Source of the DNA: Parcubacteria group bacterium | Lineage (GTDB): Bacteria > Patescibacteriota > Minisyncoccia > Moranbacterales > UBA11712 | Assembly: GCA_041661585.1 (NCBI GenBank) | Contig: JBAZUC010000003.1 | Coordinates: 1-34,668, forward strand | Length of the DNA: 34,668 bases | Direction: 5' to 3' | Shown: piece by piece, positions 1 to 34,668 of the stretch | How positions within the stretch are numbered: the stretch's first letter is position 1 | Layout: each line of letters opens with the position of its first letter | Program-made: the position numbers and the translations under genes | The notes under the pieces: model-generated | The model's database searches: none | The model's input: only the letters and a program-made list of their open reading frames with translations | Told to the model about the DNA's origin: nothing

Positions 1-659
1 GATTTCTTTTTCAAATTTCCGATATCTTCGATCGCTTTTTCAAGGCTGCCGACGATGGAATAATTGTAATTCACAAAACCGATTTTTGTTCCGCCAATAT
101 TTTTGACAAGAGCCGGACTCTGATCGCCGCCGGTGTCCCCGAAATATTGGACTCCCGCCTCGCCCAGATATTTCTTCGTTTGTGCGATTCCGTCTTCGCT
201 TTGATTGAGGATGTGATTGTTTCCGAGATCCACGAGTTTGATATTGTTTTCCGCAAGGGCTTTTGCGACTGACGGATCGAAAGTGAATTTCAAATTTTTC
301 TTATCATCCATCGCCGTTCCGACGCTCACGGAAATTTTGTCCGTGATCGGCCCTTCGAGATTACCAACGACAAGATCATACCCGGCCAATTTGTCTTTAA
401 TTTGGCTAAAAATATAATTATAGTCCCCGTCTCCATATTTTCTCACCCCTTCGCGGATATACCGGTCAAACATCATATCCCCGACGAAAAGTATTTTTAT
501 TTGATTTTTGACTTGAGCATCGGGAAATTGAGCAGATATTACCTGTTCCGGAGTAATATTATTTTTTTTGGTTAAGTTAGCATCCTTCGTGCAACCCGAA
601 AAAGCCAGTACAGCCAGAGCTAAAAAAATAATTTTTAGTTTTGCGTTGTAGCTTTGCAC
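1..659 (-). CDS. CapA/PGA_cap-family metallophosphatase-like lipoprotein (partial; C-terminus lies off-window)
   Basis: Absent from the ORF track because there is no stop codon in the window. The minus-strand frame is open from 659 to 1. My translation reads VQSYNAKLKIIFLALAVLAFSGCTKD...ILFVGDMMFDRYIREG...VVGNLEGPIT...DLGNNHILNQSEDG. It has a lipobox-like AFSGC and the GDxMxxR, NLEgP and NNH motifs typical of the CapA family. GTG at 659-657 is the only canonical start candidate, so the start is uncertain. Confidence 0.6.
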   Translation of the reverse strand, partial: MQSYNAKLKIIFLALAVLAFSGCTKDANLTKKNNITPEQVISAQFPDAQVKNQIKILFVGDMMFDRYIREGVRKYGDGDYNYIFSQIKDKLAGYDLVVGNLEGPITDKISVSVGTAMDDKKNLKFTFDPSVAKALAENNIKLVDLGNNHILNQSEDGIAQTKKYLGEAGVQYFGDTGGDQSPALVKNIGGTKIGFVNYNYSIVGSLEKAIEDIGNLKKK

Positions 660-1492
660 TTTTCGTTTGGCGCTTTGCATTCAAAAATTATGTCTCCCTT
701 CTCATCCGTCCGCAAAATTTCGATATTTCTTGATTTCAATGAGTTTAGCACCGCTTCTGTCGGATGGCCGTATGAATTTTTCGCGGCCACCGAAATGATG
801 GCTGCGCCCGGACTCGTTGCGTCCAAAAATTCGTCGCTTGAGGAATATTTTGAGCCATGATGGGCGATTTTCAAAAAATCAACGTCAACGTTTTCTCCGC
901 TCGCCAAAATTTCACGCTCGGCAGGAGATTCGATATCGCCCGTGAAAAGGAAAGAATTGTTTCCCCAATCGAGCCTCGCAACGACCGATTTGTTGTTCGC
1001 GTCTCCAGTTGCCGGGTCAACTGCTGAATTGGGAGAAACAATTTTTAGCTTTGCTCCATCCATTTCCACCTCGTCGCCCAGGATCGCCTCAAGCGTTTCA
1101 ATTCTATCGTACTCGCGAATATCTTTCCACTCCTTGAAAACCACTGTGTCTTTTTCCGCGCCCGTTGTGAGAACTTTTCCGATTTTATAATTTTTCGCCA
1201 CATCGACCAACCCGCCGATATGGTCCCGGTCCGGATGAGTCGCGATCACGACTTCAATCTCACGGTCGAAGTAGGGAAGATATTTCCCAAGTTCCGCCAG
1301 CTCCGTTTTCCCGTTCGGACCGCCGTCGATCAAAATTTGTTTTGTTCTCTTTTGGATCAGAATTGAATCCCCCTGCCCGACATCAAGAAAAACAATTTGT
1401 AGAGGTTTAGCCTCTACGATTATTTGATAGGAAAAATAGGCGAAGAAAATCAGTAAAATGGCGATCGCAAAATAGAAAAATTTATTTTTCAT
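635..1492 (-). CDS. ComEC-type metallo-beta-lactamase-fold protein with its own N-terminal TM helix
   Basis: 285-aa ORF. Contains the HxHxDH-like motif ATHPDRDHIGG, plus LDVGQGDS and IAHHGS, as in the C-terminal MBL domain of ComEC/Rec2. Overlaps the upstream comEC ORF by 11 nt. Confidence 0.75.
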   Translation of the reverse strand: MKNKFFYFAIAILLIFFAYFSYQIIVEAKPLQIVFLDVGQGDSILIQKRTKQILIDGGPNGKTELAELGKYLPYFDREIEVVIATHPDRDHIGGLVDVAKNYKIGKVLTTGAEKDTVVFKEWKDIREYDRIETLEAILGDEVEMDGAKLKIVSPNSAVDPATGDANNKSVVARLDWGNNSFLFTGDIESPAEREILASGENVDVDFLKIAHHGSKYSSSDEFLDATSPGAAIISVAAKNSYGHPTEAVLNSLKSRNIEILRTDEKGDIIFECKAPNEKCKATTQN

Positions 1493-3020
1493 TCTTGAGC
1501 ACGCTAAGTCGCTTATCTTTTCTTTTTGAGTAGTATAGCACCGAGATTAAAATAATATAATAAACCGTGATATGCTTCCAGCCGAAGTTTTTGATCTCAA
1601 GCGATGACCAGGAAATGTTCGCGAGCCATTGAACGATCAACAATTCCAATTTCAGAAGAACATACGGAACAAATCCGATCAGCTTCCCGAGCGGGATAAA
1701 AATAAATCCCGCCATTCCCGCCGCGAACCCCGTCCCCATTATAAATGGTATGGCCGGCAGAATCAGCAAATTGGCCAGCGGCGCGATCACAGAAAGTTTT
1801 TCAAAATTTGCCAAAATCACCGGCAAAACAAAAATTTGCGCCGCCAGAGTCATCAAAATTGTTTCTTTCAAAATGTTCTGCTCTCTCTCGAAAAATTTTT
1901 TTTCGAAGAGGGGATAGACATAAACGATTCCCAAAGTTGCCAAAAAGGACAGCTGAAATCCGGCGTCATATCGCAAAAGAAGCGGATTGATCGCAAGCAT
2001 CGCCGCACCCGCGAAAAGAATCGCATTTTGGGAATTGGCCAGTCTCCCCTCTTTCATCGCCCAGATAACAAGTCCGCCCATTATTCCCGCTCTCACGGCA
2101 GAACTCGGCGCGCCGGTCATGAGAACAAAAAGTACAATGCCGATGAGCGCGAAAGAAAAAACTTGTTGGCGCCAAAGACCAAGAGCAATTCCGAGCCACA
2201 TCAAAAACGCGGCGACAATTGTCACATTGTATCCCGAAACTGCGACCGTATGCGTCGTTCCTGTCCGCGAAAACGCGTCGTTCAAATCTTTGGTCATCCG
2301 TTTGCTTCCGCCCAAGATGAGCCCCTTGAGATACGCTCCTTCCGGATCGGGAAAAACCGCCGAAAGTTTTTCTTCGAACTTACTTTTCAACACCAAGACC
2401 GCTGAATAAAATTTGTTTCCCCTGTTTTTCGCGACCACAGCTATTTGCGCCTTGTTGCAAATCCGATAAATCCCGCCTTTTGCCAGATACATTTGATAAT
2501 CGAAGCTCGAGTCTTCCTGATTTTTAGGCGCTTGTAGATTGCAGCTCACTTTCAATTCATCGCCATAATTATAACTTGGATAGATGTCAGCATTGATCAA
2601 TATCTTATTTTTCTCTTCGTCCGAAACGACAACTTTTTGATATTTTTCATCCGTTTCCGGTTCCTTTGCGACTGTTCCCACAAATTCAACTGAGCCCAAT
2701 TTGCTATCAGCCAAACTATTTTTTGCTTTATCGATAGAGTTGTTTGTCCACCACAAACCCAGCGCCAAAAACAAAACCGCCGCGCTGGCGAATATGACTT
2801 TTTTGTTTTTGTAATTTATGACGAAGATAAAAATTCCCGCGGAGACAAGAATCAGAATAAAATATTTTTCAATCTGAAAAAACGACGCCAAAAAAACGCC
2901 GAGCAAAAAACAAAGAGATACGATGAAAAATATTTTAGACCCCGTTAGAAATCTGTTTTGAGGTTTTATCGTTTGGGCCATTTGTTTAGAATTAATTTCT
3001 AACGGGGTAAATTTACTCAC
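1482..3020 (-). CDS. comEC: ComEC/Rec2 competence channel protein (OB/DUF4131 plus polytopic competence domain, lacking the MBL domain)
   Basis: 512-aa polytopic ORF with ComEC-like segments (TGTTHTVAVSGYNVTIV, GAPSSAVRAGIMG). The track start at 3020 is GTG; an alternative ATG lies at 2981. The first roughly 27 codons are encoded by the inverted-repeat element at 2939-3008. Confidence 0.75.
   Translation of the reverse strand: MSKFTPLEINSKQMAQTIKPQNRFLTGSKIFFIVSLCFLLGVFLASFFQIEKYFILILVSAGIFIFVINYKNKKVIFASAAVLFLALGLWWTNNSIDKAKNSLADSKLGSVEFVGTVAKEPETDEKYQKVVVSDEEKNKILINADIYPSYNYGDELKVSCNLQAPKNQEDSSFDYQMYLAKGGIYRICNKAQIAVVAKNRGNKFYSAVLVLKSKFEEKLSAVFPDPEGAYLKGLILGGSKRMTKDLNDAFSRTGTTHTVAVSGYNVTIVAAFLMWLGIALGLWRQQVFSFALIGIVLFVLMTGAPSSAVRAGIMGGLVIWAMKEGRLANSQNAILFAGAAMLAINPLLLRYDAGFQLSFLATLGIVYVYPLFEKKFFEREQNILKETILMTLAAQIFVLPVILANFEKLSVIAPLANLLILPAIPFIMGTGFAAGMAGFIFIPLGKLIGFVPYVLLKLELLIVQWLANISWSSLEIKNFGWKHITVYYIILISVLYYSKRKDKRLSVLKNEK
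2939..3008. repeat. Inverted-repeat element, copy B (14-bp perfect arms ACCCCGTTAGAAAT / ATTTCTAACGGGGT, 42-nt interior)
   Basis: Arms at 2939-2952 and 2995-3008 are exact reverse complements. They share 13 nt of each arm with the element at 4934-5015, plus 6 further flanking nt (minus-strand 19-mer AAATTTACCCCGTTAGAAA in both copies). Confidence 0.7.
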
Positions 3021-3026
3021 AAGATC

Positions 3027-3035
3027 ATTATATCA
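3027..3035 (-). promoter_or_regulatory. Possible extended -10 promoter (TGATATAAT) for comEC
   Basis: The minus strand reads TTTTTTTGATATAATGATCTTGTGAGT, giving a TGnTATAAT match immediately after the terminator T-run. No convincing -35 element. Confidence 0.3.
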
Positions 3036-3066
3036 AAAAAAGCGGGCAGATTCACTGATCTGCCCT
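3035..3066 (-). terminator. Rho-independent terminator downstream of the 41-aa ORF
   Basis: 8-bp stem GGGCAGAT / ATCTGCCC (3044-3051 with 3058-3065) and a 6-nt loop. On the minus strand it is followed by T7 (complement of the A-run at 3035-3041). Confidence 0.6.
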
Positions 3067-3091
3067 TTGTTGTCTTGCCGATTTTTCGACA

Positions 3092-3217
3092 TTATTCTTC
3101 GTGTTCCTCCGTGTCTTGTTCTTCCTGTCCCCGTTTAACAGGAACACTTCGTCCCGCTACGAGCAGAAGAGCCCCAAACGCAACCACAACCAGAACAACT
3201 TTATAGCCCCATACCAT
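3092..3217 (-). CDS. Small membrane protein, 41 aa (not in the ORF track)
   Basis: My translation is MVWGYKVVLVVVAFGALLLVAGRSVPVKRGQEEQDTEEHEE: one hydrophobic helix and an acidic tail. A strong SD (GGGGAGGG) ends 6 nt before the ATG, and the terminator at 3035-3066 follows. Confidence 0.45.
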   Translation of the reverse strand: MVWGYKVVLVVVAFGALLLVAGRSVPVKRGQEEQDTEEHEE

Positions 3218-3251
3218 GAATTCCCTCCCCAACTATAAGATAGTTTAACAA

Positions 3252-3479
3252 CTAGTCCTGCATATCCACGTCTACTATTTTTATTCTCGCCGACTTTCCG
3301 GCGATTATTTTCACCGAACTTTTGGGCACTGCCAAATGGTACGCCAAAAGTTCGACAACTTTTTCATTTGCCTTTCCCTTTTCCGGCGGAGCGGTCACTT
3401 TCACCCTATATTCGCCGTCGGAAACTTTCAGAACTTCGTTTTTCCCCGCCCTCGGGGTCACTCTGACGTAGATTCGCAT
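3252..3479 (-). CDS. DUF167 (YggU-like) family protein
   Basis: 75-aa ORF MRIYVRVTPRAGKNEV...VKVTAPPEKGKANEKVVELLA, which fits the characteristic DUF167 pattern. Confidence 0.7.
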   Translation of the reverse strand: MRIYVRVTPRAGKNEVLKVSDGEYRVKVTAPPEKGKANEKVVELLAYHLAVPKSSVKIIAGKSARIKIVDVDMQD

Positions 3480-4357
3480 ATATTTTTTCCCTCCCTATCA
3501 ACAAAAATTGCTTTTAATTTTTTCTTTTTGGCAAATGCTATGCCTTTTTTCATCCCCATCAACACCAAAACTTTCGCCCGTCCATCGGCCCATTCGGTTT
3601 TTTTGTGAAAAACCAGAACCGAACGGATTTCGAAAGAAAATTTTTCAGGATTTCGAGGATTCACGAGATGATGAACGTTTTTTCCCTTATGCTTCCACTT
3701 CTTTTTTATCACGCCGGAAGTAGCAATGCCTTGATTGGAAATGCAAACCGCCGCGTTTTTGTCTCGCGCGCCCTCAATCGGCAATTTCCATTTTTCACCT
3801 TTTTTATTTCGTCCGGCAGCAAAGGCGTCCCCGCCCGCGTTGATGAAAAAATTTTTCCAGCTTCGGCTTTTCAAAAATTCCGCCACTTGGTCGATGATAT
3901 ATCCTTTGGCGATTCCGGAAAAATCCATCCGACGGCCGAAGAATATTTTGTTTCGCTTAATTTTCAGATCAGCGGACAGATTTTTCGGCTTGTTTTTTGC
4001 CGGTTTCGAATCCTTATTTTCAATATTTTTGCTTTTGTATCCAATATTTTCCAAAATATCAATTATCCGCGGATCATATAGTCCGCCGCTTTCCCGATGA
4101 TAAAAAAGCGCCCGCTTGGCAAGATAAATCATATCCGGCGAAACATTTTGCCACATTCCCAAATTTTTGTTCAATTGGCAAAGCTCGCTTTCGGAATCAA
4201 AGCGAGAGAATATTTTTTCCTTGGCGAAAAAAATATCTTTCGCTTTTTTGAGATCATCTTGCGCCTTTTCTTTTTCCGTTTCACTGTCAACAATCGTGCG
4301 GATATTGATTTCCGTACCCAGAGCTCGAAAATTTGATTTTATTTCGGATTTCTTAAT
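3458..4357 (-). CDS. apbE: FAD:protein FMN transferase (ApbE family); start codon unresolved
   Basis: Motifs GIAKGYIIDQVAEFL, NAGGDAF, GIATSG and HHLVNPRN. The track ORF starts at TTG 4174. The same frame is open up to 4389 and encodes ApbE-like N-terminal sequence (FRALGTEINIRTIV...FSRFDSESELCQLN) with no ATG, GTG or TTG. The end coordinate 4357 assumes an ATT start. Confidence 0.7.
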   Translation of the reverse strand: MKKSEIKSNFRALGTEINIRTIVDSETEKEKAQDDLKKAKDIFFAKEKIFSRFDSESELCQLNKNLGMWQNVSPDMIYLAKRALFYHRESGGLYDPRIIDILENIGYKSKNIENKDSKPAKNKPKNLSADLKIKRNKIFFGRRMDFSGIAKGYIIDQVAEFLKSRSWKNFFINAGGDAFAAGRNKKGEKWKLPIEGARDKNAAVCISNQGIATSGVIKKKWKHKGKNVHHLVNPRNPEKFSFEIRSVLVFHKKTEWADGRAKVLVLMGMKKGIAFAKKKKLKAIFVDREGKNICESTSE

Positions 4358-4366
4358 ACTTATATA

Positions 4367-4393
4367 ATCTCCAAGAGCTAAGCTCTTGGAGAT
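4367..4393 (-). terminator. Strong intercistronic hairpin (terminator- or processing-like) between the 84-aa ORF and apbE
   Basis: 12-bp perfect stem ATCTCCAAGAGC / GCTCTTGGAGAT with a 3-nt loop. On the minus strand it is followed by UAUAUAAGUAUU (A/U-rich, no clean U-run). Confidence 0.35.
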
Positions 4394-4399
4394 GGATGA

Positions 4400-4654
4400 T
4401 TAGTTCACTATTTTCTTGATCTCGCCTTTCAGATTGTCATCAATCTGATCAGGAAGCATATCCCCCGGCAGATTGTGAATGGTGGCTTCGCGATAGACGA
4501 ATCCCTCAACCTTTCTTACGACTTTTTTCAGAAAATCTTTTTCCGGCTTTTGAATTGTCAAGGAAAACGGCGAAAAACTCACCGAAAAAATCCCGCCGAG
4601 CCAGGCGACGGCAATTGCAAGGACTATGATGATGAGAAATAGCTTTTTGATCAT
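4400..4654 (-). CDS. Hypothetical small membrane protein (one N-terminal TM helix)
   Basis: 84-aa ORF MIKKLFLIIIVLAIAVAWLGG.... Its start abuts the nrdG stop by a 1-nt overlap, suggesting co-translation with the nrd operon. Confidence 0.5.
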   Translation of the reverse strand: MIKKLFLIIIVLAIAVAWLGGIFSVSFSPFSLTIQKPEKDFLKKVVRKVEGFVYREATIHNLPGDMLPDQIDDNLKGEIKKIVN

Positions 4655-5433
4655 TATCGTATTTCCACTTTTCCAAAATATTTTTCAATATTCTTGGCGA
4701 TTTTTTCCAAATTCAATCTCTTCCCCTTTGTTTTTTTCACGAGATTCGGGTCGAGTATTTTCCCCTTGTCCTCAAACGCCTGCAAAACATATTTTTTCGA
4801 TCCTTTCAGCCACTCCCCAATACTCGCAAAATCGCTTTTTTTGTGTAACCCGGGAACGGCCGTTGTGCGAAATTCGTAGTCAACGCCGCTGTTTCGTATC
4901 AAATCCACACTTAGTCTTATACGCTCCATGTCCACCCCGTTAGAAAAACCCATAGAATACTGTTTTTCTTTGGCATTATTGCTTTTATCGTCTTTAATAC
5001 GTTTTCTAACGGGGTAAATTTTTGAATTCGCTGTTTCGGCGTATTTTTCGGGATAATTTTTGATATCCATTGCCACAAAATCAAGCAGCTTTTCCGCATA
5101 TAGAAGCCTCAAGACGTCAGGCCTGGTTCCGTTCGTATCAAGCTTTACTTTGAATCCCGAATTTTTTATTTTCCGGATAAATTCGATCAAGTCCGGCTGA
5201 ATCGTCGGTTCCCCTCCGGTGATGCATACGCCTTCCAGTTTTCCCTGTCTGCTTTTCAATAAATCAAAAAACTCTTTTTCGAGAACATTTGATGCGCTAT
5301 GTTTGGCACCAGATACCAACTCCGGATTGTGACAAAACGGACAGCGAAAATTGCAACCCACAGTGAAAACCGTCGCGGCGATGTGGCCGGGAAAATCAAT
5401 GAGCGTCAATTTTTGAAGACCGCCAATTGTCAT
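4654..5433 (-). CDS. nrdG: Anaerobic ribonucleoside-triphosphate reductase activating protein (radical SAM)
   Basis: Motifs DFPGHIAATVFTVGCNFRCPFCHNPEL, ITGGEPT, KLDTNG and YEFRTT. Lies downstream of nrdD. Carries an insertion of about 28 aa encoded by the inverted-repeat element at 4934-5015. Confidence 0.85.
   Translation of the reverse strand: MTIGGLQKLTLIDFPGHIAATVFTVGCNFRCPFCHNPELVSGAKHSASNVLEKEFFDLLKSRQGKLEGVCITGGEPTIQPDLIEFIRKIKNSGFKVKLDTNGTRPDVLRLLYAEKLLDFVAMDIKNYPEKYAETANSKIYPVRKRIKDDKSNNAKEKQYSMGFSNGVDMERIRLSVDLIRNSGVDYEFRTTAVPGLHKKSDFASIGEWLKGSKKYVLQAFEDKGKILDPNLVKKTKGKRLNLEKIAKNIEKYFGKVEIR
4934..5015. repeat. Inverted-repeat element, copy A (14-bp perfect arms ACCCCGTTAGAAAA / TTTTCTAACGGGGT, 54-nt interior), stop-free inside nrdG
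   Basis: Arms at 4934-4947 and 5002-5015 are exact reverse complements. The arm sequence is shared with 2939-3008. Confidence 0.7.
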
Positions 5434-5547
5434 TGAAAGAAAGATATTAAAAGCCGAAGAATCCGAATTTTCGCAGAAATTTCCTACCTGCTGATAGGCG
5501 GGAGTTTGATTTCAAGAAAATTTGAATCTTCGGCGATTTTTATTGAA

Positions 5548-7716
5548 TCAAGACACGATGAATTCCTTCCGATCGCTGTATTCTGTTGCTTTCCCGGCGT
5601 TCCACTGCTGGACAGGCCGGATGTATCCGACGATGCGCGAATAGACTTCGCACTTTTGCTCCACAACACACTTCGGGCAAAGCTGGTGCTCGCCGACGAG
5701 ATAGCCATGCGACGGACAGATACTGAAAGTGGGAGTGAGCGTAAAATATGGAAGAGAATATTTTTCGGCGATTGTCTTGACTAGTTTCTTGGTTGTTTCA
5801 ATATCTTGGATCCGTTCACCTAGGAATCCATGGAGAACTGTTCCACCTGTATATTTGGTCTGAAGCCCATCTTGCAAATCAAGCGCTTCAAAAATATCTT
5901 CGGTGTGACCCACCGGGATTTGTGATGAATTTGTATAGTATGGCTCTGCTCCATCCTCTCTCACGGATTTATTGTTAGCAAAAATTATATTCGGGAACCG
6001 TTTTCTGTCATAACGTGCCAGGCGATAGGAGGTTCCCTCGGCCGGAGTCGCTTCCAAATTATACATATTGTCGGTTTCTTTTTGATACTTTATCATTTTT
6101 TCACGCATGTGCTCCAAAACCTCATTGGCAAACATCTGTCCGGCTTTTGTGGTTATGTCTTTTCCCATAAAATTCAGGAGAGCTTCATTCATTCCCAAAA
6201 TTCCAATGGTTGAGAAATGGTTGGCCCAATATTGTCCGCGCCGCGCCTTGATGGAATCAAGATAAAACTTGGAATAAGGATAAAGTCCTTTCTCGGTCAA
6301 ACTCTCTACAAATTCTCTTTTAACCTCCAGCGTATCTCTGGCTACATCCATAAAATGATCGAGCTTGGAAAAAAATTCTTTTTTATTTTTTGCTACATAG
6401 CCGATACTGGGAAGATTGATAGTTACAACACCGATTGATCCTGTGAGTGGATTGGCTCCAAAAAGTCCGCCGCCCCTTTTTCTGAGTTCTCGATTATCCA
6501 GACGCAAGCGGCAGCACATAGACCGAGCATCATCCGGATCCATATCAGAGTTGATAAAATTAGCAAAATACGGAATGCCATACTTCGCCGTCATTTCCCA
6601 GATGGCATTGAAGCGCTCATCGCTCCAGTCGAAATCTTTGCTAATGTTATAGGTGGGAATGGGAAAAGTGAAAATTCTTCCACTAGCATCTCCTTCAGTC
6701 ATAACCTCAGCAAAGGCTCGGTTGATCATATTCATCTCATCCTGAAAATCGCCGTACGTTTCCTTCTGAGGAACACCTCCGATAATTACCGCCTCTTCAG
6801 CCAGTGTCTTCGGCGCTACAATATCTAGTGTAATATTGGAAAAGGGCGTTTGAAATCCGACGCGAGTCGAAACATTCATATTGAAAACAAAGGATTGGAT
6901 GTTTTGTTTCACTTCGTTATACGTCAGATTGTCATATCGGACAAACGGCGCCAGAAGCGTGTCGAAATTGGAAAAGGCTTGCGCTCCAGCCACTTCTCCT
7001 TGAAGGGTATAGATAAAGTTTACCATCTGCCCGAGAATCGATCCCAGGTGCTTCGCCGGCTTACAAGCTACTTTTCCGGCCACTCCGGCAAAACCACGAC
7101 GCAGAAGATCCTGCAAATCCCAACCGCAGCAATAGGCAGCAATAAGTTGCATGGTATGAATGTGAATGTCTCCTTCTTCATTGGCTCGCTTGGCTTCTTT
7201 GGAAAAAATCCGGTTCATCCAATATTTGGAACTGACAATAGAAGAAACATAGTTATTGAGTCCTTGAAGTGAATAGGACATATTGGCATTTTCTTTTACC
7301 TCCCAATCCATTTCAGAAATGTATTTGTCAACTAAATCCACCGCCTCTTCCAAAGACTCCTGGGTCTCTCTAATTTTCCTATGCTGATCGCGATAGAGGA
7401 TATAGGCTTTGGCCGTTTCCTCAAAATCAAGGATCATCAAAACGCGTTCCACGAGATCCTGAATTTCTTCAATTTCAGGCACATTGCCTTTTTGATAGTT
7501 TTTGTTGAGAAGCCGGACAATCTTGTCTGTCACCTTTTTGGCATCTTTCTCCGCTCCCTCATTCGTTTCCGCAAAAGCCTTCATCACTGCTTTGGTGATT
7601 TTTTCCTGCTCAAATTTGACAACCCGACCGTCGCGCTTCACCACCCGCGTGATGCGATTCTTGAATCCCCCCTGATTTTTTTTGACCATCTTCTGGCCGC
7701 GTTTGACTGCGATCAT
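5548..7716 (-). CDS. nrdD: Anaerobic ribonucleoside-triphosphate reductase (class III RNR)
   Basis: 722 aa. Has an N-terminal ATP-cone (VVKRDGRVVKFEQEKITKAV), a C-terminal Cys cluster CPSHG...CPKC...CEVY, and the glycyl-radical motif SRIVGYIRP. Confidence 0.95.
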   Translation of the reverse strand: MIAVKRGQKMVKKNQGGFKNRITRVVKRDGRVVKFEQEKITKAVMKAFAETNEGAEKDAKKVTDKIVRLLNKNYQKGNVPEIEEIQDLVERVLMILDFEETAKAYILYRDQHRKIRETQESLEEAVDLVDKYISEMDWEVKENANMSYSLQGLNNYVSSIVSSKYWMNRIFSKEAKRANEEGDIHIHTMQLIAAYCCGWDLQDLLRRGFAGVAGKVACKPAKHLGSILGQMVNFIYTLQGEVAGAQAFSNFDTLLAPFVRYDNLTYNEVKQNIQSFVFNMNVSTRVGFQTPFSNITLDIVAPKTLAEEAVIIGGVPQKETYGDFQDEMNMINRAFAEVMTEGDASGRIFTFPIPTYNISKDFDWSDERFNAIWEMTAKYGIPYFANFINSDMDPDDARSMCCRLRLDNRELRKRGGGLFGANPLTGSIGVVTINLPSIGYVAKNKKEFFSKLDHFMDVARDTLEVKREFVESLTEKGLYPYSKFYLDSIKARRGQYWANHFSTIGILGMNEALLNFMGKDITTKAGQMFANEVLEHMREKMIKYQKETDNMYNLEATPAEGTSYRLARYDRKRFPNIIFANNKSVREDGAEPYYTNSSQIPVGHTEDIFEALDLQDGLQTKYTGGTVLHGFLGERIQDIETTKKLVKTIAEKYSLPYFTLTPTFSICPSHGYLVGEHQLCPKCVVEQKCEVYSRIVGYIRPVQQWNAGKATEYSDRKEFIVS

Positions 7717-7752
7717 TTTTGTTTTCGCCCCCGAAAATTAGAGATTATTTAT

Positions 7753-8205
7753 TTATACTTCCATCAACTTTTCTGCTTCTTTTTTGAAACTGTCGGCGCT
7801 TCCAAATCCTTTGTAGACTGATGCAAATCGCAAATATGCCACATCGTCGAGCTCTTTGAGCTTTTCAAGAACGAGCTTTCCAATCACTCTCGCCGGCACT
7901 TCGCAATCTTTGTCGAGCTGAAGCTTGTATTCGATCTCGTCAATCGCCTCTTCAATCTTTTTGTCTTCAATCGGTCTTTTTTCAAGCGCCTTTTTCATTC
8001 CTTTTTCAAGCTTCTCTCTTTTGTATTCTTCTTTGCGGCCATCCTTTTTCACGACCACAAAATTCAAAAGTTCCAATTGTTCATACGTACTGAACCTCTT
8101 CGCGCATTTCAAACATTCACGGCGACGGCGGATCATTTTTCCATCACTCGATTCGCGCGAATCGGTCACTTTTGTTTCCGGATGATTGCAGAAAGGACAA
8201 AGCAT
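7753..8205 (-). CDS. nrdR: Transcriptional repressor NrdR (zinc ribbon plus ATP-cone)
   Basis: MLCPFCNHPETKVTDSRESSDGKMIRRRRECLKCAKRFSTYE followed by an ATP-cone. Sits directly upstream of nrdD across a 36-nt gap. Confidence 0.95.
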   Translation of the reverse strand: MLCPFCNHPETKVTDSRESSDGKMIRRRRECLKCAKRFSTYEQLELLNFVVVKKDGRKEEYKREKLEKGMKKALEKRPIEDKKIEEAIDEIEYKLQLDKDCEVPARVIGKLVLEKLKELDDVAYLRFASVYKGFGSADSFKKEAEKLMEV

Positions 8206-8262
8206 AATTTGAAAATCACTATTTTTGAGAATTAATAAGGGTGATTCGAAGAATCCCCTTTT

Positions 8263-8278
8263 ATACTATATGTTGTGG
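8263..8278 (-). promoter_or_regulatory. Candidate NrdR box upstream of nrdR
   Basis: The minus strand reads CCACAACATATAGTAT. This matches 13 of 16 positions of the NrdR-box consensus as I recall it (acaCwAtATaTwGtgt). It lies 58 nt upstream of the nrdR ATG. No convincing second box was found at the usual 31-32 nt spacing. Confidence 0.4.
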
Positions 8279-8302
8279 TAGTACTCATCATTTTACCACA
8301 AG

Positions 8303-8324
8303 CAAAAAACCCGTCAAGCGGGCA
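8303..8324 (-). terminator. Rho-independent terminator ending the radical SAM/A24 operon
   Basis: The minus strand reads GCCCGCUUGACGGGUUUUUU: a short GC stem (CCCG/CGGG plus a G-U pair) followed by U6. It starts 45 nt after the stop at 8369. Confidence 0.4.
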
Positions 8325-8368
8325 TATTTGCTGCAAAATTTTGAGTTATCCACAGATCTGAATACCCT

Positions 8369-9373
8369 TCATCGAGTCACTAATTGCGCAAAGAAGGAAA
8401 ACATCGCTCCCCTAAAAATCATCGTTGCGATAACGCCAGCCAGCAGCCAAATCGCAAAGGGCATGCTTTTTTCATCTTTATTTTTTTGCACGTAAGCAAG
8501 GAGGATGAAAATTGGGCTGAAGAAGAGGGAAAAGAGAATGGAGTGCTTGACCAACGCCAGGATGCTTGCGATGTTTTGAGACGAACTAAAAAATCCGCTC
8601 AACCAAAAATACGGAATGATCGCGAGATAAATCAGAACCAAAATCCACGTCTTTTCCATAAGCCTCTTGAAATAGCTAAAACTTCTGGAGAGGCCTACGA
8701 ATATCAGGACGAGCCACACATTTCCAACTTGCTGATTTCCGCTGATATTCATCACTGAACCCAGCTTGAATCTCATTAGCTGAAAAATAAAAATAATCAT
8801 GAAGAAAATAACAACTGTTTTAACCAGAGTTATGTAATTCTTCCTGATATAACCGATCGATCGACCGAGTATTCCGGCTTCACCCCCAAACTTCAGAGAC
8901 GATGTATCCAGCTCTTTAAAAAAGAAATACAAACTCCGCAGGATCAGAAAAATAAATGCGAAAGTAAAAACATTGAGCAGCAGCGCCAGAGACGGGAAAT
9001 GTGGAAAGGCGCCATTGGAATAATATTTCAGGGGAAGCAATAAAGAAAAAACAAAAAAAAGCTTCGCGTCTCCAGCAGCCCACAGCTTAAAATGCCAGAG
9101 AAGATAGCCAACCGCCAAAGAGATCAGGCTGTTTATGGCAATATCGATAAAAAAATTTACCGAAAAAGCAGACGAAAAATTTCCTGCCCAAACAGCGTCA
9201 GGAAAGAAAGAAGACAGCTTGAACCACAGAAAAAGCATGAGATAACCAAAAACACCCCAGAGCAACCCTGCTTTGATCCATTTGTTCTTGATTTTTCCGC
9301 TCCGGAAATCCTGATAACTGGTGATGGCTCCAATGAAGAACAGCGCCGGTAAAAAGATAAGTTCAATGATCAT
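8369..9373 (-). CDS. A24-family (prepilin/preflagellin peptidase-type) aspartic peptidase-like polytopic membrane protein with an extra C-terminal TM domain
   Basis: Two Asp motifs as in TadV/CpaA/FlaK-type A24 peptidases: ITSYQDFRSGKIKN (D-x-R-x-G-x-I-x-N) and WAAGDAKLF (GxGDxKL-like). 334 aa and hydrophobic throughout. Confidence 0.6.
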   Translation of the reverse strand: MIIELIFLPALFFIGAITSYQDFRSGKIKNKWIKAGLLWGVFGYLMLFLWFKLSSFFPDAVWAGNFSSAFSVNFFIDIAINSLISLAVGYLLWHFKLWAAGDAKLFFVFSLLLPLKYYSNGAFPHFPSLALLLNVFTFAFIFLILRSLYFFFKELDTSSLKFGGEAGILGRSIGYIRKNYITLVKTVVIFFMIIFIFQLMRFKLGSVMNISGNQQVGNVWLVLIFVGLSRSFSYFKRLMEKTWILVLIYLAIIPYFWLSGFFSSSQNIASILALVKHSILFSLFFSPIFILLAYVQKNKDEKSMPFAIWLLAGVIATMIFRGAMFSFFAQLVTR

Positions 9374-9390
9374 GGATCATATATATCATC

Positions 9391-10320
9391 CTATTTAACG
9401 CATTTGAATTCTCCCCATCCATAATTTTTCACGTAATTTTTATAAACTCCTTCGCAAACATCCACATACCGGCATTTGATGCATACTTTGCCTTTTGTCT
9501 TGTAGGGTATGTTCGATATTTCCCTGATTTTTTTATCCTTTTCAATCAAGCGAATCTCGCCGAAGCCTATATGGGGAACAAGTTTTTTAGAAAAACACAA
9601 AGGGAGGTCAAGGATCGACAAATAATGATACTCCGCGCTGATGTTGGATACCAAGAGTTCCGGCTTGTTGCAAACTATTTTCTCGATCTCTCTCGCCAGA
9701 TCGCTGTATTTCGGCATGAGCTCGAAAAAATCTTTTTCCATATTCTCACCGCGCGGCTGGACAACCAACAGAGAGACATGATCCACCATGAATTGTTTCA
9801 GATATTTCAAAAAGCTTTCCATGTGAAGATAATTTTTCTTATTGACAACATGACTGATCAATATTTTCGACAGTCTATGCCTCTGATCGGAAATGTTGGT
9901 CAGTCCCCTAACAGTTTGGTCAAAACTTCCCGGCGCCCTGGTCAGAAATTCGTGTATACTTTTTTCATGTCCGTGCAGTGAAATAATGAACTCATTGACA
10001 CCGGCTGAAATCAGATCCAGGCAGAAATTTTTATACGCATATCGACGACCATTGCTGATGACCGCTATTTTTTTGAACCCCACTTTTTTTGCGTGCTTGA
10101 CGTATTTGATCAAATCCGGATTGAGCGTAGGTTCGCCGGAAGCAAATATGACCCTGTCGATGTTTTTGTTTTCATTGAGGACGCTGTAAACTCTTTTTTT
10201 GAACTTTTCAACGCTGACGCGCCTCGCCTCCCTGTCCGATTCCATACAAAAACGGCAGAGATTATTGCACATAAACCCCGTCGGAATAGTTAAATTTTTT
10301 TCGACAAGCTTTTCTATCAT
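9391..10320 (-). CDS. Radical SAM protein, paralog group 1, with C-terminal CxxCx5C auxiliary-cluster motif
   Basis: Motifs CNNLCRFC, ASGEPTLNPDL, SNGRRYAYKNF and SLHGH. The tail is CIKCRYVDVCEGVYKNYVKNYGWGEFKCV. ATGA start/stop overlap with the upstream gene. Confidence 0.85.
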   Translation of the reverse strand: MIEKLVEKNLTIPTGFMCNNLCRFCMESDREARRVSVEKFKKRVYSVLNENKNIDRVIFASGEPTLNPDLIKYVKHAKKVGFKKIAVISNGRRYAYKNFCLDLISAGVNEFIISLHGHEKSIHEFLTRAPGSFDQTVRGLTNISDQRHRLSKILISHVVNKKNYLHMESFLKYLKQFMVDHVSLLVVQPRGENMEKDFFELMPKYSDLAREIEKIVCNKPELLVSNISAEYHYLSILDLPLCFSKKLVPHIGFGEIRLIEKDKKIREISNIPYKTKGKVCIKCRYVDVCEGVYKNYVKNYGWGEFKCVK

Positions 10321-11294
10321 TTGAATCGCTTTTTTTGCTTAGACGAGAGATAAACCGGCTTCAAATCGGAAAGAGGATGGATTGCGGCATAATTTCTCCA
10401 GACCCCATTGCAATATTTTTCCAGATCGCAAAGAAGGCATTGCGGAGCCTTTGTTTTGCCATCCGCTGAGAAAATCTTGGTTTCGATTATCTTATTTTGG
10501 TGATCGGCGAAAGATTTTTCGGAAATTTCCATGCATTGGACCGGATATTTCCACCAATCCCCGATACAAAGTGGCAGACCGCAATAGGGATTCATAATCG
10601 TAAAGTTCAACTTTTTTCCAAGAAGAAGCGCTTTTTTCACATAAGGACTGATAGCGCCATATCTCGGCACGATATTTTTATTTGTCCACGCCCTACCGTT
10701 CGGCTGAACTATGGACAATGAAATATATTTTATCTTCGGAAATTCTTTTCTGACAAAACGCAGATATTCAGGCAAATGCCTATAGGTTTCAGCCGTAACG
10801 ACCGGATTTAGCGTCACGATTATTTTTGCTTCCAACAAATTCTTTATGCCCTTGATGCATTTTTCGAACGAATTTTTTATTCCAAGCGCGCGATCATGCT
10901 GGGCGGGGATATGCGAATGAAAACTCACGAAAGCTCGATTCAGTTTATTTTTTTTCAGTAGCTTCACATAGCCCTCTCGGCTCAGCAGTGTCGCATTTGT
11001 CTGCAATTCGACTACGCGGACTCCCTGCTGTTTTGCGAATCGTATGATTTCAGGCAGATCCTTTCGGAGCGTCGGCTCTCCGCCACTGAGGGATATGGCA
11101 ACATCCGAATATTTTTCGGTCAGGTCGCTAATCTCCTCTTTTATTGAATTGATATCTCTTTCTTTCGGCAAATTATATGACTCGGAAGGAACATTGCAAA
11201 AAGAGCATCGGGCATTGCATTTCGTTCCTACTCGGATCACTGGCAAAGACATTATTCGGCTGAATTTTTGCTTTGTTGGCTTAGTGGTTTTCAT
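10317..11294 (-). CDS. Radical SAM protein, paralog group 2, with C-terminal CxxCx5C motif
   Basis: Motifs CNARCSFC, SGGEPTLRKDL, TNATLL and SFHSH. The tail is CLLCDLEKYCNGVWRNY. An alternative ATG lies at 11252. Confidence 0.85.
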   Translation of the reverse strand: MKTTKPTKQKFSRIMSLPVIRVGTKCNARCSFCNVPSESYNLPKERDINSIKEEISDLTEKYSDVAISLSGGEPTLRKDLPEIIRFAKQQGVRVVELQTNATLLSREGYVKLLKKNKLNRAFVSFHSHIPAQHDRALGIKNSFEKCIKGIKNLLEAKIIVTLNPVVTAETYRHLPEYLRFVRKEFPKIKYISLSIVQPNGRAWTNKNIVPRYGAISPYVKKALLLGKKLNFTIMNPYCGLPLCIGDWWKYPVQCMEISEKSFADHQNKIIETKIFSADGKTKAPQCLLCDLEKYCNGVWRNYAAIHPLSDLKPVYLSSKQKKRFK

Positions 11295-12225
11295 CTTCGA
11301 TGATTTTTCTGATTATTTTTTCCTTGGAGACAAAAACAGGATATAACCCTTTCGAGCTGTAATAAACATCCATTGACGTAAGGCCGGCGCAGATCTCATC
11401 GAGCGCGCAGTGTCTGCATTTTTCCGGTTTATCACGGAAAAAATTCCTTTGCACAAGTGTGCCTCTCCCGTCCAGAAAATGGAGCGGCCTTATCTCATCT
11501 TTCACTATTTTTCTGGTTTCCGTCGAAACATGCTCGAAACCAGGCATATAGCAAAGAGGCACTCTTTCTATTCGAAAAGTTTTTCCGGCATCTTCAAACA
11601 CTTTTGCCATTTTGACAAGCTCTATTTCAAAACCATGGAGCGTAGGGATCGTCTTGGTATTTTTCATAGCCCTTTCCGAGGTCGGATCAAGATTGTTGCA
11701 ACTGAAATGACTGACAAAGGGGTATTCAGAAATTATGAATTTCGCGAGCGAACTTAGGTGGTCGGAGTTATATTTATTAAAGGTGATATTGATGTCTGTT
11801 CTTATGCCCTTCTGCTTGGAAAGATTTGTGAGGGTTTTTTTGATGTTTTCAAGTGAATCATCCTTTTTGGCAAGAAAATTCTGGACCTTGGCTCGATGGG
11901 AATATATTGAAACATGTACATGCTTCAGACCTGCCTTGAATAATCCTTCAAGATATCTTTTGTTCGCCGTTTTTTGGGCGTTGGTTATCATCTTTGTCTC
12001 AATCTTCTTTTTTGTGCAGTATCGAATCAGATCCGCGAGTTTTGGATATTTCGTCGGTTCTCCTCCAGTCAGAATAACTCCATCATATCCTCCTTCTATA
12101 TAACCATCAACAATCTTTTTCGCCTTGGAAAGCGGCATATCTTTCCATCCCGATGGAGGATTTGAACAAAAAAGACATTCTTGGTCGCACTCCCTTGTTA
12201 TTTGAATGTATGCAAAATTTGCCAT
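11281..12225 (-). CDS. Radical SAM protein, paralog group 2, with C-terminal CxxCx5C motif
   Basis: Motifs CDQECLFC, TGGEPTKYPKL, TNAQK and SIYSH. The tail is CRHCALDEICAG. Confidence 0.85.
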   Translation of the reverse strand: MANFAYIQITRECDQECLFCSNPPSGWKDMPLSKAKKIVDGYIEGGYDGVILTGGEPTKYPKLADLIRYCTKKKIETKMITNAQKTANKRYLEGLFKAGLKHVHVSIYSHRAKVQNFLAKKDDSLENIKKTLTNLSKQKGIRTDINITFNKYNSDHLSSLAKFIISEYPFVSHFSCNNLDPTSERAMKNTKTIPTLHGFEIELVKMAKVFEDAGKTFRIERVPLCYMPGFEHVSTETRKIVKDEIRPLHFLDGRGTLVQRNFFRDKPEKCRHCALDEICAGLTSMDVYYSSKGLYPVFVSKEKIIRKIIEDENH

Positions 12226-12235
12226 ACGCGTTTGT

Positions 12236-13423
12236 CTATTTTATTTTTTTTATCACACGCACCTTATCTCCTTTTGAGATAGGCTTCAGGCTCTTGAATC
12301 CGTTTTCTCTTATATAGTCGATCTGGGCTCCATCACATTGGCTATTCGAGCTGCAAATCTGACATTTCTTGCTTTTAAGAAAATACCGATGCTGAATGAA
12401 AAAATTCAGGAAATCTTGTATGCAAATTATTCCGGATTTTCTAATAGTCTTCGACTTTTGCCCAATTTTTATTTTCCCCAGGCACATCGCAATTTTTCTT
12501 GAAGATAACTGTCCCTTTTCCCTAAATTCGATGAGGTCACCGCAAAACATTTCCAAACTGCAATAGCCGCACCTTTCACCCCGGCATTCCATCATCTTCC
12601 CTTTCTTGAGATAAGCTTCGAACATATCCTTGCGCCCGTTGATCTCATCATACAACTTGTTGGGATGCTGTATCAATTCTTCGAATCCGTCAAGGTATTG
12701 AGGAGGAAACCTGTTCGTCCAGATATAAACATCCGGGCGGCGTGAAAATGCAAGCGCCTTTTTTATTCGAGGCATGGCTTTTTCCATGTCATAGAACAAT
12801 TCACCGCGATCTTCCCACGCTCGACCAAAAGGAATGATTTGGAGGAGATCAAATTCGTGTATCCCCAAAGCCACAAAATATTCAACTATTTCATCAAGCT
12901 GCTCACAATTTTGCTTATTTATGACAATATCTTGATTGACTATCAAGCCCGGAATCTCAAGAGCGTTCTTGAGGCCGGTTATAGCCTGCCGAAATGACCC
13001 CCTCACTCCCGTAAGCTTATCATGAAGTTTATCATTGTGCCCATGTATGGAAAAAGTGATCTCATTCACTCCCGCAGCGACAGAAGCGAGGAGGAAATTG
13101 TTGTACGCGAACATCCGGCCGTTCGTTATCACCTGAATATGCTTATAGCCCATTTTTTTTGCCATTTTTACCGCCTCCAAAAACTGCGGGTGGATAGTGG
13201 CCTCGCCTCCGCTCAAAACCACTTGGTCTATGTGTTGATCTCTCCCCTGCTGGAGATTTTTTCTTATTGAACTAAGCGGCAAAGCAGTGCCATTTTGAGC
13301 GTCTTTGTCAAGACAGAACATGCAATTGTTATTGCACCTCCGGGTCAGCCGTACCCAATGTTTCTTTTTGGTAGCTGCTTTTTCCTTTTCTTCTTTCTTT
13401 TTCCGTTCAAGGTCTTTTTTCAT
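12236..13423 (-). CDS. Radical SAM protein, paralog group 1, with two CxxCx5C motifs (extended C-terminus)
   Basis: Motifs CNNNCMFC, SGGEATIHPQF, TNGRMFAYNNF and SIHGH. Has CGYCSLEMFC plus a second CQICSSNSQC in an extension of about 80 aa. Confidence 0.85.
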   Translation of the reverse strand: MKKDLERKKKEEKEKAATKKKHWVRLTRRCNNNCMFCLDKDAQNGTALPLSSIRKNLQQGRDQHIDQVVLSGGEATIHPQFLEAVKMAKKMGYKHIQVITNGRMFAYNNFLLASVAAGVNEITFSIHGHNDKLHDKLTGVRGSFRQAITGLKNALEIPGLIVNQDIVINKQNCEQLDEIVEYFVALGIHEFDLLQIIPFGRAWEDRGELFYDMEKAMPRIKKALAFSRRPDVYIWTNRFPPQYLDGFEELIQHPNKLYDEINGRKDMFEAYLKKGKMMECRGERCGYCSLEMFCGDLIEFREKGQLSSRKIAMCLGKIKIGQKSKTIRKSGIICIQDFLNFFIQHRYFLKSKKCQICSSNSQCDGAQIDYIRENGFKSLKPISKGDKVRVIKKIK

Positions 13424-14843
13424 GGTTTTTCATTTTCCTTTTTATCGCGGATTCATAGACGAAAAAAAGAGCTGCTATATATTTATCTTCCGCGTCTTGA
13501 GGCTTTATCCTGAAATATTTTTTTTCTTTTCTTATTTTTTTCATTTTTCGCAATGACTGCAAAGCAAAAGGAAAAACGTCTTCAAGTCTTTTCCCAAAAA
13601 TCCTGAGAAAATCCTGGTGAAATATTTTCGTTCCTTGCTCAAAAGAACTTATCACAAAATTCAGCATTTCATCAGCGCTTGTCAAATCCCGGCCGGAAAA
13701 TATTTTCTTGGTTTCAGAAAAATCATCAAAGCTTCCAGCCTGCTGGTATTCCAGTTCGCCATAAACATGGGATCTGGAAAAGGGACCCATTCCAAAAGTG
13801 CTGCTGGGAGAACAGGCAGAAAATTCGCCTCCGTACGCCTTGCCAAATCCTTCACGTGCTTTCATAATTTTTGAATACACAGGATCGCTGAATTGCCAGT
13901 GAAACTTTGCCAGATCAAAGGGCTTGGACGTGTATCCCTTTTTCTCCGCGATTTTGAATGCTTCACGCATAAAAATCGGCATAGTTTTGGGATAATGTTT
14001 TTTGAAATATTCCTGGTAGTTCATTTTGAAATGCTTTTTGACGTACTGGCTGTCAGGCGGATAAAGACCGTAGCAAATGATCGTCGTCGGCTCAAGATCG
14101 ATCAGCTTCGAAAAACTTTCCGCAAAAGTTTTGGGAGTATCTCCCGGCAATCCGACAATAAGATCCGTGTTTATGATCTTGAAACCCAATTTTTTTGCCA
14201 TAGTTACGGCTGCAGCAACTTGTTCATAGGTTTGATATCCTCTTCCGGCTATCGTCAACGTTTTGCGACTGAAGGACTGCACGCCGAAACTCACGCGGTC
14301 AAAATCATATTTTTTCAGTATCTCGAGCTTGGACAAATCGCCGACGCTTGCATTGAATTCACAAGTCCTGATCCTTTCCTCGGAATTTTCCAAAAAATTG
14401 AACCGCCCGAAAAGCGACGAGAGAAGCTTCTCCATCTGATAACTGCTGAGAATATTCGGCGTCCCCCCGCCAATATAAAGATTCCTGAATTTTGTTTTCG
14501 AGAATGTTTTTTGGAAATATTTTATCGTATCCACCAAAAAATCGACGTATTGGCTAACTCTTTTTAGCTCCCTTAACTCATCCGACGGAAATGAACAATA
14601 ACCGCATCTGGAATTGCAAAACGGGATATGGATATAAAAATTTATATTTTCCAGCAATTCTTTTTTTCCGCGCAATCCGACAAAATTTTTCCAAAACTGC
14701 CGGACATCGGAAACGGAATATTTTTCGGTCGCTTTTGACAAGAAAAAAAGCCGGCTGATATTCGAATAGTAAGCGTCTTTTTCGAGAAACGACCTGAAAA
14801 ATTCAATTTGCCTTTTCAAATTATTGTCAGTTTTTTTTGTCAT
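13407..14843 (-). CDS. HemN/HemW-like radical SAM protein (possible class C radical SAM methyltransferase type)
   Basis: Motifs YIHIPFCNSRCGYCSFP and LYIGGGTPN are typical of the HemN family. The track start is 14921. I prefer the ATG at 14843 (MTKKTDNN...), which forms an ATGA overlap with the upstream stop. Confidence 0.8.
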   Translation of the reverse strand: MTKKTDNNLKRQIEFFRSFLEKDAYYSNISRLFFLSKATEKYSVSDVRQFWKNFVGLRGKKELLENINFYIHIPFCNSRCGYCSFPSDELRELKRVSQYVDFLVDTIKYFQKTFSKTKFRNLYIGGGTPNILSSYQMEKLLSSLFGRFNFLENSEERIRTCEFNASVGDLSKLEILKKYDFDRVSFGVQSFSRKTLTIAGRGYQTYEQVAAAVTMAKKLGFKIINTDLIVGLPGDTPKTFAESFSKLIDLEPTTIICYGLYPPDSQYVKKHFKMNYQEYFKKHYPKTMPIFMREAFKIAEKKGYTSKPFDLAKFHWQFSDPVYSKIMKAREGFGKAYGGEFSACSPSSTFGMGPFSRSHVYGELEYQQAGSFDDFSETKKIFSGRDLTSADEMLNFVISSFEQGTKIFHQDFLRIFGKRLEDVFPFALQSLRKMKKIRKEKKYFRIKPQDAEDKYIAALFFVYESAIKRKMKNHEKRP

Positions 14844-15778
14844 CTCTTTTTCTGAAAAATGACCGGATTGAACTCCTTCCATCCTTTTCTCTTTATGTAC
14901 GACTTCCAGACTCCGCTGCATTCCTCATTCATTTTACATTTGCGGCAATTCGCGCCCTTGATCTTTTCAGGCCATCGGACCGAAGCCGGCTTCGTTTTGC
15001 GCGCTTCCAGATTTTTTCTTCTCATTGCCGGCTCATAGTTTATGACATTTGTCTCCAATCCCCGGATCAAGCAGGGCGGCAGACCCATAATATATATTTT
15101 CGGGTGCTTCTTCGATTTTCGTTCGATTTGGGCAACAGCCTTTCTCAGATTTTTGCCAACTTTCGAATAATCAGGGACTATTTCTTCAAAATTCTCTTCG
15201 GCTCGTCCCTCAGGCAGCACAGTGTTGAGCACGATTCCTTCGATGTTCGGAAAAGAAATTATCAGCTCCAGAAAATCTTTGATATTTTTATAATTAATCT
15301 TGTTCATCAAAAAATTGATATAGAGTTGAAAAGGATACTTCTCCCGGAGAAAAGACAAATTGCATATTCCTAAAAATGTTTCACTGAAGCTTCCGGGAAC
15401 TCGGGTGATCTTTTCATGAATTTCCTTCACGCTTCCGTGCAATGAAACATTTATTTCCGTTACGCCCGCTTTGACTATTTTTTCACAGAATTTCTTGTCC
15501 GCAAATCTGCGACCATTGGAAATCAAACCGATTTCAGGATAGCCGCATTTCTTGGCAATTTCCACGAGCTCAATAAGATCCGGATGAAGAGTCGGCTCGC
15601 CCGAAGAGAACAAAACTTTATTGACCTTTCCCTGCATCGCCCTAAGGTCTTTTTCTGCATATTTCCGAAGACTCCGATAATCGAGCCTGTTTTGTTTGTG
15701 AACATCCGAACAAAACAAACATCCATTATTGCAATGTGAGTTGGTAAGTATATGCAATCTTTCATTCCTGACCGTCAT
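14840..15778 (-). CDS. Radical SAM protein, paralog group 1, with C-terminal CxxCx5C motif
   Basis: Motifs CNNGCLFC, SSGEPTLHPDL, SNGRRFADKKF and SLHGS. The tail is CRKCKMNEECSGVWKSYIKRKGWKEFNPV. The track start is 15868. I prefer the ATG at 15778 (MTVRNE...), which forms an ATGA overlap with the upstream stop. Confidence 0.85.
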   Translation of the reverse strand: MTVRNERLHILTNSHCNNGCLFCSDVHKQNRLDYRSLRKYAEKDLRAMQGKVNKVLFSSGEPTLHPDLIELVEIAKKCGYPEIGLISNGRRFADKKFCEKIVKAGVTEINVSLHGSVKEIHEKITRVPGSFSETFLGICNLSFLREKYPFQLYINFLMNKINYKNIKDFLELIISFPNIEGIVLNTVLPEGRAEENFEEIVPDYSKVGKNLRKAVAQIERKSKKHPKIYIMGLPPCLIRGLETNVINYEPAMRRKNLEARKTKPASVRWPEKIKGANCRKCKMNEECSGVWKSYIKRKGWKEFNPVIFQKKR

Positions 15779-16692
15779 TTTTTTCGCCTTGAAATTTTTA
15801 ACATTGAAACCGCCTTGAACTCGTCCCACCCAAATTTTTCCGGATATTCTCGCCAAGAACCTTCGCACACCTTGTCATAATCACATTTCTTGCATTGAGG
15901 CCCCTTCGCCTTGCCTTCATTTCGGCGAGCCTCAGTGAAATTCTCAACTACCGACTTAAAATCATAGATTTTCGTGGATGGAATGATATTTTCGGCGATA
16001 TGATCTTCATAGCCACTCATAAAACAATACGGAATCGCTTCGGTCATGCACGCTATTCCCTTCTTTTTCCCGATATCGAGCCCTTTTTTCGCGAACGGTT
16101 CAACCAGAGTCATGCGCGGAACGATGGAATCGAAATTATCCCTCGCGTTGCCGGTAGCGTGAACAAACGCAAATTGATATTGATCAGCACCAAGATTGAT
16201 AAGCAATCGGGCAATTTCCGGAAGATGCCTATAGTTTGATCTGGTAATAACAGTGTTTGTGATAATTTTTTGACCAAGTTTTTTCAAATTCTTGATTCCT
16301 TTCGTAGTCTGGTCGAAACTTCCCTTGGCAGAGGTGAGATAGTCATGAAGCTCGGCGCAATGTCCATGCAAAGCGGGTGAAAATTCATTTGCGCCCGCCT
16401 TAATCGTCTTTTTGCAGAAATCCAAATACGCGAACATCCGGCCATTGGTTTGAATCTGAATCGTTTTGAATTTCAATTCTTTGGCAAACCCCACAAGTTC
16501 CAAAAAATCGGATCGGATCGTCGGCTCGCCGCCCGTAAATACAATGCCTTGGCAATCACGGGAAGCCTCTTTCATTTCTTCTTTAACTTTGGAAGTTTTT
16601 TTATCTCTGAATTCGGTTCGTTTTCTCCCCTGCACGCAAAATAGGCAGTGATTATTGCAGGAAAAGCCTATTTTTATATCAGCTTTTTTCAT
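15775..16692 (-). CDS. Radical SAM protein, paralog group 1, with C-terminal CxxCx5C motif
   Basis: Motifs CNNHCLFC, TGGEPTIRSDF, TNGRMFAYLDF and ALHGH. The tail is CKKCDYDKVCEGSWREYPEKFGWDEFKAV. ATGA overlap with the upstream gene. Confidence 0.85.
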   Translation of the reverse strand: MKKADIKIGFSCNNHCLFCVQGRKRTEFRDKKTSKVKEEMKEASRDCQGIVFTGGEPTIRSDFLELVGFAKELKFKTIQIQTNGRMFAYLDFCKKTIKAGANEFSPALHGHCAELHDYLTSAKGSFDQTTKGIKNLKKLGQKIITNTVITRSNYRHLPEIARLLINLGADQYQFAFVHATGNARDNFDSIVPRMTLVEPFAKKGLDIGKKKGIACMTEAIPYCFMSGYEDHIAENIIPSTKIYDFKSVVENFTEARRNEGKAKGPQCKKCDYDKVCEGSWREYPEKFGWDEFKAVSMLKISRRKK

Positions 16693-17594
16693 TTTTTTGC
16701 CACATTGATTAAAAATTCAGTCAAGGTGCGATCCACTTTCATCGTAATTTTCAGAATTTCCTCCGGAAATGTCCTTTTCAAGATGTATTTCGGGTCAATG
16801 TTCAGGGGAAAATCGGAAACAGCGCGCCAGTCCGCAAGATTATGCACATTGCCTAATTTTAGCATATTGCCATATTTTCTGATATGTCTGTCGAGAAAAT
16901 AGTTTCCAAAATAAACATCCCCGTTGCAATCAACCGTAAGCGCGGAGCTGTGGAGAGGCACTTGATTTTTTTGCTCCAAATTTTCGAGTCGTATTCTTGT
17001 CTTCGCGCTTGCAATGACTTTTCTCATTTCATCAAAACATTTCCGAAGACTCCTGATTTCCTTCAGGGACCATTTAACATAGTAAGCCGGCAAAAATTTG
17101 AATCTCCTGATCCCTTTCCCGCTGAGGTCGACAAAAATACTTTTTGCTGAATCCGTTTTCCCCGGCAGTAGGTTTATGGTTACGACCAGAGAAGGCAATC
17201 TGGTGCAAATATTGAGAAAAAGACGGCTGCTGAAAATTTCTTTGCGCACCGAACTGACAATCAGCTTCAAGTTGGGTCTTTTCTGAAAAAAATCAACTTT
17301 TTTTCTGTCAAGGAGCAGGCCGTTGGTCACAAGGTCGAAATCGACGTTCGCATATCTTTTTTGAGTTCGATTCACAATCCTTCTTATAACTTCAAAATTG
17401 AGCAGTGGTTCGCCACCGAAAAATCTTATGAGCGGCCTTTGAGAAGAATCATTTTTTCCCAAAAAAAGAGAAACAGCCCTCCAGGCAGTTTCAAAGTTCA
17501 TATTTGTATTGCTTTTCTCCACTTGGCAGTGAGCGCATCTGAGATTGCATCGCTTTGTGACGACCAAGATCAGAATTTTTTTGTCAGACCTCAT
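16689..17594 (-). CDS. Radical SAM peptide-maturase-like protein lacking a complete SPASM Cys set (possible HxsC counterpart)
   Basis: Motifs CNLRCAHC near the N-terminus, FFGGEPLLNF and VDCNGDVYFGN (pre-SPASM-like), but no CxxCx5C. It is the first gene downstream of the His-Xaa-Ser peptide. Confidence 0.75.
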   Translation of the reverse strand: MRSDKKILILVVTKRCNLRCAHCQVEKSNTNMNFETAWRAVSLFLGKNDSSQRPLIRFFGGEPLLNFEVIRRIVNRTQKRYANVDFDLVTNGLLLDRKKVDFFQKRPNLKLIVSSVRKEIFSSRLFLNICTRLPSLVVTINLLPGKTDSAKSIFVDLSGKGIRRFKFLPAYYVKWSLKEIRSLRKCFDEMRKVIASAKTRIRLENLEQKNQVPLHSSALTVDCNGDVYFGNYFLDRHIRKYGNMLKLGNVHNLADWRAVSDFPLNIDPKYILKRTFPEEILKITMKVDRTLTEFLINVAKK

Positions 17595-17691
17595 TATCCC
17601 TTTTGCTTTTCATTATTAGCTGGAGCTTATTCAAAAGAATGCGTGAAAGCGTTTTGAGTCTTTCTGAAGACGGCGGATAAAAAAGGGCAGA

Positions 17692-17964
17692 TCAATAGGC
17701 GCCGTGAGAACCGTGGGAGCCGTGAGCGCCGTGAGAACCGTGGGAGCCGTGAGAACCGTGGGAGCTATGCGAACTATGAGCGCAAGTGGCGCTGGCGATG
17801 TTCGCATTCGGTTTCATAAGCCCGGACAGAGCAGCGGCACTGGCAATCGCCACTATTCCCATTCTTGCTACGCTTGATTTGTTGATACTACCCTCTTCAC
17901 TTGAAAGAAAGGCTTTTATTTGTTTTTTGATTCTGGGAATCTTTGCTTTTTTTGTTTGTGCCAT
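17692..17964 (-). CDS. hxsA: His-Xaa-Ser repeat peptide (HxsA-like candidate precursor), 90 aa
   Basis: MAQTKKAKIPRIKKQIKAFLSSEEGSINKSSVARMGIVAIASAAALSGLMKPNANIASATCAHSSHSSHGSHGSHGSHGAHGSHGSHGAY. The track start at 17973 is TTG; I prefer the ATG at 17964. Has a basic N-terminus, one hydrophobic segment, a single Cys, and then nine H-x-S/A triplets. Confidence 0.7.
   Translation of the reverse strand: MAQTKKAKIPRIKKQIKAFLSSEEGSINKSSVARMGIVAIASAAALSGLMKPNANIASATCAHSSHSSHGSHGSHGSHGAHGSHGSHGAY
17698..17778. repeat. Coding tandem repeat (period 9/18 nt) specifying the nine His-Xaa-Ser/Ala triplets
   Basis: The plus strand reads GCGCCGTGAGAACCGTGGGAGCCGTGAGCGCCGTGAGAACCGTGGGAGCCGTGAGAACCGTGGGAGCTATGCGAACTATG, with repeated GCCGTGAGAACCGTGGGA units. 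Locally GC-rich. Confidence 0.85.
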
Positions 17965-17996
17965 ATGAGTCAATTTTTATTAATTGTTATTTTTAA

Positions 17997-18962
17997 TTAG
18001 CTTTTTGCAGCATCTTCCAGAGCTTTCAGGCGATTATTGTCATAATACATATCACATCTAACCTTGCCTGTGTCCAGGATGGAACGGCAATCAAAATTTT
18101 GGTCAAAAAACAATTTGTATATGGGATACTGGTTCCTGCGGGAAATCTCTTCAAGCAGATCCGGATTATTTTCCCTGACTGCTCTCACGAAATGGGACAG
18201 CTGGACACACTCATACCAGAGATCTTCCCCGACTGTCGGATCCTGAGGAGAGGGTATGAATTTTCCCTTTTGGTCATCACAGACCGCAAAATCTTTTTTG
18301 TTGACGGCCAGACAAATTGACCGAGCCAGTGATCCATTTTGAAAATCCGCGCAGCTTTGTTCTGTTTTGGCGGTGACAAGCGCGCTGCACAAATTTTCGC
18401 AGTCTTTCTTGTCTGAATCCTTGCAAGCCTGCACATATTCAGGCAAACATTGTCCGGAACGCATAGCCGGTAAAACGGAATCTTTAAATAATTTGAATTG
18501 GAACTCGCAATGAGTTTCAACGAGCGGATCAGGAATTTTTTGGCATTCTTCGATTTTTCCATTTTTTATGGCGGAACAGGTCAAATACTTTTCGGTTTCG
18601 AATGGATTCATTCGGAACATATCGGGAATCGCCTGCGACATGGCCACTGCGTCAAAATTCGCTATTCCATCATATGTTTCCTCGCATTTTCCTTTTTCAG
18701 CAGTAAGATAGTCTGTTATCTCTTGAATGCTTTTCCCCTTTATCTTCGACAATTCATCGGCAGAAACAACGGCCTTGCTCTTTTTTTCATAAGACAGGGA
18801 ATGAGGGCTGTTGTACGATGCCTTCTTCGCAACTTTCTCATCCAATGCCTTTTTGCGGATCTGCTGAACCTGCCAGCTCCCAAAGATCACCGCGGCTATC
18901 GCCAAAAGGCAGATGATCGCCACAATAATGATCTTTTTGTTTTTGTTTTCTTCTATTATCAT
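17997..18962 (-). CDS. Membrane-anchored Cys-rich protein (N-terminal TM helix, 14 Cys in the predicted external part)
   Basis: 321-aa ORF. Starts MIIEENKNKKIIIVAIICLLAIAAVIFG, followed by a soluble region with 14 Cys. I do not recognise a family. Confidence 0.6.
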   Translation of the reverse strand: MIIEENKNKKIIIVAIICLLAIAAVIFGSWQVQQIRKKALDEKVAKKASYNSPHSLSYEKKSKAVVSADELSKIKGKSIQEITDYLTAEKGKCEETYDGIANFDAVAMSQAIPDMFRMNPFETEKYLTCSAIKNGKIEECQKIPDPLVETHCEFQFKLFKDSVLPAMRSGQCLPEYVQACKDSDKKDCENLCSALVTAKTEQSCADFQNGSLARSICLAVNKKDFAVCDDQKGKFIPSPQDPTVGEDLWYECVQLSHFVRAVRENNPDLLEEISRRNQYPIYKLFFDQNFDCRSILDTGKVRCDMYYDNNRLKALEDAAKS

Positions 18963-19019
18963 TTTTTTAAAATAAATTGTAAAAAAATTTTATTGAAAAT
19001 CTTTGTTTTTGTCAACCAT

Positions 19020-20513
19020 CTATTTGGGAGGAATTTTCTGACTGCATTCGATTTCTCTTCTTGCCCATCTTTCTAATATTTTTTTTGTTTTGTTGCTCTG
19101 CAAATATTCAAAAATCATATCAAAAATGGATTTTGAAATAATGCACCGCATGCTATTTGGCTGTTGACTGAAAATGTTTCCCGTTTCGGCATAGTTATAG
19201 ATCGGACACACCCCGCAATAGGGCTGATATGCGCAATGGGCACACCCGGCCTGACAACTCGTTTCGGAAGCCAAGCACATCCCTTTTAATGTTGGGTTGT
19301 CTATTATCTCCGAATAACTGTTTTTTGTGACATCTCCCAGCTTAAACATATCTTCTCCCGCATATCCCATCATTCTTCCCTCGTCGCAGGTATATATGCT
19401 TCCGTCATAATCATAGGCCAATTGGCCGATGCCCGCTCCGCAAGGCGAACGCAATTCCAGATAATTGATGTCTTCATCCTCAAGTATCTTCGATGCCATC
19501 ATTGCGGCTGTCCGCTCATGAAATTTTTTTCCGGATTTATTCAGCTCAAAAATATATTCCAGCGCCTTTTGGTAAAATTTCAGATATTCCTCCGTAGTAT
19601 AGCCTATTTTCGACCAGATCTTTCCTGCTATCCCGAGCGGACTCAAGGGCCTCAAAAATATCGCTTCAAATCCCCACTTGAGATATTCATCAACAATTTC
19701 TTTTGGATGATCCAGCGAGAACCGGCTGACGGTCACAATCGCTCCCGGCTGATGATAATATATTTTCCCTTTCACCTTTTTCCGTTCCAATTGCCTGTAT
19801 TTTTCAAGGGCGATATTGAGCCATTTGGTGGTGCTCTCATAGCTGCCTTGCGCCAGAAACGGACGATTTTTGTTTTGAATCTCCTTCGGACCATCCAAAG
19901 ATGAGCAAAGCGCCACGTGATTGTTGAAAAAGAACTCCAATTTTTCTTTGTCCATCAATGAAAAGTTCGATACCAGCCGCAATTCCAAATTCTTTTTTTC
20001 GGCCTTGTTCTTCTCGTTGGCGTATTCAACAATAAACTTCACAATCGGCCAATTCAGAAGCGGCTCTCCGCCCTGAAATTCTATGGCGATATTTTTGTTT
20101 GGAGTGGTAAAGATGAAATCGACGGTCTGCTTCGCGGTTGCCAGATCCATATCATATTTCATATCATCCACTTTTTTCGAGCTCGTCTGGCAATATATGC
20201 AATTATAGTTGCAGCGCAAGGTCACGACAATGATGTGAAGACTCGGACCTCCGAGGAGATTCCCTCGTTTCTTCGCGTATTTTTCAATGTACGTTTCAAA
20301 ATTTATCTTATCCCGAATGAAATTTTTTTTCAGCAATTCGCGATACTTCTTGTTTTTCGGATTTATTTTCCCCTCGAGATATTGCTTGAATTCCTTCTCT
20401 TCAAGCAACGCATAATCTCCCACGTCGTTCGTTAAGAGGTATTCCTTACCCAATTTTTTATATCGAAAAAATCCGACTTTCGAGTGATTCAGTTTATTCG
20501 TATTGAAATCCAT
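19020..20513 (-). CDS. hxsB: Radical SAM/SPASM peptide maturase (HxsB-like)
   Basis: 497 aa. Has an N-terminal extension of about 100 aa, then CNYNCIYC and FQGGEPLLNW. The SPASM region reads CGAGIGQLAYDYDGSIYTC...CQAGCAHCAYQPYCGVCP...RC. Confidence 0.8.
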   Translation of the reverse strand: MDFNTNKLNHSKVGFFRYKKLGKEYLLTNDVGDYALLEEKEFKQYLEGKINPKNKKYRELLKKNFIRDKINFETYIEKYAKKRGNLLGGPSLHIIVVTLRCNYNCIYCQTSSKKVDDMKYDMDLATAKQTVDFIFTTPNKNIAIEFQGGEPLLNWPIVKFIVEYANEKNKAEKKNLELRLVSNFSLMDKEKLEFFFNNHVALCSSLDGPKEIQNKNRPFLAQGSYESTTKWLNIALEKYRQLERKKVKGKIYYHQPGAIVTVSRFSLDHPKEIVDEYLKWGFEAIFLRPLSPLGIAGKIWSKIGYTTEEYLKFYQKALEYIFELNKSGKKFHERTAAMMASKILEDEDINYLELRSPCGAGIGQLAYDYDGSIYTCDEGRMMGYAGEDMFKLGDVTKNSYSEIIDNPTLKGMCLASETSCQAGCAHCAYQPYCGVCPIYNYAETGNIFSQQPNSMRCIISKSIFDMIFEYLQSNKTKKILERWARREIECSQKIPPK

Positions 20514-20535
20514 AATCTTCCAACGTCTTAATTTC

Positions 20536-20736
20536 TCACATGCCTTTCTCGAGGCTCAAAATATAGTTGCAGAATTCTCGCTCGATAACATCCTGCGTGC
20601 CGTTCTCTTTTGGCTTGATCGAGATCAAATAATACTTTCCTTTTTCTGACAGTCGGAAACCGGCAAGTCCTTTATAATCTTTTATTGCCTGCTCGATCGC
20701 CTCTCGAACATATATTTTTCTGTTTAATTTTACCAT
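20536..20736 (-). CDS. Small HxsD-like protein (66 aa)
   Basis: MVKLNRKIYVREAIEQAIKDYKGLAGFRLSEKGKYYLISIKPKENGTQDVIEREFCNYILSLEKGM. The track ORF extends to 20919, overlapping the upstream gene. I prefer the ATG at 20736. The sequence resembles the N-terminal two thirds of the neighbouring HxsD-like protein and ends in an F-x-N-Y-x-L-x-x-E motif. Confidence 0.45.
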   Translation of the reverse strand: MVKLNRKIYVREAIEQAIKDYKGLAGFRLSEKGKYYLISIKPKENGTQDVIEREFCNYILSLEKGM

Positions 20737-20749
20737 GCTGATTTTGTCG

Positions 20750-21214
20750 CTATTTTTTCTTTGCCTTTTTTTCTCTTTTCTTTGGAGCCGGCTGCGCATC
20801 TTCCCAGGAAGTGGCAATTCCCAGCGGGTCATCGCGCCAATCGCCGGCAGACTGATCATTTTCAACGCTTGGCTGTTCCGATAAATTTTCCGGCAAGCTG
20901 GAAACCAGCGCGGACGCAACGATATATTCCCTAATCTTCTGGTTGTTTCTCGCTATTTCCACTCGCAGAAGAAAATTCAGCAGTTCATTGAGAAACTCGC
21001 CCTCCAAGGCTTCTAATTTCTTTTTATCCGCTTTTTCTTTGCTCCTAAGCCGAACCATTATTTCTTTTTCAGGATCTCCGTCCAAATATATGTAGGCCCT
21101 GTCAATAAAAACATAAGCAGCGCTGAAAATAGCTTCCAGCGGATAATTTTTCGTTTTCAGCCAAAACACCACATCTTGATCTTTTGGGCTGATTTTTCTT
21201 TTTGGTAGCTGCAT
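20750..21214 (-). CDS. hxsD: HxsD-like protein (154 aa) with a charged C-terminal tail
   Basis: YPLEAIFSAAYVFIDRAYIYLDG...MVRLRSKE...LEGEFLNELLNFLLRVEIARNNQKIREYIVASAL. The ELLNFLLRVE segment resembles the LLNDYxLRE signature I recall for the HxsD family. Confidence 0.55.
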   Translation of the reverse strand: MQLPKRKISPKDQDVVFWLKTKNYPLEAIFSAAYVFIDRAYIYLDGDPEKEIMVRLRSKEKADKKKLEALEGEFLNELLNFLLRVEIARNNQKIREYIVASALVSSLPENLSEQPSVENDQSAGDWRDDPLGIATSWEDAQPAPKKREKKAKKK

Positions 21215-21228
21215 ATGTTTGGTCTTTG

Positions 21229-22269
21229 TTAATTCGTCTCAATCCAGCCACAGGAGCGGGTGTTCCCAGCGCGGCAAGATGAGATAGTGCCTCCACAAAC
21301 AGTGCTTCCACACGTCCAGACCCACTCCGTGTAATTGTTTTCCAAGCTGCCATTATTGAAGGAGCTTTCCGGAGAACACAAGTTACTCGAGGGAGTGCCT
21401 GATTGACAGAAATTGTTTCCGTCGAGGCTACCGCATTGGCCAGTTTGTTTCACGTCATAAGTCTTGCTGCATGGAGCAGTCGGGGTATGGCATGGATCAT
21501 TGTTTGTACAATCCCACTTCCATGGATTGTCTGCGCTGCCGTCACCGTGAAAATTTGTCGCTGTGTTGTCTGCAACGCATAAGTTGGGACTGGACGAGGT
21601 GAGCGACTCACCTTGGCAGATAGTCCCTCCAAGCACGCTCCCACACTGACTTTGGCTTGGAGTTAGGGCGGTAGCACAGCATAAAGGCGAAGACTGTCCT
21701 CCAAAAAAACCGTCACATTTCCAGCTCCAAGGATTGTCATTGTTTATGATATTCGGCATCCCAATGATGCATAACTCGGAAGAAGGCTTTGTATTCAAAG
21801 TATCTGGCGCGCAGAAAGATAGGTTTTGCGCACACTTCCCATCTATGTTGCCAAGAACAAAACTTCCTTGGGCATAGGGACTCCAATCATAAGCGTCCTT
21901 CACTCTCACGGCATAATTGTATGTAGAGTTGTCAATTGGTAGCGTTCCCGGAGGTACTTCGTATGAATAGTTCCCCGGCGGAAACGGAGCTGGTAACGTC
22001 AGGGATTTGATCCCTGTGTCATAGTTGGTTGATGCACTGGTAATTGTTATTTGATAATTATAAAAGGGACTTCTAGATACTTTGAAATTTATTTTTGGTC
22101 TGTTTGGGTTGATCAAATCGGGTTCAGGCGGCCCGACACAAACCTCGATATTCGTAAACGGCGCTGCTCCAAATGTTTCACTCGCAAAACTGCACACAAA
22201 AACCAAAACGAGTAAAATTGTGGCTATTCTCTCGATTTTGATATATTTTTTTTTGTTTTCGTTATTCAT
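21229..22269 (-). CDS. Secreted Cys-rich protein: signal peptide, paralogous N-terminal domain of about 100 aa, and three W-x-W-x-C modules
   Basis: Signal-like ATILLVLVFVCSFASETFGAAP. The domain NIEVCVGPP...VRVKDAYDWSPYAQGSFVL is shared with 22400-22978. The three modules are NPWSWKCDG, NPWKWDCTN and YTEWVWTCGS. The stop is 14 nt before the hxsD-like start. Confidence 0.65.
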   Translation of the reverse strand: MNNENKKKYIKIERIATILLVLVFVCSFASETFGAAPFTNIEVCVGPPEPDLINPNRPKINFKVSRSPFYNYQITITSASTNYDTGIKSLTLPAPFPPGNYSYEVPPGTLPIDNSTYNYAVRVKDAYDWSPYAQGSFVLGNIDGKCAQNLSFCAPDTLNTKPSSELCIIGMPNIINNDNPWSWKCDGFFGGQSSPLCCATALTPSQSQCGSVLGGTICQGESLTSSSPNLCVADNTATNFHGDGSADNPWKWDCTNNDPCHTPTAPCSKTYDVKQTGQCGSLDGNNFCQSGTPSSNLCSPESSFNNGSLENNYTEWVWTCGSTVCGGTISSCRAGNTRSCGWIETN

Positions 22270-22288
22270 TTAAAGATAACTTACTATA

Positions 22289-22318
22289 AATGTACGGCAT
22301 GCTTCATTCTTTGGTCAA
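22289..22318 (-). promoter_or_regulatory. Possible sigma70-type promoter upstream of the 346-aa secreted protein
   Basis: On the minus strand: TTGACC (22318-22313), an 18-nt spacer, then TACATT (22294-22289). It is preceded by an imperfect hairpin around CTCGGCCGAG (22347-22356). Confidence 0.25.
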
Positions 22319-22399
22319 ATCTAGCTTAAATACACTTCTGCGAAACTCGGCCGAGTCGCTGCAGTATCTCACAAAGACGAATTTCGCACGCAGAGACTT

Positions 22400-22978
22400 C
22401 TAGATTCTCGACTGGACTGCATTTCCTGAGAAGGAAAACCCACCAAAAACGTTCGCCAGAGAACTGCATGCTCCCGAGGCAACCTGCCTTGCTCCGGACG
22501 AATTTTCGTCGGACATGCTTAATGGACAGGTAGCACTCGTTCCCTTGAGGACAAAATCTCCTTGGGCATAGGGAGTCCAATCGTAAGCATCCTTCACTCT
22601 CACAACAAAATTGTATGTAGTGTCGTCGATAGGCAATATCCCCTTAGGCACAGTCAGTGTATACGTGCCGGGCGGATTGTTCCCGGATCCCCATTTTTGT
22701 ATTCCGGTATCATACAGAACTGTTGTAAATATTGAATCTCGGCTGATCGCCACTTGGTAATCAGAAAATGGATGCCCGGATGTTGTAAAGCTTATTTTAG
22801 GCGTGGTAGGATCTGTCATATTCGGCATGGGCGGTTGAACACAAACTTGAATATTCGCATTATTCGCCGCAGCGTTGGCTTTGCCACCGAGAAATATCGA
22901 CAGCAAAAAAAGGAAAGCAATTAATATTATCTTGACATCTACTCCACCTATTTTATTTTTATTTTTTGTTGTAGCCAT
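22400..22978 (-). CDS. Secreted protein, shorter paralog of 21229-22269 (shared N-terminal domain only)
   Basis: Signal-like IILIAFLFLLSIFLGGKANAAA. The domain NIQVCVQPP...VRVKDAYDWTPYAQGDFVL is shared. DNA-level similarity is visible, for example 22575-22620 versus 21885-21925. Confidence 0.6.
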   Translation of the reverse strand: MATTKNKNKIGGVDVKIILIAFLFLLSIFLGGKANAAANNANIQVCVQPPMPNMTDPTTPKISFTTSGHPFSDYQVAISRDSIFTTVLYDTGIQKWGSGNNPPGTYTLTVPKGILPIDDTTYNFVVRVKDAYDWTPYAQGDFVLKGTSATCPLSMSDENSSGARQVASGACSSLANVFGGFSFSGNAVQSRI

Positions 22979-23040
22979 AATAGTTTTTTGTCCCGCGTAA
23001 TATTAACTATATTCTCACGAAACAGAATCTGCTTATTGCT

Positions 23041-23069
23041 ATTATACAATTAAAATCAAATCCGTGCAA
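23041..23069 (-). promoter_or_regulatory. Sigma70-type promoter upstream of the 192-aa secreted protein
   Basis: On the minus strand: TTGCAC (23069-23064), a 17-nt spacer, then TATAAT (23046-23041). It lies about 63 nt upstream of the ATG at 22978. Confidence 0.45.
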
Positions 23070-23089
23070 ATTGATACAAATAGAGCAGC

Positions 23090-24103
23090 CTAGCTATCCA
23101 AAATATCCCTGCAATATCCACAATCATAGCAGTTATGCTTGCATTTTGACCTGACTTTGAAAAAATCATCCGGATAGGTTTTTGAGTAATTGCCTTTTTC
23201 ACTCTCGGGATTATTTTTGAAATAGGACTGCGCGAAATATGTTCCGCCATAGCTTGAAAGCATCGCTCTTTTGATGGAAATATCTCTTTCTTCAATATAT
23301 TCTTTGAGAAGTTCAACAACTGTGGTTGTGTCCATTCCGGCATAATATGATCCCCGGCTTGCAATTTTGAATTCATCAACCAAATCGCAATAATTGGACA
23401 AAAATTTAGGCGGTATGTATTGACCAGTCAAAAAACGCCAATGCTCAGGAGACTCGAATTTTTGGCAATAAAATATCCTATCCGAAGGATGGTCTTTTTT
23501 CCTCATAGTGTTGGAGCATGAATGAAAATTCTGGTCAGGACATTCGAAGATGCAACCTTCATTCACCATAAGCTTCAACCTAAGCTTGGGATAACGGCTC
23601 CGCACTGATTTGATATACTTTGGATCGAATGTTTTCCGGCGGCCGATATTATAAGAAACGATATAATTTCCTTTCAAATCACGTTCGAGCAGCTGATCCA
23701 ACTGATTGAGGCTGTTGATATCGTTTATTATGGAAATATTCAGTTTGTATTTTGTAATTTTTAAAAATGAATCAAGAACATACGTGCCATTCAGAGTGAT
23801 TAGATCCGGCTTGAAATAGTCGGCTGATAGAAGAAGTGTTTTTATAATTTTCGGATCGTCTATGCCGTCGAAATTAAATACCAAATTGAATTCTATTTTT
23901 TCTTTTTTCAATCTTTTCCTCAAATCAAGCATCTCTTCTTTTGTCACATGCGGAACAGCCCTTGAACTTGCGATATTCATTGAGGTTGGCGGCGCCGTAT
24001 AGACCGAGGAGATATAATATTTGTAAGGCAATATAATCTGATCAAAAAAATCTTTTTTGCCATTGTAGCCAATACTTATTTTCTTTCGATATTTTGTGTT
24101 CAT
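23090..24103 (-). CDS. Cys-rich TIM-barrel-like protein, possibly U32-peptidase-family-like (uncertain)
   Basis: 337 aa. The layout SSVYTAPP...SSR...EEMLDLRKRLKKEKIEFNLVFN...LKLMVNEGCIFECPDQNFHSCS loosely parallels U32 family proteins (avY...R...eel...vN...vHGAlC..SG.C). The C-terminus carries CKHNCYDCGYC. Confidence 0.3.
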   Translation of the reverse strand: MNTKYRKKISIGYNGKKDFFDQIILPYKYYISSVYTAPPTSMNIASSRAVPHVTKEEMLDLRKRLKKEKIEFNLVFNFDGIDDPKIIKTLLLSADYFKPDLITLNGTYVLDSFLKITKYKLNISIINDINSLNQLDQLLERDLKGNYIVSYNIGRRKTFDPKYIKSVRSRYPKLRLKLMVNEGCIFECPDQNFHSCSNTMRKKDHPSDRIFYCQKFESPEHWRFLTGQYIPPKFLSNYCDLVDEFKIASRGSYYAGMDTTTVVELLKEYIEERDISIKRAMLSSYGGTYFAQSYFKNNPESEKGNYSKTYPDDFFKVRSKCKHNCYDCGYCRDILDS

Positions 24104-24194
24104 TTCTATAATATTATATCCAAAATTTTAGCATATTTTCGGCCTATATTCAATTTTGACATGCCGAAAGACAGCCGGCTTGGTTGAAATAGCA

Positions 24195-24222
24195 AAGAAG
24201 AAGCCCGGGAGAGCTTCTTCTT
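24195..24222 (-). terminator. Hairpin downstream of ftsZ (probable terminator)
   Basis: 10-bp perfect stem AAGAAGAAGC / GCTTCTTCTT with an 8-nt loop. On the minus strand it is followed by TTTGCTATTT. Confidence 0.4.
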
Positions 24223-24247
24223 ATTGATAGTATATACTTTAAGAGAC

Positions 24248-25453
24248 CTATTTTTTCATTTTCCGCCTGATAAATGCCGGGATTTCCAGTTCTTCCTCTT
24301 CTTCCTCGCCGATCGAACTTGTTTTCGATTCGAAATTGATTTGCCGTTTCGGCTTCGAAGAAACTTTTTCTTCAATGATGAACTTGGGCTTTTCGTCGGC
24401 CATCGAAGGGGCAGCTGCCGTCATAGAATCTTCGAGAGTGCTTTTTATTTCTCTCGCCATCGAAGCCGGAGAAGAAAGTGCCGTCTCGCTCACCGCTTCC
24501 GCATCAAAACCGGCCGCGACCACCGTGATCATGAGTTCTCCCTTCTTCGCTGATTCATCAACGGAGGCTCCGAAGATGACTTTGGCGTTCGGATCAATGC
24601 TTTCAGTAATCACATTCGCCGCTTCATTGATCTCAAGCATTGTCATATCAGGACCGCCACTAACATTGAAAAGAATGCCTTTCGCGCCATCAATGGAAAA
24701 TTCAAGCAAAGGACTGTTGATCGCTGCCTTGGCCGCTTCCGATGCCCTGTTTTCGCCCGCTCCCGTTCCAATTCCCATGAGAGCGCTGCCTGAGTCCTGG
24801 AGAATAGCTTTTACGTCGGCAAAGTCGACATTGACGATACCGGGCTTCGAGATCAGATCTGAAATTCCCTGAACACCTTGCCGGAGAACATCATCGACTA
24901 CTCGGAAAGCATTTATGAGAGTTGTTTTTCTGTCGATTATTTGAAGCAAGCGGTCATTGGATATGGTGATGAGAGCATCCACTCTGTCTTTCAAATTTTC
25001 AAGGCCTTCGGCTCCGATCGCCTTTCTTTGTGCTCCTTCAAAGCTAAATGGTTTGGTCACGACAGCAATTGTGAGCGCTCCGGCTTCTTTGGCAACTTCG
25101 GCGACGATCGGCGCTCCTCCCGTTCCGGTTCCGCCCCCCATACCGCAGGTGACGAAAACCATATCGGCGCCCTTGAGCACTTCGGCGATTTCATCCCGGT
25201 TCTCTTCGGCTGCCTGGCGGCCGATTTCAGGATTCATTCCGGCTCCCAATCCTTTGGTAAGATTTTTTCCAATGTGGATTTTTTCCGCCGCCTTGGAATG
25301 ATGCAGATCTTGCGCGTCCGTGTTGATCGCCACGAATTCAACGCCTCGCAGCTTGCACTCGATCATTCGACTGATCGCGTTGCTTCCTGATCCTCCTACG
25401 CCGACCACTTTTATCCTTGCAAATGTTTCAATTTCCGGTTTTACTTCGGCCAT
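24248..25453 (-). CDS. ftsZ: Cell division GTPase FtsZ
   Basis: Motifs GVGGSGSNA and the tubulin signature [10 protein letters not shown], plus the conserved C-terminal peptide [10 protein letters not shown]. Confidence 0.97.
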
Positions 25454-25527
25454 AATATTTGTGGTATTGACTAATAAGCTAGTATGTCAATCTAGCATAT
25501 AGCATCAAAAAATGTCAAGAAGTTTAT

Positions 25528-25656
25528 CAAATCCCAACAATCAAGCACCATTAATCAAATAATAACCAATTTCCAAGTCCCAACAACCAAAATTGGTTAT
25601 TCGGTCATTGATTATTGCGATTTATTTGGATATTGGTTTTTGATGTTTGAGATTTG
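25528..25656. repeat. Long AT-rich imperfect palindrome in the ftsA-ftsZ spacer
   Basis: The core is a perfect 11-bp stem, ATAACCAATTT (25561-25571) with AAATTGGTTAT (25589-25599). The outer arms CAAATCCCAACAATCAAGCACCA... and ...TTTTTGATGTTTGAGATTTG are imperfect complements with indels. Confidence 0.5.
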
Positions 25657-25667
25657 AAAGCTTTTGC

Positions 25668-26924
25668 CTACGGCAAAAACTTCCTGAACCATCCTTTCAT
25701 CTTTTCCACTGTTTTCCCCATATTTGGAAGATTGTCCATTCCTGGAAGTTTCAAATTTGAAGAAGAATGCGTCGGTATTTCTTCCATACCCCAAAGCGCC
25801 AGTCCCACAGCGCAAACGAATCCCGGCTCATCCACCTTGTCAACAATACCCCCAAGATCCGTCGGGAAACCAGTTTGCGCGGGAAGACGAAGGATCTTTT
25901 TGGCGATATCCACAGCTCCCGGAAGTTTTGCTCCCCCGCCGACAAGCACCGCACCCGCTGGAAGCATTCCCGAACGGCCTGTTTTTCGAAGCTCCTTGTC
26001 AACCAATGTGAATATTTCTTCAAGCCGCGCCTCAATGATCTCCGCGATGTGATGGCGGGAAATTTCCCCCTCTTCATTTTGATCTATTTCAGAAAGATTG
26101 ATTTGTTCTTTTTTGCTGATTTCGTCCGGAAGCGCCGAGCCATAGTTGATCTTCACCTTTTCCGCCACGTCAATTGAAGTTCGGAGGCCAATGGCAATAT
26201 CATTTGTAATATGCCCGCTACCGATCGGAACCACTCCCATCTGGACCAATTCTCCTTCTTCAAAGACTATGAAATTCGTCGTTCCGCCTCCCATATCGAC
26301 AAGAACCACGCCCAGTTCCTTTTGCCGCTTGCTGAGCGCCGATTTGGCTGCCGCCAGTCCCCCAAAAACAAGATCGTCGATCTCCACGCCGGCCTGATAG
26401 ACGCATTTGGAAAGATTTTTGATAAAGGGGGTCGAACCCAGTACCAAAAGCGAATTCACTTCAAGGCGGATGCCGTTCATACCGATCGGATCTTTCACGT
26501 TTTTTTGGTCATCGACTGAATAGTTGCGAGGGATCACGTGCAGGATTTCTGTATTCGAAGGAAGTGAAATGGTTTCTGCTGCACTCAAAACCCGCGACAG
26601 ATCGTCGCTTGTGATTTCCCCGTCCGCCTTTCCGGTCGCCACCACTCCCTGACTTTCTTGCGAGCTGATATGGCTTCCTCCCACGCTGACGATCGCTCGC
26701 GAAACAGGAATGCCAGAAGTCCGCTCGGCGTTCCCGGCAGCAGCTCCAATGGATTTGATTGTTTCTTCGACATCAGACACGACTCCCCGCCGCATTCCAG
26801 CAGAAGGCGCCACACCCACTCCCATCACGCGCGGATTTTCCTCTCCTTCGAATTTCTGCAGAATCACCGCTCGAACATTCGAAGATCCGACATCAAGGCC
26901 GATGACAATATCACCTTTTGACAT
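25668..26924 (-). CDS. ftsA: Cell division protein FtsA (actin-like ATPase)
   Basis: Motifs IGLDVGSSNVRAV, VLVDMGGGTTNF and LVGGGAKLPG. Lies immediately upstream of ftsZ. Confidence 0.95.
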   Translation of the reverse strand: MSKGDIVIGLDVGSSNVRAVILQKFEGEENPRVMGVGVAPSAGMRRGVVSDVEETIKSIGAAAGNAERTSGIPVSRAIVSVGGSHISSQESQGVVATGKADGEITSDDLSRVLSAAETISLPSNTEILHVIPRNYSVDDQKNVKDPIGMNGIRLEVNSLLVLGSTPFIKNLSKCVYQAGVEIDDLVFGGLAAAKSALSKRQKELGVVLVDMGGGTTNFIVFEEGELVQMGVVPIGSGHITNDIAIGLRTSIDVAEKVKINYGSALPDEISKKEQINLSEIDQNEEGEISRHHIAEIIEARLEEIFTLVDKELRKTGRSGMLPAGAVLVGGGAKLPGAVDIAKKILRLPAQTGFPTDLGGIVDKVDEPGFVCAVGLALWGMEEIPTHSSSNLKLPGMDNLPNMGKTVEKMKGWFRKFLP

Positions 26925-26974
26925 ATATTGAATTTAAGCTATTCTCCTTCTATATGCTTTATTATATACAAAAT

Positions 26975-27346
26975 TCAGCTTGCAAACAAATCCTTTATAT
27001 ATGGATAAAATATGATCACACCAACGATCACCGCTCCAATTGAAGAAATCAGAACCGCCGCCGCCATAATGTCTTTCACGAGCTGGGCGTAGGGATGCAT
27101 GCGGGGTTTGAGCATATCAACCACCCGCTCGAATATCGTGTTTATGAGCTCGATCACCAGCACAGCGAAAATGACAATGAAGAGCGCGATTTTTTCAAGA
27201 CTGCGCGTCGGGAACAAATACATCAAAATTACGATGAATATTCCGCCCAGAATCTCTAGCTGAAAGTTCTGTTCATTTTTGGTGACATATTTGAGCCCGC
27301 GGCCGGCGTATTTGAAACTTTTGAAAAGTTTTTTGAAATTATCCAT
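26975..27346 (-). CDS. dgkA: Diacylglycerol/undecaprenol kinase (DgkA family)
   Basis: 123 aa with three TM segments. Motifs NEQNFQLE and ELINTIFERVVD. Confidence 0.8.
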   Translation of the reverse strand: MDNFKKLFKSFKYAGRGLKYVTKNEQNFQLEILGGIFIVILMYLFPTRSLEKIALFIVIFAVLVIELINTIFERVVDMLKPRMHPYAQLVKDIMAAAVLISSIGAVIVGVIIFYPYIKDLFAS

Positions 27347-27353
27347 CTCTGCT

Positions 27354-27776
27354 TCAGAATTTTAAATTTGAAATTTTGTCCTGCACTTCATACATTTTCT
27401 TCCCGTGCCGCCACCCCAAAATATGCAGCACTCCGTGCGCCAGAACAAAAGCCAACTCACGCGAAAAATCAACTTTGTTGTCGCGAGCATTTTTTGCAAT
27501 AACATTGGGACAAAGCACTAGTTCCCCTTCTAGGCTTTTTCCTGCCTTATTATACCCCGAATCCAAATTAAACGAAAGCACATCTGTGGATTTGTTTTTT
27601 TCCCTATATTTCCGGTTGATTTTCCGGCTTTCCGCTTCACCGACAAAAACAATTGATATGTCAAAACAATCCACGTTTTCACAGGACATTTTAACGGTTT
27701 TCCGCACAACTTTTCGCGCAAAATCGGAATCGATTCTTTTCTTTGTGAGATTGGCAATTTCGATGGAAGTTTTCAT
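27354..27776 (-). CDS. ybeY: rRNA maturation endoribonuclease YbeY
   Basis: Zinc motif HGVLHILGWRH. The track start at 27812 is TTG and lies inside the terminator T-run. I prefer the ATG at 27776 (MKTSIEI...). Confidence 0.85.
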   Translation of the reverse strand: MKTSIEIANLTKKRIDSDFARKVVRKTVKMSCENVDCFDISIVFVGEAESRKINRKYREKNKSTDVLSFNLDSGYNKAGKSLEGELVLCPNVIAKNARDNKVDFSRELAFVLAHGVLHILGWRHGKKMYEVQDKISNLKF

Positions 27777-27804
27777 TGATTTTATTCTATCGATAATCGT
27801 GCCA

Positions 27805-27848
27805 AAAAGCAAAACCCCGCCCCGCTAAGCGGAACGGGGCATTTTTTT
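27805..27848 (-). terminator. Rho-independent terminator (hairpin with T-runs on both strands)
   Basis: CCCCG-CC-CCGC-TAA-GCGG-AA-CGGGG (27815-27839). On the minus strand it is followed by UUUUGCUUUUU; on the plus strand by T7. Confidence 0.6.
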
Positions 27849-27856
27849 GAAATCAT

Positions 27857-28309
27857 TTATCCCAATTCTTCTTCCACCACTTTCTTCACCGCGTCGCCGT
27901 CGGCCTCATCTTTGAGCTGCGCCATCGCCGCGCCCATCAATTTTCCGAATCCGGACTTGTCGGCGATACTGAGTTCCTGCATTTTCGCTTTCACGACTTC
28001 CCGAATTTTTTCAACGCCGGCTTGTGCGGGAAGATAGTTTTCGAGGATCGTCATCTCCGCCTTTTCTTTGTCGGCCAATTCTTGCCGACCGCCTTTTTCA
28101 TATTCGGCAATAGAATCTTTCCTTTGCTTCACCTGCCGGCGGATGACCGCAATGACTTCTTCATCTTTGAGATACTCTTCATCCTTGGTTTTGACCTCAA
28201 TCTGATGATTTTTGATCGCCGAAATGAGAAAGCGCAAAACGCCGGTTTTTTCTTTTTCGCCGGATTTGAGCGCGGATTTGAGATCGGCTTCGATTTGTTG
28301 ATGCAACAT
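27857..28309 (-). CDS. GatB/YqeY domain protein
   Basis: 150 aa. The segments LKSALKSGEKEKTGVLRFLISAIKN...IAEYEKGGRQELADKEKAE are typical of the YqeY family. The rpsU-yqeY-ybeY-dgkA synteny supports the call. Confidence 0.85.
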   Translation of the reverse strand: MLHQQIEADLKSALKSGEKEKTGVLRFLISAIKNHQIEVKTKDEEYLKDEEVIAVIRRQVKQRKDSIAEYEKGGRQELADKEKAEMTILENYLPAQAGVEKIREVVKAKMQELSIADKSGFGKLMGAAMAQLKDEADGDAVKKVVEEELG

Positions 28310-28314
28310 ATTTT

Positions 28315-28572
28315 TTATTGGTCGCTAACTTTTTTCTTTACGCGTTTGAAAGATTCTTCGTCAAACTTTCCCATTTTCTTGAGCTTATCAACTTCTTTTT
28401 TGACCTTCGCCCGGTATTGAGCCGACTCGCGGACTTGGCGGCGGCTTTTGTCTTTTTTGTAGAAACGCCCTTTGCGCACAGAAAGCAGCACTCCGCTCTG
28501 CTGAACGCGACGCGAAAAACGCCGGATCAAACTTTCCGATGTTTCACGATCTTTCTTTTTTACTTGGATCAT
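28315..28572 (-). CDS. rpsU: 30S ribosomal protein S21
   Basis: MIQVKKKDRETSESLIRRFSRRVQQSGVLLSVRKGRFYKKDKSRRQVRE. SD GAGAGGGGG lies upstream of the ATG at 28572. The track start at 28623 adds 17 unlikely residues. Confidence 0.85.
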   Translation of the reverse strand: MIQVKKKDRETSESLIRRFSRRVQQSGVLLSVRKGRFYKKDKSRRQVRESAQYRAKVKKEVDKLKKMGKFDEESFKRVKKKVSDQ

Positions 28573-28609
28573 AGGTAACCCCCTCTCTAAATAATGTTCA
28601 ATTTCTAAA

Positions 28610-28957
28610 TTACATCGGACCAATATTCTCTGACAATCTCGCTCCCCCGATCAAATGCAAATGGATGTGTCCCACTTCCTGTCCTCCGTGCTCTCCGACC
28701 CGAAACAAAAGCTTATACCCATTTTCGGAAATTTTCAAGTCCGAAGCGATCTTTTTGGCCGCCCTGACCAATTTCCCCATCAACAATGTGTCTTTTTCGG
28801 AAATATCCGCGACGGACGCAATATGCTTTTTCGGAATCACCAAGATATGCACCGGCGCGATCGGATGCGCGTCGCGGAAAGCAATGATGTCCTCGTCCTC
28901 ATATATGATATCGGCGGGAATTTCTTTTTGGGCGATTTTGCAAAAAATACAATCCAT
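28610..28957 (-). CDS. HIT-family (histidine triad) nucleotide hydrolase
   Basis: CIFCKIAQKEIPADIIYEDE and the histidine triad HIHLHLIGG. Confidence 0.85.
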   Translation of the reverse strand: MDCIFCKIAQKEIPADIIYEDEDIIAFRDAHPIAPVHILVIPKKHIASVADISEKDTLLMGKLVRAAKKIASDLKISENGYKLLFRVGEHGGQEVGHIHLHLIGGARLSENIGPM

Positions 28958-28967
28958 AAATTCTGCA

Positions 28968-30320
28968 TTACTTTTTCAGTCTTCTCTTCACCTCGTCCAC
29001 CAGCTTGTTGGCGTTGATTGTTTCCTGCATTCCGCTGGCCATTTCCTTCACAATGACAGTTCCGTCAATCGCTTCTTTTTGCCCGAGAATGAGCGTGATA
29101 TCAACTCTCAAGCGGTCAGCGATCTTGAGCTGGGATTTGAGACTTCCCCGTCCAAAACTTTCCGCGACAATGATGCCGTTGCGTTCCAGAGATTCAAACA
29201 TCCGCAAACTTTTTCTTTTGGCAAAATTTCCGAGCTGCGCCAAAAAGACGCGCGCTTGGGGCGGGCGGTAGGTTTTCAAGCCCATTTTCTTCATTTCATT
29301 GACCACCCGGTCCATTCCAATGGCAAATCCGACCGCCGGCGTATCCTCGCCGCCGAGCAGTTTCACCAGCCCGTCATACCGGCCGCCTCCGCCGAGCGCT
29401 TTTTTCTTCGCACCTTCCTCAACCGGTCCCGCAAAAAGTTCAAAAACGGTTTTTGTATAATAATCAAGACCCCGTACGAGATTTGGATCAATCTCAAACG
29501 GAATTTCAAGCTCATCAAGATATTCAAGCAGGTCTTTGAAGTGCGACCGGCAATCTTCACAAAGATGATCAACAGATTGCGGCGCGTTTTGGCCAACCTG
29601 GACGCATTTGTCTTCTTTGCAATCAAGAATGCGCAAAGGATTGATCTCGAGCCTTTTTTTGCAGTCGATGCAAAGTTTTTGGCGTTTTGATTCAAAATAG
29701 CTCACCAGAAGATTGCGATATTGCTTGCGGCAATGCGGACAGCCGATGCTGTTGACATGCACGGTCACATTTTTGATCCCAAGCTGAAAAATGATCCGCC
29801 AGGCCATCTGGATCATTTGTGCGTCAATGATCGCGTCCTGCTCGCCAAAAGCTTCGCACCCAAACTGAAAAAATTCGCGAAATCTTCCTTCTTGCGGACG
29901 GTCATATCGGTAGCAAGGACCGGTATAGAAAAGTTTCACCGGTTTTGACTCGACTTGCATTCCGTTTTGGATATACGAACGGGCGATTCCGGCTGTGAAC
30001 TCGGGACGCAAGGAAACTTTCTCGCCGCCTTTCGTTGAAAATGAGTACATTTCTTTTTCGATGATATCCGTGCCGTTGCCGATCCCGCGAGTGAAAAGGT
30101 TTGTGAATTCGACGATGGGCGTATCGATCCGGCGATAGCCAAAATCAGCCGCCGCTTTTTCGGAGACTTTTCTCACTTGCTGCCAATACGGCTGGTCTTT
30201 CGGCAAAACATCCCTCATTCCGCGCGGAGGCTGGAGGAGAAGTTCTTCTTTGACCTCAACCGGTTTTTGCTTTTTGGCAGTTTTGACAGTTTTTTTCGTT
30301 GTCTGATTTTTCTTAGCCAT
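28968..30320 (-). CDS. hisS: Histidine--tRNA ligase
   Basis: Motifs GMRDVLP, LRPEFT, YRYDRPQEGRFREFFQ and GGGRYDGL, plus an anticodon-binding C-terminus. The track start at 30335 is TTG; I prefer the ATG at 30320 (MAKKNQ...). Confidence 0.95.
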   Translation of the reverse strand: MAKKNQTTKKTVKTAKKQKPVEVKEELLLQPPRGMRDVLPKDQPYWQQVRKVSEKAAADFGYRRIDTPIVEFTNLFTRGIGNGTDIIEKEMYSFSTKGGEKVSLRPEFTAGIARSYIQNGMQVESKPVKLFYTGPCYRYDRPQEGRFREFFQFGCEAFGEQDAIIDAQMIQMAWRIIFQLGIKNVTVHVNSIGCPHCRKQYRNLLVSYFESKRQKLCIDCKKRLEINPLRILDCKEDKCVQVGQNAPQSVDHLCEDCRSHFKDLLEYLDELEIPFEIDPNLVRGLDYYTKTVFELFAGPVEEGAKKKALGGGGRYDGLVKLLGGEDTPAVGFAIGMDRVVNEMKKMGLKTYRPPQARVFLAQLGNFAKRKSLRMFESLERNGIIVAESFGRGSLKSQLKIADRLRVDITLILGQKEAIDGTVIVKEMASGMQETINANKLVDEVKRRLKK

Positions 30321-30327
30321 ATGCGTG

Positions 30328-30429
30328 AATTTCAAATTCTAAATTTTAAATTTTAAATCAATTTTTAATTTTCCAATGACAGAATTTTAAAACATTTGAA
30401 ATTTAGTCATTTAGAATTGATTTGAAATT
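30328..30429. repeat. AT-rich imperfect palindrome in the lepB-hisS spacer
   Basis: AATTTCAAATTCTAAAT (30328-30344) pairs with ATTTAGAATTGATTTGAAATT (30409-30429), which is its complement with a 3-nt insertion. The surrounding sequence consists of AAATTT/GAAATT-type motifs. Confidence 0.45.
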
Positions 30430-30449
30430 TTAAATTTGAAATTGAAAAT

Positions 30450-31052
30450 TTAGAAAAACGAAGCTTTGCTGACTGGCCATGCGCGCAAAATCACTTTTCC
30501 CATCACATCCACTTCCGGCACCGGACCCCACGAGCGTGAATCGGAAGAATACTCACGATTGTCCCCCATCACAAAATATTCTCCGCCGAGCGTCATATTG
30601 ATTTCACCCGAGGTCATCACTGAAGTTGAAAGATATTTGCTCTCATTAAGAACAAAACCGTTCGGAGCTTCGGAGTTGAAAATTTTGACCTTGTCGCCGG
30701 AAATCTCAATTTTTTCTCCCGGCAAGCCGATGATGCGCTTGATATAAAAAATTTTCGGATTTTTCGGATAACGGAAAACAACCACGTCGCCGCGCTGGAG
30801 TTCTTTGAACGGCTTCACTGTGAAAGCACTGCCGATCGAAGTCGTTTTGTAGCCAAGCTCGTTGACTATCAAATACTGTTTGTCCTCGAAATTCGGCTCC
30901 ATTGAGGCCCCTTGCACGAAAAATGGCTGGATCAAAAAAACCCGGATGGGGACAATGATCACCACCACCCAGAAAACCATTTTCACGATCTCCCAAATAA
31001 CGCCCTTGAAACCATATTCTTCGGACTGATTTTCGATATTTTCTTCACTCAT
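30450..31052 (-). CDS. lepB: Signal peptidase I
   Basis: Motifs QGASMEPNF, RGDVVVF, KRIIGLPGE and GDNREYSSDSRSWG. The track start at 31088 is TTG and lies inside the predicted promoter. I prefer the ATG at 31052 (MSEENIE...). Confidence 0.9.
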   Translation of the reverse strand: MSEENIENQSEEYGFKGVIWEIVKMVFWVVVIIVPIRVFLIQPFFVQGASMEPNFEDKQYLIVNELGYKTTSIGSAFTVKPFKELQRGDVVVFRYPKNPKIFYIKRIIGLPGEKIEISGDKVKIFNSEAPNGFVLNESKYLSTSVMTSGEINMTLGGEYFVMGDNREYSSDSRSWGPVPEVDVMGKVILRAWPVSKASFF

Positions 31053-31059
31053 CAGGGGT

Positions 31060-31088
31060 ATAATAGCAGAAAAAAACCGCTTTGGCAA
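31060..31088 (-). promoter_or_regulatory. Sigma70-type promoter for lepB, apparently leaderless
   Basis: On the minus strand: TTGCCA (31088-31083), a 17-nt spacer, TATTAT (31065-31060), then 7 nt (ACCCCTG) and the ATG at 31052. No SD is present. Confidence 0.45.
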
Positions 31089-31166
31089 GGGGCGAAATTG
31101 GTTTTGTATAAGGGATAAATTAGAGATTTTGGAATTTTAATAAATAACTCCAAACAACAATTTTAT

Positions 31167-31194
31167 TTGACATATTCTATATTTCGTGTATATT
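31167..31194 (+). promoter_or_regulatory. Sigma70-type promoter for the plus-strand orphan gene
   Basis: TTGACA (31167-31172), a 16-nt spacer, then TATATT (31189-31194). Confidence 0.5.
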
Positions 31195-31254
31195 GTTATG
31201 GAGTTTGGGACTAATGGATATAGACTATTTTTCCAAAAAGAGGAGACCTTTCCA

Positions 31255-31611
31255 ATGAAAAAAACAACTGACTTCACGCTTCAGGAATTGTTGGGTGTTC
31301 TGCAATCGGGTTGTATCCGCGGATGCGGTGGCCATCGCCTGCACTCAGGAGGTGGCTTTCCAATCGGTCAGATAGTGAATGATGTCGCCGCAATATTTAT
31401 TAACGATGACAACATTGAGGCTGGGGCTGCTTTGGTCGGCCTGCTTACAAACTCTCAGGTTAACGCCCGTTTCATTGCGTTCTGCGCCCTGAAAACCGGT
31501 GAAAGCAAACTTTTACCTGACATGCTGAAAAAGCTGGAAGCATTTTCGAGCGACCCAGCAAATTCAGAAGTCATCGAGGCTGCCAAAGAGAGATTGGCCG
31601 CCGTCGCGTAA
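31255..31611 (+). CDS. Hypothetical protein (118 aa), monocistronic
   Basis: SD AGGAGA lies 9 nt upstream of the ATG at 31255 (MKKTTDFTLQELLG...). The track start at 31186 is unlikely. The gene has its own promoter and terminator. I do not recognise a family. Confidence 0.55.
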   Translation: MKKTTDFTLQELLGVLQSGCIRGCGGHRLHSGGGFPIGQIVNDVAAIFINDDNIEAGAALVGLLTNSQVNARFIAFCALKTGESKLLPDMLKKLEAFSSDPANSEVIEAAKERLAAVA

Positions 31612-31634
31612 TATCGCATAATGTTGGAATAGTG

Positions 31635-31669
31635 GAGGCGAGGTCACAAACCTTGCCTCTTTTCTTTTT
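31635..31669 (+). terminator. Rho-independent terminator
   Basis: 9-bp stem GAGGCGAGG / CCTTGCCTC (one G-U pair) with a 7-nt loop, followed by TTTTCTTTTT. Confidence 0.7.
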
Positions 31670-31683
31670 CATCAATTTCAATT

Positions 31684-33231
31684 TTGAGCTATACTGAAAG
31701 CATGCAGGAATATGATTTTCCGCGGAGAGCTCGGCGGAGGAAATCAAAATTTTTCTTTTGGACGATTATTTTCGTTGGCATTCTTGGAATTGTTTTTCTC
31801 GCTTCCATCGCTCTGGCGTTCAAATTCTACGCGACAAGCCAGAAGGTGATTGACTCAAAGCAGCCCGCTTCTTTCATGCAAAGCGTGAAAGATATTGTTT
31901 CGTCTGACAGAAAAGCTTTGCGGGGCGAACAATACGACCGGATCAATATTTTGCTTGTCGGACTCGCCGGGAAAAACTATCCGGGAGCCAACCTCACTGA
32001 TTCGATCATCATCGCCAGCATCAATCCGAAAACATACCAAACCGCTCTTCTCTCCATCCCCCGCGATCTCTATGTCCCGATCCCGGGCACAAACTATTCG
32101 ACAAAAATCAACGCGCTCTATGCCCGTTCGCAAGACAAAGACAGATCTGGAAAATCTGGCGTTGATGACCTCAAAAAAGTTATCACTGACATCACCGGCC
32201 AGCCCATCGACTATTATATCGCCCTCGACTTCGACGGTTTCAAGCAGATCATCAACGAACTGGGCGGCATAAAAGTCCAGGTTCCCAAAGATTTGCACGA
32301 CGAGCGCTATCCGGGGCCGAACTATTCTTACGAAACTTTTGATTTGAAGCAAGGACTATACACCCTTGACGGCGACATCGCTCTCAAATTCGCGCGCACT
32401 CGCCACAACGAAGACGGCGATTTTGGCCGGGCTTACCGCCAGCAGCTTATTCTCGAGTCCGCGCGCTCAAAAGCTTTTTCTCTGGAAACAATCCTCAATA
32501 TCCCGGAGCTTAGTCATTTGCTCGACACGTTGGGAGAGCATTTGCGAACGGACATCCCGCTCAATGAACTCAATTCATTTGTCGATCTCGTCAAAAAAAT
32601 AGACACGCACACGACTGTAAACAAAGTCCTCGATGCCGGAAAACCTGATAGCGTGATGGCGGTCTCCCATATTTTTTTGGGTGGCGTCCGCGCGTTCATC
32701 TTGATCCCCCGCACGGGAAACTACGACGAGATCCAAGACATCTCAAAAAACATTTTCGATCTCGAGCTCATCAACCGGAAAAAAGCAGCCGTGAAACTGG
32801 AAAATGCTTCTGTTTCTATCGTGAACGAAAGCGGTGTGAAAGATTTTGACGGAAAATTGAAAAATCTGCTGGACAAATTTGACTATCAGACAGAGATCGC
32901 CCAGCCCAAGCCCAAAGAAAAAACTCGACAATACGTCTCAACCAAAACAAGCGACACGACCGTCTATGATCTCACCGGCGGTCTCAAGCCATTTTCTCTT
33001 GAAGATCTTTCCAAAAAATTGGGCGCGAAAATCTCGATCTATCCGCCCGACAACATCTCCGCGCAGTGCCGAGGCGCTGATTTCTGCCTTGTCCTCGGAC
33101 CGGACGCCGCAGACAAACTGAACTACGAAGAGAATTCCGTGCAGGATCTTGAAAGCGGATATGACCATCAGCAAGTAGACGAAAAAACATATATTGAATT
33201 GCTCAAAAGAGGAAGCAATCAGAAATTTTAA
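31684..33231 (+). CDS. LytR-CpsA-Psr (LCP) family cell-envelope phosphotransferase with a LytR_C-like C-terminal domain
   Basis: N-terminal TM helix, then INILLVGLAG, NLTDSIIIASINP, LLSIPRDLYV, INALYA and FARTRH. The track start is TTG; an alternative ATG lies at 31702. Confidence 0.85.
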   Translation: MSYTESMQEYDFPRRARRRKSKFFFWTIIFVGILGIVFLASIALAFKFYATSQKVIDSKQPASFMQSVKDIVSSDRKALRGEQYDRINILLVGLAGKNYPGANLTDSIIIASINPKTYQTALLSIPRDLYVPIPGTNYSTKINALYARSQDKDRSGKSGVDDLKKVITDITGQPIDYYIALDFDGFKQIINELGGIKVQVPKDLHDERYPGPNYSYETFDLKQGLYTLDGDIALKFARTRHNEDGDFGRAYRQQLILESARSKAFSLETILNIPELSHLLDTLGEHLRTDIPLNELNSFVDLVKKIDTHTTVNKVLDAGKPDSVMAVSHIFLGGVRAFILIPRTGNYDEIQDISKNIFDLELINRKKAAVKLENASVSIVNESGVKDFDGKLKNLLDKFDYQTEIAQPKPKEKTRQYVSTKTSDTTVYDLTGGLKPFSLEDLSKKLGAKISIYPPDNISAQCRGADFCLVLGPDAADKLNYEENSVQDLESGYDHQQVDEKTYIELLKRGSNQKF

Positions 33232-33247
33232 ATAACATTTTATTCTT

Positions 33248-33802
33248 ATGAAAACAATTCTCATCGCCGGGCTTGGAAACCCAGGAAAAGAATACGCGAA
33301 AACCCGCCACAACGCCGGGTTCATGTTTGTGGATTATTTTCGCGAAAAATATCAGGAAGAGTTCGGTTTTTCAGAATGGAAATTGGACAAGAAATTGAAA
33401 TCGGAAATTAGCGTCGGGAAATGCCCTGGCAACAAAATAATCCTGATCAAGCCCCAAACTTTCATGAATCTTTCGGGCGAAGCGGTTTCGGCGGCGAAAA
33501 AATACTATAAAGTGAAACTTGAAGATATCCTTGTCGCACACGATGATATCGATCTTTTGCTTGGAAAGTATAAAATTTCCGTTGGATCTTCTTCGGCCGG
33601 ACACAACGGCGCGCAAAATATCATTGTTCTCGTCGGCACAAAAAACTTCACAAGAATCAGAATCGGCGTTGAAAATCGCAAAGATCGCAAGATTGCGACG
33701 GAGAAATATGTTCTGGGAAAATTCACGGCCGCGGAAATGAAAAAAATCTCAGGAATAATTTTTGAGATTTCGGAAGGGTTTATAAAGAAATATTTATCTT
33801 AA
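33248..33802 (+). CDS. pth: Peptidyl-tRNA hydrolase
   Basis: Motifs LIAGLGNPGKEYAKTRHNAGF, KPQTFMNLSG and HDDIDL. Confidence 0.93.
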   Translation: MKTILIAGLGNPGKEYAKTRHNAGFMFVDYFREKYQEEFGFSEWKLDKKLKSEISVGKCPGNKIILIKPQTFMNLSGEAVSAAKKYYKVKLEDILVAHDDIDLLLGKYKISVGSSSAGHNGAQNIIVLVGTKNFTRIRIGVENRKDRKIATEKYVLGKFTAAEMKKISGIIFEISEGFIKKYLS

Positions 33803-33923
33803 TTTTCAATTACCAATGTTCAATTTACAATGAATTTTCAATGATCCAATGTTCAATGTTTGAAAATTGAAAATTTAGAAATTGAGCCATTGATTGAAAA
33901 TTGTGAATTGAAAATTGAAAATT
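33801..33923. terminator. Long AT-rich imperfect palindrome filling the convergent pth/typA spacer (probable bidirectional terminator)
   Basis: The outer arms AATTTTCAATT (33801-33811) and AATTGAAAATT (33913-33923) are perfect complements. The inner arms TTCAATTTACAATGAATTTTCAATGATCCAATG and CCATTGATTGAAAATTGTGAATTGAA are imperfect. There is also a direct repeat CCAATGTTCAAT at 33813-33824 and 33846-33857. The palindrome abuts both stop codons. Confidence 0.55.
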
Positions 33924-34668
33924 TTATGCTTTCTTTCTCCCCGCTTGGACGCGTTGTGTTTCGTTCAGAATTTGTTTGCGCAGGCGCACGCTGTGAGGCG
34001 TGACCTCGAGATATTCGTCGTCCGCCATAATTTCAAAGCCTCTTTCAATCGTGAGTTCCATATGCGGCACGAGATGGATGGCCGCGTCCGCGCCCGATGA
34101 GCGCATGTTCGTCAGATTTTTTCCTTTGATGGGATTCACCGCCATATCGTTTCCTTTTGCCGTGTTCCCAATCACCATGCCTTCGTATACTTCCGTGTTC
34201 GCACCGATATAAAGCACGCCGCGGTCTTGAAGATTGGCCAGTGAAAAAGCCAGCGCTTTTCCAGCGACCATCGAAGCCATTGAACCCGTGGCATGTTTGG
34301 AAATTGCTCCCGCGTGCGGCCGGAATTCGAGAAAACGGCTGGCAAAGATTCCTTCTCCGCGTGTTTCGATCATGAACTGGTTGCGATATCCCAAAATTCC
34401 CCGGGTTGGAATTTCAAAAACCATCCGAACTTGGGTGCCCTCCGGTTTCATTTCGGTCATCTGACCTTTTCTTTTTCCAAGCGTCTCGATGATCGTACCC
34501 GAAAATTGCTCCGGAACATCGATCGTCACTTCTTCGAACGGCTCAAGTTTTTTGCCGCTTTCTTCCTTGATGATGACCTGCGGCTGGGAAACTTGGAGTT
34601 CGTATCCTTCGCGGCGCATATTTTCAATGAGAATCGCGATATGCAGTTCCCCTCTTCCGCTCACTTTA
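33924..34668 (-). CDS. typA: Translational GTPase TypA/BipA, C-terminal part (N-terminus lies off-window)
   Basis: SGRGELHIAILIENMRREGYELQVSQPQVI...EPFEEVTIDVPE...MVFEIPTRGILGYR...NPIKGKNLTNMRS. The frame is open to the window edge. Confidence 0.9.
   Translation of the reverse strand, partial: KVSGRGELHIAILIENMRREGYELQVSQPQVIIKEESGKKLEPFEEVTIDVPEQFSGTIIETLGKRKGQMTEMKPEGTQVRMVFEIPTRGILGYRNQFMIETRGEGIFASRFLEFRPHAGAISKHATGSMASMVAGKALAFSLANLQDRGVLYIGANTEVYEGMVIGNTAKGNDMAVNPIKGKNLTNMRSSGADAAIHLVPHMELTIERGFEIMADDEYLEVTPHSVRLRKQILNETQRVQAGRKKA

Follow-up and report, generated by a model that had tools for sequence, protein, structure and literature searches.

Why does the nrdG gene of an ultra-small bacterium carry, in frame, an extra segment bounded by two inverted repeats? 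The segment lies in a 34,668-nucleotide stretch of DNA, hereafter the window (Parcubacteria group bacterium, GCA_041661585.1, contig JBAZUC010000003.1, positions 1 to 34,668). A preliminary description had noted that two 14-bp arms, perfect reverse complements 54 nt apart, are read through without stops, that the same arm sequence occurs a second time, and that other NrdG proteins have only a short linker at this point; it had proposed a small mobile palindromic element, comparable to Rickettsia palindromic elements (RPEs) or MITEs. To determine whether this is correct, we first re-examined the sequence itself. Both pairs of arms are exact. The minus-strand ORF has Pfam Radical_SAM and Fer4_12 domains and sits downstream of nrdD and nrdR, so it is nrdG, and it reads through the element as KIYPVRKRIKDDKSNNAKEKQYSMGFSNGVDMERI. 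The second pair of arms lies at codon 4 of a comEC-type ORF. The features of the two loci are as follows.

4654 to 5433, minus strand: nrdG (anaerobic ribonucleotide reductase activase), 259 aa; residues ~139-166 come from the element plus the duplicated 4 bp
4935 to 5014, no strand assigned: 80-nt miniature element, from CCCC to GGGG, with two 12-nt family arms (13-14 nt in this copy) around a unique interior
4934 to 4947, plus strand: left arm, ACCCCGTTAGAAAA
5002 to 5015, plus strand: right arm, TTTTCTAACGGGGT
4931 to 4934, no strand assigned: left flanking 4-mer TCCA, a degenerate copy of the target TCGA
5015 to 5018, no strand assigned: right flanking 4-mer TAAA, a degenerate copy of the target TCGA
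1482 to 3020, minus strand: comEC-type ORF (DUF4131 and Competence domains), whose N-terminus, MSK-FTPLEINSKQMAQTIKPQNRFLTG-SKIFF, carries the second element
2940 to 3007, no strand assigned: second miniature element, 68 nt, with the same arms and an unrelated interior, in frame after codon 3 of the comEC-type ORF
2939 to 2952, plus strand: left arm of the second copy, ACCCCGTTAGAAAT, with the flanking 4-mer TAGA at 2936-2939
2995 to 3008, plus strand: right arm of the second copy, ATTTCTAACGGGGT, with the flanking 4-mer TAAA at 3008-3011

The 12-mer shared by these arms, CCCCGTTAGAAA, occurs four times in the window, where 0.004 occurrences are expected, whereas the interiors of the two copies, of 54 and 42 nt, do not align with each other. 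The sense RNA of the nrdG copy folds into a single stem-loop closed by the arms (-27.9 kcal/mol, z = -4.5). An Rfam search gave no meaningful match over positions 2700-5300 at E up to 10.

To determine whether the segment is an insertion, we compared NrdG with its homologues. Orthologous NrdG proteins are 231 aa long, against 259 aa here. Among the best 120 homologues most are 231-232 aa and none has an insert at this site; the longer ones that were checked differ at the N-terminus or at another site. The alignment shows a clean 28-residue gap opposite YPVRK...FSNG, with conserved residues on both sides intact. The preliminary description was therefore right on the short linker. Twenty-eight codons are 84 nt, which equals the 80 nt from CCCC to GGGG plus 4.

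Contigs from public metagenome runs X4 and X5 that are 97-99% identical to the window show the empty site directly, at both loci. At nrdG, a 278-nt contig of run X5, with 0 and 3 differences on the two sides, joins 4932 to 5018 with one G between (CATGTC-G-ATTTTTG), and a 264-nt contig of run X4, with 2 and 1 differences, joins 4929 to 5018 with ATCG between. Both read AAA-ATC-GAY-ATG (K-I-D-M), as in the orthologues. Run X4 also holds a contig of the filled form, and run X3 holds the filled form on a 688-nt contig. At comEC, a 1350-nt contig of run X5, about 97% identical, joins 2940 directly to 3013 and skips 72 nt (68 + 4), giving MSKSKIFF in place of the extended N-terminus. Thus, both copies are insertions, polymorphic between closely related strains. 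The inferred targets are TCGA, in the codons for Ile-Asp of NrdG, and TAGA. The present flanks, TCCA/TAAA and TAGA/TAAA, are imperfect copies of these targets, which explains why the preliminary description had seen no clear target-site duplication. That the nrdG flanks differ from TCGA at 3 of 8 bases, while the surrounding sequence differs by about 1%, is unexplained; a carry-over of donor flanks, as in piggyBac, is not supported in general, because about half of all copies have perfect duplications.

To assess whether the two copies belong to a larger family, we searched for the same arm pair, CCCCGTTAGAAA...TTTCTAACGGGG, elsewhere. The 12-nt arms bound more than 119 short elements in MAGs labelled Patescibacteria, Planctomycetota, Omnitrophota, Nitrospirota, Desulfobacterota and others; by record title these include Pirellulales, Phycisphaerae, Elusimicrobia and KSB1. 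Only one hit was obtained in 2.9 million IMG/VR contigs. The four bases before CCCC and after GGGG are an exact direct repeat in 64 of 123 elements and differ once in 23, while registers of 3, 5 and 6 bp give 2, 5 and 0 matches. The family therefore has a 4-bp target duplication (p = 4e-119). The flank follows the rule YNNR, with Y at -4 in 95% and R at -1 in 98%, mostly as TTTA, TTCA, TAAA, TTGA and TGAA; the flanks of both window copies fit this rule. The bases just outside the arms covary (A..T 73, G..C 20, A..C 19, G..T 7; p = 6e-7), which reflects either a 13th stem pair or a symmetric target. Arms found without the exact-pair condition usually have partners with 1-2 mismatches, and all solo arms but one turned out to be decayed short elements. 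The perfect arms are therefore the young tip of a decaying population, not a sign of unusual conservation. The interiors are unrelated between copies, apart from small subfamilies; their median structural z is about 0, and only about 15% are strongly structured, forming two short covarying hairpins.

We next asked how these elements are accommodated within genes. Element length plus 4 is a multiple of three in 76 of 123 cases (p = 1e-10). Of 124 elements, 57 are open through an ORF of at least 120 codons; 43 of these are in the phase that reads xPVR(N/K)...(I/V/F)SNG(V/A) and 14 in the phase that reads (T/A)PLE...FLTG, the third phase being closed by TAG or TAA in the arms. The hosts are ordinary genes. 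For example, an adenine phosphoribosyltransferase (APRT) in a Pirellulales contig carries a 21-residue insert that is absent from the solved APRT structure 4lza, and its neighbour, a PrmC-type methyltransferase, carries another insert. Insertions are enriched near N-termini, as 20 of 57 have fewer than 30 open codons upstream, and about 15-18 elements sit exactly on a start codon (duplication A-TGAA or A-TGGA) and contain an in-frame ATG 5-10 codons before the right arm. For NrdG, an AlphaFold2 model (mean pLDDT 68.5) places residues 135-166 in a coil with pLDDT below 50, between helices 128-134 and 166-180. This prediction is consistent with a tolerated surface loop, hydrophilic and probably disordered; that the insert is translated is inferred from the frame, as no RNA run was found that holds the gene.

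To identify an enzyme that might mobilise these elements, we looked for larger units with the same ends. No transposase-like ORF recurs in ~0.9 Mb around 120 short elements; the largest recurrent ORF clusters, by sequence inspection only, look like housekeeping genes such as glycosyltransferases, PilB-type ATPases and MreB. No arm pair 0.5-3.5 kb apart shared a flank duplication and enclosed a transposase. The only larger arm-bounded units found are ~280 bp long. Metagenome stretches contain 125 such arm pairs, with lengths of 264-294 and a mode of 281-286, of which 76 carry GIY-YIG similarity, 43-45 of those with an intact ORF; the remaining 49 are arrays of adjacent short elements. The ORF encodes an ~86-aa nuclease that fills the element, starting a few bases after the left arm and ending in or just past the right arm. 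The ORFs match Pfam GIY-YIG (PF01541) at E = 1e-14 to 1e-18, and the nearest solved structures are UPF0213 BH0048 (1zg2) and SLX1. The nuclease has 632 relatives, as 50%-identity cluster representatives, at E up to 1e-10 among 1.84 billion proteins. The long units show the same 4-bp duplication (55 of 123 exact) and the same YNNR flank logo as the short elements, and their arms are identical to those of the window copies.

Taken together, these data confirm that the segment is real and support, with two refinements, the interpretation of a mobile palindromic element tolerated in a coding region: a target duplication does exist in the family but is degenerate in the two window copies, and the likely parent is not an ordinary insertion sequence but a ~280-bp element whose only gene is a GIY-YIG nuclease. 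We consider it likely that the nrdG and comEC copies, which show no nuclease similarity, are miniature, non-autonomous members of this family, and that a GIY-YIG nuclease of the family, encoded elsewhere, recognises the stem formed by the arms (13 bp with the covarying outer pair) and mobilises the element in trans, insertion proceeding through a 4-nt staggered break. Copies that land in genes would survive only if they keep the frame, which explains the length and phase biases, and no host function is needed to explain the nrdG copy. The role of the nuclease in this scheme is inferred, not shown. Presence/absence polymorphism demonstrates a gain or loss, not the enzyme responsible; no GIY-YIG gene lies in the window, and those found near short elements in three named MAGs are stand-alone genes without the arms, and so are uninformative. 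The interiors of the short elements show no homology to the nuclease-bearing elements above shuffled controls, apart from a few composite arrays, so derivation by internal deletion is not shown, and only the arms, the flank rule and the duplication length link the two forms.

It is more tentative, and somewhat less likely than not, that the ~280-bp units are autonomous transposons whose only protein is an ~86-residue GIY-YIG nuclease. They would then represent a new enzymatic class of prokaryotic transposable element, possibly the smallest self-contained one, with 55-85-nt miniature derivatives adapted to living inside genes across many bacterial phyla: the arms are stop-free in two of three frames in both orientations, lengths keep the frame, and some copies land on start codons and bring their own ATG. 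The nrdG and comEC copies would then be direct population-level evidence that the family is currently mobile. The units provide a concrete candidate for a new kind of transposase. For annotation, spurious 20-30-residue insertions and N-terminal extensions are to be expected in MAG proteomes; for protein evolution, the elements are a source of new surface loops and new start codons.

Other explanations appear much less probable. An ordinary MITE derived from an insertion sequence with a DDE transposase, for instance of the IS1380/piggyBac kind, with the GIY-YIG gene as mere cargo of some copies, would account for the 4-bp duplication and the 5'-CCC termini, which resemble piggyBac (TTAA; TIR motifs CCCTT/CCCTC), whose prokaryotic outgroup is IS1380, and would be compatible with the lack of homology between short and long interiors. 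However, no such transposase was found around the 120 short and 125 long arm pairs, and we regard this alternative as very unlikely. Similarly improbable is a host-selected module, in which the stem would be kept because it controls translation, mRNA stability or recombination, for example as an intragenic invertible segment or an uptake-type signal next to comEC. The stem is indeed strong, the inverted interior would, on inspection, also be free of stops, one copy lies at the start of comEC, and some family members supply start codons. Nevertheless, close strains and all orthologues do without the segment, and no inverted form or strand-changing joint appeared in eight runs, though these are contigs only and rare forms could be missed. 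There is no recombinase gene in the window, and with only four arms in 34.7 kb, and the same arms in many phyla, the repeat is unlike an uptake signal. An integron attC site was rejected, on inspection, on the order of the core motifs. Lastly, although other 13-14-nt perfect inverted repeats occur in this AT-rich window, a chance repeat or assembly artefact within a lineage-specific linker is refuted by the recurrence of the 12-mer, by the independent assembly of the filled allele in runs X1, X2, X3 and X4, and by the hundreds of elements elsewhere with identical arms.

We found no paper that contains the arm sequence or describes such elements in these phyla, and compared the family with the closest known systems. 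In-frame selfish DNA in essential genes has so far been studied mainly in Rickettsia. The RPEs (Ogata et al. 2000, as summarised in PMC10969869) are likewise small palindromic repeats inserted in frame into unrelated housekeeping genes and translated as extra surface segments, but they are ~100-150 bp long, have conserved interiors encoding conserved peptides, are confined to Rickettsia, and have no known mobilising enzyme. Here only 12-13 nt at each end are conserved, the interiors are unique, the window copies are 68-80 nt long in what is, by best NrdG hits, a Patescibacteria-type bacterium, the family spans many phyla, and a candidate enzyme-bearing parent exists; the RPEs are thus an analogy only. 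The window copies have the structural features of a MITE, being small, with terminal inverted repeats, a target duplication, no transposase gene and multiple copies, two of them in the window. As in classical pairs of small and autonomous elements that share only the termini (maize Ds1 versus Ac, PMC3260210; bacterial MITEs such as Correia and ERIC), the termini are shared with a larger coding element; however, the likely parent is ~280 bp with a GIY-YIG nuclease instead of a DDE transposase, the elements are far smaller (55-85 bp), and nearly half lie in coding sequence. The piggyBac/IS1380 superfamily shares the 4-bp duplication and, apparently, 5'-CCC...TAGA-like ends, but no DDE/DDD transposase was found with these arms, and the target is YNNR instead of TTAA. 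In REP/REPIN elements with RAYT, and in IS200/IS605 with PATEs (discussed in PMC11893778), a small single-domain nuclease gene is also flanked by the hairpin-forming repeats that it is thought to disseminate; those enzymes, however, are HUH tyrosine nucleases that appear to make no target duplication, with a fixed tetra- or pentanucleotide target and repeats that are almost exclusively intergenic.

The nearest published system is that of the Ssn site-specific single-stranded-DNA nucleases with NTS/SRM hairpin repeats (Chenal et al., Nat Commun 2025, PMC11893778). There, as in the ~280-bp units, though not in the window copies themselves, the gene for a single-domain GIY-YIG protein of about 90-100 aa is bracketed on both sides by a short repeat that also occurs in many gene-less copies across the genome, and the authors themselves note that the NTS-ssnA-NTS layout looks like an insertion sequence. 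The SRM/NTS units, however, are self-contained ~30-bp hairpins (ATTCCC-N8-GGGAAT core), mostly intergenic, for which no target duplication and no insertion polymorphism were reported, and the system is interpreted as domesticated, modulating transformation. In the family described here, the two repeats are the two halves of one stem that encloses the gene, there is a 4-bp target duplication, there are empty sites, and many copies are inside genes.

In the window, the function of ComEC is split: a Competence + DUF4131 ORF overlaps by 11 nt a separate ORF with a metallo-beta-lactamase fold. An extended -10-like sequence, TGATATAAT, is found about 7 nt before the GTG start of the comEC-type ORF, which suggests that the message is leaderless or nearly leaderless; the miniature element is located only three codons downstream of that start. 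A perfect 13-bp palindrome, ATCTCCAAGAGCT-A-AGCTCTTGGAGAT, was also identified just past the stop codon of the 84-aa ORF that follows nrdG, and is probably a terminator. Two further repeats, which lie after lepB and before typA, belong to a different family from that of the elements in nrdG and comEC. The window also includes a run of radical-SAM genes, one of which has a SPASM domain. The positions of these features are as follows.

635-1492 and 1482-3020, the two overlapping ORFs of the split ComEC function
3021-3045, the region with the extended -10-like sequence before the comEC-type ORF
4367-4393, the perfect 13-bp palindrome
4400-4654, the 84-aa ORF that follows nrdG
9391-20513, minus strand, nine consecutive radical-SAM genes
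30328-30455 and 33797-33923, AT-rich imperfect palindromic intergenic repeats

Among the family members outside the window, a nuclease-bearing element at positions 896-1176 of locus L141 sits on a TATG duplication. The left ATG opens a 3-codon ORF that stops at the TAG in the arm, while the nuclease ORF ends at the TAA in the right arm, 7 nt before the ATG of the host gene. This layout suggests translational coupling to the host gene. At locus L126, positions 3625-3897, we found an array in which right-arm copies alternate with tRNA-like pieces; at locus L059, position 3370, a solo arm lies directly upstream of what looks, by eye, like a tRNA-Pro gene.

Among the short elements, a 65-nt subclass has two 7-bp hairpins with covarying stems between the arms, forming a three-way junction. 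This subclass occurs in MAGs labelled as different phyla, at the loci L078 (9-73), L055 (3209-3273), L028 (5466-5530) and L077 (3624-3688). Lastly, in the Planctomycetota contigs L040, L083 and L100, short elements in the FLTG phase abut the prepilin-type motif G-F-T-(L/I)-(M/V)-E-L; that is, they sit just before the N-terminal cleavage/methylation site of pilin-like proteins.

What the first reader, a model, noticed from the sequence alone, without database searches (positions are those of the whole stretch)
8369..21214. Expanded His-Xaa-Ser (Hxs)-type peptide-maturation operon with nine radical SAM genes
Seen directly: fourteen minus-strand ORFs run from 21214 down to 8369. Gaps between them are at most 97 nt, or they overlap. 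Four junctions are ATGA start/stop overlaps (10317-10320, 14840-14843, 15775-15778, 16689-16692). The run ends at a hairpin plus T6 at 8303-8324.

Nine ORFs carry a CxxxCxxC radical SAM motif: CNYNCIYC, CNLRCAHC, CNNHCLFC, CNNGCLFC, CNSRCGYC, CNNNCMFC, CDQECLFC, CNARCSFC and CNNLCRFC. The only small ORF among them ends in nine consecutive His-Xaa-Ser/Ala triplets.

Established knowledge: Haft and Basu (2011) defined in silico a four-gene His-Xaa-Ser system. It consists of the HxsA repeat peptide, HxsB (rSAM/SPASM), HxsC (rSAM) and HxsD. As far as I know its product and function remain unknown.

Inference: this locus is a strongly expanded relative. It has two HxsD-like proteins, HxsB-like and HxsA-like genes, eight further rSAM enzymes, a Cys-rich membrane protein and an A24-type peptidase. 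There is no ABC exporter and no classical RiPP protease. About 13 kb devoted to one peptide in what looks like a streamlined genome suggests a heavily modified, functionally important product.
Basis: partly seen in the sequence, partly recalled or inferred. Interest (0 to 1): 0.9.

Follow-up and report, generated by a model that had tools for sequence, protein, structure and literature searches.

The report
Expanded His-Xaa-Ser radical-SAM peptide operon
A candidate-phyla-radiation bacterium spends about 13 kb on one small histidine-rich repeat peptide, nine radical-SAM enzymes and a dedicated membrane protease; this is a widespread but undescribed expanded form of the HXS system, which was recently shown in E. 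coli to block phage DNA entry.

Summary
Fourteen tightly packed minus-strand genes span 21214-8369. They carry nine CX3CX2C motifs and four ATGA overlaps, include one 93-aa ORF ending in nine H-x-S/A triplets, and end at a hairpin followed by T6.

The Hxs reading is supported by curated NCBIfam models. HxsD, the HxsD-like protein, HxsB and HxsA4 all score above their cutoffs. Six further rSAM proteins hit HxsC4/HxsC best but score below cutoff.

The architecture recurs in CPR, Elusimicrobia and other MAGs:
- Each paralog has 1:1 orthologs at 44-74% identity, while paralogs within the window are only about 25-36% identical.
- Of 80 HxsB loci, 44 carry at least 3 extra rSAM genes.
- The last gene is a GxGD (A24-like) peptidase with invariant catalytic-type Asp residues. 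In 39 of 39 informative metagenome loci it directly follows Hxs-type rSAM genes.
- The precursors share a near-invariant F-L-x-x-E-E-G leader followed by a hydrophobic helix.

The four-gene E. coli HXS system is an antiphage system (Nat Commun 2026).

Verdict: a new variant of a known kind. The biosynthetic logic is well supported. The chemistry and the biological role (most likely an envelope-level barrier or defence) are inferred.

The parts
20750..21214 (-). HxsD (154 aa)
   Evidence: NCBIfam TIGR03976 scored 64.7 bits against a cutoff of 50. Orthologs at 61-65% identity sit in the same position in L001, L003 and L004.
20536..20736 (-). Short HxsD-like protein (66 aa from Met62; the longest ORF runs up to 20919)
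   Evidence: NCBIfam NF038315 HxsD_rel scored 67.8 bits against a cutoff of 41, over residues 63-124 of the long ORF. Orthologs of 66-70 aa occur in L001, L003, L004 and L007. The gene is present in 46 of 80 HxsB loci.
19020..20513 (-). HxsB, a radical SAM/SPASM maturase (497 aa; CNYNCIYC)
   Evidence: TIGR03978 scored 526 bits against a cutoff of 370. Pfam finds Radical_SAM plus SPASM. The closest homolog, at 73% identity, is in a Candidatus Moraniibacteriota MAG.
17997..18962 (-). Membrane-anchored Cys-rich all-alpha protein (321 aa), function unknown
   Evidence: No Pfam or NCBIfam hit. Syntenic orthologs at 22-48% identity lie between HxsB and HxsA in L001, L003, L004, L007 and L098. About 12 Cys are invariant. 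The family has only 14 representatives among 1.84 billion proteins. The AF2 model has pLDDT 84.5 and is all-helical, with no PDB match.
17692..17973 (-). HxsA4-type precursor peptide (93 aa; the probable start is Met4 at 17964). It has a Lys-rich leader containing AFLSSEEG, then a hydrophobic helix, then nine H-x-S/A triplets and a terminal Tyr.
   Evidence: NF038313 HxsA4 scored 61.8 bits against a cutoff of 55. The triplets are counted. It is the only such ORF in the window. The leader motif F-L-x-x-E-E-G occurs in 58 of 59 related peptides.
16689..17594 (-). rSAM protein (301 aa, CNLRCAHC); HxsB/PapB-like N-terminal half without a SPASM domain
   Evidence: The best NCBIfam hits are PapB at 82 bits and HxsB at 66 bits, both over the N-terminal ~110 residues only. 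Pfam finds Radical_SAM. Orthologs at 41-48% identity hold the same position in related loci.
15775..16692 (-). HxsC-like rSAM paralog 1 (305 aa, CNNHCLFC)
   Evidence: The best hits are HxsC4 NF038332 at 180.6 bits (cutoff 500) and HxsC TIGR03977 at 117.5 bits (cutoff 267.9). This is the most conserved paralog, with orthologs at 70-74% identity.
14840..15778 (-). HxsC-like rSAM paralog 2 (312 aa from Met31, CNNGCLFC)
   Evidence: HxsC4 scored 186.3 bits and HxsC 112.4 bits, both below cutoff. Orthologs are 44-59% identical. An ATGA overlap joins it to the upstream gene.
13407..14843 (-). HemN/HemZ-like rSAM protein (478 aa from Met27, CNSRCGYC)
   Evidence: The best NCBIfam hits are HemZ 161.9, STM4012 158.3, HemW 129 and ChuW/HutW 111 bits, all below cutoff. 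The L001 ortholog is 52% identical.
12236..13423 (-). HxsC-like rSAM paralog 3 (395 aa, CNNNCMFC, with an extra Cys-rich insert)
   Evidence: HxsC4 scored 121.8 bits and HxsC 100.3 bits. Orthologs are 56-61% identical and are sometimes fused into two-domain proteins of 613-702 aa.
11281..12225 (-). HxsC-like rSAM paralog 4 (314 aa, CDQECLFC)
   Evidence: The best hit is HxsC TIGR03977 at 90.1 bits, below cutoff. Orthologs in L003 and L098 are 62-63% identical.
10317..11294 (-). HxsC-like rSAM paralog 5 (325 aa, CNARCSFC)
   Evidence: HxsC4 scored 116.4 bits and HxsC 99.8 bits. Like the other paralogs, it has the C-terminal C-x2-C-x5-C-x-G motif.
9391..10320 (-). HxsC-like rSAM paralog 6 (309 aa, CNNLCRFC)
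   Evidence: HxsC4 scored 224 bits, the highest of the six but below the cutoff of 500. Orthologs in L003 are 50-52% identical.
8369..9373 (-). A24-like GxGD intramembrane aspartyl peptidase (334 aa); proposed leader peptidase for HxsA4
   Evidence: Pfam PF01478 scored 21.3 bits against a gathering score of 26.5. All 11 aligned family members hit only PF01478, with a best E-value of 1.2e-6. D22 and G101-D102 (in SAGDAKLFF) are invariant. The top Foldseek hit is FlaK 3s0x at probability 0.84 and E 0.47. In 39 of 39 metagenome loci with at least 2 kb upstream, the gene follows Hxs-type rSAM genes.
8303..8323 (-). Hairpin plus T6; probable operon terminator
   Evidence: Found by the terminator scan and read directly from the sequence. 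It is a weak 5-bp stem.
21229..22269 (-). Upstream secreted Cys-rich protein (346 aa); possibly associated, membership not established
   Evidence: Homologs at 35-42% identity lie directly upstream of HxsD in L001/L008, L002, L018 and L045. It has no Pfam or NCBIfam family.

Best explanation
This is a complete operon of the HxsA4-type His-Xaa-Ser (Hxs) radical-SAM peptide-maturation system, in the expanded form typical of Patescibacteria (CPR) and some other non-proteobacterial phyla.

Proposed mechanism:
1. The 93-aa precursor is made with three parts: a Lys-rich N-terminal leader (K-I-P-R-I-K-K-x-I-K-A-F-L-S-S-E-E-G-x-I-x-K), a roughly 16-residue hydrophobic helix, and a C-terminal core of nine H-x-S/A triplets ending in Tyr. 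This part is shown.
2. In the cytoplasm the leader is bound by HxsD and the short HxsD-like protein, acting with the rSAM enzymes. HxsB (SPASM), a truncated HxsB-like enzyme, six old and mutually divergent HxsC-like enzymes, and a HemN-like enzyme then each install a distinct radical modification on the repeat core. This is inferred. The chemistry is unknown; plausible options are His-to-Ser side-chain crosslinks of the triceptide type and C1 additions.
3. The precursor sits in the membrane N-in/C-out, like a prepilin. The dedicated GxGD (A24-like) peptidase, encoded as the last gene, removes the leader at the cytoplasmic face. The cut would fall either after the invariant E-E-G or at the [K/R]-x-[G/A/S] site just before the hydrophobic helix. 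This is inferred.
4. The modified His-rich tail ends up on or outside the cell membrane, next to the membrane-anchored Cys-rich protein. This is inferred.
5. By homology with the E. coli HXS system, the most likely role is an envelope-level barrier against phage or foreign DNA entry.

My sub-confidences:
- Hxs-type multi-rSAM maturation of this peptide: about 0.9.
- The A24-like protein is a system component: about 0.9.
- The A24-like protein is the leader peptidase: about 0.55.
- The role is antiphage or envelope defence: about 0.35.
For: Family assignment. Curated Hxs models pass their cutoffs for HxsD, HxsD-like, HxsB and HxsA4. HxsC4/HxsC are the best hits for six paralogs.

Intact enzymes. 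All six paralogs keep CX3CX2C, the G-E of the SAM motif and a C-terminal C-x2-C-x5-C-x-G motif, so they look like working enzymes.

Old, maintained expansion. Paralogs are about 25-36% identical to each other, but each has 1:1 orthologs at 44-74% identity, in conserved order, in L001, L003, L004 and L098.

Recurring architecture. Of 80 species-representative HxsB loci, 63 have at least 1 extra rSAM gene, 44 have at least 3, and 28 have at least 5, even with 10-kb flanks and truncated contigs.

Peptidase. Invariant D22 and G-D102, exclusive PF01478 hits and FlaK as top structural hit support the assignment. It is the last gene after Hxs-type rSAM genes in 39 of 39 informative metagenome loci and in 3 of 3 context look-ups. 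Several of its homologs lie on the same contigs as HxsB homologs.

Leader. F-L-x-x-E-E-G is present in 58 of 59 peptides across phyla. It is followed by K/R at +15, G/A/S at +17 and a hydrophobic stretch. The C-terminal residue is W, Y or C in 53 of 59.

Functional precedent. E. coli HxsDBCA blocks phage DNA entry. Its HxsA is N-terminally processed, modified in an HxS repeat and exported, and HxsC binds HxsD (PMC13128918).

Chemical precedent. rSAM/SPASM triceptide synthases make His-C2 to X3-C-beta crosslinks on HAA, HNR and HTK motifs (PMC11499958).

Island-like behaviour. A syntenic relative (L018) has FtsZ at 86%, FtsA at 79% and DAGK at 72% identity, but HxsB at 52%, HxsA at 41% and a different cassette composition. 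A MAG with a different genomic context (L008) carries the more similar cassette.
Against: - No paralog reaches the HxsC (267.9) or HxsC4 (500) cutoffs; the maxima are 117.5 and 224 bits.
- The window's peptidase scores below the Pfam gathering score (21.3 against 26.5). The structural match is weak (E 0.47, model pLDDT 68), and a PDB sequence search found nothing.
- The leader matches no Flp or pilin Pfam family even at E <= 10, so the prepilin analogy rests on topology and motif only.
- Neither cleavage nor modification has been observed.
- The HxsA4 core has no Lys or Arg and no peptidoglycan-binding domain. E. coli HxsA does, so the proposed electrostatic DNA-binding mechanism does not transfer directly. 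CPR cells also lack a Gram-negative periplasm (my own knowledge).
- The locus lies among housekeeping genes (NrdDGR, FtsZ/FtsA), not in a recognisable defence island.
- PADLOC 2023 has no Hxs models, so the defence reading has no independent HMM support.
- An A-S-A / A-N-A motif after the hydrophobic helix in this clade could equally be a signal peptidase I site.
Confidence: 0.55

Rival explanations
1. The locus makes a diffusible RiPP natural product rather than a defence effector. The extended signal-like N-terminus is cut by signal peptidase I at the A-x-A site after the hydrophobic helix. This releases a heavily modified His-rich peptide of about 31 residues (TCAHSSH...HGAY). The peptide would act as a metallophore or metal chaperone (Ni/Zn/Cu), or as an antimicrobial or host-interaction factor of an episymbiotic CPR cell.
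For: - The core is 9 His, 9 Ser and 7 Gly with no basic residues, which is typical of metal-binding His-rich sequences.
- An A-S-A / A-N-A / S-A-A motif follows the hydrophobic helix in this clade.
- Related loci carry varied tailoring genes such as aminotransferases, PvlArgDC, DUF483 and methyltransferase fragments, as RiPP clusters do.
- HxsB is closest to the PapB, SCIFF and nif11 RiPP maturases after HxsB itself.
- The locus sits among housekeeping genes.
Against: - The A-x-A motif is not conserved in Elusimicrobia-type peptides, which have ...LLAQ-S... instead, whereas the hydrophobic helix and leader are universal.
- No exporter, immunity gene or receptor is present in the locus.
- The only experimentally studied relative is a cell-autonomous envelope effector (PMC13128918).
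- This model gives no clear task to the dedicated GxGD peptidase.
Confidence: 0.25
2. HxsA4 is a pilin-like subunit. After the A24-like peptidase cuts it, the hydrophobic helix drives assembly into a filament or surface layer that displays rSAM-modified His-rich tails. This would be a new post-translationally crosslinked surface polymer.
For: - The layout is prepilin-like: a basic leader, G/A/S just before a hydrophobic helix, and a small C-terminal domain.
- The system has a dedicated A24-family peptidase.
- Type IV pilus genes (T2SSF, N_methyl pilins, PilD-type A24) lie next to the Hxs locus in L003, L004 and L006.
Against: - The leader has no Pfam Flp or N_methyl similarity even at E <= 10, and it lacks the +5 Glu of type IV pilins.
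- The operon encodes no assembly ATPase or platform protein, and there are no pilus genes in this window.
- The adjacency to pilus genes is seen only in some loci and may simply reflect synteny.
Confidence: 0.08
3. The rSAM genes are unrelated housekeeping enzymes (cofactor, heme or tRNA modification) that merely lie next to a small Hxs core. On this view the 'nine-rSAM operon' is an accident of gene order.
For: - The HemN-like protein resembles HemZ, HemW and ChuW, and the HxsC-like proteins give weaker hits to MoaA, NirJ and AhbD.
- The window does contain one genuine housekeeping rSAM gene, NrdG2 at 195.5 bits against a cutoff of 131, just outside the locus.
Against: - None of the eight proteins reaches the cutoff of any cofactor or tRNA family, whereas NrdG does reach its own.
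- The best hits are HxsC4 and HxsC.
- The genes overlap translationally, with ATGA junctions.
- The same paralogs recur in the same order next to HxsD, HxsB and HxsA in many unrelated contigs and phyla.
Confidence: 0.02

Closest known systems
E. coli HXS antiphage system (HxsD-HxsB-HxsC-HxsA; Li et al., Nat Commun 2026, PMC13128918; defined in silico by Haft & Basu 2011)
   Same: Both have HxsD, an HxsB rSAM/SPASM enzyme, HxsC-type rSAM enzymes with a C-terminal CxxC auxiliary motif, and a substrate with tandem His-Xaa-Ser repeats and an N-terminal export or processing region. The gene order starts D-B in both. N-terminal processing of HxsA is part of maturation.
   Different: - This locus has 14 genes rather than 4.
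- It has six HxsC-like paralogs (none reaching the HxsC cutoff), a truncated HxsB-like enzyme and a HemN-like rSAM enzyme.
- It has a second, short HxsD-like protein.
- The precursor is 93 aa, of the HxsA4 type, with nine repeats, no peptidoglycan-binding domain and no basic residues in the repeats.
- A Cys-rich membrane protein and a dedicated GxGD peptidase are added.
- The host is a CPR bacterium without a Gram-negative periplasm.
- Li et al. report 99.7% of systems in Pseudomonadota and more than 99.8% with four genes. That does not hold for the HxsB relatives found here.
NCBIfam variant Hxs families: HxsA4 (NF038313), HxsA3 (NF038309), HxsC4 (NF038332), HxsD_rel (NF038315)
   Same: The peptide passes the HxsA4 cutoff and the short protein passes HxsD_rel. 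The HxsA4 and HxsA3 models cover the conserved leader from model position 1-2. This peptide class and the second HxsD-like protein are therefore already catalogued.
   Different: The six paralogs score only 58.7-224 bits against the HxsC4 cutoff of 500. No NCBIfam or Pfam model covers the Cys-rich protein. No NCBIfam model covers the A24-like peptidase. I found no paper describing the multi-rSAM architecture or its peptidase.
Triceptide (three-residue cyclophane) RiPPs made by rSAM/SPASM synthases (HaaB, YhhB, HtkB, XyeB, GrrM/OscB)
   Same: Both have repeated Omega1-X2-X3 motifs with His at position 1 and a SPASM-type rSAM maturase. His-C2 to X3-C-beta crosslinks are experimentally established on HAA, HNR and HTK motifs (PMC11499958).
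   Different: HxsB scores far below the cutoffs of these families: YhhB 58.8 against 445, GrrM 58 against 310, XyeB 50.6 against 450. The only measured Hxs modification is +8 Da, not the -2 Da expected for a crosslink. The present system adds eight more rSAM enzymes.
Prepilin/preflagellin peptidase systems (PilD, TadV/CpaA, FlaK; MEROPS family A24) acting on class III signal peptides
   Same: The peptidase is a polytopic membrane protein with the two conserved Asp residues (D22 and G-x-G-D-like AGD102). FlaK is the top structural hit. The substrate has a basic leader followed by a small residue and a hydrophobic helix.
   Different: - The Pfam score is below threshold for the window protein.
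- It has an extra conserved C-terminal membrane region of about 190 aa.
- It has no methyltransferase or A24_N domain.
- The substrate leader has a different, near-invariant F-L-x-x-E-E-G motif and matches no pilin family.
- The gene is genomically dedicated to rSAM peptide-maturation loci rather than to pilus or archaellum loci.

Membership tests
His-Xaa-Ser (Hxs/HXS) system | HxsB rSAM/SPASM maturase (TIGR03978) | tested here: met
   Scored 526 bits against a cutoff of 370, with full-length alignment 15-484 / 3-466. Pfam also hits SPASM.
His-Xaa-Ser (Hxs/HXS) system | HxsD small protein (TIGR03976, LLNDYxLRE family) | tested here: met
   Scored 64.7 bits against a cutoff of 50. The sequence contains ELLNFLLRVE at the motif position.
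His-Xaa-Ser (Hxs/HXS) system | Substrate protein with tandem His-Xaa-Ser repeats, encoded in the operon | tested here: met
   Nine consecutive H-x-S/A triplets. HxsA4 NF038313 scored 61.8 bits against a cutoff of 55. The canonical HxsA model TIGR03979 gave no hit at E <= 0.01, so the peptide belongs to the variant A4 class.
His-Xaa-Ser (Hxs/HXS) system | HxsC rSAM partner (TIGR03977, or the HxsC4 variant NF038332) | tested here: not met
   The six paralogs have HxsC4 or HxsC as best hits, but all score below cutoff. HxsC4 scores run 58.7-224 against 500, and HxsC scores 80.6-117.5 against 267.9. They are HxsC-like, not equivalogs.
His-Xaa-Ser (Hxs/HXS) system | Four-gene D-B-C-A organisation and a peptidoglycan-binding domain in HxsA (canonical form of Li et al. 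2026) | tested here: not met
   The order here is D, D-like, B, Cys-rich protein, A, eight rSAM genes, peptidase. The 93-aa peptide has no Pfam domain.
His-Xaa-Ser (Hxs/HXS) system | Antiphage activity by blocking DNA entry; +8 Da modification of an HxS repeat | not testable with these tools
   These are experimental properties (PMC13128918). PADLOC 2023 contains no Hxs models.
Peptidase family A24 (GxGD prepilin/preflagellin peptidases) | Match to Pfam PF01478 at the gathering score | tested here: inconclusive
   The window protein scores 21.3 bits against a gathering score of 26.5, E 3.9e-4. All 11 aligned family members hit PF01478 as their only family, with a best E-value of 1.2e-6. Some homologs carry a precomputed PF01478 hit or are named prepilin peptidase or CpaA by their source.
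Peptidase family A24 (GxGD prepilin/preflagellin peptidases) | Two catalytic Asp residues, the second in a G-x-G-D-type motif | tested here: met
   D22 (in SYQD) and G101-D102 (in SAGDAKLFF) are invariant across 11 sequences sharing 32-45% identity. Catalysis itself was not tested.
Peptidase family A24 (GxGD prepilin/preflagellin peptidases) | FlaK/PilD-like fold | tested here: inconclusive
   The AF2 model has pLDDT 68.3. FlaK 3s0x_B is the top Foldseek hit and the only specific one, but it is weak: probability 0.84, E 0.47, TM 0.43 on the target. A profile search of PDB sequences found nothing.
Type IV / Flp pilins (class III signal-peptide substrates) | Recognisable pilin N-terminus (Pfam N_methyl or Flp_Fap; G at -1, E at +5) | tested here: not met
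   Five leaders were scanned against Pfam at E <= 10 and none hit a pilin family. The consensus has K/R at +15, G/A/S at +17 and then a hydrophobic stretch, but no conserved Glu.
Triceptide (3-residue cyclophane) rSAM/SPASM RiPPs | Maturase belongs to the XyeB, GrrM/OscB or YhhB families; precursor carries Omega1-X2-X3 motifs | tested here: not met
   The motif requirement is met formally (H-x-S). HxsB, however, scores only 50.6-58.8 bits against cutoffs of 310-450. The resemblance is a chemical analogy only.
HemN-family (class C) radical SAM enzymes | Equivalog match to HemN, HemZ, HemW or ChuW | tested here: not met
   HemZ scored 161.9 against 321.4, STM4012 158.3 against 380, HemW 129.1 against 205.4, and ChuW/HutW 111.4 against 400. 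The protein belongs to the superfamily but is not an equivalog of any of these.

The most novel reading that the evidence does not exclude
The HxsA3/A4-type systems may be a previously unrecognised class of radical-SAM-built cell-surface structures. In this reading, a prepilin-like peptide is processed by its own GxGD protease. Its extracellular His-Xaa-Ser tail, of 5 to more than 50 repeats, is converted by up to about ten different radical SAM enzymes into a ladder of crosslinked or C-modified units. The result is a membrane-anchored or polymerised 'brush' that gates DNA or phage entry, or binds metal, at the surface of CPR, Elusimicrobia and other bacteria. The rSAM paralog set and the repeat number would diversify in an arms race.
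Probability: 0.15. Interest if true: 0.85.

Novelty: new variant of a known kind. Interest (0 to 1): 0.66.

Why it matters
The Hxs system was an in-silico orphan for 15 years. It has only just been tied to a function: blocking phage DNA entry in E. coli. Its radical chemistry is still unsolved and its reconstitution is stalled by an insoluble substrate.

This locus and its many relatives add four things:
- The four-gene proteobacterial form is a minimal version of a much larger and more diverse family that is abundant in CPR, Elusimicrobia and other uncultivated phyla.
- These forms use short precursors of about 90 aa with a near-invariant leader. These may be easier substrates for biochemistry.
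- A dedicated GxGD intramembrane peptidase is a fixed component. This points to how the unexplained "non-canonical N-terminal processing" of HxsA-type substrates can be achieved.
- Six to ten mutually divergent rSAM enzymes act on one repeat peptide, which is unusually many for a single substrate.

For CPR biology, spending about 13 kb of a very small genome on one envelope peptide suggests an important surface or defence trait.

Tried and rejected
- A genome-contig scan with the single HxsB protein found no relative. Repeating it with an alignment worked.
- The word-indexed homolog search for the Cys-rich protein returned only a 97% twin. Exhaustive phmmer found just 14 representatives.
It ran with the phmmer hits and gave a confident model, but with no PDB match, so no function could be assigned.
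- PADLOC gave only generic viperin-level rSAM similarity.
- Pfam at E <= 10 on five leaders gave no Flp or pilin hit, so I do not file the peptide as a pilin.
- A profile search of PDB sequences with the peptidase family found nothing.
- Folding the 97-nt gap between the peptide gene and the next gene showed no attenuator-like structure (z = 0.54).
- The viral-contig scan found only six full-length HxsB relatives, at 33-38% identity, and none close to this type.
- The Haft & Basu 2011 paper (PMC3133131) is not held. Its content is cited through Li et al. and from my own knowledge.
- I considered and rejected recent tandem duplication as the origin of the expansion, because paralogs are about 25-36% identical while orthologs are 44-74% identical.
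- I considered and rejected housekeeping cofactor rSAM enzymes, because none reaches a family cutoff and the synteny is conserved.

Full report
**1. Observation**

The region 8369-21214 contains 14 consecutive minus-strand ORFs. The largest intergenic gap is 97 nt. ATGA start/stop overlaps are present at the four stated positions. Two of these require internal Met starts: Met31 of the 342-aa ORF and Met27 of the HemN-like ORF. Both starts are plausible.

The 93-aa ORF ends in HSS HSS HGS HGS HGS HGA HGS HGS HGA Y. It is the only H-x-S repeat ORF in any frame of the window. A hairpin followed by T6 lies at 8323-8303. It is weak, and terminator-like sites in the region are not enriched over shuffled sequence. 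The second ORF most likely starts at Met62 (66 aa), which matches its orthologs and the extent of its HMM match.

**2. Family assignment**

NCBIfam gives these matches above the curated cutoffs:
- HxsD TIGR03976: 64.7 bits (cutoff 50).
- HxsD-like NF038315: 67.8 bits (cutoff 41).
- HxsB TIGR03978: 526 bits (cutoff 370).
- HxsA4 NF038313 for the peptide: 61.8 bits (cutoff 55).

Six rSAM proteins have HxsC4 (NF038332) or HxsC (TIGR03977) as their best hits among 18,950 models. All score below cutoff: HxsC4 58.7-224 against 500, and HxsC 80.6-117.5 against 267.9.

One rSAM protein of 301 aa resembles only the N-terminal half of HxsB/PapB and has no SPASM domain. One is HemN/HemZ-like, also below cutoff. 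All nine pass Pfam Radical_SAM, and only HxsB has SPASM.

The six HxsC-like paralogs all keep four features: the CX3CX2C motif, the G-E of the SAM-binding motif, a conserved Asn, and a C-terminal C-x2-C-x5-C-x-G motif. They therefore look like working enzymes.

As a control, the window's tenth rSAM gene (4654-5433), just outside the locus, clearly passes as NrdG2 at 195.5 bits against a cutoff of 131. This shows what a housekeeping rSAM gene looks like in the same test.

**3. What is known**

Li et al. (Nat Commun 2026, PMC13128918) showed the following for E. coli HxsD-B-C-A:
- It is a broad antiphage system that blocks phage DNA entry.
[quoted passage not shown] It is N-terminally processed in a non-canonical way that depends on HxsB, HxsC and HxsD.
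- HxsA carries a +8 Da modification in its last repeat and acts in the periplasm.
- HxsC binds HxsD.

They report 99.7% of systems in Pseudomonadota and more than 99.8% with four genes. I found no paper on expanded or CPR-type Hxs systems, and none linking a prepilin-type peptidase to an rSAM peptide system. NCBIfam, however, already holds models for HxsA2, HxsA3, HxsA4, HxsC4 and HxsD_rel, so curators know that variant forms exist.

**4. Relatives and conservation**

HxsB has more than 6000 homologs at E <= 1e-30. The closest (73% identity) is from a Candidatus Moraniibacteriota MAG, and many others come from Patescibacteria, Omnitrophota and Spirochaetes. The window's FtsZ is 86% identical to that of a "Patescibacteria group" MAG. 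The window is therefore almost certainly from a CPR genome.

Three contigs carrying the closest HxsB relatives (L001, L003, L004) show the same order: HxsD, a 66-69-aa HxsD-like protein, HxsB, a Cys-rich protein of about 300 aa, a peptide of 86-106 aa, and then 7 to at least 10 rSAM genes, some of them fused into two-domain proteins.

BLAST mapping shows 1:1 orthologs at 44-74% identity for the paralogs, in conserved order. Paralogs within the window are only about 25-36% identical to each other. The expansion is therefore old and maintained, not a recent duplication.

A scan of species-representative genomes with an HxsB alignment found 565 relatives. Among the best 80 loci (CPR lineages, Elusimicrobia, Spirochaetes, Omnitrophota and others), 63 have at least 1 extra rSAM gene, 44 have at least 3, and 28 have at least 5. 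This is despite 10-kb flanks and many truncated contigs. In addition, 46 have the short HxsD-like gene and 55 have an HxS-repeat peptide.

The expanded form is thus common outside Proteobacteria. With eight extra rSAM genes, the window is at the rich end of the range but is not unique.

**5. The last gene is a dedicated GxGD peptidase**

The 334-aa polytopic protein scores below threshold on Pfam Peptidase_A24: 21.3 bits against 26.5. Several other lines support the assignment:
- Its roughly 190 homologs are named prepilin peptidase or CpaA by some sources.
- All 11 aligned members hit only PF01478.
- D22 and G101-D102 (in SAGDAKLFF) are invariant at 32-45% identity.
- The top structural match, and the only specific one, is the GxGD protease FlaK. 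This match is weak: probability 0.84, E 0.47, with a model pLDDT of 68.

The linkage to Hxs loci is strong. All three context look-ups place the gene directly after a run of rSAM genes. Several homologs lie on the same contigs as HxsB homologs. The gene occurs in 15 of the 80 genome loci within the flank limit.

In a scan made from the peptidase side, 39 of 39 metagenome loci with at least 2 kb upstream carry HxsC- or HxsB-like rSAM genes just upstream on the same strand. The peptidase is almost always the last gene of the run. L098, for example, reads D, D-like, B, Cys-rich, A, five rSAM genes, peptidase, and one further rSAM gene after the peptidase.

**6. The precursor**

Across 59 peptides from many phyla, 58 carry F-L-x-x-E-E-G (E, E and G at 58, 57 and 56 of 58). 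This motif is preceded by L-P-K-I-K-K-D-I-K. It is followed by K-I-x-K-K, then K/R at +15, G/A/S at +17, a hydrophobic stretch of about 14 residues, a variable linker and then the HxS repeats (median 17 H-x-S/A triplets, maximum 55). The last residue is W, Y or C in 53 of 59.

The NCBIfam HxsA4 and HxsA3 models cover this leader. The layout is a basic N-terminus, a small residue, a hydrophobic helix and a short C-terminal domain. Topologically this is prepilin-like, with the N-terminus inside and the C-terminus outside, and it fits a GxGD peptidase that cuts at the cytoplasmic face.

The leader nevertheless matches no Flp or pilin Pfam family even at E <= 10. I therefore treat this as an analogy, not as family membership. 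In the window's clade an A-S-A / A-N-A motif follows the helix and could be a signal peptidase I site. That motif is not conserved in Elusimicrobia-type peptides.

**7. Other components**

The Cys-rich protein has an N-terminal membrane helix, about 12 invariant Cys and syntenic orthologs. Its family has only 14 representatives among 1.84 billion proteins. The AF2 model is confident (pLDDT 84.5) and all-helical, but has no PDB match. It is probably an extracytoplasmic, disulfide-stabilised partner, but its function remains unknown.

A secreted Cys-rich protein of 346 aa lies directly upstream of HxsD (21229-22269). It has homologs in that same position in at least four other loci. It may belong to the system, but this is not established.

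**8. Mechanism and role**

Shown:
- The gene content.
- The intact catalytic motifs.
- The conserved order and orthology.
- The dedicated peptidase.
- The conserved leader.

Inferred:
- HxsD-type adaptors present the leader to the rSAM enzymes in the cytoplasm.
- Each of the nine rSAM enzymes makes a distinct modification on the repeat core.
- The GxGD peptidase removes the leader.
- The modified tail is displayed at, or released from, the outer face of the membrane.

On the chemistry, H-x-S is formally an Omega1-X2-X3 motif. Triceptide rSAM/SPASM enzymes are known to make His-C2 to X3-C-beta crosslinks (PMC11499958). HemN-like enzymes often transfer C1 units (my own knowledge). The only measured Hxs modification, however, is +8 Da, which a simple crosslink does not explain.

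On the role, homology to the E. coli system makes an envelope barrier against phage DNA the leading hypothesis. It is weakly supported by island-like behaviour. The syntenic relative L018 has FtsZ at 86%, FtsA at 79% and DAGK at 72% identity, but HxsB at 52%, HxsA at 41% and a different cassette. A MAG with a different genomic context has the more similar cassette.

Several points count against a direct transfer of the E. coli mechanism. The core has no basic residues and no peptidoglycan-binding domain. CPR cells lack a periplasm. The locus is flanked by housekeeping genes. A secreted metal-binding or bioactive RiPP remains a serious rival.

**9. Verdict**

The locus is a new variant of a known kind. 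The Hxs core and the HxsA4 peptide class are catalogued. Three things are, as far as I could find, undescribed:
- The multi-rSAM architecture.
- The dedicated GxGD peptidase.
- The Cys-rich partner.

Interest is fairly high for rSAM/RiPP enzymology, phage defence and CPR biology. It is tempered because the system family is known and because both the function and the chemistry here are inferred.

Noticed in passing
window 24248-28309 compared with L018 3383-7540; Hxs genes compared with L018 9184-18640: A syntenic Patescibacteria MAG shares housekeeping neighbours at 61-86% identity (FtsZ 86, FtsA 79, DAGK 72). Its Hxs genes, at the same chromosomal site, are only 34-61% identical, and its cassette differs (no Cys-rich gene, an extra HxsB-like gene). 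A Moraniibacteriota MAG (L008) with a different upstream context has the more similar cassette (HxsB 73%, paralog 1 74%). This suggests cassette exchange or fast divergence.
   Followed up: partly
window 21229-22269 and 22400-22978 (minus strand): Two secreted or membrane-anchored proteins share an N-terminal Ig-like-looking domain. The larger has Cys-rich 'W-x-W-x-C' repeats. Its homologs lie directly upstream of HxsD in L001/L008, L002, L018 and L045. Related loci L003 and L004 have PKD / Ig_Rha78A_N proteins at that position. Neither protein has a Pfam or NCBIfam family.
   Followed up: partly
window 23090-24103 (minus strand): A 337-aa protein with no Pfam or NCBIfam hit carries Cys motifs (NEGCIFECP..., CKHNCYDCGYC). 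It lies between the secreted proteins and FtsZ. The syntenic relative L018 gave no match to it.
   Followed up: no
window 4654-8205 (minus strand): An anaerobic ribonucleotide reductase set lies immediately downstream of the locus: NrdG2 (195.5 bits, cutoff 131), NrdD and NrdR. NrdG is a tenth rSAM gene in the window and is unrelated to the Hxs locus. Its presence is consistent with an anaerobic lifestyle that suits many oxygen-sensitive rSAM enzymes.
   Followed up: partly
window 18987-19015 (minus strand), in the gap between HxsB and the Cys-rich gene: This is the best sigma-70-like match in the region (TTGACA-17-TAAAAT, 11 of 12). It could be an internal promoter boosting the Cys-rich gene and the precursor peptide relative to the enzymes. 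It is a consensus match only.
   Followed up: no
L003 12582-13195; L006 880-8140; L007 12172-12885; the contig carrying P0124: Related loci carry extra tailoring genes among the rSAM genes: aminotransferases, a pyruvoyl-dependent arginine decarboxylase (PvlArgDC), DUF483 proteins and methyltransferase fragments. They also have fused two-domain rSAM proteins of 613-702 aa. The enzyme complement is therefore modular.
   Followed up: no
L076 11486-12791; L042 11509-12141; L053 11585-12214; L009: Some loci encode two or three tandem HxsA-type precursors. Counts of H-x-S/A triplets reach 55. Alternative C-terminal endings (…HGQW, …HSSY, …GGWC, …CPRC) define peptide subtypes.
   Followed up: partly
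searches compared with PMC13128918 section 10: The published statement that 99.7% of HXS systems are in Pseudomonadota, and that more than 99.8% have four genes, does not fit the HxsB relatives found here. These number over 6000 proteins and include 565 loci in species-representative genomes. The best 80 loci are almost all CPR, Elusimicrobia, Spirochaetes or Omnitrophota. The published survey was probably limited because it searched with the canonical HxsA.
   Followed up: partly
L088-L167: The A24-like peptidase family comes in two size classes, about 300-345 aa and about 380-425 aa. The N-terminal catalytic half is the better conserved part, and many hits cover only residues 1-150.
   Followed up: no
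window 635-3020 (minus strand): A ComEC-type competence protein (Competence + DUF4131) and a metallo-beta-lactamase-fold protein lie at the window's low end. DNA-uptake machinery is thus encoded about 5 kb from the locus. No link was tested.
   Followed up: no

What the first reader, a model, noticed from the sequence alone, without database searches (positions are those of the whole stretch)
9391..16692. Six paralogous radical SAM genes with a shared C-terminal P-x-C ... CxxCx5C ... G-W-x-E-F tail, amplified in tandem
Seen directly: the ORFs at 9391, 10317, 11281, 12236, 14840 and 15775 share the same architecture. It runs CxxxCxxC near residue 15-45, then GGEPT, T/SNG, S-x-HGH, G-S-F, and a tail with one upstream Cys (P-L/Y-C) plus CxxCx5C.

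Four of them are clearly closest to each other (9391, 12236, 14840, 15775). They share SNGRRYAYKNF-type and SLHGH-type motifs, and three of the four end in GW(G/K/D)EF. Two (10317, 11281) form a second subgroup with TNA... and S-x-(H/Y)-SH. The 12236 copy carries a second CxxCx5C.

Inference: four Cys would fit one auxiliary 4Fe-4S cluster (twitch or partial SPASM). Local duplication and divergence of a single maturase suggests either division of labour along the repeat peptide or different chemistries.
Basis: partly seen in the sequence, partly recalled or inferred. Interest (0 to 1): 0.65.

Follow-up and report, generated by a model that had tools for sequence, protein, structure and literature searches.

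The report
Six ancient HxsC-type radical SAM paralogs
The six genes are real, but they are old and individually conserved relatives of the radical SAM enzyme HxsC rather than a recent local amplification. They sit in an enlarged, unstudied version of the His-Xaa-Ser protein-maturation system, whose four-gene form blocks phage DNA entry in E. coli.

Summary
Six intact, tightly coupled minus-strand genes encode ~305-395 aa radical SAM proteins that are homologous over their full length. They share CxxxCxxC, GGEPT and a Cys tail (P-x-C ... CxxCx5C-x-G).

The "local duplication" reading fails. Each paralog has closer orthologs in other phyla than paralogs in the window: C1/15775 is 60-75% identical across Patescibacteria, Myxococcota, Omnitrophota and DPANN archaea, against 30-31% to its closest neighbours in the array (25% to C4). 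Trees resolve separate cross-phylum clades for C1, C3, C4, C5 and C6; C2 is a lineage-restricted offshoot.

The tail is the HxsC family tail, shared with canonical HxsC, and its four Cys are almost invariant in 291 homologs. The C3 clade is the exception: it lacks the P-x-C Cys and carries eight tail Cys.

The operon also encodes HxsD, an HxsD-like protein, HxsB and an HxsA4 (His-Gly-Ser)n precursor, all above NCBIfam cut-offs. None of the six reaches the HxsC or HxsC4 cut-off.

Most likely the six are non-redundant tailoring enzymes acting on HxsA4. This is inferred, not shown. A C6-C1-C3-C4 cassette followed by an A24-peptidase-like membrane protein also occurs without HxsA/B/D nearby, in Myxococcota and allied Bdellovibrionota/"deltaproteobacterial" bins.

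Verdict: new variant of a known kind, chemistry unknown.

The parts
15775..16692 (-). C1: HxsC-family radical SAM, 305 aa. It is the most conserved member and the anchor of the cassette.
   Evidence: Pfam PF04055 83 bits. NF038332 181 bits and TIGR03977 117 bits, both below cut-off. 2636 homologs; the 120 best listed are 59-75% identical across phyla and archaea. Clade support 100. C12/16/19 and C223/267/270/276 are invariant. Model pLDDT 88.
14840..15778 (-). C2: HxsC-family radical SAM, 312 aa from the ATG at 15778. A lineage-restricted offshoot next to the C6 clade.
   Evidence: NF038332 186 bits. Its only ortholog among 80 loci is in Moraniibacteriota locus L006 (59%). The C2+C6 clade has support 98. 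ATGA overlap with C1.
13407..14843 (-). HemN/HemZ-like (class C type) radical SAM that interrupts the array. It is not one of the six.
   Evidence: TIGR03994 162 bits and NF006067 158 bits, both below cut-off. ATGA overlap upstream and a 17-nt overlap downstream. Orthologs are present in L006 and several other arrays.
12236..13423 (-). C3: HxsC-family radical SAM, 395 aa, with eight conserved tail Cys. These form a Cx4CxxCx5C insert, then one Cys, then CxxCx5C.
   Evidence: Clade of 52 rows from 47 loci, support 97-100. None of the 52 has the P-x-C Cys. 50 of 51 listed C3 ORFs carry two or more CxxCx5C motifs (the exception, L008, runs off its contig). Invariant C280/285/288/294/314/354/357/363. 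Model pLDDT 88.
11281..12225 (-). C4: HxsC-family radical SAM, 314 aa.
   Evidence: TIGR03977 90 bits. Clade of 47 rows from 46 loci spanning CPR, Myxococcota, Elusimicrobia, Omnitrophota and others. Core clade support 100.
10317..11294 (-). C5: HxsC-family radical SAM, 325 aa, sister group of C4.
   Evidence: NF038332 116 bits and TIGR03977 100 bits. Clade with Schekmanbacteria, Saccharibacteria and Parcubacteria orthologs has support 97. C4+C5 has support 97-98.
9391..10320 (-). C6: HxsC-family radical SAM, 309 aa. Of the six, it is the closest to the NCBIfam HxsC4 model.
   Evidence: NF038332 224 bits against a cut-off of 500. Clade of 27 rows from 26 loci, including the first gene of the cassettes of Myxococcota and allied lineages. 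A Myxococcales member scores 302.7 bits, still below cut-off.
8369..9373 (-). Polytopic membrane protein resembling an A24 prepilin peptidase. It closes the operon and recurs at the end of related cassettes.
   Evidence: Pfam PF01478 21.3 bits, below the 26.5 cut-off. Homologs follow the cassette in most loci that extend far enough.
16689..17594 (-). R0: radical SAM with an HxsB/PapB-like N-terminal half and no SPASM domain. It is not one of the six.
   Evidence: NF047865 82 bits over residues 8-106 only. BLASTP to HxsB gives E 1e-13, but to the six 5e-4 or worse. It lacks the tail.
17692..17964 (-). HxsA4 precursor. It has a conserved leader, a hydrophobic segment, nine H-x-S/A triplets and a C-terminal Tyr.
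   Evidence: NF038313 61.8 bits, above the cut-off of 55. A leader HMM finds the same family in 23 of the 80 related loci (24 matching ORFs; L059 has two), including Myxococcales and Woesearchaeota; a repeat scan adds one in Verrucomicrobia (L055).
19020..20513 (-). HxsB, a radical SAM/SPASM maturase.
   Evidence: TIGR03978 526 bits, above the cut-off of 370. Pfam SPASM hit.
20536..20730 (-). HxsD-like small protein.
   Evidence: NF038315 67.8 bits, above the cut-off of 41.
20750..21214 (-). HxsD.
   Evidence: TIGR03976 64.7 bits, above the cut-off of 50.

Best explanation
The six genes are ancient, non-redundant paralogs of the radical SAM enzyme HxsC. They fall into five cross-phylum orthogroups (C1, C3, C4, C5, C6) plus a lineage-restricted sixth (C2).

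Each keeps the SAM-binding CxxxCxxC cluster and a C-terminal module with four invariant Cys. That module most likely binds one auxiliary [4Fe-4S] cluster of the twitch type. C3 has eight tail Cys and probably binds two clusters.

The six are co-transcribed and translationally coupled inside an enlarged HxsA4-type His-Xaa-Ser operon. The gene order is HxsD, HxsD-like, HxsB, a Cys-rich membrane protein, HxsA4, R0, C1, C2, a HemN-like gene, C3, C4, C5, C6 and an A24-like membrane protein.

Inferred mechanism:
1. In the cytoplasm the enzymes act one after another on the (His-Gly/Ser-Ser)n tail of HxsA4. Each installs a different radical-mediated change, such as a cross-link, a dehydrogenation or a C-addition.
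2. The A24-like membrane protein then removes the conserved leader at its K-[LMI]-G / hydrophobic junction.
3. The product ends up on or outside the membrane.

The biological role may be envelope defence against phage, as for canonical HXS. That is analogy only.

Shown here: homology, orthogroup structure, Cys conservation, operon structure and HXS membership of the neighbouring genes. Inferred: the substrate, the order of action, the chemistry and the role.
For: - Family: for five of the six the best NCBIfam match is HxsC4, followed by HxsC; for 11281 the order is reversed. Canonical HxsC from Aeromonas and Methylobacter plasmids shares the P-x-C ... CxxCx5C-x-G tail.
- Ancient paralogy: C1 orthologs are 60-75% identical in other phyla and archaea, against 25-31% to the window paralogs. 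A FastTree of 291 sequences and an IQ-TREE of 62 both give separate clades: C1 100, C3 100, C4 core 100, C5 97, C2+C6 98. No window paralogs are sisters.
- Auxiliary cluster: the tail Cys are conserved in nearly all 291 sequences, with a clade-specific alternative in C3. Models have pLDDT 88, and the best PDB neighbours are SkfB and BlsE.
- Link to HxsA4: HxsA4, HxsB, HxsD and HxsD-like all pass curated cut-offs. Leader-bearing (HGS)n precursors lie in 24 of the 80 C1 loci, across bacteria and archaea. 8 of 12 CPR loci with 5 kb or more on both sides carry HxsD, HxsB and HxsA.
- Operon: overlaps of 4-17 nt or gaps of 17 nt or less from R0 to the A24-like gene.
- Selection: of the 40 listed natural strain variants across the stretch, 31 are synonymous and 9 are not; in C3 the split is 10 to 3.
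- Precedent: in E. coli, HxsB, HxsC and HxsD mature HxsA, with a +8 Da change in an HxS repeat and N-terminal processing (PMC13128918).
Against: - No experiment bears on these proteins, and the chemistry of even canonical HxsC is unknown.
- In Myxococcota and allied bins, the C6-C1-C3-C4-A24-like cassette usually has no HxsA, HxsB or HxsD within 5-10 kb (2 of 19 loci). No leader-bearing peptide is found there either.
- C1 also occurs as a single gene, for example in a Bdellovibrio contig.
- The very high conservation of C1 is unusual for a peptide maturase.
- All six lack the ~110-aa N-terminal domain of canonical HxsC, and none reaches the HxsC or HxsC4 cut-off.
- The A24 assignment rests on a sub-threshold Pfam hit.
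Confidence: 0.6

Rival explanations
1. The HxsC-like cassette (C6-C1-C3-C4 plus the A24-like membrane protein) is an independent module. Its substrate would not be HxsA: it could be a cofactor or tetrapyrrole-like small molecule, a lipid, or another envelope protein. On this view its fusion to HxsD-HxsB-HxsA in this genome is modular co-location, and only some of the six touch the peptide.
For: - 17 of 19 loci from Myxococcota and allied Bdellovibrionota/"deltaproteobacterial" bins with 5 kb or more of flank lack HxsD, HxsB and HxsA, yet 13 have C3, 12 have C4 and 9 have the A24-like gene.
- No leader-bearing peptide is found in them.
- C1 is a singleton in a Bdellovibrio contig, and a C1+C3 pair stands alone in a 5.98-Mb Myxococcota chromosome.
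- In Elusimicrobia loci L073 and L081 the cassette is flanked by NifH-like ORFs. This matches the published 'group VI nitrogenase paralog plus radical SAM suite', for which a tetrapyrrole or cofactor role was proposed (bioRxiv 10.1101/765248).
- C1 is 60-75% identical across domains.
Against: - Wherever an HxsA4-type precursor is present, it sits directly upstream of such arrays. This holds in CPR, Omnitrophota, Schekmanbacteria, Verrucomicrobia, Myxococcales and Woesearchaeota.
- The family is specifically the HxsC family, whose canonical member acts on HxsA (PMC13128918).
- The missing Hxs genes could lie elsewhere in those genomes.
Confidence: 0.25
2. This is the first reader's reading: a recent, local tandem amplification of one maturase gene in this lineage, followed by divergence.
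For: The genes are adjacent, co-oriented and similar in length. C2 and C6 fall in one clade, and C2 has orthologs only in a close relative. One lineage-level duplication is therefore possible.
Against: - Paralog identity is only 22-36%.
- C1, C3, C4, C5 and C6 each have orthologs in other phyla at higher identity, in the same relative order.
- In both trees every window paralog groups with sequences from other genomes. This includes C6 with Moranbacteria (support 99) and C2 with Moraniibacteriota (support 100).
Confidence: 0.03
3. Only one or two of the six are catalysts. The rest would be degenerate subunits acting as scaffolds or peptide chaperones in a hetero-oligomer.
For: - The six lack the N-terminal domain of canonical HxsC, so substrate binding must be supplied in some other way.
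- Some boxes are relaxed in C4 and C5: TNA instead of TNG, SIYSH or SFHSH in place of SLHGH, and DDSL or KNSF instead of GSF.
Against: - All six, and essentially all 291 homologs, keep CxxxCxxC, the GGE box and the tail Cys.
- Each orthogroup is conserved across phyla, and the listed strain variants across the stretch are mostly synonymous. This is what is expected of active enzymes.
Confidence: 0.1

Closest known systems
Canonical HXS system, HxsD-HxsB-HxsC-HxsA, of Pseudomonadota (TIGR03976-03979; antiphage role in Li et al., Nat Commun 2026, PMC13128918)
   Same: - HxsB and HxsD here pass the same curated models.
- The precursor has His-Xaa-Ser repeats.
- The six share with canonical HxsC the radical SAM core and the P-x-C ... 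CxxCx5C-x-G tail.
   Different: - There are six HxsC-like genes instead of one, plus R0 and a HemN-like radical SAM gene. The paper reports that more than 99.8% of systems have four proteins.
- The six lack the ~110-aa N-terminal domain of canonical HxsC and score 81-117 bits against a cut-off of 268.
- The precursor is the short HxsA4 type, with a conserved leader, a hydrophobic segment and uninterrupted (HGS)n. It has no peptidoglycan-binding domain.
- An A24-like membrane protein and a second HxsD-like protein are added.
- The host is a small-genome Patescibacteria-type bacterium, not Pseudomonadota.
NCBIfam 'type 4' models: HxsA4 (NF038313), HxsC4 (NF038332, 'rSAM_rare_HxsC4') and HxsD_rel (NF038315)
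   Same: HxsA4 and HxsD_rel match above cut-off. HxsC4 is the top-scoring model for five of the six, and C6-clade proteins come closest to it.
   Different: None of the six reaches the 500-bit cut-off; the best is 224 bits. Of ten representatives from other arrays, the best (a Myxococcales protein) scores 302.7 bits. Public records name these proteins only 'radical SAM protein', or mis-name them MoaA. No paper in the searched library mentions HxsA4 or HxsC4.
Twitch-domain radical SAM enzymes with one auxiliary cluster: SkfB (6efn), BlsE (7vob), MoaA
   Same: These are the best structural matches of the C1 and C3 models. SkfB gives E 1e-12 with TM 0.64 for C1, and BlsE gives E 2e-12. As in twitch enzymes, one upstream Cys and a CxxCx5C block flank a beta-hairpin region in the model.
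   Different: The sequence match to solved structures covers only the core, residues ~5-199. The tail has no solved relative. The cluster count is inferred from Cys conservation alone. C3 has eight tail Cys.
Radical SAM suites next to group VI nitrogenase-like genes of groundwater Elusimicrobia (Meheust et al. 2020, bioRxiv 10.1101/765248)
   Same: Elusimicrobia loci L073 and L081 carry C1, C3, C4 and the A24-like gene next to NifH-like ORFs. The paper reports up to 13 radical SAM genes beside these paralogs.
   Different: The window has no nitrogenase-like genes. The paper proposes a tetrapyrrole or cofactor substrate and does not mention His-Xaa-Ser peptides.

Membership tests
Radical SAM superfamily (PF04055) | CxxxCxxC cluster motif and a Pfam score above the gathering threshold | tested here: met
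   All six score 65-87 bits against a cut-off of 29.5. CxxxCxxC is present in all six and in all 291 homologs, apart from one masked residue.
HxsC (TIGR03977, equivalog) | Score at or above the curated cut-off of 267.9 bits | tested here: not met
   Scores are 81, 100, 90, 100, 112 and 117 bits.
HxsC (TIGR03977, equivalog) | C-terminal P-x-C ... CxxCx5C-x-G module, as in canonical HxsC | tested here: met
   The alignment with Aeromonas and Methylobacter HxsC shows P221, C267, C270, C276 and G278 invariant in all eight rows. The C223 cysteine is shared by seven of the eight rows, all but 12236.
HxsC (TIGR03977, equivalog) | N-terminal ~110-aa domain preceding the radical SAM core | tested here: not met
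   It is absent from all six. phmmer with the canonical N-terminal 120 aa finds nothing in the window proteins or in the ORFs of the loci then held (L001-L085).
HxsC (TIGR03977, equivalog) | Genomic neighbourhood with HxsB, HxsD and a His-Xaa-Ser repeat protein | tested here: met
   HxsB 526 bits (cut-off 370), HxsD 64.7 (cut-off 50) and HxsA4 61.8 (cut-off 55), all in the same operon.
HxsC4 (NF038332) | Score at or above the curated cut-off of 500 bits | tested here: not met
   Scores are 224, 116, 59, 122, 186 and 181 bits. The best relative tested scores 302.7 bits.
SPASM domain (PF13186) | Seven-Cys motif with CxxCx5CxxxC, binding two auxiliary clusters, plus a Pfam match | tested here: not met
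   None of the six has a PF13186 hit, whereas HxsB in the same operon does. The tail has CxxCx5C without the following xxxC, and four Cys in total. C3 has eight, in a different pattern.
Twitch-domain radical SAM | A single auxiliary Fe-S cluster held by a beta-hairpin/helix extension after the core | tested here: inconclusive
   Four Cys are invariant. The model has strands at 240-243, 263-266 and 275-277 and helices at 282-292 after the core. The top PDB hits are SkfB and BlsE.
A24 prepilin peptidase (PF01478), for the gene that closes the array | Pfam score at or above 26.5 bits | tested here: not met
   21.3 bits for the window protein and 16.8 bits for a Myxococcales homolog. This is a resemblance only.

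The most novel reading that the evidence does not exclude
HxsC is the single-copy remnant of a much larger and older enzyme family, or a sibling of it. A mobile cassette spanning both domains would form a multi-step radical tailoring line. Its core is C1 plus an A24-like membrane protein, usually with C3, C4 and C6, and it holds up to eight or more distinct HxsC-type enzymes. In ultra-small, host-dependent or predatory lineages (CPR, DPANN, Omnitrophota, Myxococcota, Bdellovibrionota), this line would convert a pilin-like, leader-bearing (His-Gly-Ser)n protein into a heavily modified envelope polymer. Each orthogroup would perform a different, still unknown reaction.
Probability: 0.35. Interest if true: 0.8.

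Novelty: new variant of a known kind. Interest (0 to 1): 0.6.

Why it matters
The four-gene HXS system was given a function only in 2026, and its radical chemistry is still unsolved.

This window shows that the HxsC enzyme belongs to a family of at least ten anciently separated orthogroups. They are deployed together, here six at a time, on one short His-Gly-Ser repeat peptide. The same kit recurs in at least 575 species-level genomes of poorly studied phyla and archaea. These proteins are currently annotated only as 'radical SAM protein' or mis-annotated as MoaA.

The practical gains are:
- The orthogroups defined here (C1, C3, C4, C5, C6) give a map for drop-out expression experiments that could reveal several new peptide modifications at once.
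- The bare cassettes of Myxococcota and allied lineages, and the Elusimicrobia cassettes linked to nitrogenase-like genes, offer a test of whether the family acts only on HxsA.

Tried and rejected
- **Genome search tools.** I therefore could not test whether genomes with the bare cassette encode HxsA or HxsB elsewhere, nor count copies in the window's own genome.
- **PADLOC.** There are no HXS models. The only hits are generic radical SAM likeness to prokaryotic viperins, which is not informative.
- **Literature.** There are no hits for HxsA4, HxsC4, HxsA2/3, NF038332 or TIGR03977. A search for radical SAM + Patescibacteria + RiPP returned only general biosynthetic surveys.
- **Which clade is NCBI's HxsC4?** None of ten representatives reaches 500 bits. 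A database search with the closest one returned no protein named HxsC4.
- **Canonical HxsC N-terminal domain supplied in trans?** No counterpart was found.
- **One enzyme per repeat?** The correlation between repeat number and paralog number is weak and not significant.
- **Phage carriage?** IMG/VR holds only distant radical SAM relatives at 27-33% identity.
I rejected this because at 22-36% amino-acid identity synonymous sites are saturated. I used strain variants from other metagenomes instead, and only 40 of 218 were listed.
- **Tail cluster geometry.** Model coordinates are not exposed, so Cys-Cys distances could not be measured.
- **Solved structures by sequence.** Matches cover only the core.

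Full report
**What is there.**
The window carries one long minus-strand operon from about 21214 down to 8369. I call them C1 (15775-16692), C2 (14840-15778), C3 (12236-13423), C4 (11281-12225), C5 (10317-11294) and C6 (9391-10320).

All six match Pfam Radical_SAM well above threshold (65-87 bits). They align over their whole length. Shared features are CxxxCxxC, a GGEPT-type box, T/SNG or TNA, an S-x-H-G/S-H box, GSF, and a C-terminal CxxCx5C-x-G.

BLASTP between the six gives E 1e-15 to 1e-57, with most pairs aligned over 283-321 residues (four pairs align over only 184-196). Against the three other radical SAM genes of the operon (R0 16689-17594, HxsB, HemN-like) E is never better than 2e-5. 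The tails alone still recognise each other (E 1e-6 to 1e-12 among C1, C2, C5 and C6).

Junctions from R0 to the last gene are -4, -4, -4, -17, +10, -14, -4 and +17 nt, which indicates translational coupling. Near-identical sequence is present in independent groundwater, hot-spring, landfill and peat metagenomes. Contigs from four of those runs (groundwater, hot spring, landfill) were laid on the stretch, and they span every paralog junction.

- C3 has no P-x-C cysteine.
- C2 most likely starts at 15778.
- A HemN-like gene (13407-14843) interrupts the array.

**What family.**
For five of the six the best NCBIfam model is NF038332 (HxsC4; 116-224 bits, cut-off 500), with TIGR03977 (HxsC) next; for C4 the order is reversed (HxsC4 59 bits, HxsC 90 bits). 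HxsC scores run 81-117 bits against a cut-off of 268. The neighbours pass curated cut-offs:
- HxsB: 526 bits against 370.
- HxsD: 64.7 against 50.
- An HxsD-like protein: 67.8 against 41.
- The 90-aa peptide at 17692-17964 as HxsA4: 61.8 against 55.

Canonical HxsC proteins taken from annotated Aeromonas and Methylobacter plasmids share the P-x-C ... CxxCx5C-x-G tail. They also carry an extra ~110-aa N-terminal domain that the six lack, and that has no counterpart elsewhere in the loci. So the six are HxsC-family proteins but not members of the HxsC or HxsC4 equivalogs.

**Not a local amplification.**
- C1 has 2636 database homologs at E <= 1e-10. The 120 best listed are 59-75% identical and about 296 aa long. 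They come from Patescibacteria, Omnitrophota, Myxococcota/'Deltaproteobacteria' and Woesearchaeota.
- A scan of one genome per species found at least 575 genomes that encode it.
- I took 80 loci with up to 10 kb of flank, called ORFs and collected 291 full-length HxsC-family sequences.
- FastTree was rooted on canonical HxsC and cut into clades. An IQ-TREE run on 62 representatives agrees with it.
- C1 forms its own clade (support 99-100). C3 forms a clade of 52 rows from 47 loci (97-100). The C4 core clade has support 100. C5 is sister to C4 (C4+C5 97-98). C6 has 27 rows from 26 loci. C2 joins only its ortholog in a Moraniibacteriota locus (100), inside a C2+C6 clade (98).
- No two window paralogs are sisters.
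- At least six further HxsC-like clades occur in other arrays.
- Copy number per locus ranges from 1 to 8, with a mode of 4.

**The tail.**
In 20 diverse C1 orthologs, C12/C16/C19 and C223/C267/C270/C276 are invariant. Across all 291 sequences the three CxxCx5C cysteines are essentially invariant. The P-x-C cysteine is present in every clade except C3 (0 of 52).

C3 instead has an invariant Cx4CxxCx5C insert, one further invariant Cys and the terminal CxxCx5C. That makes eight tail Cys in all. The 'second CxxCx5C' is therefore a clade character, not a peculiarity of this copy.

AlphaFold models of C1 and C3 are confident (pLDDT 88, pTM 0.86-0.87). Their best PDB neighbours are SkfB and BlsE, followed by GDGT-MAS, viperins, SuiB and MoaA. 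Sequence search of the PDB matches only the core. Pfam SPASM does not match. One auxiliary 4-Cys cluster of the twitch type is the most economical reading, with two in C3. It is inferred, not shown.

**Context in other genomes.**
Two patterns emerge.

(a) In CPR, Omnitrophota, Schekmanbacteria, Verrucomicrobia, some Myxococcales and Woesearchaeota, the arrays follow HxsD-(HxsD-like)-HxsB-HxsA4.
- The precursors share a strikingly conserved leader (PKIKKxLKxFLxSEEGKIxKK ... K-[LMI]-G), a hydrophobic segment, (HGS)n and a terminal W/Y or GGWC.
- 8 of 12 CPR loci with 5 kb or more on both sides have all three Hxs genes.

(b) In Myxococcota, Bdellovibrionota and allies, a compact cassette of C6-type, C1, C3, C4 and an A24-like membrane protein usually stands without HxsA, HxsB or HxsD nearby (2 of 19).
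- These loci hold no leader-bearing peptide.
- A KamA-like radical SAM gene is sometimes adjacent.
- C1 also occurs alone in a Bdellovibrio contig, and as a C1+C3 pair in a 5.98-Mb Myxococcota chromosome.
- In Elusimicrobia the cassette is flanked by NifH-like ORFs. This corresponds to the published 'group VI nitrogenase paralog with a radical SAM suite'.

**How it most likely works.**
By homology with HxsC, and from the operon structure, the six are cytoplasmic radical SAM enzymes acting on the HxsA4 repeat tail. [quoted passage not shown]

Two points favour different reactions or steps over positional division along the repeat. Each orthogroup is separately conserved. And paralog number does not track repeat number (rho 0.51, p 0.09, n = 12).

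Listed strain-level variants across the stretch are mostly synonymous (31 to 9 overall; 10 to 3 in C3), consistent with active genes. The A24-like protein, a sub-threshold Pfam hit, is the candidate leader peptidase. A defence role is analogy only. PADLOC has no model for the system, and IMG/VR holds no close homolog.

**Rivals.**
The main rival is that the cassette is an independent module with a non-HxsA substrate. The evidence for it is the bare cassettes of Myxococcota and allies, the singletons, the unusual conservation of C1 and the Elusimicrobia context. The trees exclude recent local amplification. Conservation of all catalytic motifs argues against degenerate scaffold paralogs.

**Novelty.**
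The HXS system and the HxsA4/HxsC4 models are known. The multi-paralog HxsC arrays and their orthogroup structure are not described in any paper I could find. Public annotation calls these proteins 'radical SAM protein' or MoaA.

Earlier AI notes of this scan report similar arrays in other genomes. I read them after my own trees were built and did not use them as support. The exception is the nitrogenase-like lead, which I checked.

Verdict: a real feature, a new variant of a known kind, with unknown chemistry.

Noticed in passing
L073:450-1271 and L073:11899-14268; L081:427-1248: NifH-like ORFs (they begin MEKIVIFGKGGIGKST...) flank the C3-C4-A24-like-C1 cassette in Elusimicrobia loci. This ties the HxsC-like cassette to the published, unexplained 'group VI nitrogenase paralog plus radical SAM suite'.
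   Followed up: partly
L027:14520-15608 (minus strand); L089:5774-6784: A KamA/lysine-2,3-aminomutase-like radical SAM gene, followed by an M1 peptidase, lies directly after the A24-like gene in two cassettes of the Myxococcota type (L027 is a Myxococcales bin; L089 has no taxon label). Evidence: Pfam Radical_SAM plus a weak LAM_C hit, and a precomputed LAM_C hit in L089.
   Followed up: partly
L088:6927-7838: The C1 ortholog of a Bdellovibrio contig is a singleton. No other HxsC-like, Hxs or A24-like gene lies within ~7-8 kb. Its neighbours are a LigD_N-like protein, a UbiA-family protein and a TPR protein.
   Followed up: partly
window 17692-17964, and HxsA4-type ORFs in L006-L084 (list): The HxsA4 leader (PKIKKxLKxFLxSEEGKIxKK ... 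K-[LMI]-G followed by a hydrophobic helix) is conserved from CPR to Myxococcales and Woesearchaeota. It looks like a class III (prepilin-type) signal. There are two C-terminal subtypes: one ends in W/Y, the other in GGWC.
   Followed up: partly
L059:3135-4802: A 555-aa protein carries the HxsA4 leader, followed by His-x-Ser repeats (mostly HSS/HGS) throughout the 150 residues printed. It sits next to a 144-aa sibling, so precursor length varies greatly between arrays.
   Followed up: no
L006:15652-17727 and L006:17738-19939: The closest syntenic relative (Moraniibacteriota) has two C3-type genes of 691 and 733 aa with a large extra C-terminal region. The window's C3 is 395 aa. L006 also has a second HemN-like gene and an extra HxsC-like gene of a clade absent from the window.
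   Followed up: no
window 23090-24103: A 337-aa Cys-rich protein lies upstream of the secreted-protein genes, on the same strand. It contains ...NEGCIFECPDQNFHSCSN... and a C-terminal CKHNCYDCGYC. It has no Pfam or NCBIfam match.
   Followed up: partly
window 21229-22269 and 22400-22978: Two paralogous secreted proteins with signal peptides and a shared N-terminal ~140-aa domain lie just upstream of HxsD. The larger one has a Cys-rich tail. Homologs of the larger one precede HxsD in L006 (37%) and L053 (35%).
   Followed up: partly
window 10314-10345 and 10330: Strain variation at the C5/C6 junction. A landfill-metagenome contig skips 30 nt (10314-10345), and a hot-spring contig lacks 1 nt at 10330, just upstream of the C6 start and inside the last codons of C5.
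   Followed up: no

Follow-up and report, generated by a model that had tools for sequence, protein, structure and literature searches.

HXS systems are hosted by Escherichia coli, Klebsiella and other Pseudomonadota (Li et al., Nat Commun 2026, PMC13128918), and the E. coli system blocks the entry of phage DNA. A leader-plus-target layout matured by radical SAM (rSAM) enzymes, which the initial annotation of the present locus had proposed from the letters alone, is the accepted view of these systems (PMC13128918). A modification of +8 Da has been located in an HxS repeat of the E. coli system. The signal peptide of E. coli HxsA is required for its export, and unmodified HxsA delivered to the periplasm is inactive. 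Canonical systems require an HxsC, which binds HxsD, and the N-terminal cleavage of E. coli HxsA needs HxsB, HxsC and HxsD; the protease responsible is not known. The canonical gene order D-B-C-A is found in 99.6% of HXS systems, and 99.7% of the systems belong to Pseudomonadota (PMC13128918).

Experimental work has so far dealt only with this four-gene proteobacterial system, where both the +8 Da chemistry and the HxsA-trimming protease are unexplained, and our search of the literature on HxsA4 biology or on rSAM peptides of CPR bacteria returned nothing specific. Here, we analyzed a stretch of 34,668 nucleotides (hereafter the window) that carries an HxsA4 locus in the core chromosome of a Patescibacteria-type bacterium, whose genome is probably very small. 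Like the E. coli system, this locus encodes HxsB and HxsD orthologues, HxsC-related rSAM proteins and a tandem H-x-S target that bears a putative N-terminal export signal and for which N-terminal processing is expected. It differs from canonical HXS in several ways. Canonical HxsA is of the TIGR03979 type with a peptidoglycan-binding domain, whereas the peptide has here 90 aa and no such domain, and its nine triplets have G, S or A, not basic residues, at the X position. The order is D, D-like, B, x, A, then eight rSAM genes and an A24-like gene, which does not correspond to the canonical one. Finally, the HxsA4 version is found in Patescibacteria, Omnitrophota and DPANN. The HxsA4 call is in itself routine and the value of the locus lies in its genomic context.

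Sequence and family of the peptide

The gene and its parts are as follows.

17692..17964, minus strand: HxsA4-family precursor/effector gene, 90 aa plus stop; matches NF038313 and has at least 190 homologues
17857..17964, minus strand: conserved basic leader, residues 1-36, with P10, K13-K14, F19-L20, E23-E24-G25 and the R34-M35-G36 junction
17815..17856, minus strand: hydrophobic segment IVAIASAAALSGLM, residues 37-50; candidate export signal or membrane anchor
17779..17814, minus strand: linker KPNANIASATCA, residues 51-62, with the single Cys61 and an A-S-A motif
17698..17778, minus strand: nine H-x-S/A triplets, residues 63-89, a 9/18/27-nt tandem repeat; presumed rSAM target and functional array
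17692..17697, minus strand: terminal Tyr90 codon and stop codon

Translation of positions 17692-17964 on the minus strand gives MAQTKKAKIPRIKKQIKAFLSSEEGSINKSSVARMGIVAIASAAALSGLMKPNANIASATCAHSSHSSHGSHGSHGSHGAHGSHGSHGAY, 90 aa followed by a stop. The basic leader, the hydrophobic stretch, the single Cys (C61), the nine uninterrupted H-x-S/A triplets and the terminal Tyr are thus present as initially described. The GC-rich repeat of 9/18-nt period noticed at the same time was also recovered: Tandem Repeats Finder places the array at 17699-17774 with periods of 9, 18 and 27, and its GC content is 0.654 against 0.432 for the whole window. The highest score, 110, goes to the additional period of 27, with 94% matches over 2.3 copies, which shows that a block of three triplets is near-perfectly duplicated in the array (CACGGCTCC CACGGTTCT CACGGCGC[T/C]). 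The AF2 model of the peptide is of low confidence (pLDDT 61.5), with helices predicted at residues 11-24 in the leader, 29-49 over the hydrophobic segment and 54-60, and a coil tail. A scan of the 97-nt gap 3' of the gene gave no terminator or attenuator (RNA fold z-score +0.73), and Rfam and tRNA scans of the whole window gave no matches.

It had been envisaged that another frame or strand could be the conserved one; across all six frames of the window, the sole HxS run and the sole FLxxEEG leader motif are those of the HxsA4 peptide. The HxS ORF is far beyond chance. Its frame matches a curated family HMM above the cut-off, and at least 190 homologues were retrieved, the lowest E-values being 5e-30. 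The same organism is also represented in two independent public assemblies, whose contigs show 100% identity to the window until they end, in both cases within the array: the Logan SRR18595301 contig corresponds to 17736-24752, and JGI Ga0172379_10177130 to 17706-19230. The latter covers the array as far as the His codon of triplet eight, so that the rest of this triplet, the ninth triplet and the terminal Tyr come from the window assembly alone. The one metagenome scan made for repeat-number variants yielded a lone contig, which matches the window exactly and likewise breaks off within the array; no variant allele was seen. The termination of both assemblies within the array could be read as a sign of an assembly error in the ORF or in the repeat number, or of a non-coding low-complexity repeat. 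However, given the identity of both assemblies up to their ends and the curated HMM and hundreds of homologues that match the same frame, we attach almost no credence to this explanation.

The peptide matches the NCBIfam model NF038313 (HxsA4) with 61.9 bits (cut-off 55) and an E-value of 7.9e-17, its residues 8-88 aligning with positions 1-82 of the 93 of the model. Judged by sequence, it is therefore of a known kind, a member of the already catalogued HxsA4 family named by NCBI's pipeline, and the comparison with HxsA peptides that had been suggested was the right one, as genes for HxsB, HxsD and an HxsD-like protein are adjacent. The HxsA4 family is a computational annotation, with HxsA3 (NF038309) and HxsA2 (NF038296) as siblings, and the window peptide departs from it in no defining feature; it also aligns with HxsA3, and all of the 30 aligned relatives match both the HxsA4 and HxsA3 models. 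No match of the window peptide to TIGR03979 (HxsA) was obtained at E<=0.01, and Pfam gave no domain, bar a sub-threshold collagen-repeat match. One search returned at least 190 homologous clusters (90% identity) and another 726 (50% identity). Among the matches listed, the carriers with a taxon name were Patescibacteria, Omnitrophota, DPANN archaea, Elusimicrobiales and one Actinobacteria-labelled MAG. At least 15 loci were collected by an HxS-pattern scan of genome contigs, the taxon counts of which are illustrative and do not represent a census.

The family shares a leader motif KK-P-IKK-I-FLxSEEGKI, a hydrophobic stretch, 4-23 triplets, and a terminal W, Y or GGWC. All four elements (basic FLxSEEG leader, hydrophobic stretch, in-register HxS run and aromatic end) are present in the window peptide. 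In 121 sequences, the leader positions are occupied by F (118/121), L (119/121), EE (119 and 112/121) and G (113/121). The Lys-rich N-terminus, the FLSSEEGS patch and the hydrophobic stretch that the initial annotation had singled out thus prove to be the most conserved elements of the family. The array is directly followed by W (46), Y (18) or GGWC (14) in 78 of 118 relatives, and the final residue, when any spacer is ignored, is W in 57, Y in 21 and C in 19 of them. In other relatives, a spacer, at most about 120 residues long, separates the leader and hydrophobic stretch from the C-terminal HxS run, which fits a displayed array better than a compact RiPP core.

The 30 residues past A59 (T60-A89) contain nine His and no acidic or basic residue. 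Such a tail recalls His-rich metal storage or chaperone proteins, such as Hpn or the tails of HypB and UreE, and one could imagine that it binds Ni, Zn or Cu unmodified, the rSAM genes being irrelevant. This would leave the conserved leader without a role, and among the matches listed the linkage of the peptide to HxsB and HxsD is strict in bacterial as well as archaeal phyla. Moreover, unmodified HxsA in the periplasm of E. coli is inactive (PMC13128918). We thus regard simple metal binding as highly improbable.

The single Cys of the linker had been viewed as an obvious site for a thioether crosslink. This view is weakened by the finding of a linker Cys in only 57 of 118 family members, the Omnitrophota-type members having none, so that the Cys cannot be the core chemistry of the family. 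Cys61 could in principle be the acylated +1 residue of a lipobox, as lipobox-like L-G-A-C or L-A-S-C are found in some relatives, or carry a thioether of the sacti- or ranthipeptide type, installed by the SPASM enzyme, as HxsB is homologous to thioether-forming SPASM maturases such as PapB and SCIFF. However, the S-A-T-C of the window peptide does not fit the lipobox [LVI][ASTVI][GAS]C, and this Cys lies 10 residues beyond the hydrophobic stretch. We consider either role for Cys61 quite improbable, and both were rejected as family-level features on the basis of the 57/118 distribution.

A set of rSAM genes surrounds hxsA4

The genes follow each other in the order HxsD, HxsD-like, HxsB, Cys-rich protein, HxsA4, eight rSAM genes and A24-like.

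20750..21214, minus strand: HxsD; TIGR03976 64.7 bits (cut-off 50), PF27806 HxsD on the identical Logan contig
20536..20736, minus strand: HxsD-like small protein, 66 aa from the ATG at 20736; NF038315 67.8 bits (cut-off 41)
19020..20513, minus strand: HxsB, radical SAM/SPASM maturase; TIGR03978 526 bits (cut-off 370)
17997..18962, minus strand: Cys-rich 321-aa protein (15 Cys) with an N-terminal hydrophobic anchor, between hxsB and hxsA4
16689..17594, minus strand: short rSAM protein, 301 aa; N-terminal core like HxsB/PapB, without the SPASM Cys set
15775..16692, minus strand: HxsC-like rSAM paralogue 1; HxsC4 180.6 and HxsC 117.5 bits, both below cut-off
14840..15868, minus strand: HxsC-like rSAM paralogue 2; HxsC4 186.3 bits, below cut-off; CX3CX2C and CX2CX5C intact
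13407..14921, minus strand: HemN/HemZ-like (class C-type) rSAM; HemZ 161.9 and HemW 129.1 bits, below cut-off
12236..13423, minus strand: HxsC-like rSAM paralogue 3; orthologues 45% identical in L007, L008 and L012
11281..12225, minus strand: HxsC-like rSAM paralogue 4; orthologues 48-51% identical in L006, L007, L008 and L012
10317..11294, minus strand: HxsC-like rSAM paralogue 5; CX3CX2C and C-terminal CX2CX5C
9391..10320, minus strand: HxsC-like rSAM paralogue 6; HxsC4 224 bits, the best of the window, below the cut-off of 500; L007 orthologue 45% identical
8369..9373, minus strand: A24 (prepilin-peptidase-like) polytopic membrane protein; closes the rSAM array, candidate leader peptidase

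For the HxsD-like protein, a longer ORF extends to a TTG at 20919, with the NF038315 match on its residues 63-124; the gene is called with 66 aa on the Logan contig. HxsB has its CX3CX2C at residue 101 and the full C-terminal Cys set, and it scores between 135 and 109 bits against the PapB, nif11, SCIFF and CcpM models. It is thus a SPASM maturase homologous to those of SCIFF, ranthipeptides (PapB), sactipeptides and the cyclophane systems XyeB and GrrM-OscB. As in these SPASM RiPPs, a short peptide serves as substrate, its leader being conserved and its C-terminal target repetitive. In contrast, HxsA4 offers His and Ser, not Cys, as targets and has an internal hydrophobic export segment; there are up to nine rSAM proteins instead of one or two, and no RiPP-type transporter or protease.

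It is uncertain whether the Cys-rich 321-aa protein is part of the Hxs system. It matched no Pfam, NCBIfam or PADLOC family, and no homologue was found in the related loci L001-L015, L017, L018, L020 and L021. An unannotated 314-aa gene occupies the equivalent position next to P0003.

All nine rSAM proteins of the window keep the CX3CX2C motif, and the six HxsC-like proteins also keep the C-terminal CX2CX5C. The HxsC-like proteins reach at most 117.5 bits with HxsC (TIGR03977, cut-off 267.9) and 224 bits with HxsC4 (NF038332, cut-off 500). As these are their top two models and all scores are below the cut-offs, the proteins are homologous to HxsC and HxsC4 yet outside both equivalogs. They are 22-36% identical to one another and 45-60% identical to their orthologues elsewhere, paralogue 1 for instance having orthologues with 55-60% identity in L004, L007, L008, L012, L018 and L021. 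Such a distribution argues that the six are old and individually conserved, and this set of ancient HxsC-like paralogues with conserved orthologues is newly recognized here from sequence identities. Homologues of the short rSAM protein occur in L004, L006, L007, L008, L012, L018 and L021, and those of the HemN/HemZ-like rSAM in L004, L005, L007, L008, L012 and L020. Paralogue 2 probably starts with the ATG at 15778, in an ATGA overlap with the upstream stop, and the HemN/HemZ-like rSAM probably with the ATG at 14843.

The initial annotation had pointed out that nine triplets face nine rSAM genes, while suspecting a coincidence. A coincidence it is, as triplet and rSAM numbers are unlinked among relatives: 19 triplets go with 3 rSAM genes in L003, 20 with 4 in L013, 5 with 8 in L008, 6 with at least 7 in L012 and 5 with 1 in L017.

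It had been asked whether relatives also carry His-x-Ser peptides beside rSAM genes, and HxsA4 with rSAM genes indeed recurs. The order HxsD/HxsD-like/HxsB/(variable)/HxsA4/rSAMs/A24-like, or its modules close by, is found in L001, L003, L006, L008, L012, L018 and L021. In L018, whose FtsZ is 86% identical, the cluster occupies the same chromosomal site. From comparison of these loci, the HxsC-like paralogues, the HemN-like rSAM and the A24-like membrane protein form a conserved module downstream of a peptide whose family membership, proximity to HxsB, HxsD and the HxsD-like protein and conserved leader/hydrophobic/HxS/aromatic-end architecture are established.

One would nevertheless wonder whether this module belongs to the same pathway. 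HxsB, HxsD and the HxsD-like protein could mature HxsA4 on their own, the HxsC-like, HemN-like and A24-like proteins forming a separate neighbouring pathway for the modification of a small molecule, a lipid or a pilin. Indeed, L017 and L002 carry HxsA4 with HxsB/HxsD and have no HxsC-like or A24-like genes, the HxsC-like/A24 module lies upstream and 2-3 kb apart in L001 and L006, and L020 and the P0216 contig mix rSAM genes with aminotransferases, PvlArgDC, DUF483 and B12-rSAMs. However, canonical HXS needs HxsC, which binds HxsD (PMC13128918), and HxsC4 and HxsC are precisely the best family matches of the HxsC-like proteins. Furthermore, the module is within a few kb of hxsA4 in most loci examined, and in the window the ORFs are tightly packed from hxsA4 to the A24-like gene, overlapping or abutting each other. 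A division into two pathways therefore seems unlikely to us.

An A24-like membrane protein and the leader junction

A24 prepilin peptidases, such as PilD, CpaA/TadV and FlaK/PibD, process class III signal peptides and type IV prepilins. The polytopic membrane protein that ends the rSAM array, newly found here, is a candidate leader peptidase of this kind. It scores 21.3 bits with Pfam Peptidase_A24 (cut-off 26.5), and all five locus homologues match this model (5/5, best E 6.5e-8). All 37 A24-like sequences compared share D22 and A100-G101-D102-x-K104, and some of the homologues go under the name of prepilin peptidase or CpaA in their sources. Compared with A24 prepilin peptidases, these proteins are longer (320-400 aa) with an extra C-terminal half, and the window protein remains below the Pfam cut-off. 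A Foldseek comparison of its AF2 model (pLDDT 84.9) with the PDB gave no match with E<0.7, and a profile search of PDB sequences gave noise only.

The A24-like gene is always adjacent to the rSAM array, including in three loci found from a peptidase-based search. Its homologue comes directly after the last HxsC-like gene in L003, L007, L008, L018, L020 and L021, and adjoins HxsC-like genes in L001, L006 and L015. It follows HxsC-like arrays, not HxsA4, since L017 and L013 have HxsA4 and no A24-like gene. In L020, pilin-like (N_methyl) genes lie 3' of the A24-like gene, and the peptidase might serve those pilins instead.

In the window, the leader ends in R34-M35-G36 and I37 follows, so that a Gly directly precedes the hydrophobic helix with a basic residue upstream. 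The residue at this junction is G in 97, A in 20 and S in 3 of the 121 sequences (120/121), and K or R is found two positions upstream in 103 of them. HxsA4 has in common with type IV prepilins a basic leader whose hydrophobic helix is immediately preceded by a small residue, near-invariant in the family, and the locus encodes a candidate A24 membrane protein in which the positions of the two Asp motifs are kept. On the other hand, the HxsA4 leader is long (36 aa) and highly conserved, and its basic residue is at P3, not P2. The +5 position is Ala41 instead of Glu, and PF07963 (N-methylation motif) is unmatched. Thr occupies the proposed P1 in some relatives (L005, L007 and L008), among which L007 and L008 encode the A24-like protein.

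Across the family, the mean Kyte-Doolittle hydropathy of the best 15-aa window is 1.97. The uncharged span comprises 16 residues in the window peptide, which is also the family median, and is directly followed by K-P; 45 of 121 relatives have a Pro close to where the stretch ends. A 16-residue span followed by K-P resembles a cleavable Sec signal more than a stable anchor. Nine K/R precede the stretch and one follows it, and the topology with the tail outside, as first suggested, would agree with this charge distribution.

These features could also be those of a secreted RiPP. In this case, the N-terminal part would be an extended Sec signal cut by signal peptidase I after A57-S58-A59. The rSAM-modified peptide thereby freed, TCA(HxS)9Y with about 31 residues, would be diffusible and act as a metallophore, an antimicrobial or a signal; in essence, this is the picture given by the initial annotation. 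In addition to the short uncharged span, the K-P and the nearby Pro of the relatives, A-S-A lies 7-9 residues past the hydrophobic stretch, and the window encodes the signal peptidase listed below.

30450-31088: LepB-type signal peptidase

The export of E. coli HxsA likewise depends on a signal peptide (PMC13128918). However, in the family alignment neither the A-x-A motif (IASA), to which attention had been drawn, nor the residues ahead of the Cys are conserved, in contrast to the small residue that precedes the hydrophobic stretch. Relatives with spacers of up to about 120 residues are hardly compatible with a compact secreted core, the locus keeps a dedicated A24-like peptidase, and a RiPP-type transporter or ABC exporter with a peptidase is absent from the cluster. 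A secreted RiPP is thus conceivable but on the whole somewhat unlikely.

Proposed mechanism and function

Altogether, the ORF is a genuine HxsA4 gene, and we consider it probable that its ribosomally made product is both the substrate and the effector of a "type 4" Hxs system whose His-rich tail is modified and exported. We propose that HxsB and the HxsD proteins would dock on the 36-residue basic leader (KK-P-IKK-I-FLxSEEGKI...K-x-G). Covalent modification of the H-x-S triplets, and perhaps of the terminal Tyr, would then take place in the cytoplasm through HxsB, the six HxsC-like enzymes and the HemN-like enzyme, by analogy with the +8 Da change in an HxS repeat of E. coli HXS. The hydrophobic stretch would carry the uncharged His-rich 30-residue tail across the membrane, with the N-terminus in and the C-terminus out. 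For leader removal, we favor a cut by the A24-like aspartyl peptidase at G36|I37, the product of which would be a short peptide, embedded in the membrane or similar to a pilin; a cut by signal peptidase I after the A-S-A would instead free the tail. The modified tail would finally act at the cell surface.

What this action could be is suggested by comparison. Blocking phage genome entry, as E. coli HXS does, may weakly be taken as the default function, since it is the sole experimentally supported one in the superfamily. Against this analogy count the X residues, which are G, S or A and not basic, and the housekeeping surroundings: the flanking genes encode NrdDGR, FtsAZ, HisRS and LepB, and there is no defence island. 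PADLOC v2, which has no Hxs model, gave only generic rSAM matches to viperin models on the locus.

Another hypothesis comes from the carriers. HxsA4 loci could represent a cross-domain surface module of ultra-small, largely episymbiotic prokaryotes (Patescibacteria, Omnitrophota and DPANN), consisting of a rSAM-modified, A24-processed and displayed His-rich filament or tail. Up to nine rSAM enzymes may modify the array, which may be processed in a prepilin-like manner by the A24 protein and be membrane-embedded or pilus-associated. Its role may then be host-cell contact, metal capture or envelope gatekeeping, and not that of the proteobacterial periplasmic DNA trap. We put this idea forward as a tentative one, with the odds rather against it. 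If it is true, the peptidase of the locus would indicate what kind of protease the E. coli model is lacking.

About 13 kb of this genome are devoted to one 90-aa peptide. The accessory set, in which the six HxsC-like proteins, the HemN-like rSAM, the truncated HxsB-like rSAM and the A24-like peptidase are individually conserved, offers a natural series for dissecting the action of each rSAM on the H-x-S triplet, and the A24-like protein is a concrete candidate for the HxsA4 processing step. Should the tail be displayed on host-attached cells, it could have a bearing on phage resistance or host interaction in lineages that are unculturable alone.

Membership of the HxsA4 family

The 90-residue translation of nucleotides 17692-17964 (minus strand) reads MAQTKKAKIPRIKKQIKAFLSSEEGSINKSSVARMGIVAIASAAALSGLMKPNANIASATCAHSSHSSHGSHGSHGSHGAHGSHGSHGAY. 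It contains every feature described in the initial annotation, namely a Lys/Arg-rich N-terminus, the motif FLSSEEGS, a hydrophobic stretch, a single Cys (C61), nine H-x-S/A triplets without interruption (nt 17698-17778) and a terminal Tyr. Tandem Repeats Finder gave array periods of 9, 18 and 27, the best score being that of period 27 (94% matches, 2.3 copies). At the codon level, a three-triplet block is near-perfectly duplicated at the array end. The GC content is 0.654 in the array versus 0.432 in the window, and no second HxS run or FLxxEEG motif was detected in any frame of the window.

Comparison with the HxsA families, already envisaged in the initial annotation, yielded 61.9 bits on the HxsA4 model NF038313 (curated cut-off 55), and the NCBIfam models HxsA3 and HxsA2 also aligned with scores below their cut-offs. 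The peptide adds a member to a curated family already known, a solid finding that existing annotation had largely anticipated. Our literature search found no publication on HxsA4-type systems, and the remaining interest lies in the uncharacterised biology of this variant.

At least 190 homologues were found among 5.8 billion protein clusters; the closest of those listed is 51% identical, and none of them is identical. The few named ones are labelled HxsA4 or hypothetical and come from Patescibacteria, Falkowbacteria, Omnitrophota, Elusimicrobiales and one MAG labelled Actinobacteria. With a profile, 726 clusters were obtained at E<=1e-3 and 115 at E<=1e-10 among 1.84 billion representatives.

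The family architecture is uniform: a leader (consensus KK-[LIF]-P-x-I-K-K-[DN]-I-K-x-F-L-x-S-E-E-G-K-I-[TS]-K-K-x-x-x-K-[IL]-[G/A]), a hydrophobic stretch of about 14-16 uncharged residues, a variable linker, an array and a C-terminus. Arrays comprise 4 to 23 in-register H-x-S triplets, X being chiefly G, S or A; copy number varies five-fold, and longer arrays of relatives show higher-order units of 27 or 36 nt. In 118 sequences, the array is directly followed by W (46), Y (18) or GGWC (14), and the last residue, any spacer being ignored, is W (57), Y (21) or C (19), so that the window peptide, with nine triplets and Tyr, is mid-range. In some relatives with a retained leader and hydrophobic stretch, up to about 120 residues are inserted ahead of the terminal HxS run, or the peptide is fused to a large protein, which argues for an array acting as a module at variable distance from the membrane rather than a compact RiPP core. 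Fusions of the HxsA4 leader and hydrophobic stretch to long spacers or large C-terminal domains occur in the homologous proteins P0294 (484 aa), P0326, P0296 and P0355 and at 10007-11674 of the compared locus L004; P0355 and P0342 are HxsA4 leader-type proteins devoid of any HxS run.

Two ideas on the linker were not borne out. C61 had been put forward as a thioether crosslinking site, but a linker Cys is present in only 57 of 118 relatives and is replaced in Omnitrophota-type members by an h-x-n-x-f-f...g-g-H motif; the core chemistry of the family therefore cannot rest on it. The A-x-A motif within IASA is likewise not conserved across the family alignment.

Assembly support for the array

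Public data contain two independent assemblies of this organism, each matching the window at 100% identity: a Logan contig (SRR18595301; window 17736-24752) and a JGI contig (Ga0172379_10177130; window 17706-19230). Both terminate within the HxS repeat. The JGI contig covers the array up to the His codon of triplet 8 and so largely corroborates the array; for the remainder of that triplet, the final triplet and the exact number of copies, the window assembly is the sole source. These endings could stem from assembly breakage caused by the repeat or from copy numbers that differ within the population, and such a recurrent break is a warning on copy number. Scanning one metagenome, whose contig ends within the array, revealed no repeat-number variant inside the population.

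Gene content and conservation of the cluster

The peptide gene is accompanied by genes for HxsB, HxsD and an HxsD-like protein, and eight further radical SAM genes lie downstream of it.

Cluster and flanking genes in the window
20750-21214, minus strand: HxsD (64.7 bits, cut-off 50)
20536-20736, minus strand: HxsD-like protein, 66 aa (NF038315, 67.8 bits, cut-off 41)
19020-20513, minus strand: HxsB (526 bits, cut-off 370)
Downstream of the peptide gene: short radical SAM protein, 301 aa, HxsB/PapB-like core
Downstream of the peptide gene: six HxsC-like radical SAM proteins, about 300-395 aa, best family matches HxsC4 and HxsC
Downstream of the peptide gene: one HemN/HemZ-like radical SAM protein
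8369-9373, minus strand, cluster end: A24-like polytopic membrane protein, 334 aa (weak Pfam Peptidase_A24 match, 21.3 bits, cut-off 26.5)
4654-5433, minus strand: tenth radical SAM protein, 259 aa, Radical_SAM and Fer4_12, adjoining nrdD and nrdR
Flank, one side (housekeeping): ComEC, ApbE, the small radical SAM protein of 4654-5433 adjoining NrdD (probably NrdG), NrdD, NrdR
Flank, other side (housekeeping): FtsZ, FtsA, DAGK, YbeY, YqeY, HisRS, LepB, LytR-family protein, Pth, BipA

The HxsC-like proteins score well under both cut-offs (at most 224 versus 500 for HxsC4, at most 117.5 versus 267.9 for HxsC). All nine radical SAM proteins of the cluster retain CX3CX2C, and the six HxsC-like ones also a C-terminal CX2CX5C. 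The tenth is probably the NrdG activase, with no relation to the Hxs cluster.

We compared at least 15 loci from reference genomes and several from metagenomes. HxsD, HxsD-like, HxsB and HxsA4 form their constant core, and the accessory module varies; His-x-Ser peptides do sit beside radical SAM genes in relatives. In the Patescibacteria MAG GCA_030018805.1 (L018), FtsZ and FtsA are 86% and 79% identical to those of the window and the cluster occupies the same chromosomal site, after FtsA-FtsZ, which places the window in this lineage; the cluster proteins are more diverged (50-61% identical). The window HxsC-like paralogues share 22-36% identity among themselves versus 45-60% with individual orthologues elsewhere. 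They are thus ancient and separately conserved, and these identities point to distinct roles rather than a recent amplification.

The agreement between nine triplets and nine radical SAM genes had also been remarked. The gene count is correct, but the two numbers are unrelated across relatives.

Triplets and radical SAM genes in compared loci
L003: 19 triplets, 3 genes
L013: 20 triplets, 4 genes
L008: 5 triplets, 8 genes
L012: 6 triplets, at least 7 genes
L017: 5 triplets, 1 gene

Among the matches listed, carriers include Moranbacteria, Parcubacteria, Saccharibacteria, Omnitrophota and the DPANN Nanobdellota, Woesearchaeota and Iainarchaeum; the distribution spans two domains and centres on ultra-small lineages. 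The DPANN peptides are HxsA4-like sequences from MAGs (L009, L010 and L015), and archaeal L015 also encodes HxsD, HxsB, five HxsC-like proteins and an A24-like protein. The Falkowbacteria-type locus L017 carries tandem HxsA4 genes (9671-10231; 102 and 76 aa) with HxsD, HxsD-like and HxsB, followed, in a locus devoid of HxsC-like and A24-like genes, by an acetyltransferase, an acyltransferase and an AMP-binding/PP-binding protein (10484-15929). This gene set hints at acylation instead of multi-radical-SAM tailoring.

A candidate leader peptidase

What adds most to the earlier picture is the A24-like protein. The window protein is itself under the Pfam cut-off and its AF2 model gave no significant match in the PDB, but all five homologues from related loci match Peptidase_A24 (best E 6.5e-8), and some are named 'prepilin peptidase' or 'CpaA' at source. 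In an alignment of 37 sequences, D22 and A100-G101-D102-x-K104 are invariant and would correspond to both Asp motifs of prepilin peptidases. The gene immediately follows the last HxsC-like gene in L003, L007, L008, L018 and L021 and adjoins HxsC-like genes in L001, L006 and L015; in three loci found starting from the peptidase, it again ends an array of genes for radical SAM proteins of about 300 aa. HxsA4 loci L017 and L013 lack both HxsC-like genes and the peptidase.

Of 121 family members, 120 have G, A or S just ahead of the hydrophobic stretch, and 103 have K/R two positions before that residue. This junction resembles a class III (prepilin-type) cleavage site, but the window peptide lacks a Glu at +5. 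Thr occupies P1 in L005, L007 and L008, of which L007 and L008 have the peptidase gene.

Two pilin-like (N_methyl) genes come after the A24-like gene of L020. In this locus (880-9999 and 12382-13952) and on the contig of protein P0216, A24-like/HxsC-like arrays lie amid aminotransferases, a pyruvoyl arginine decarboxylase, DUF483, B12-binding radical SAM proteins and a U32 peptidase. The module may have roles beyond HxsA4.

Proposed maturation and function

From what was observed on family, gene content, motif conservation and synteny, we propose, with the E. coli HXS system as precedent, that the conserved leader, for which AF2 predicts with low confidence a helix at residues 11-24, would dock the peptide on HxsB and the HxsD proteins; in E. 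coli, HxsC binds HxsD (PMC13128918). The triplets would then be modified in the cytoplasm by the radical SAM set, the tail exported by means of the hydrophobic stretch and the leader removed, and the modified tail would act at the surface. Unmodified E. coli HxsA directed to the periplasm is inactive (PMC13128918). Nine K/R residues precede the hydrophobic stretch and one follows it, a charge bias that argues for export with the tail outside.

The uncharged span, of only 16 residues followed by K-P, would suit a cleavable Sec signal as well as an anchor. Because the A24-like gene and the junction are both conserved, we favour a predicted cut by the A24-like enzyme at G36|I37; the alternative would be signal peptidase I acting at A59|T60, within A-S-A|T (residues 57-60).

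Phage defence is the sole demonstrated role in the superfamily. The basic residues of the E. coli triplets have been invoked for DNA binding (PMC13128918), whereas the window triplets have none; the window locus lies in conserved core synteny, not in a defence island, and HxsA4 carriers are mostly ultra-small organisms whose envelopes are different. The analogy with phage defence is therefore weak. Canonical HXS is also found at 99.7% in Pseudomonadota (PMC13128918), in sharp contrast with the Patescibacteria-type, Omnitrophota and DPANN carriers of HxsA4, and the window system differs from this four-gene system in effector form, gene order, number and identity of the radical SAM enzymes and its dedicated A24-like protein. 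Metal binding by the nine His is a plausible putative function, and roles in host contact are speculative.

Other genes and repeats in the window

Between hxsB and hxsA4, a 321-aa protein (17997-18962, minus strand) with 15 Cys and an N-terminal hydrophobic anchor had neither a family match in Pfam, NCBIfam or PADLOC nor a homologue in L001-L015, L017, L018, L020 and L021. An unannotated 314-aa gene beside P0003 occupies the same position, and other relatives have a short HxsB-like radical SAM gene in this slot. Just upstream of hxsD, 21229-22269 and 22400-22978 (both minus strand) encode two paralogues, secreted or anchored and sharing 45% identity over 156 aa, that match no family. The larger is Cys-rich; L018 has a 462-aa homologue (42% identical) at the same place. 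Between ftsZ and these genes, a 337-aa protein (23090-24103, minus strand) with a C-terminal CX3CX2CX2C had no family match and is absent from syntenic L018. About 11 kb separate the histidyl-tRNA synthetase gene (28968-30335, minus strand) from that of the His-rich peptide; the arrangement recurs in L018 and is probably mere conserved synteny. Finally, AT-rich intergenic tandem repeats of 7 and 14 nt occur at 30328-30456, upstream of the lepB-like gene, and at 33801-33923, between pth and bipA.
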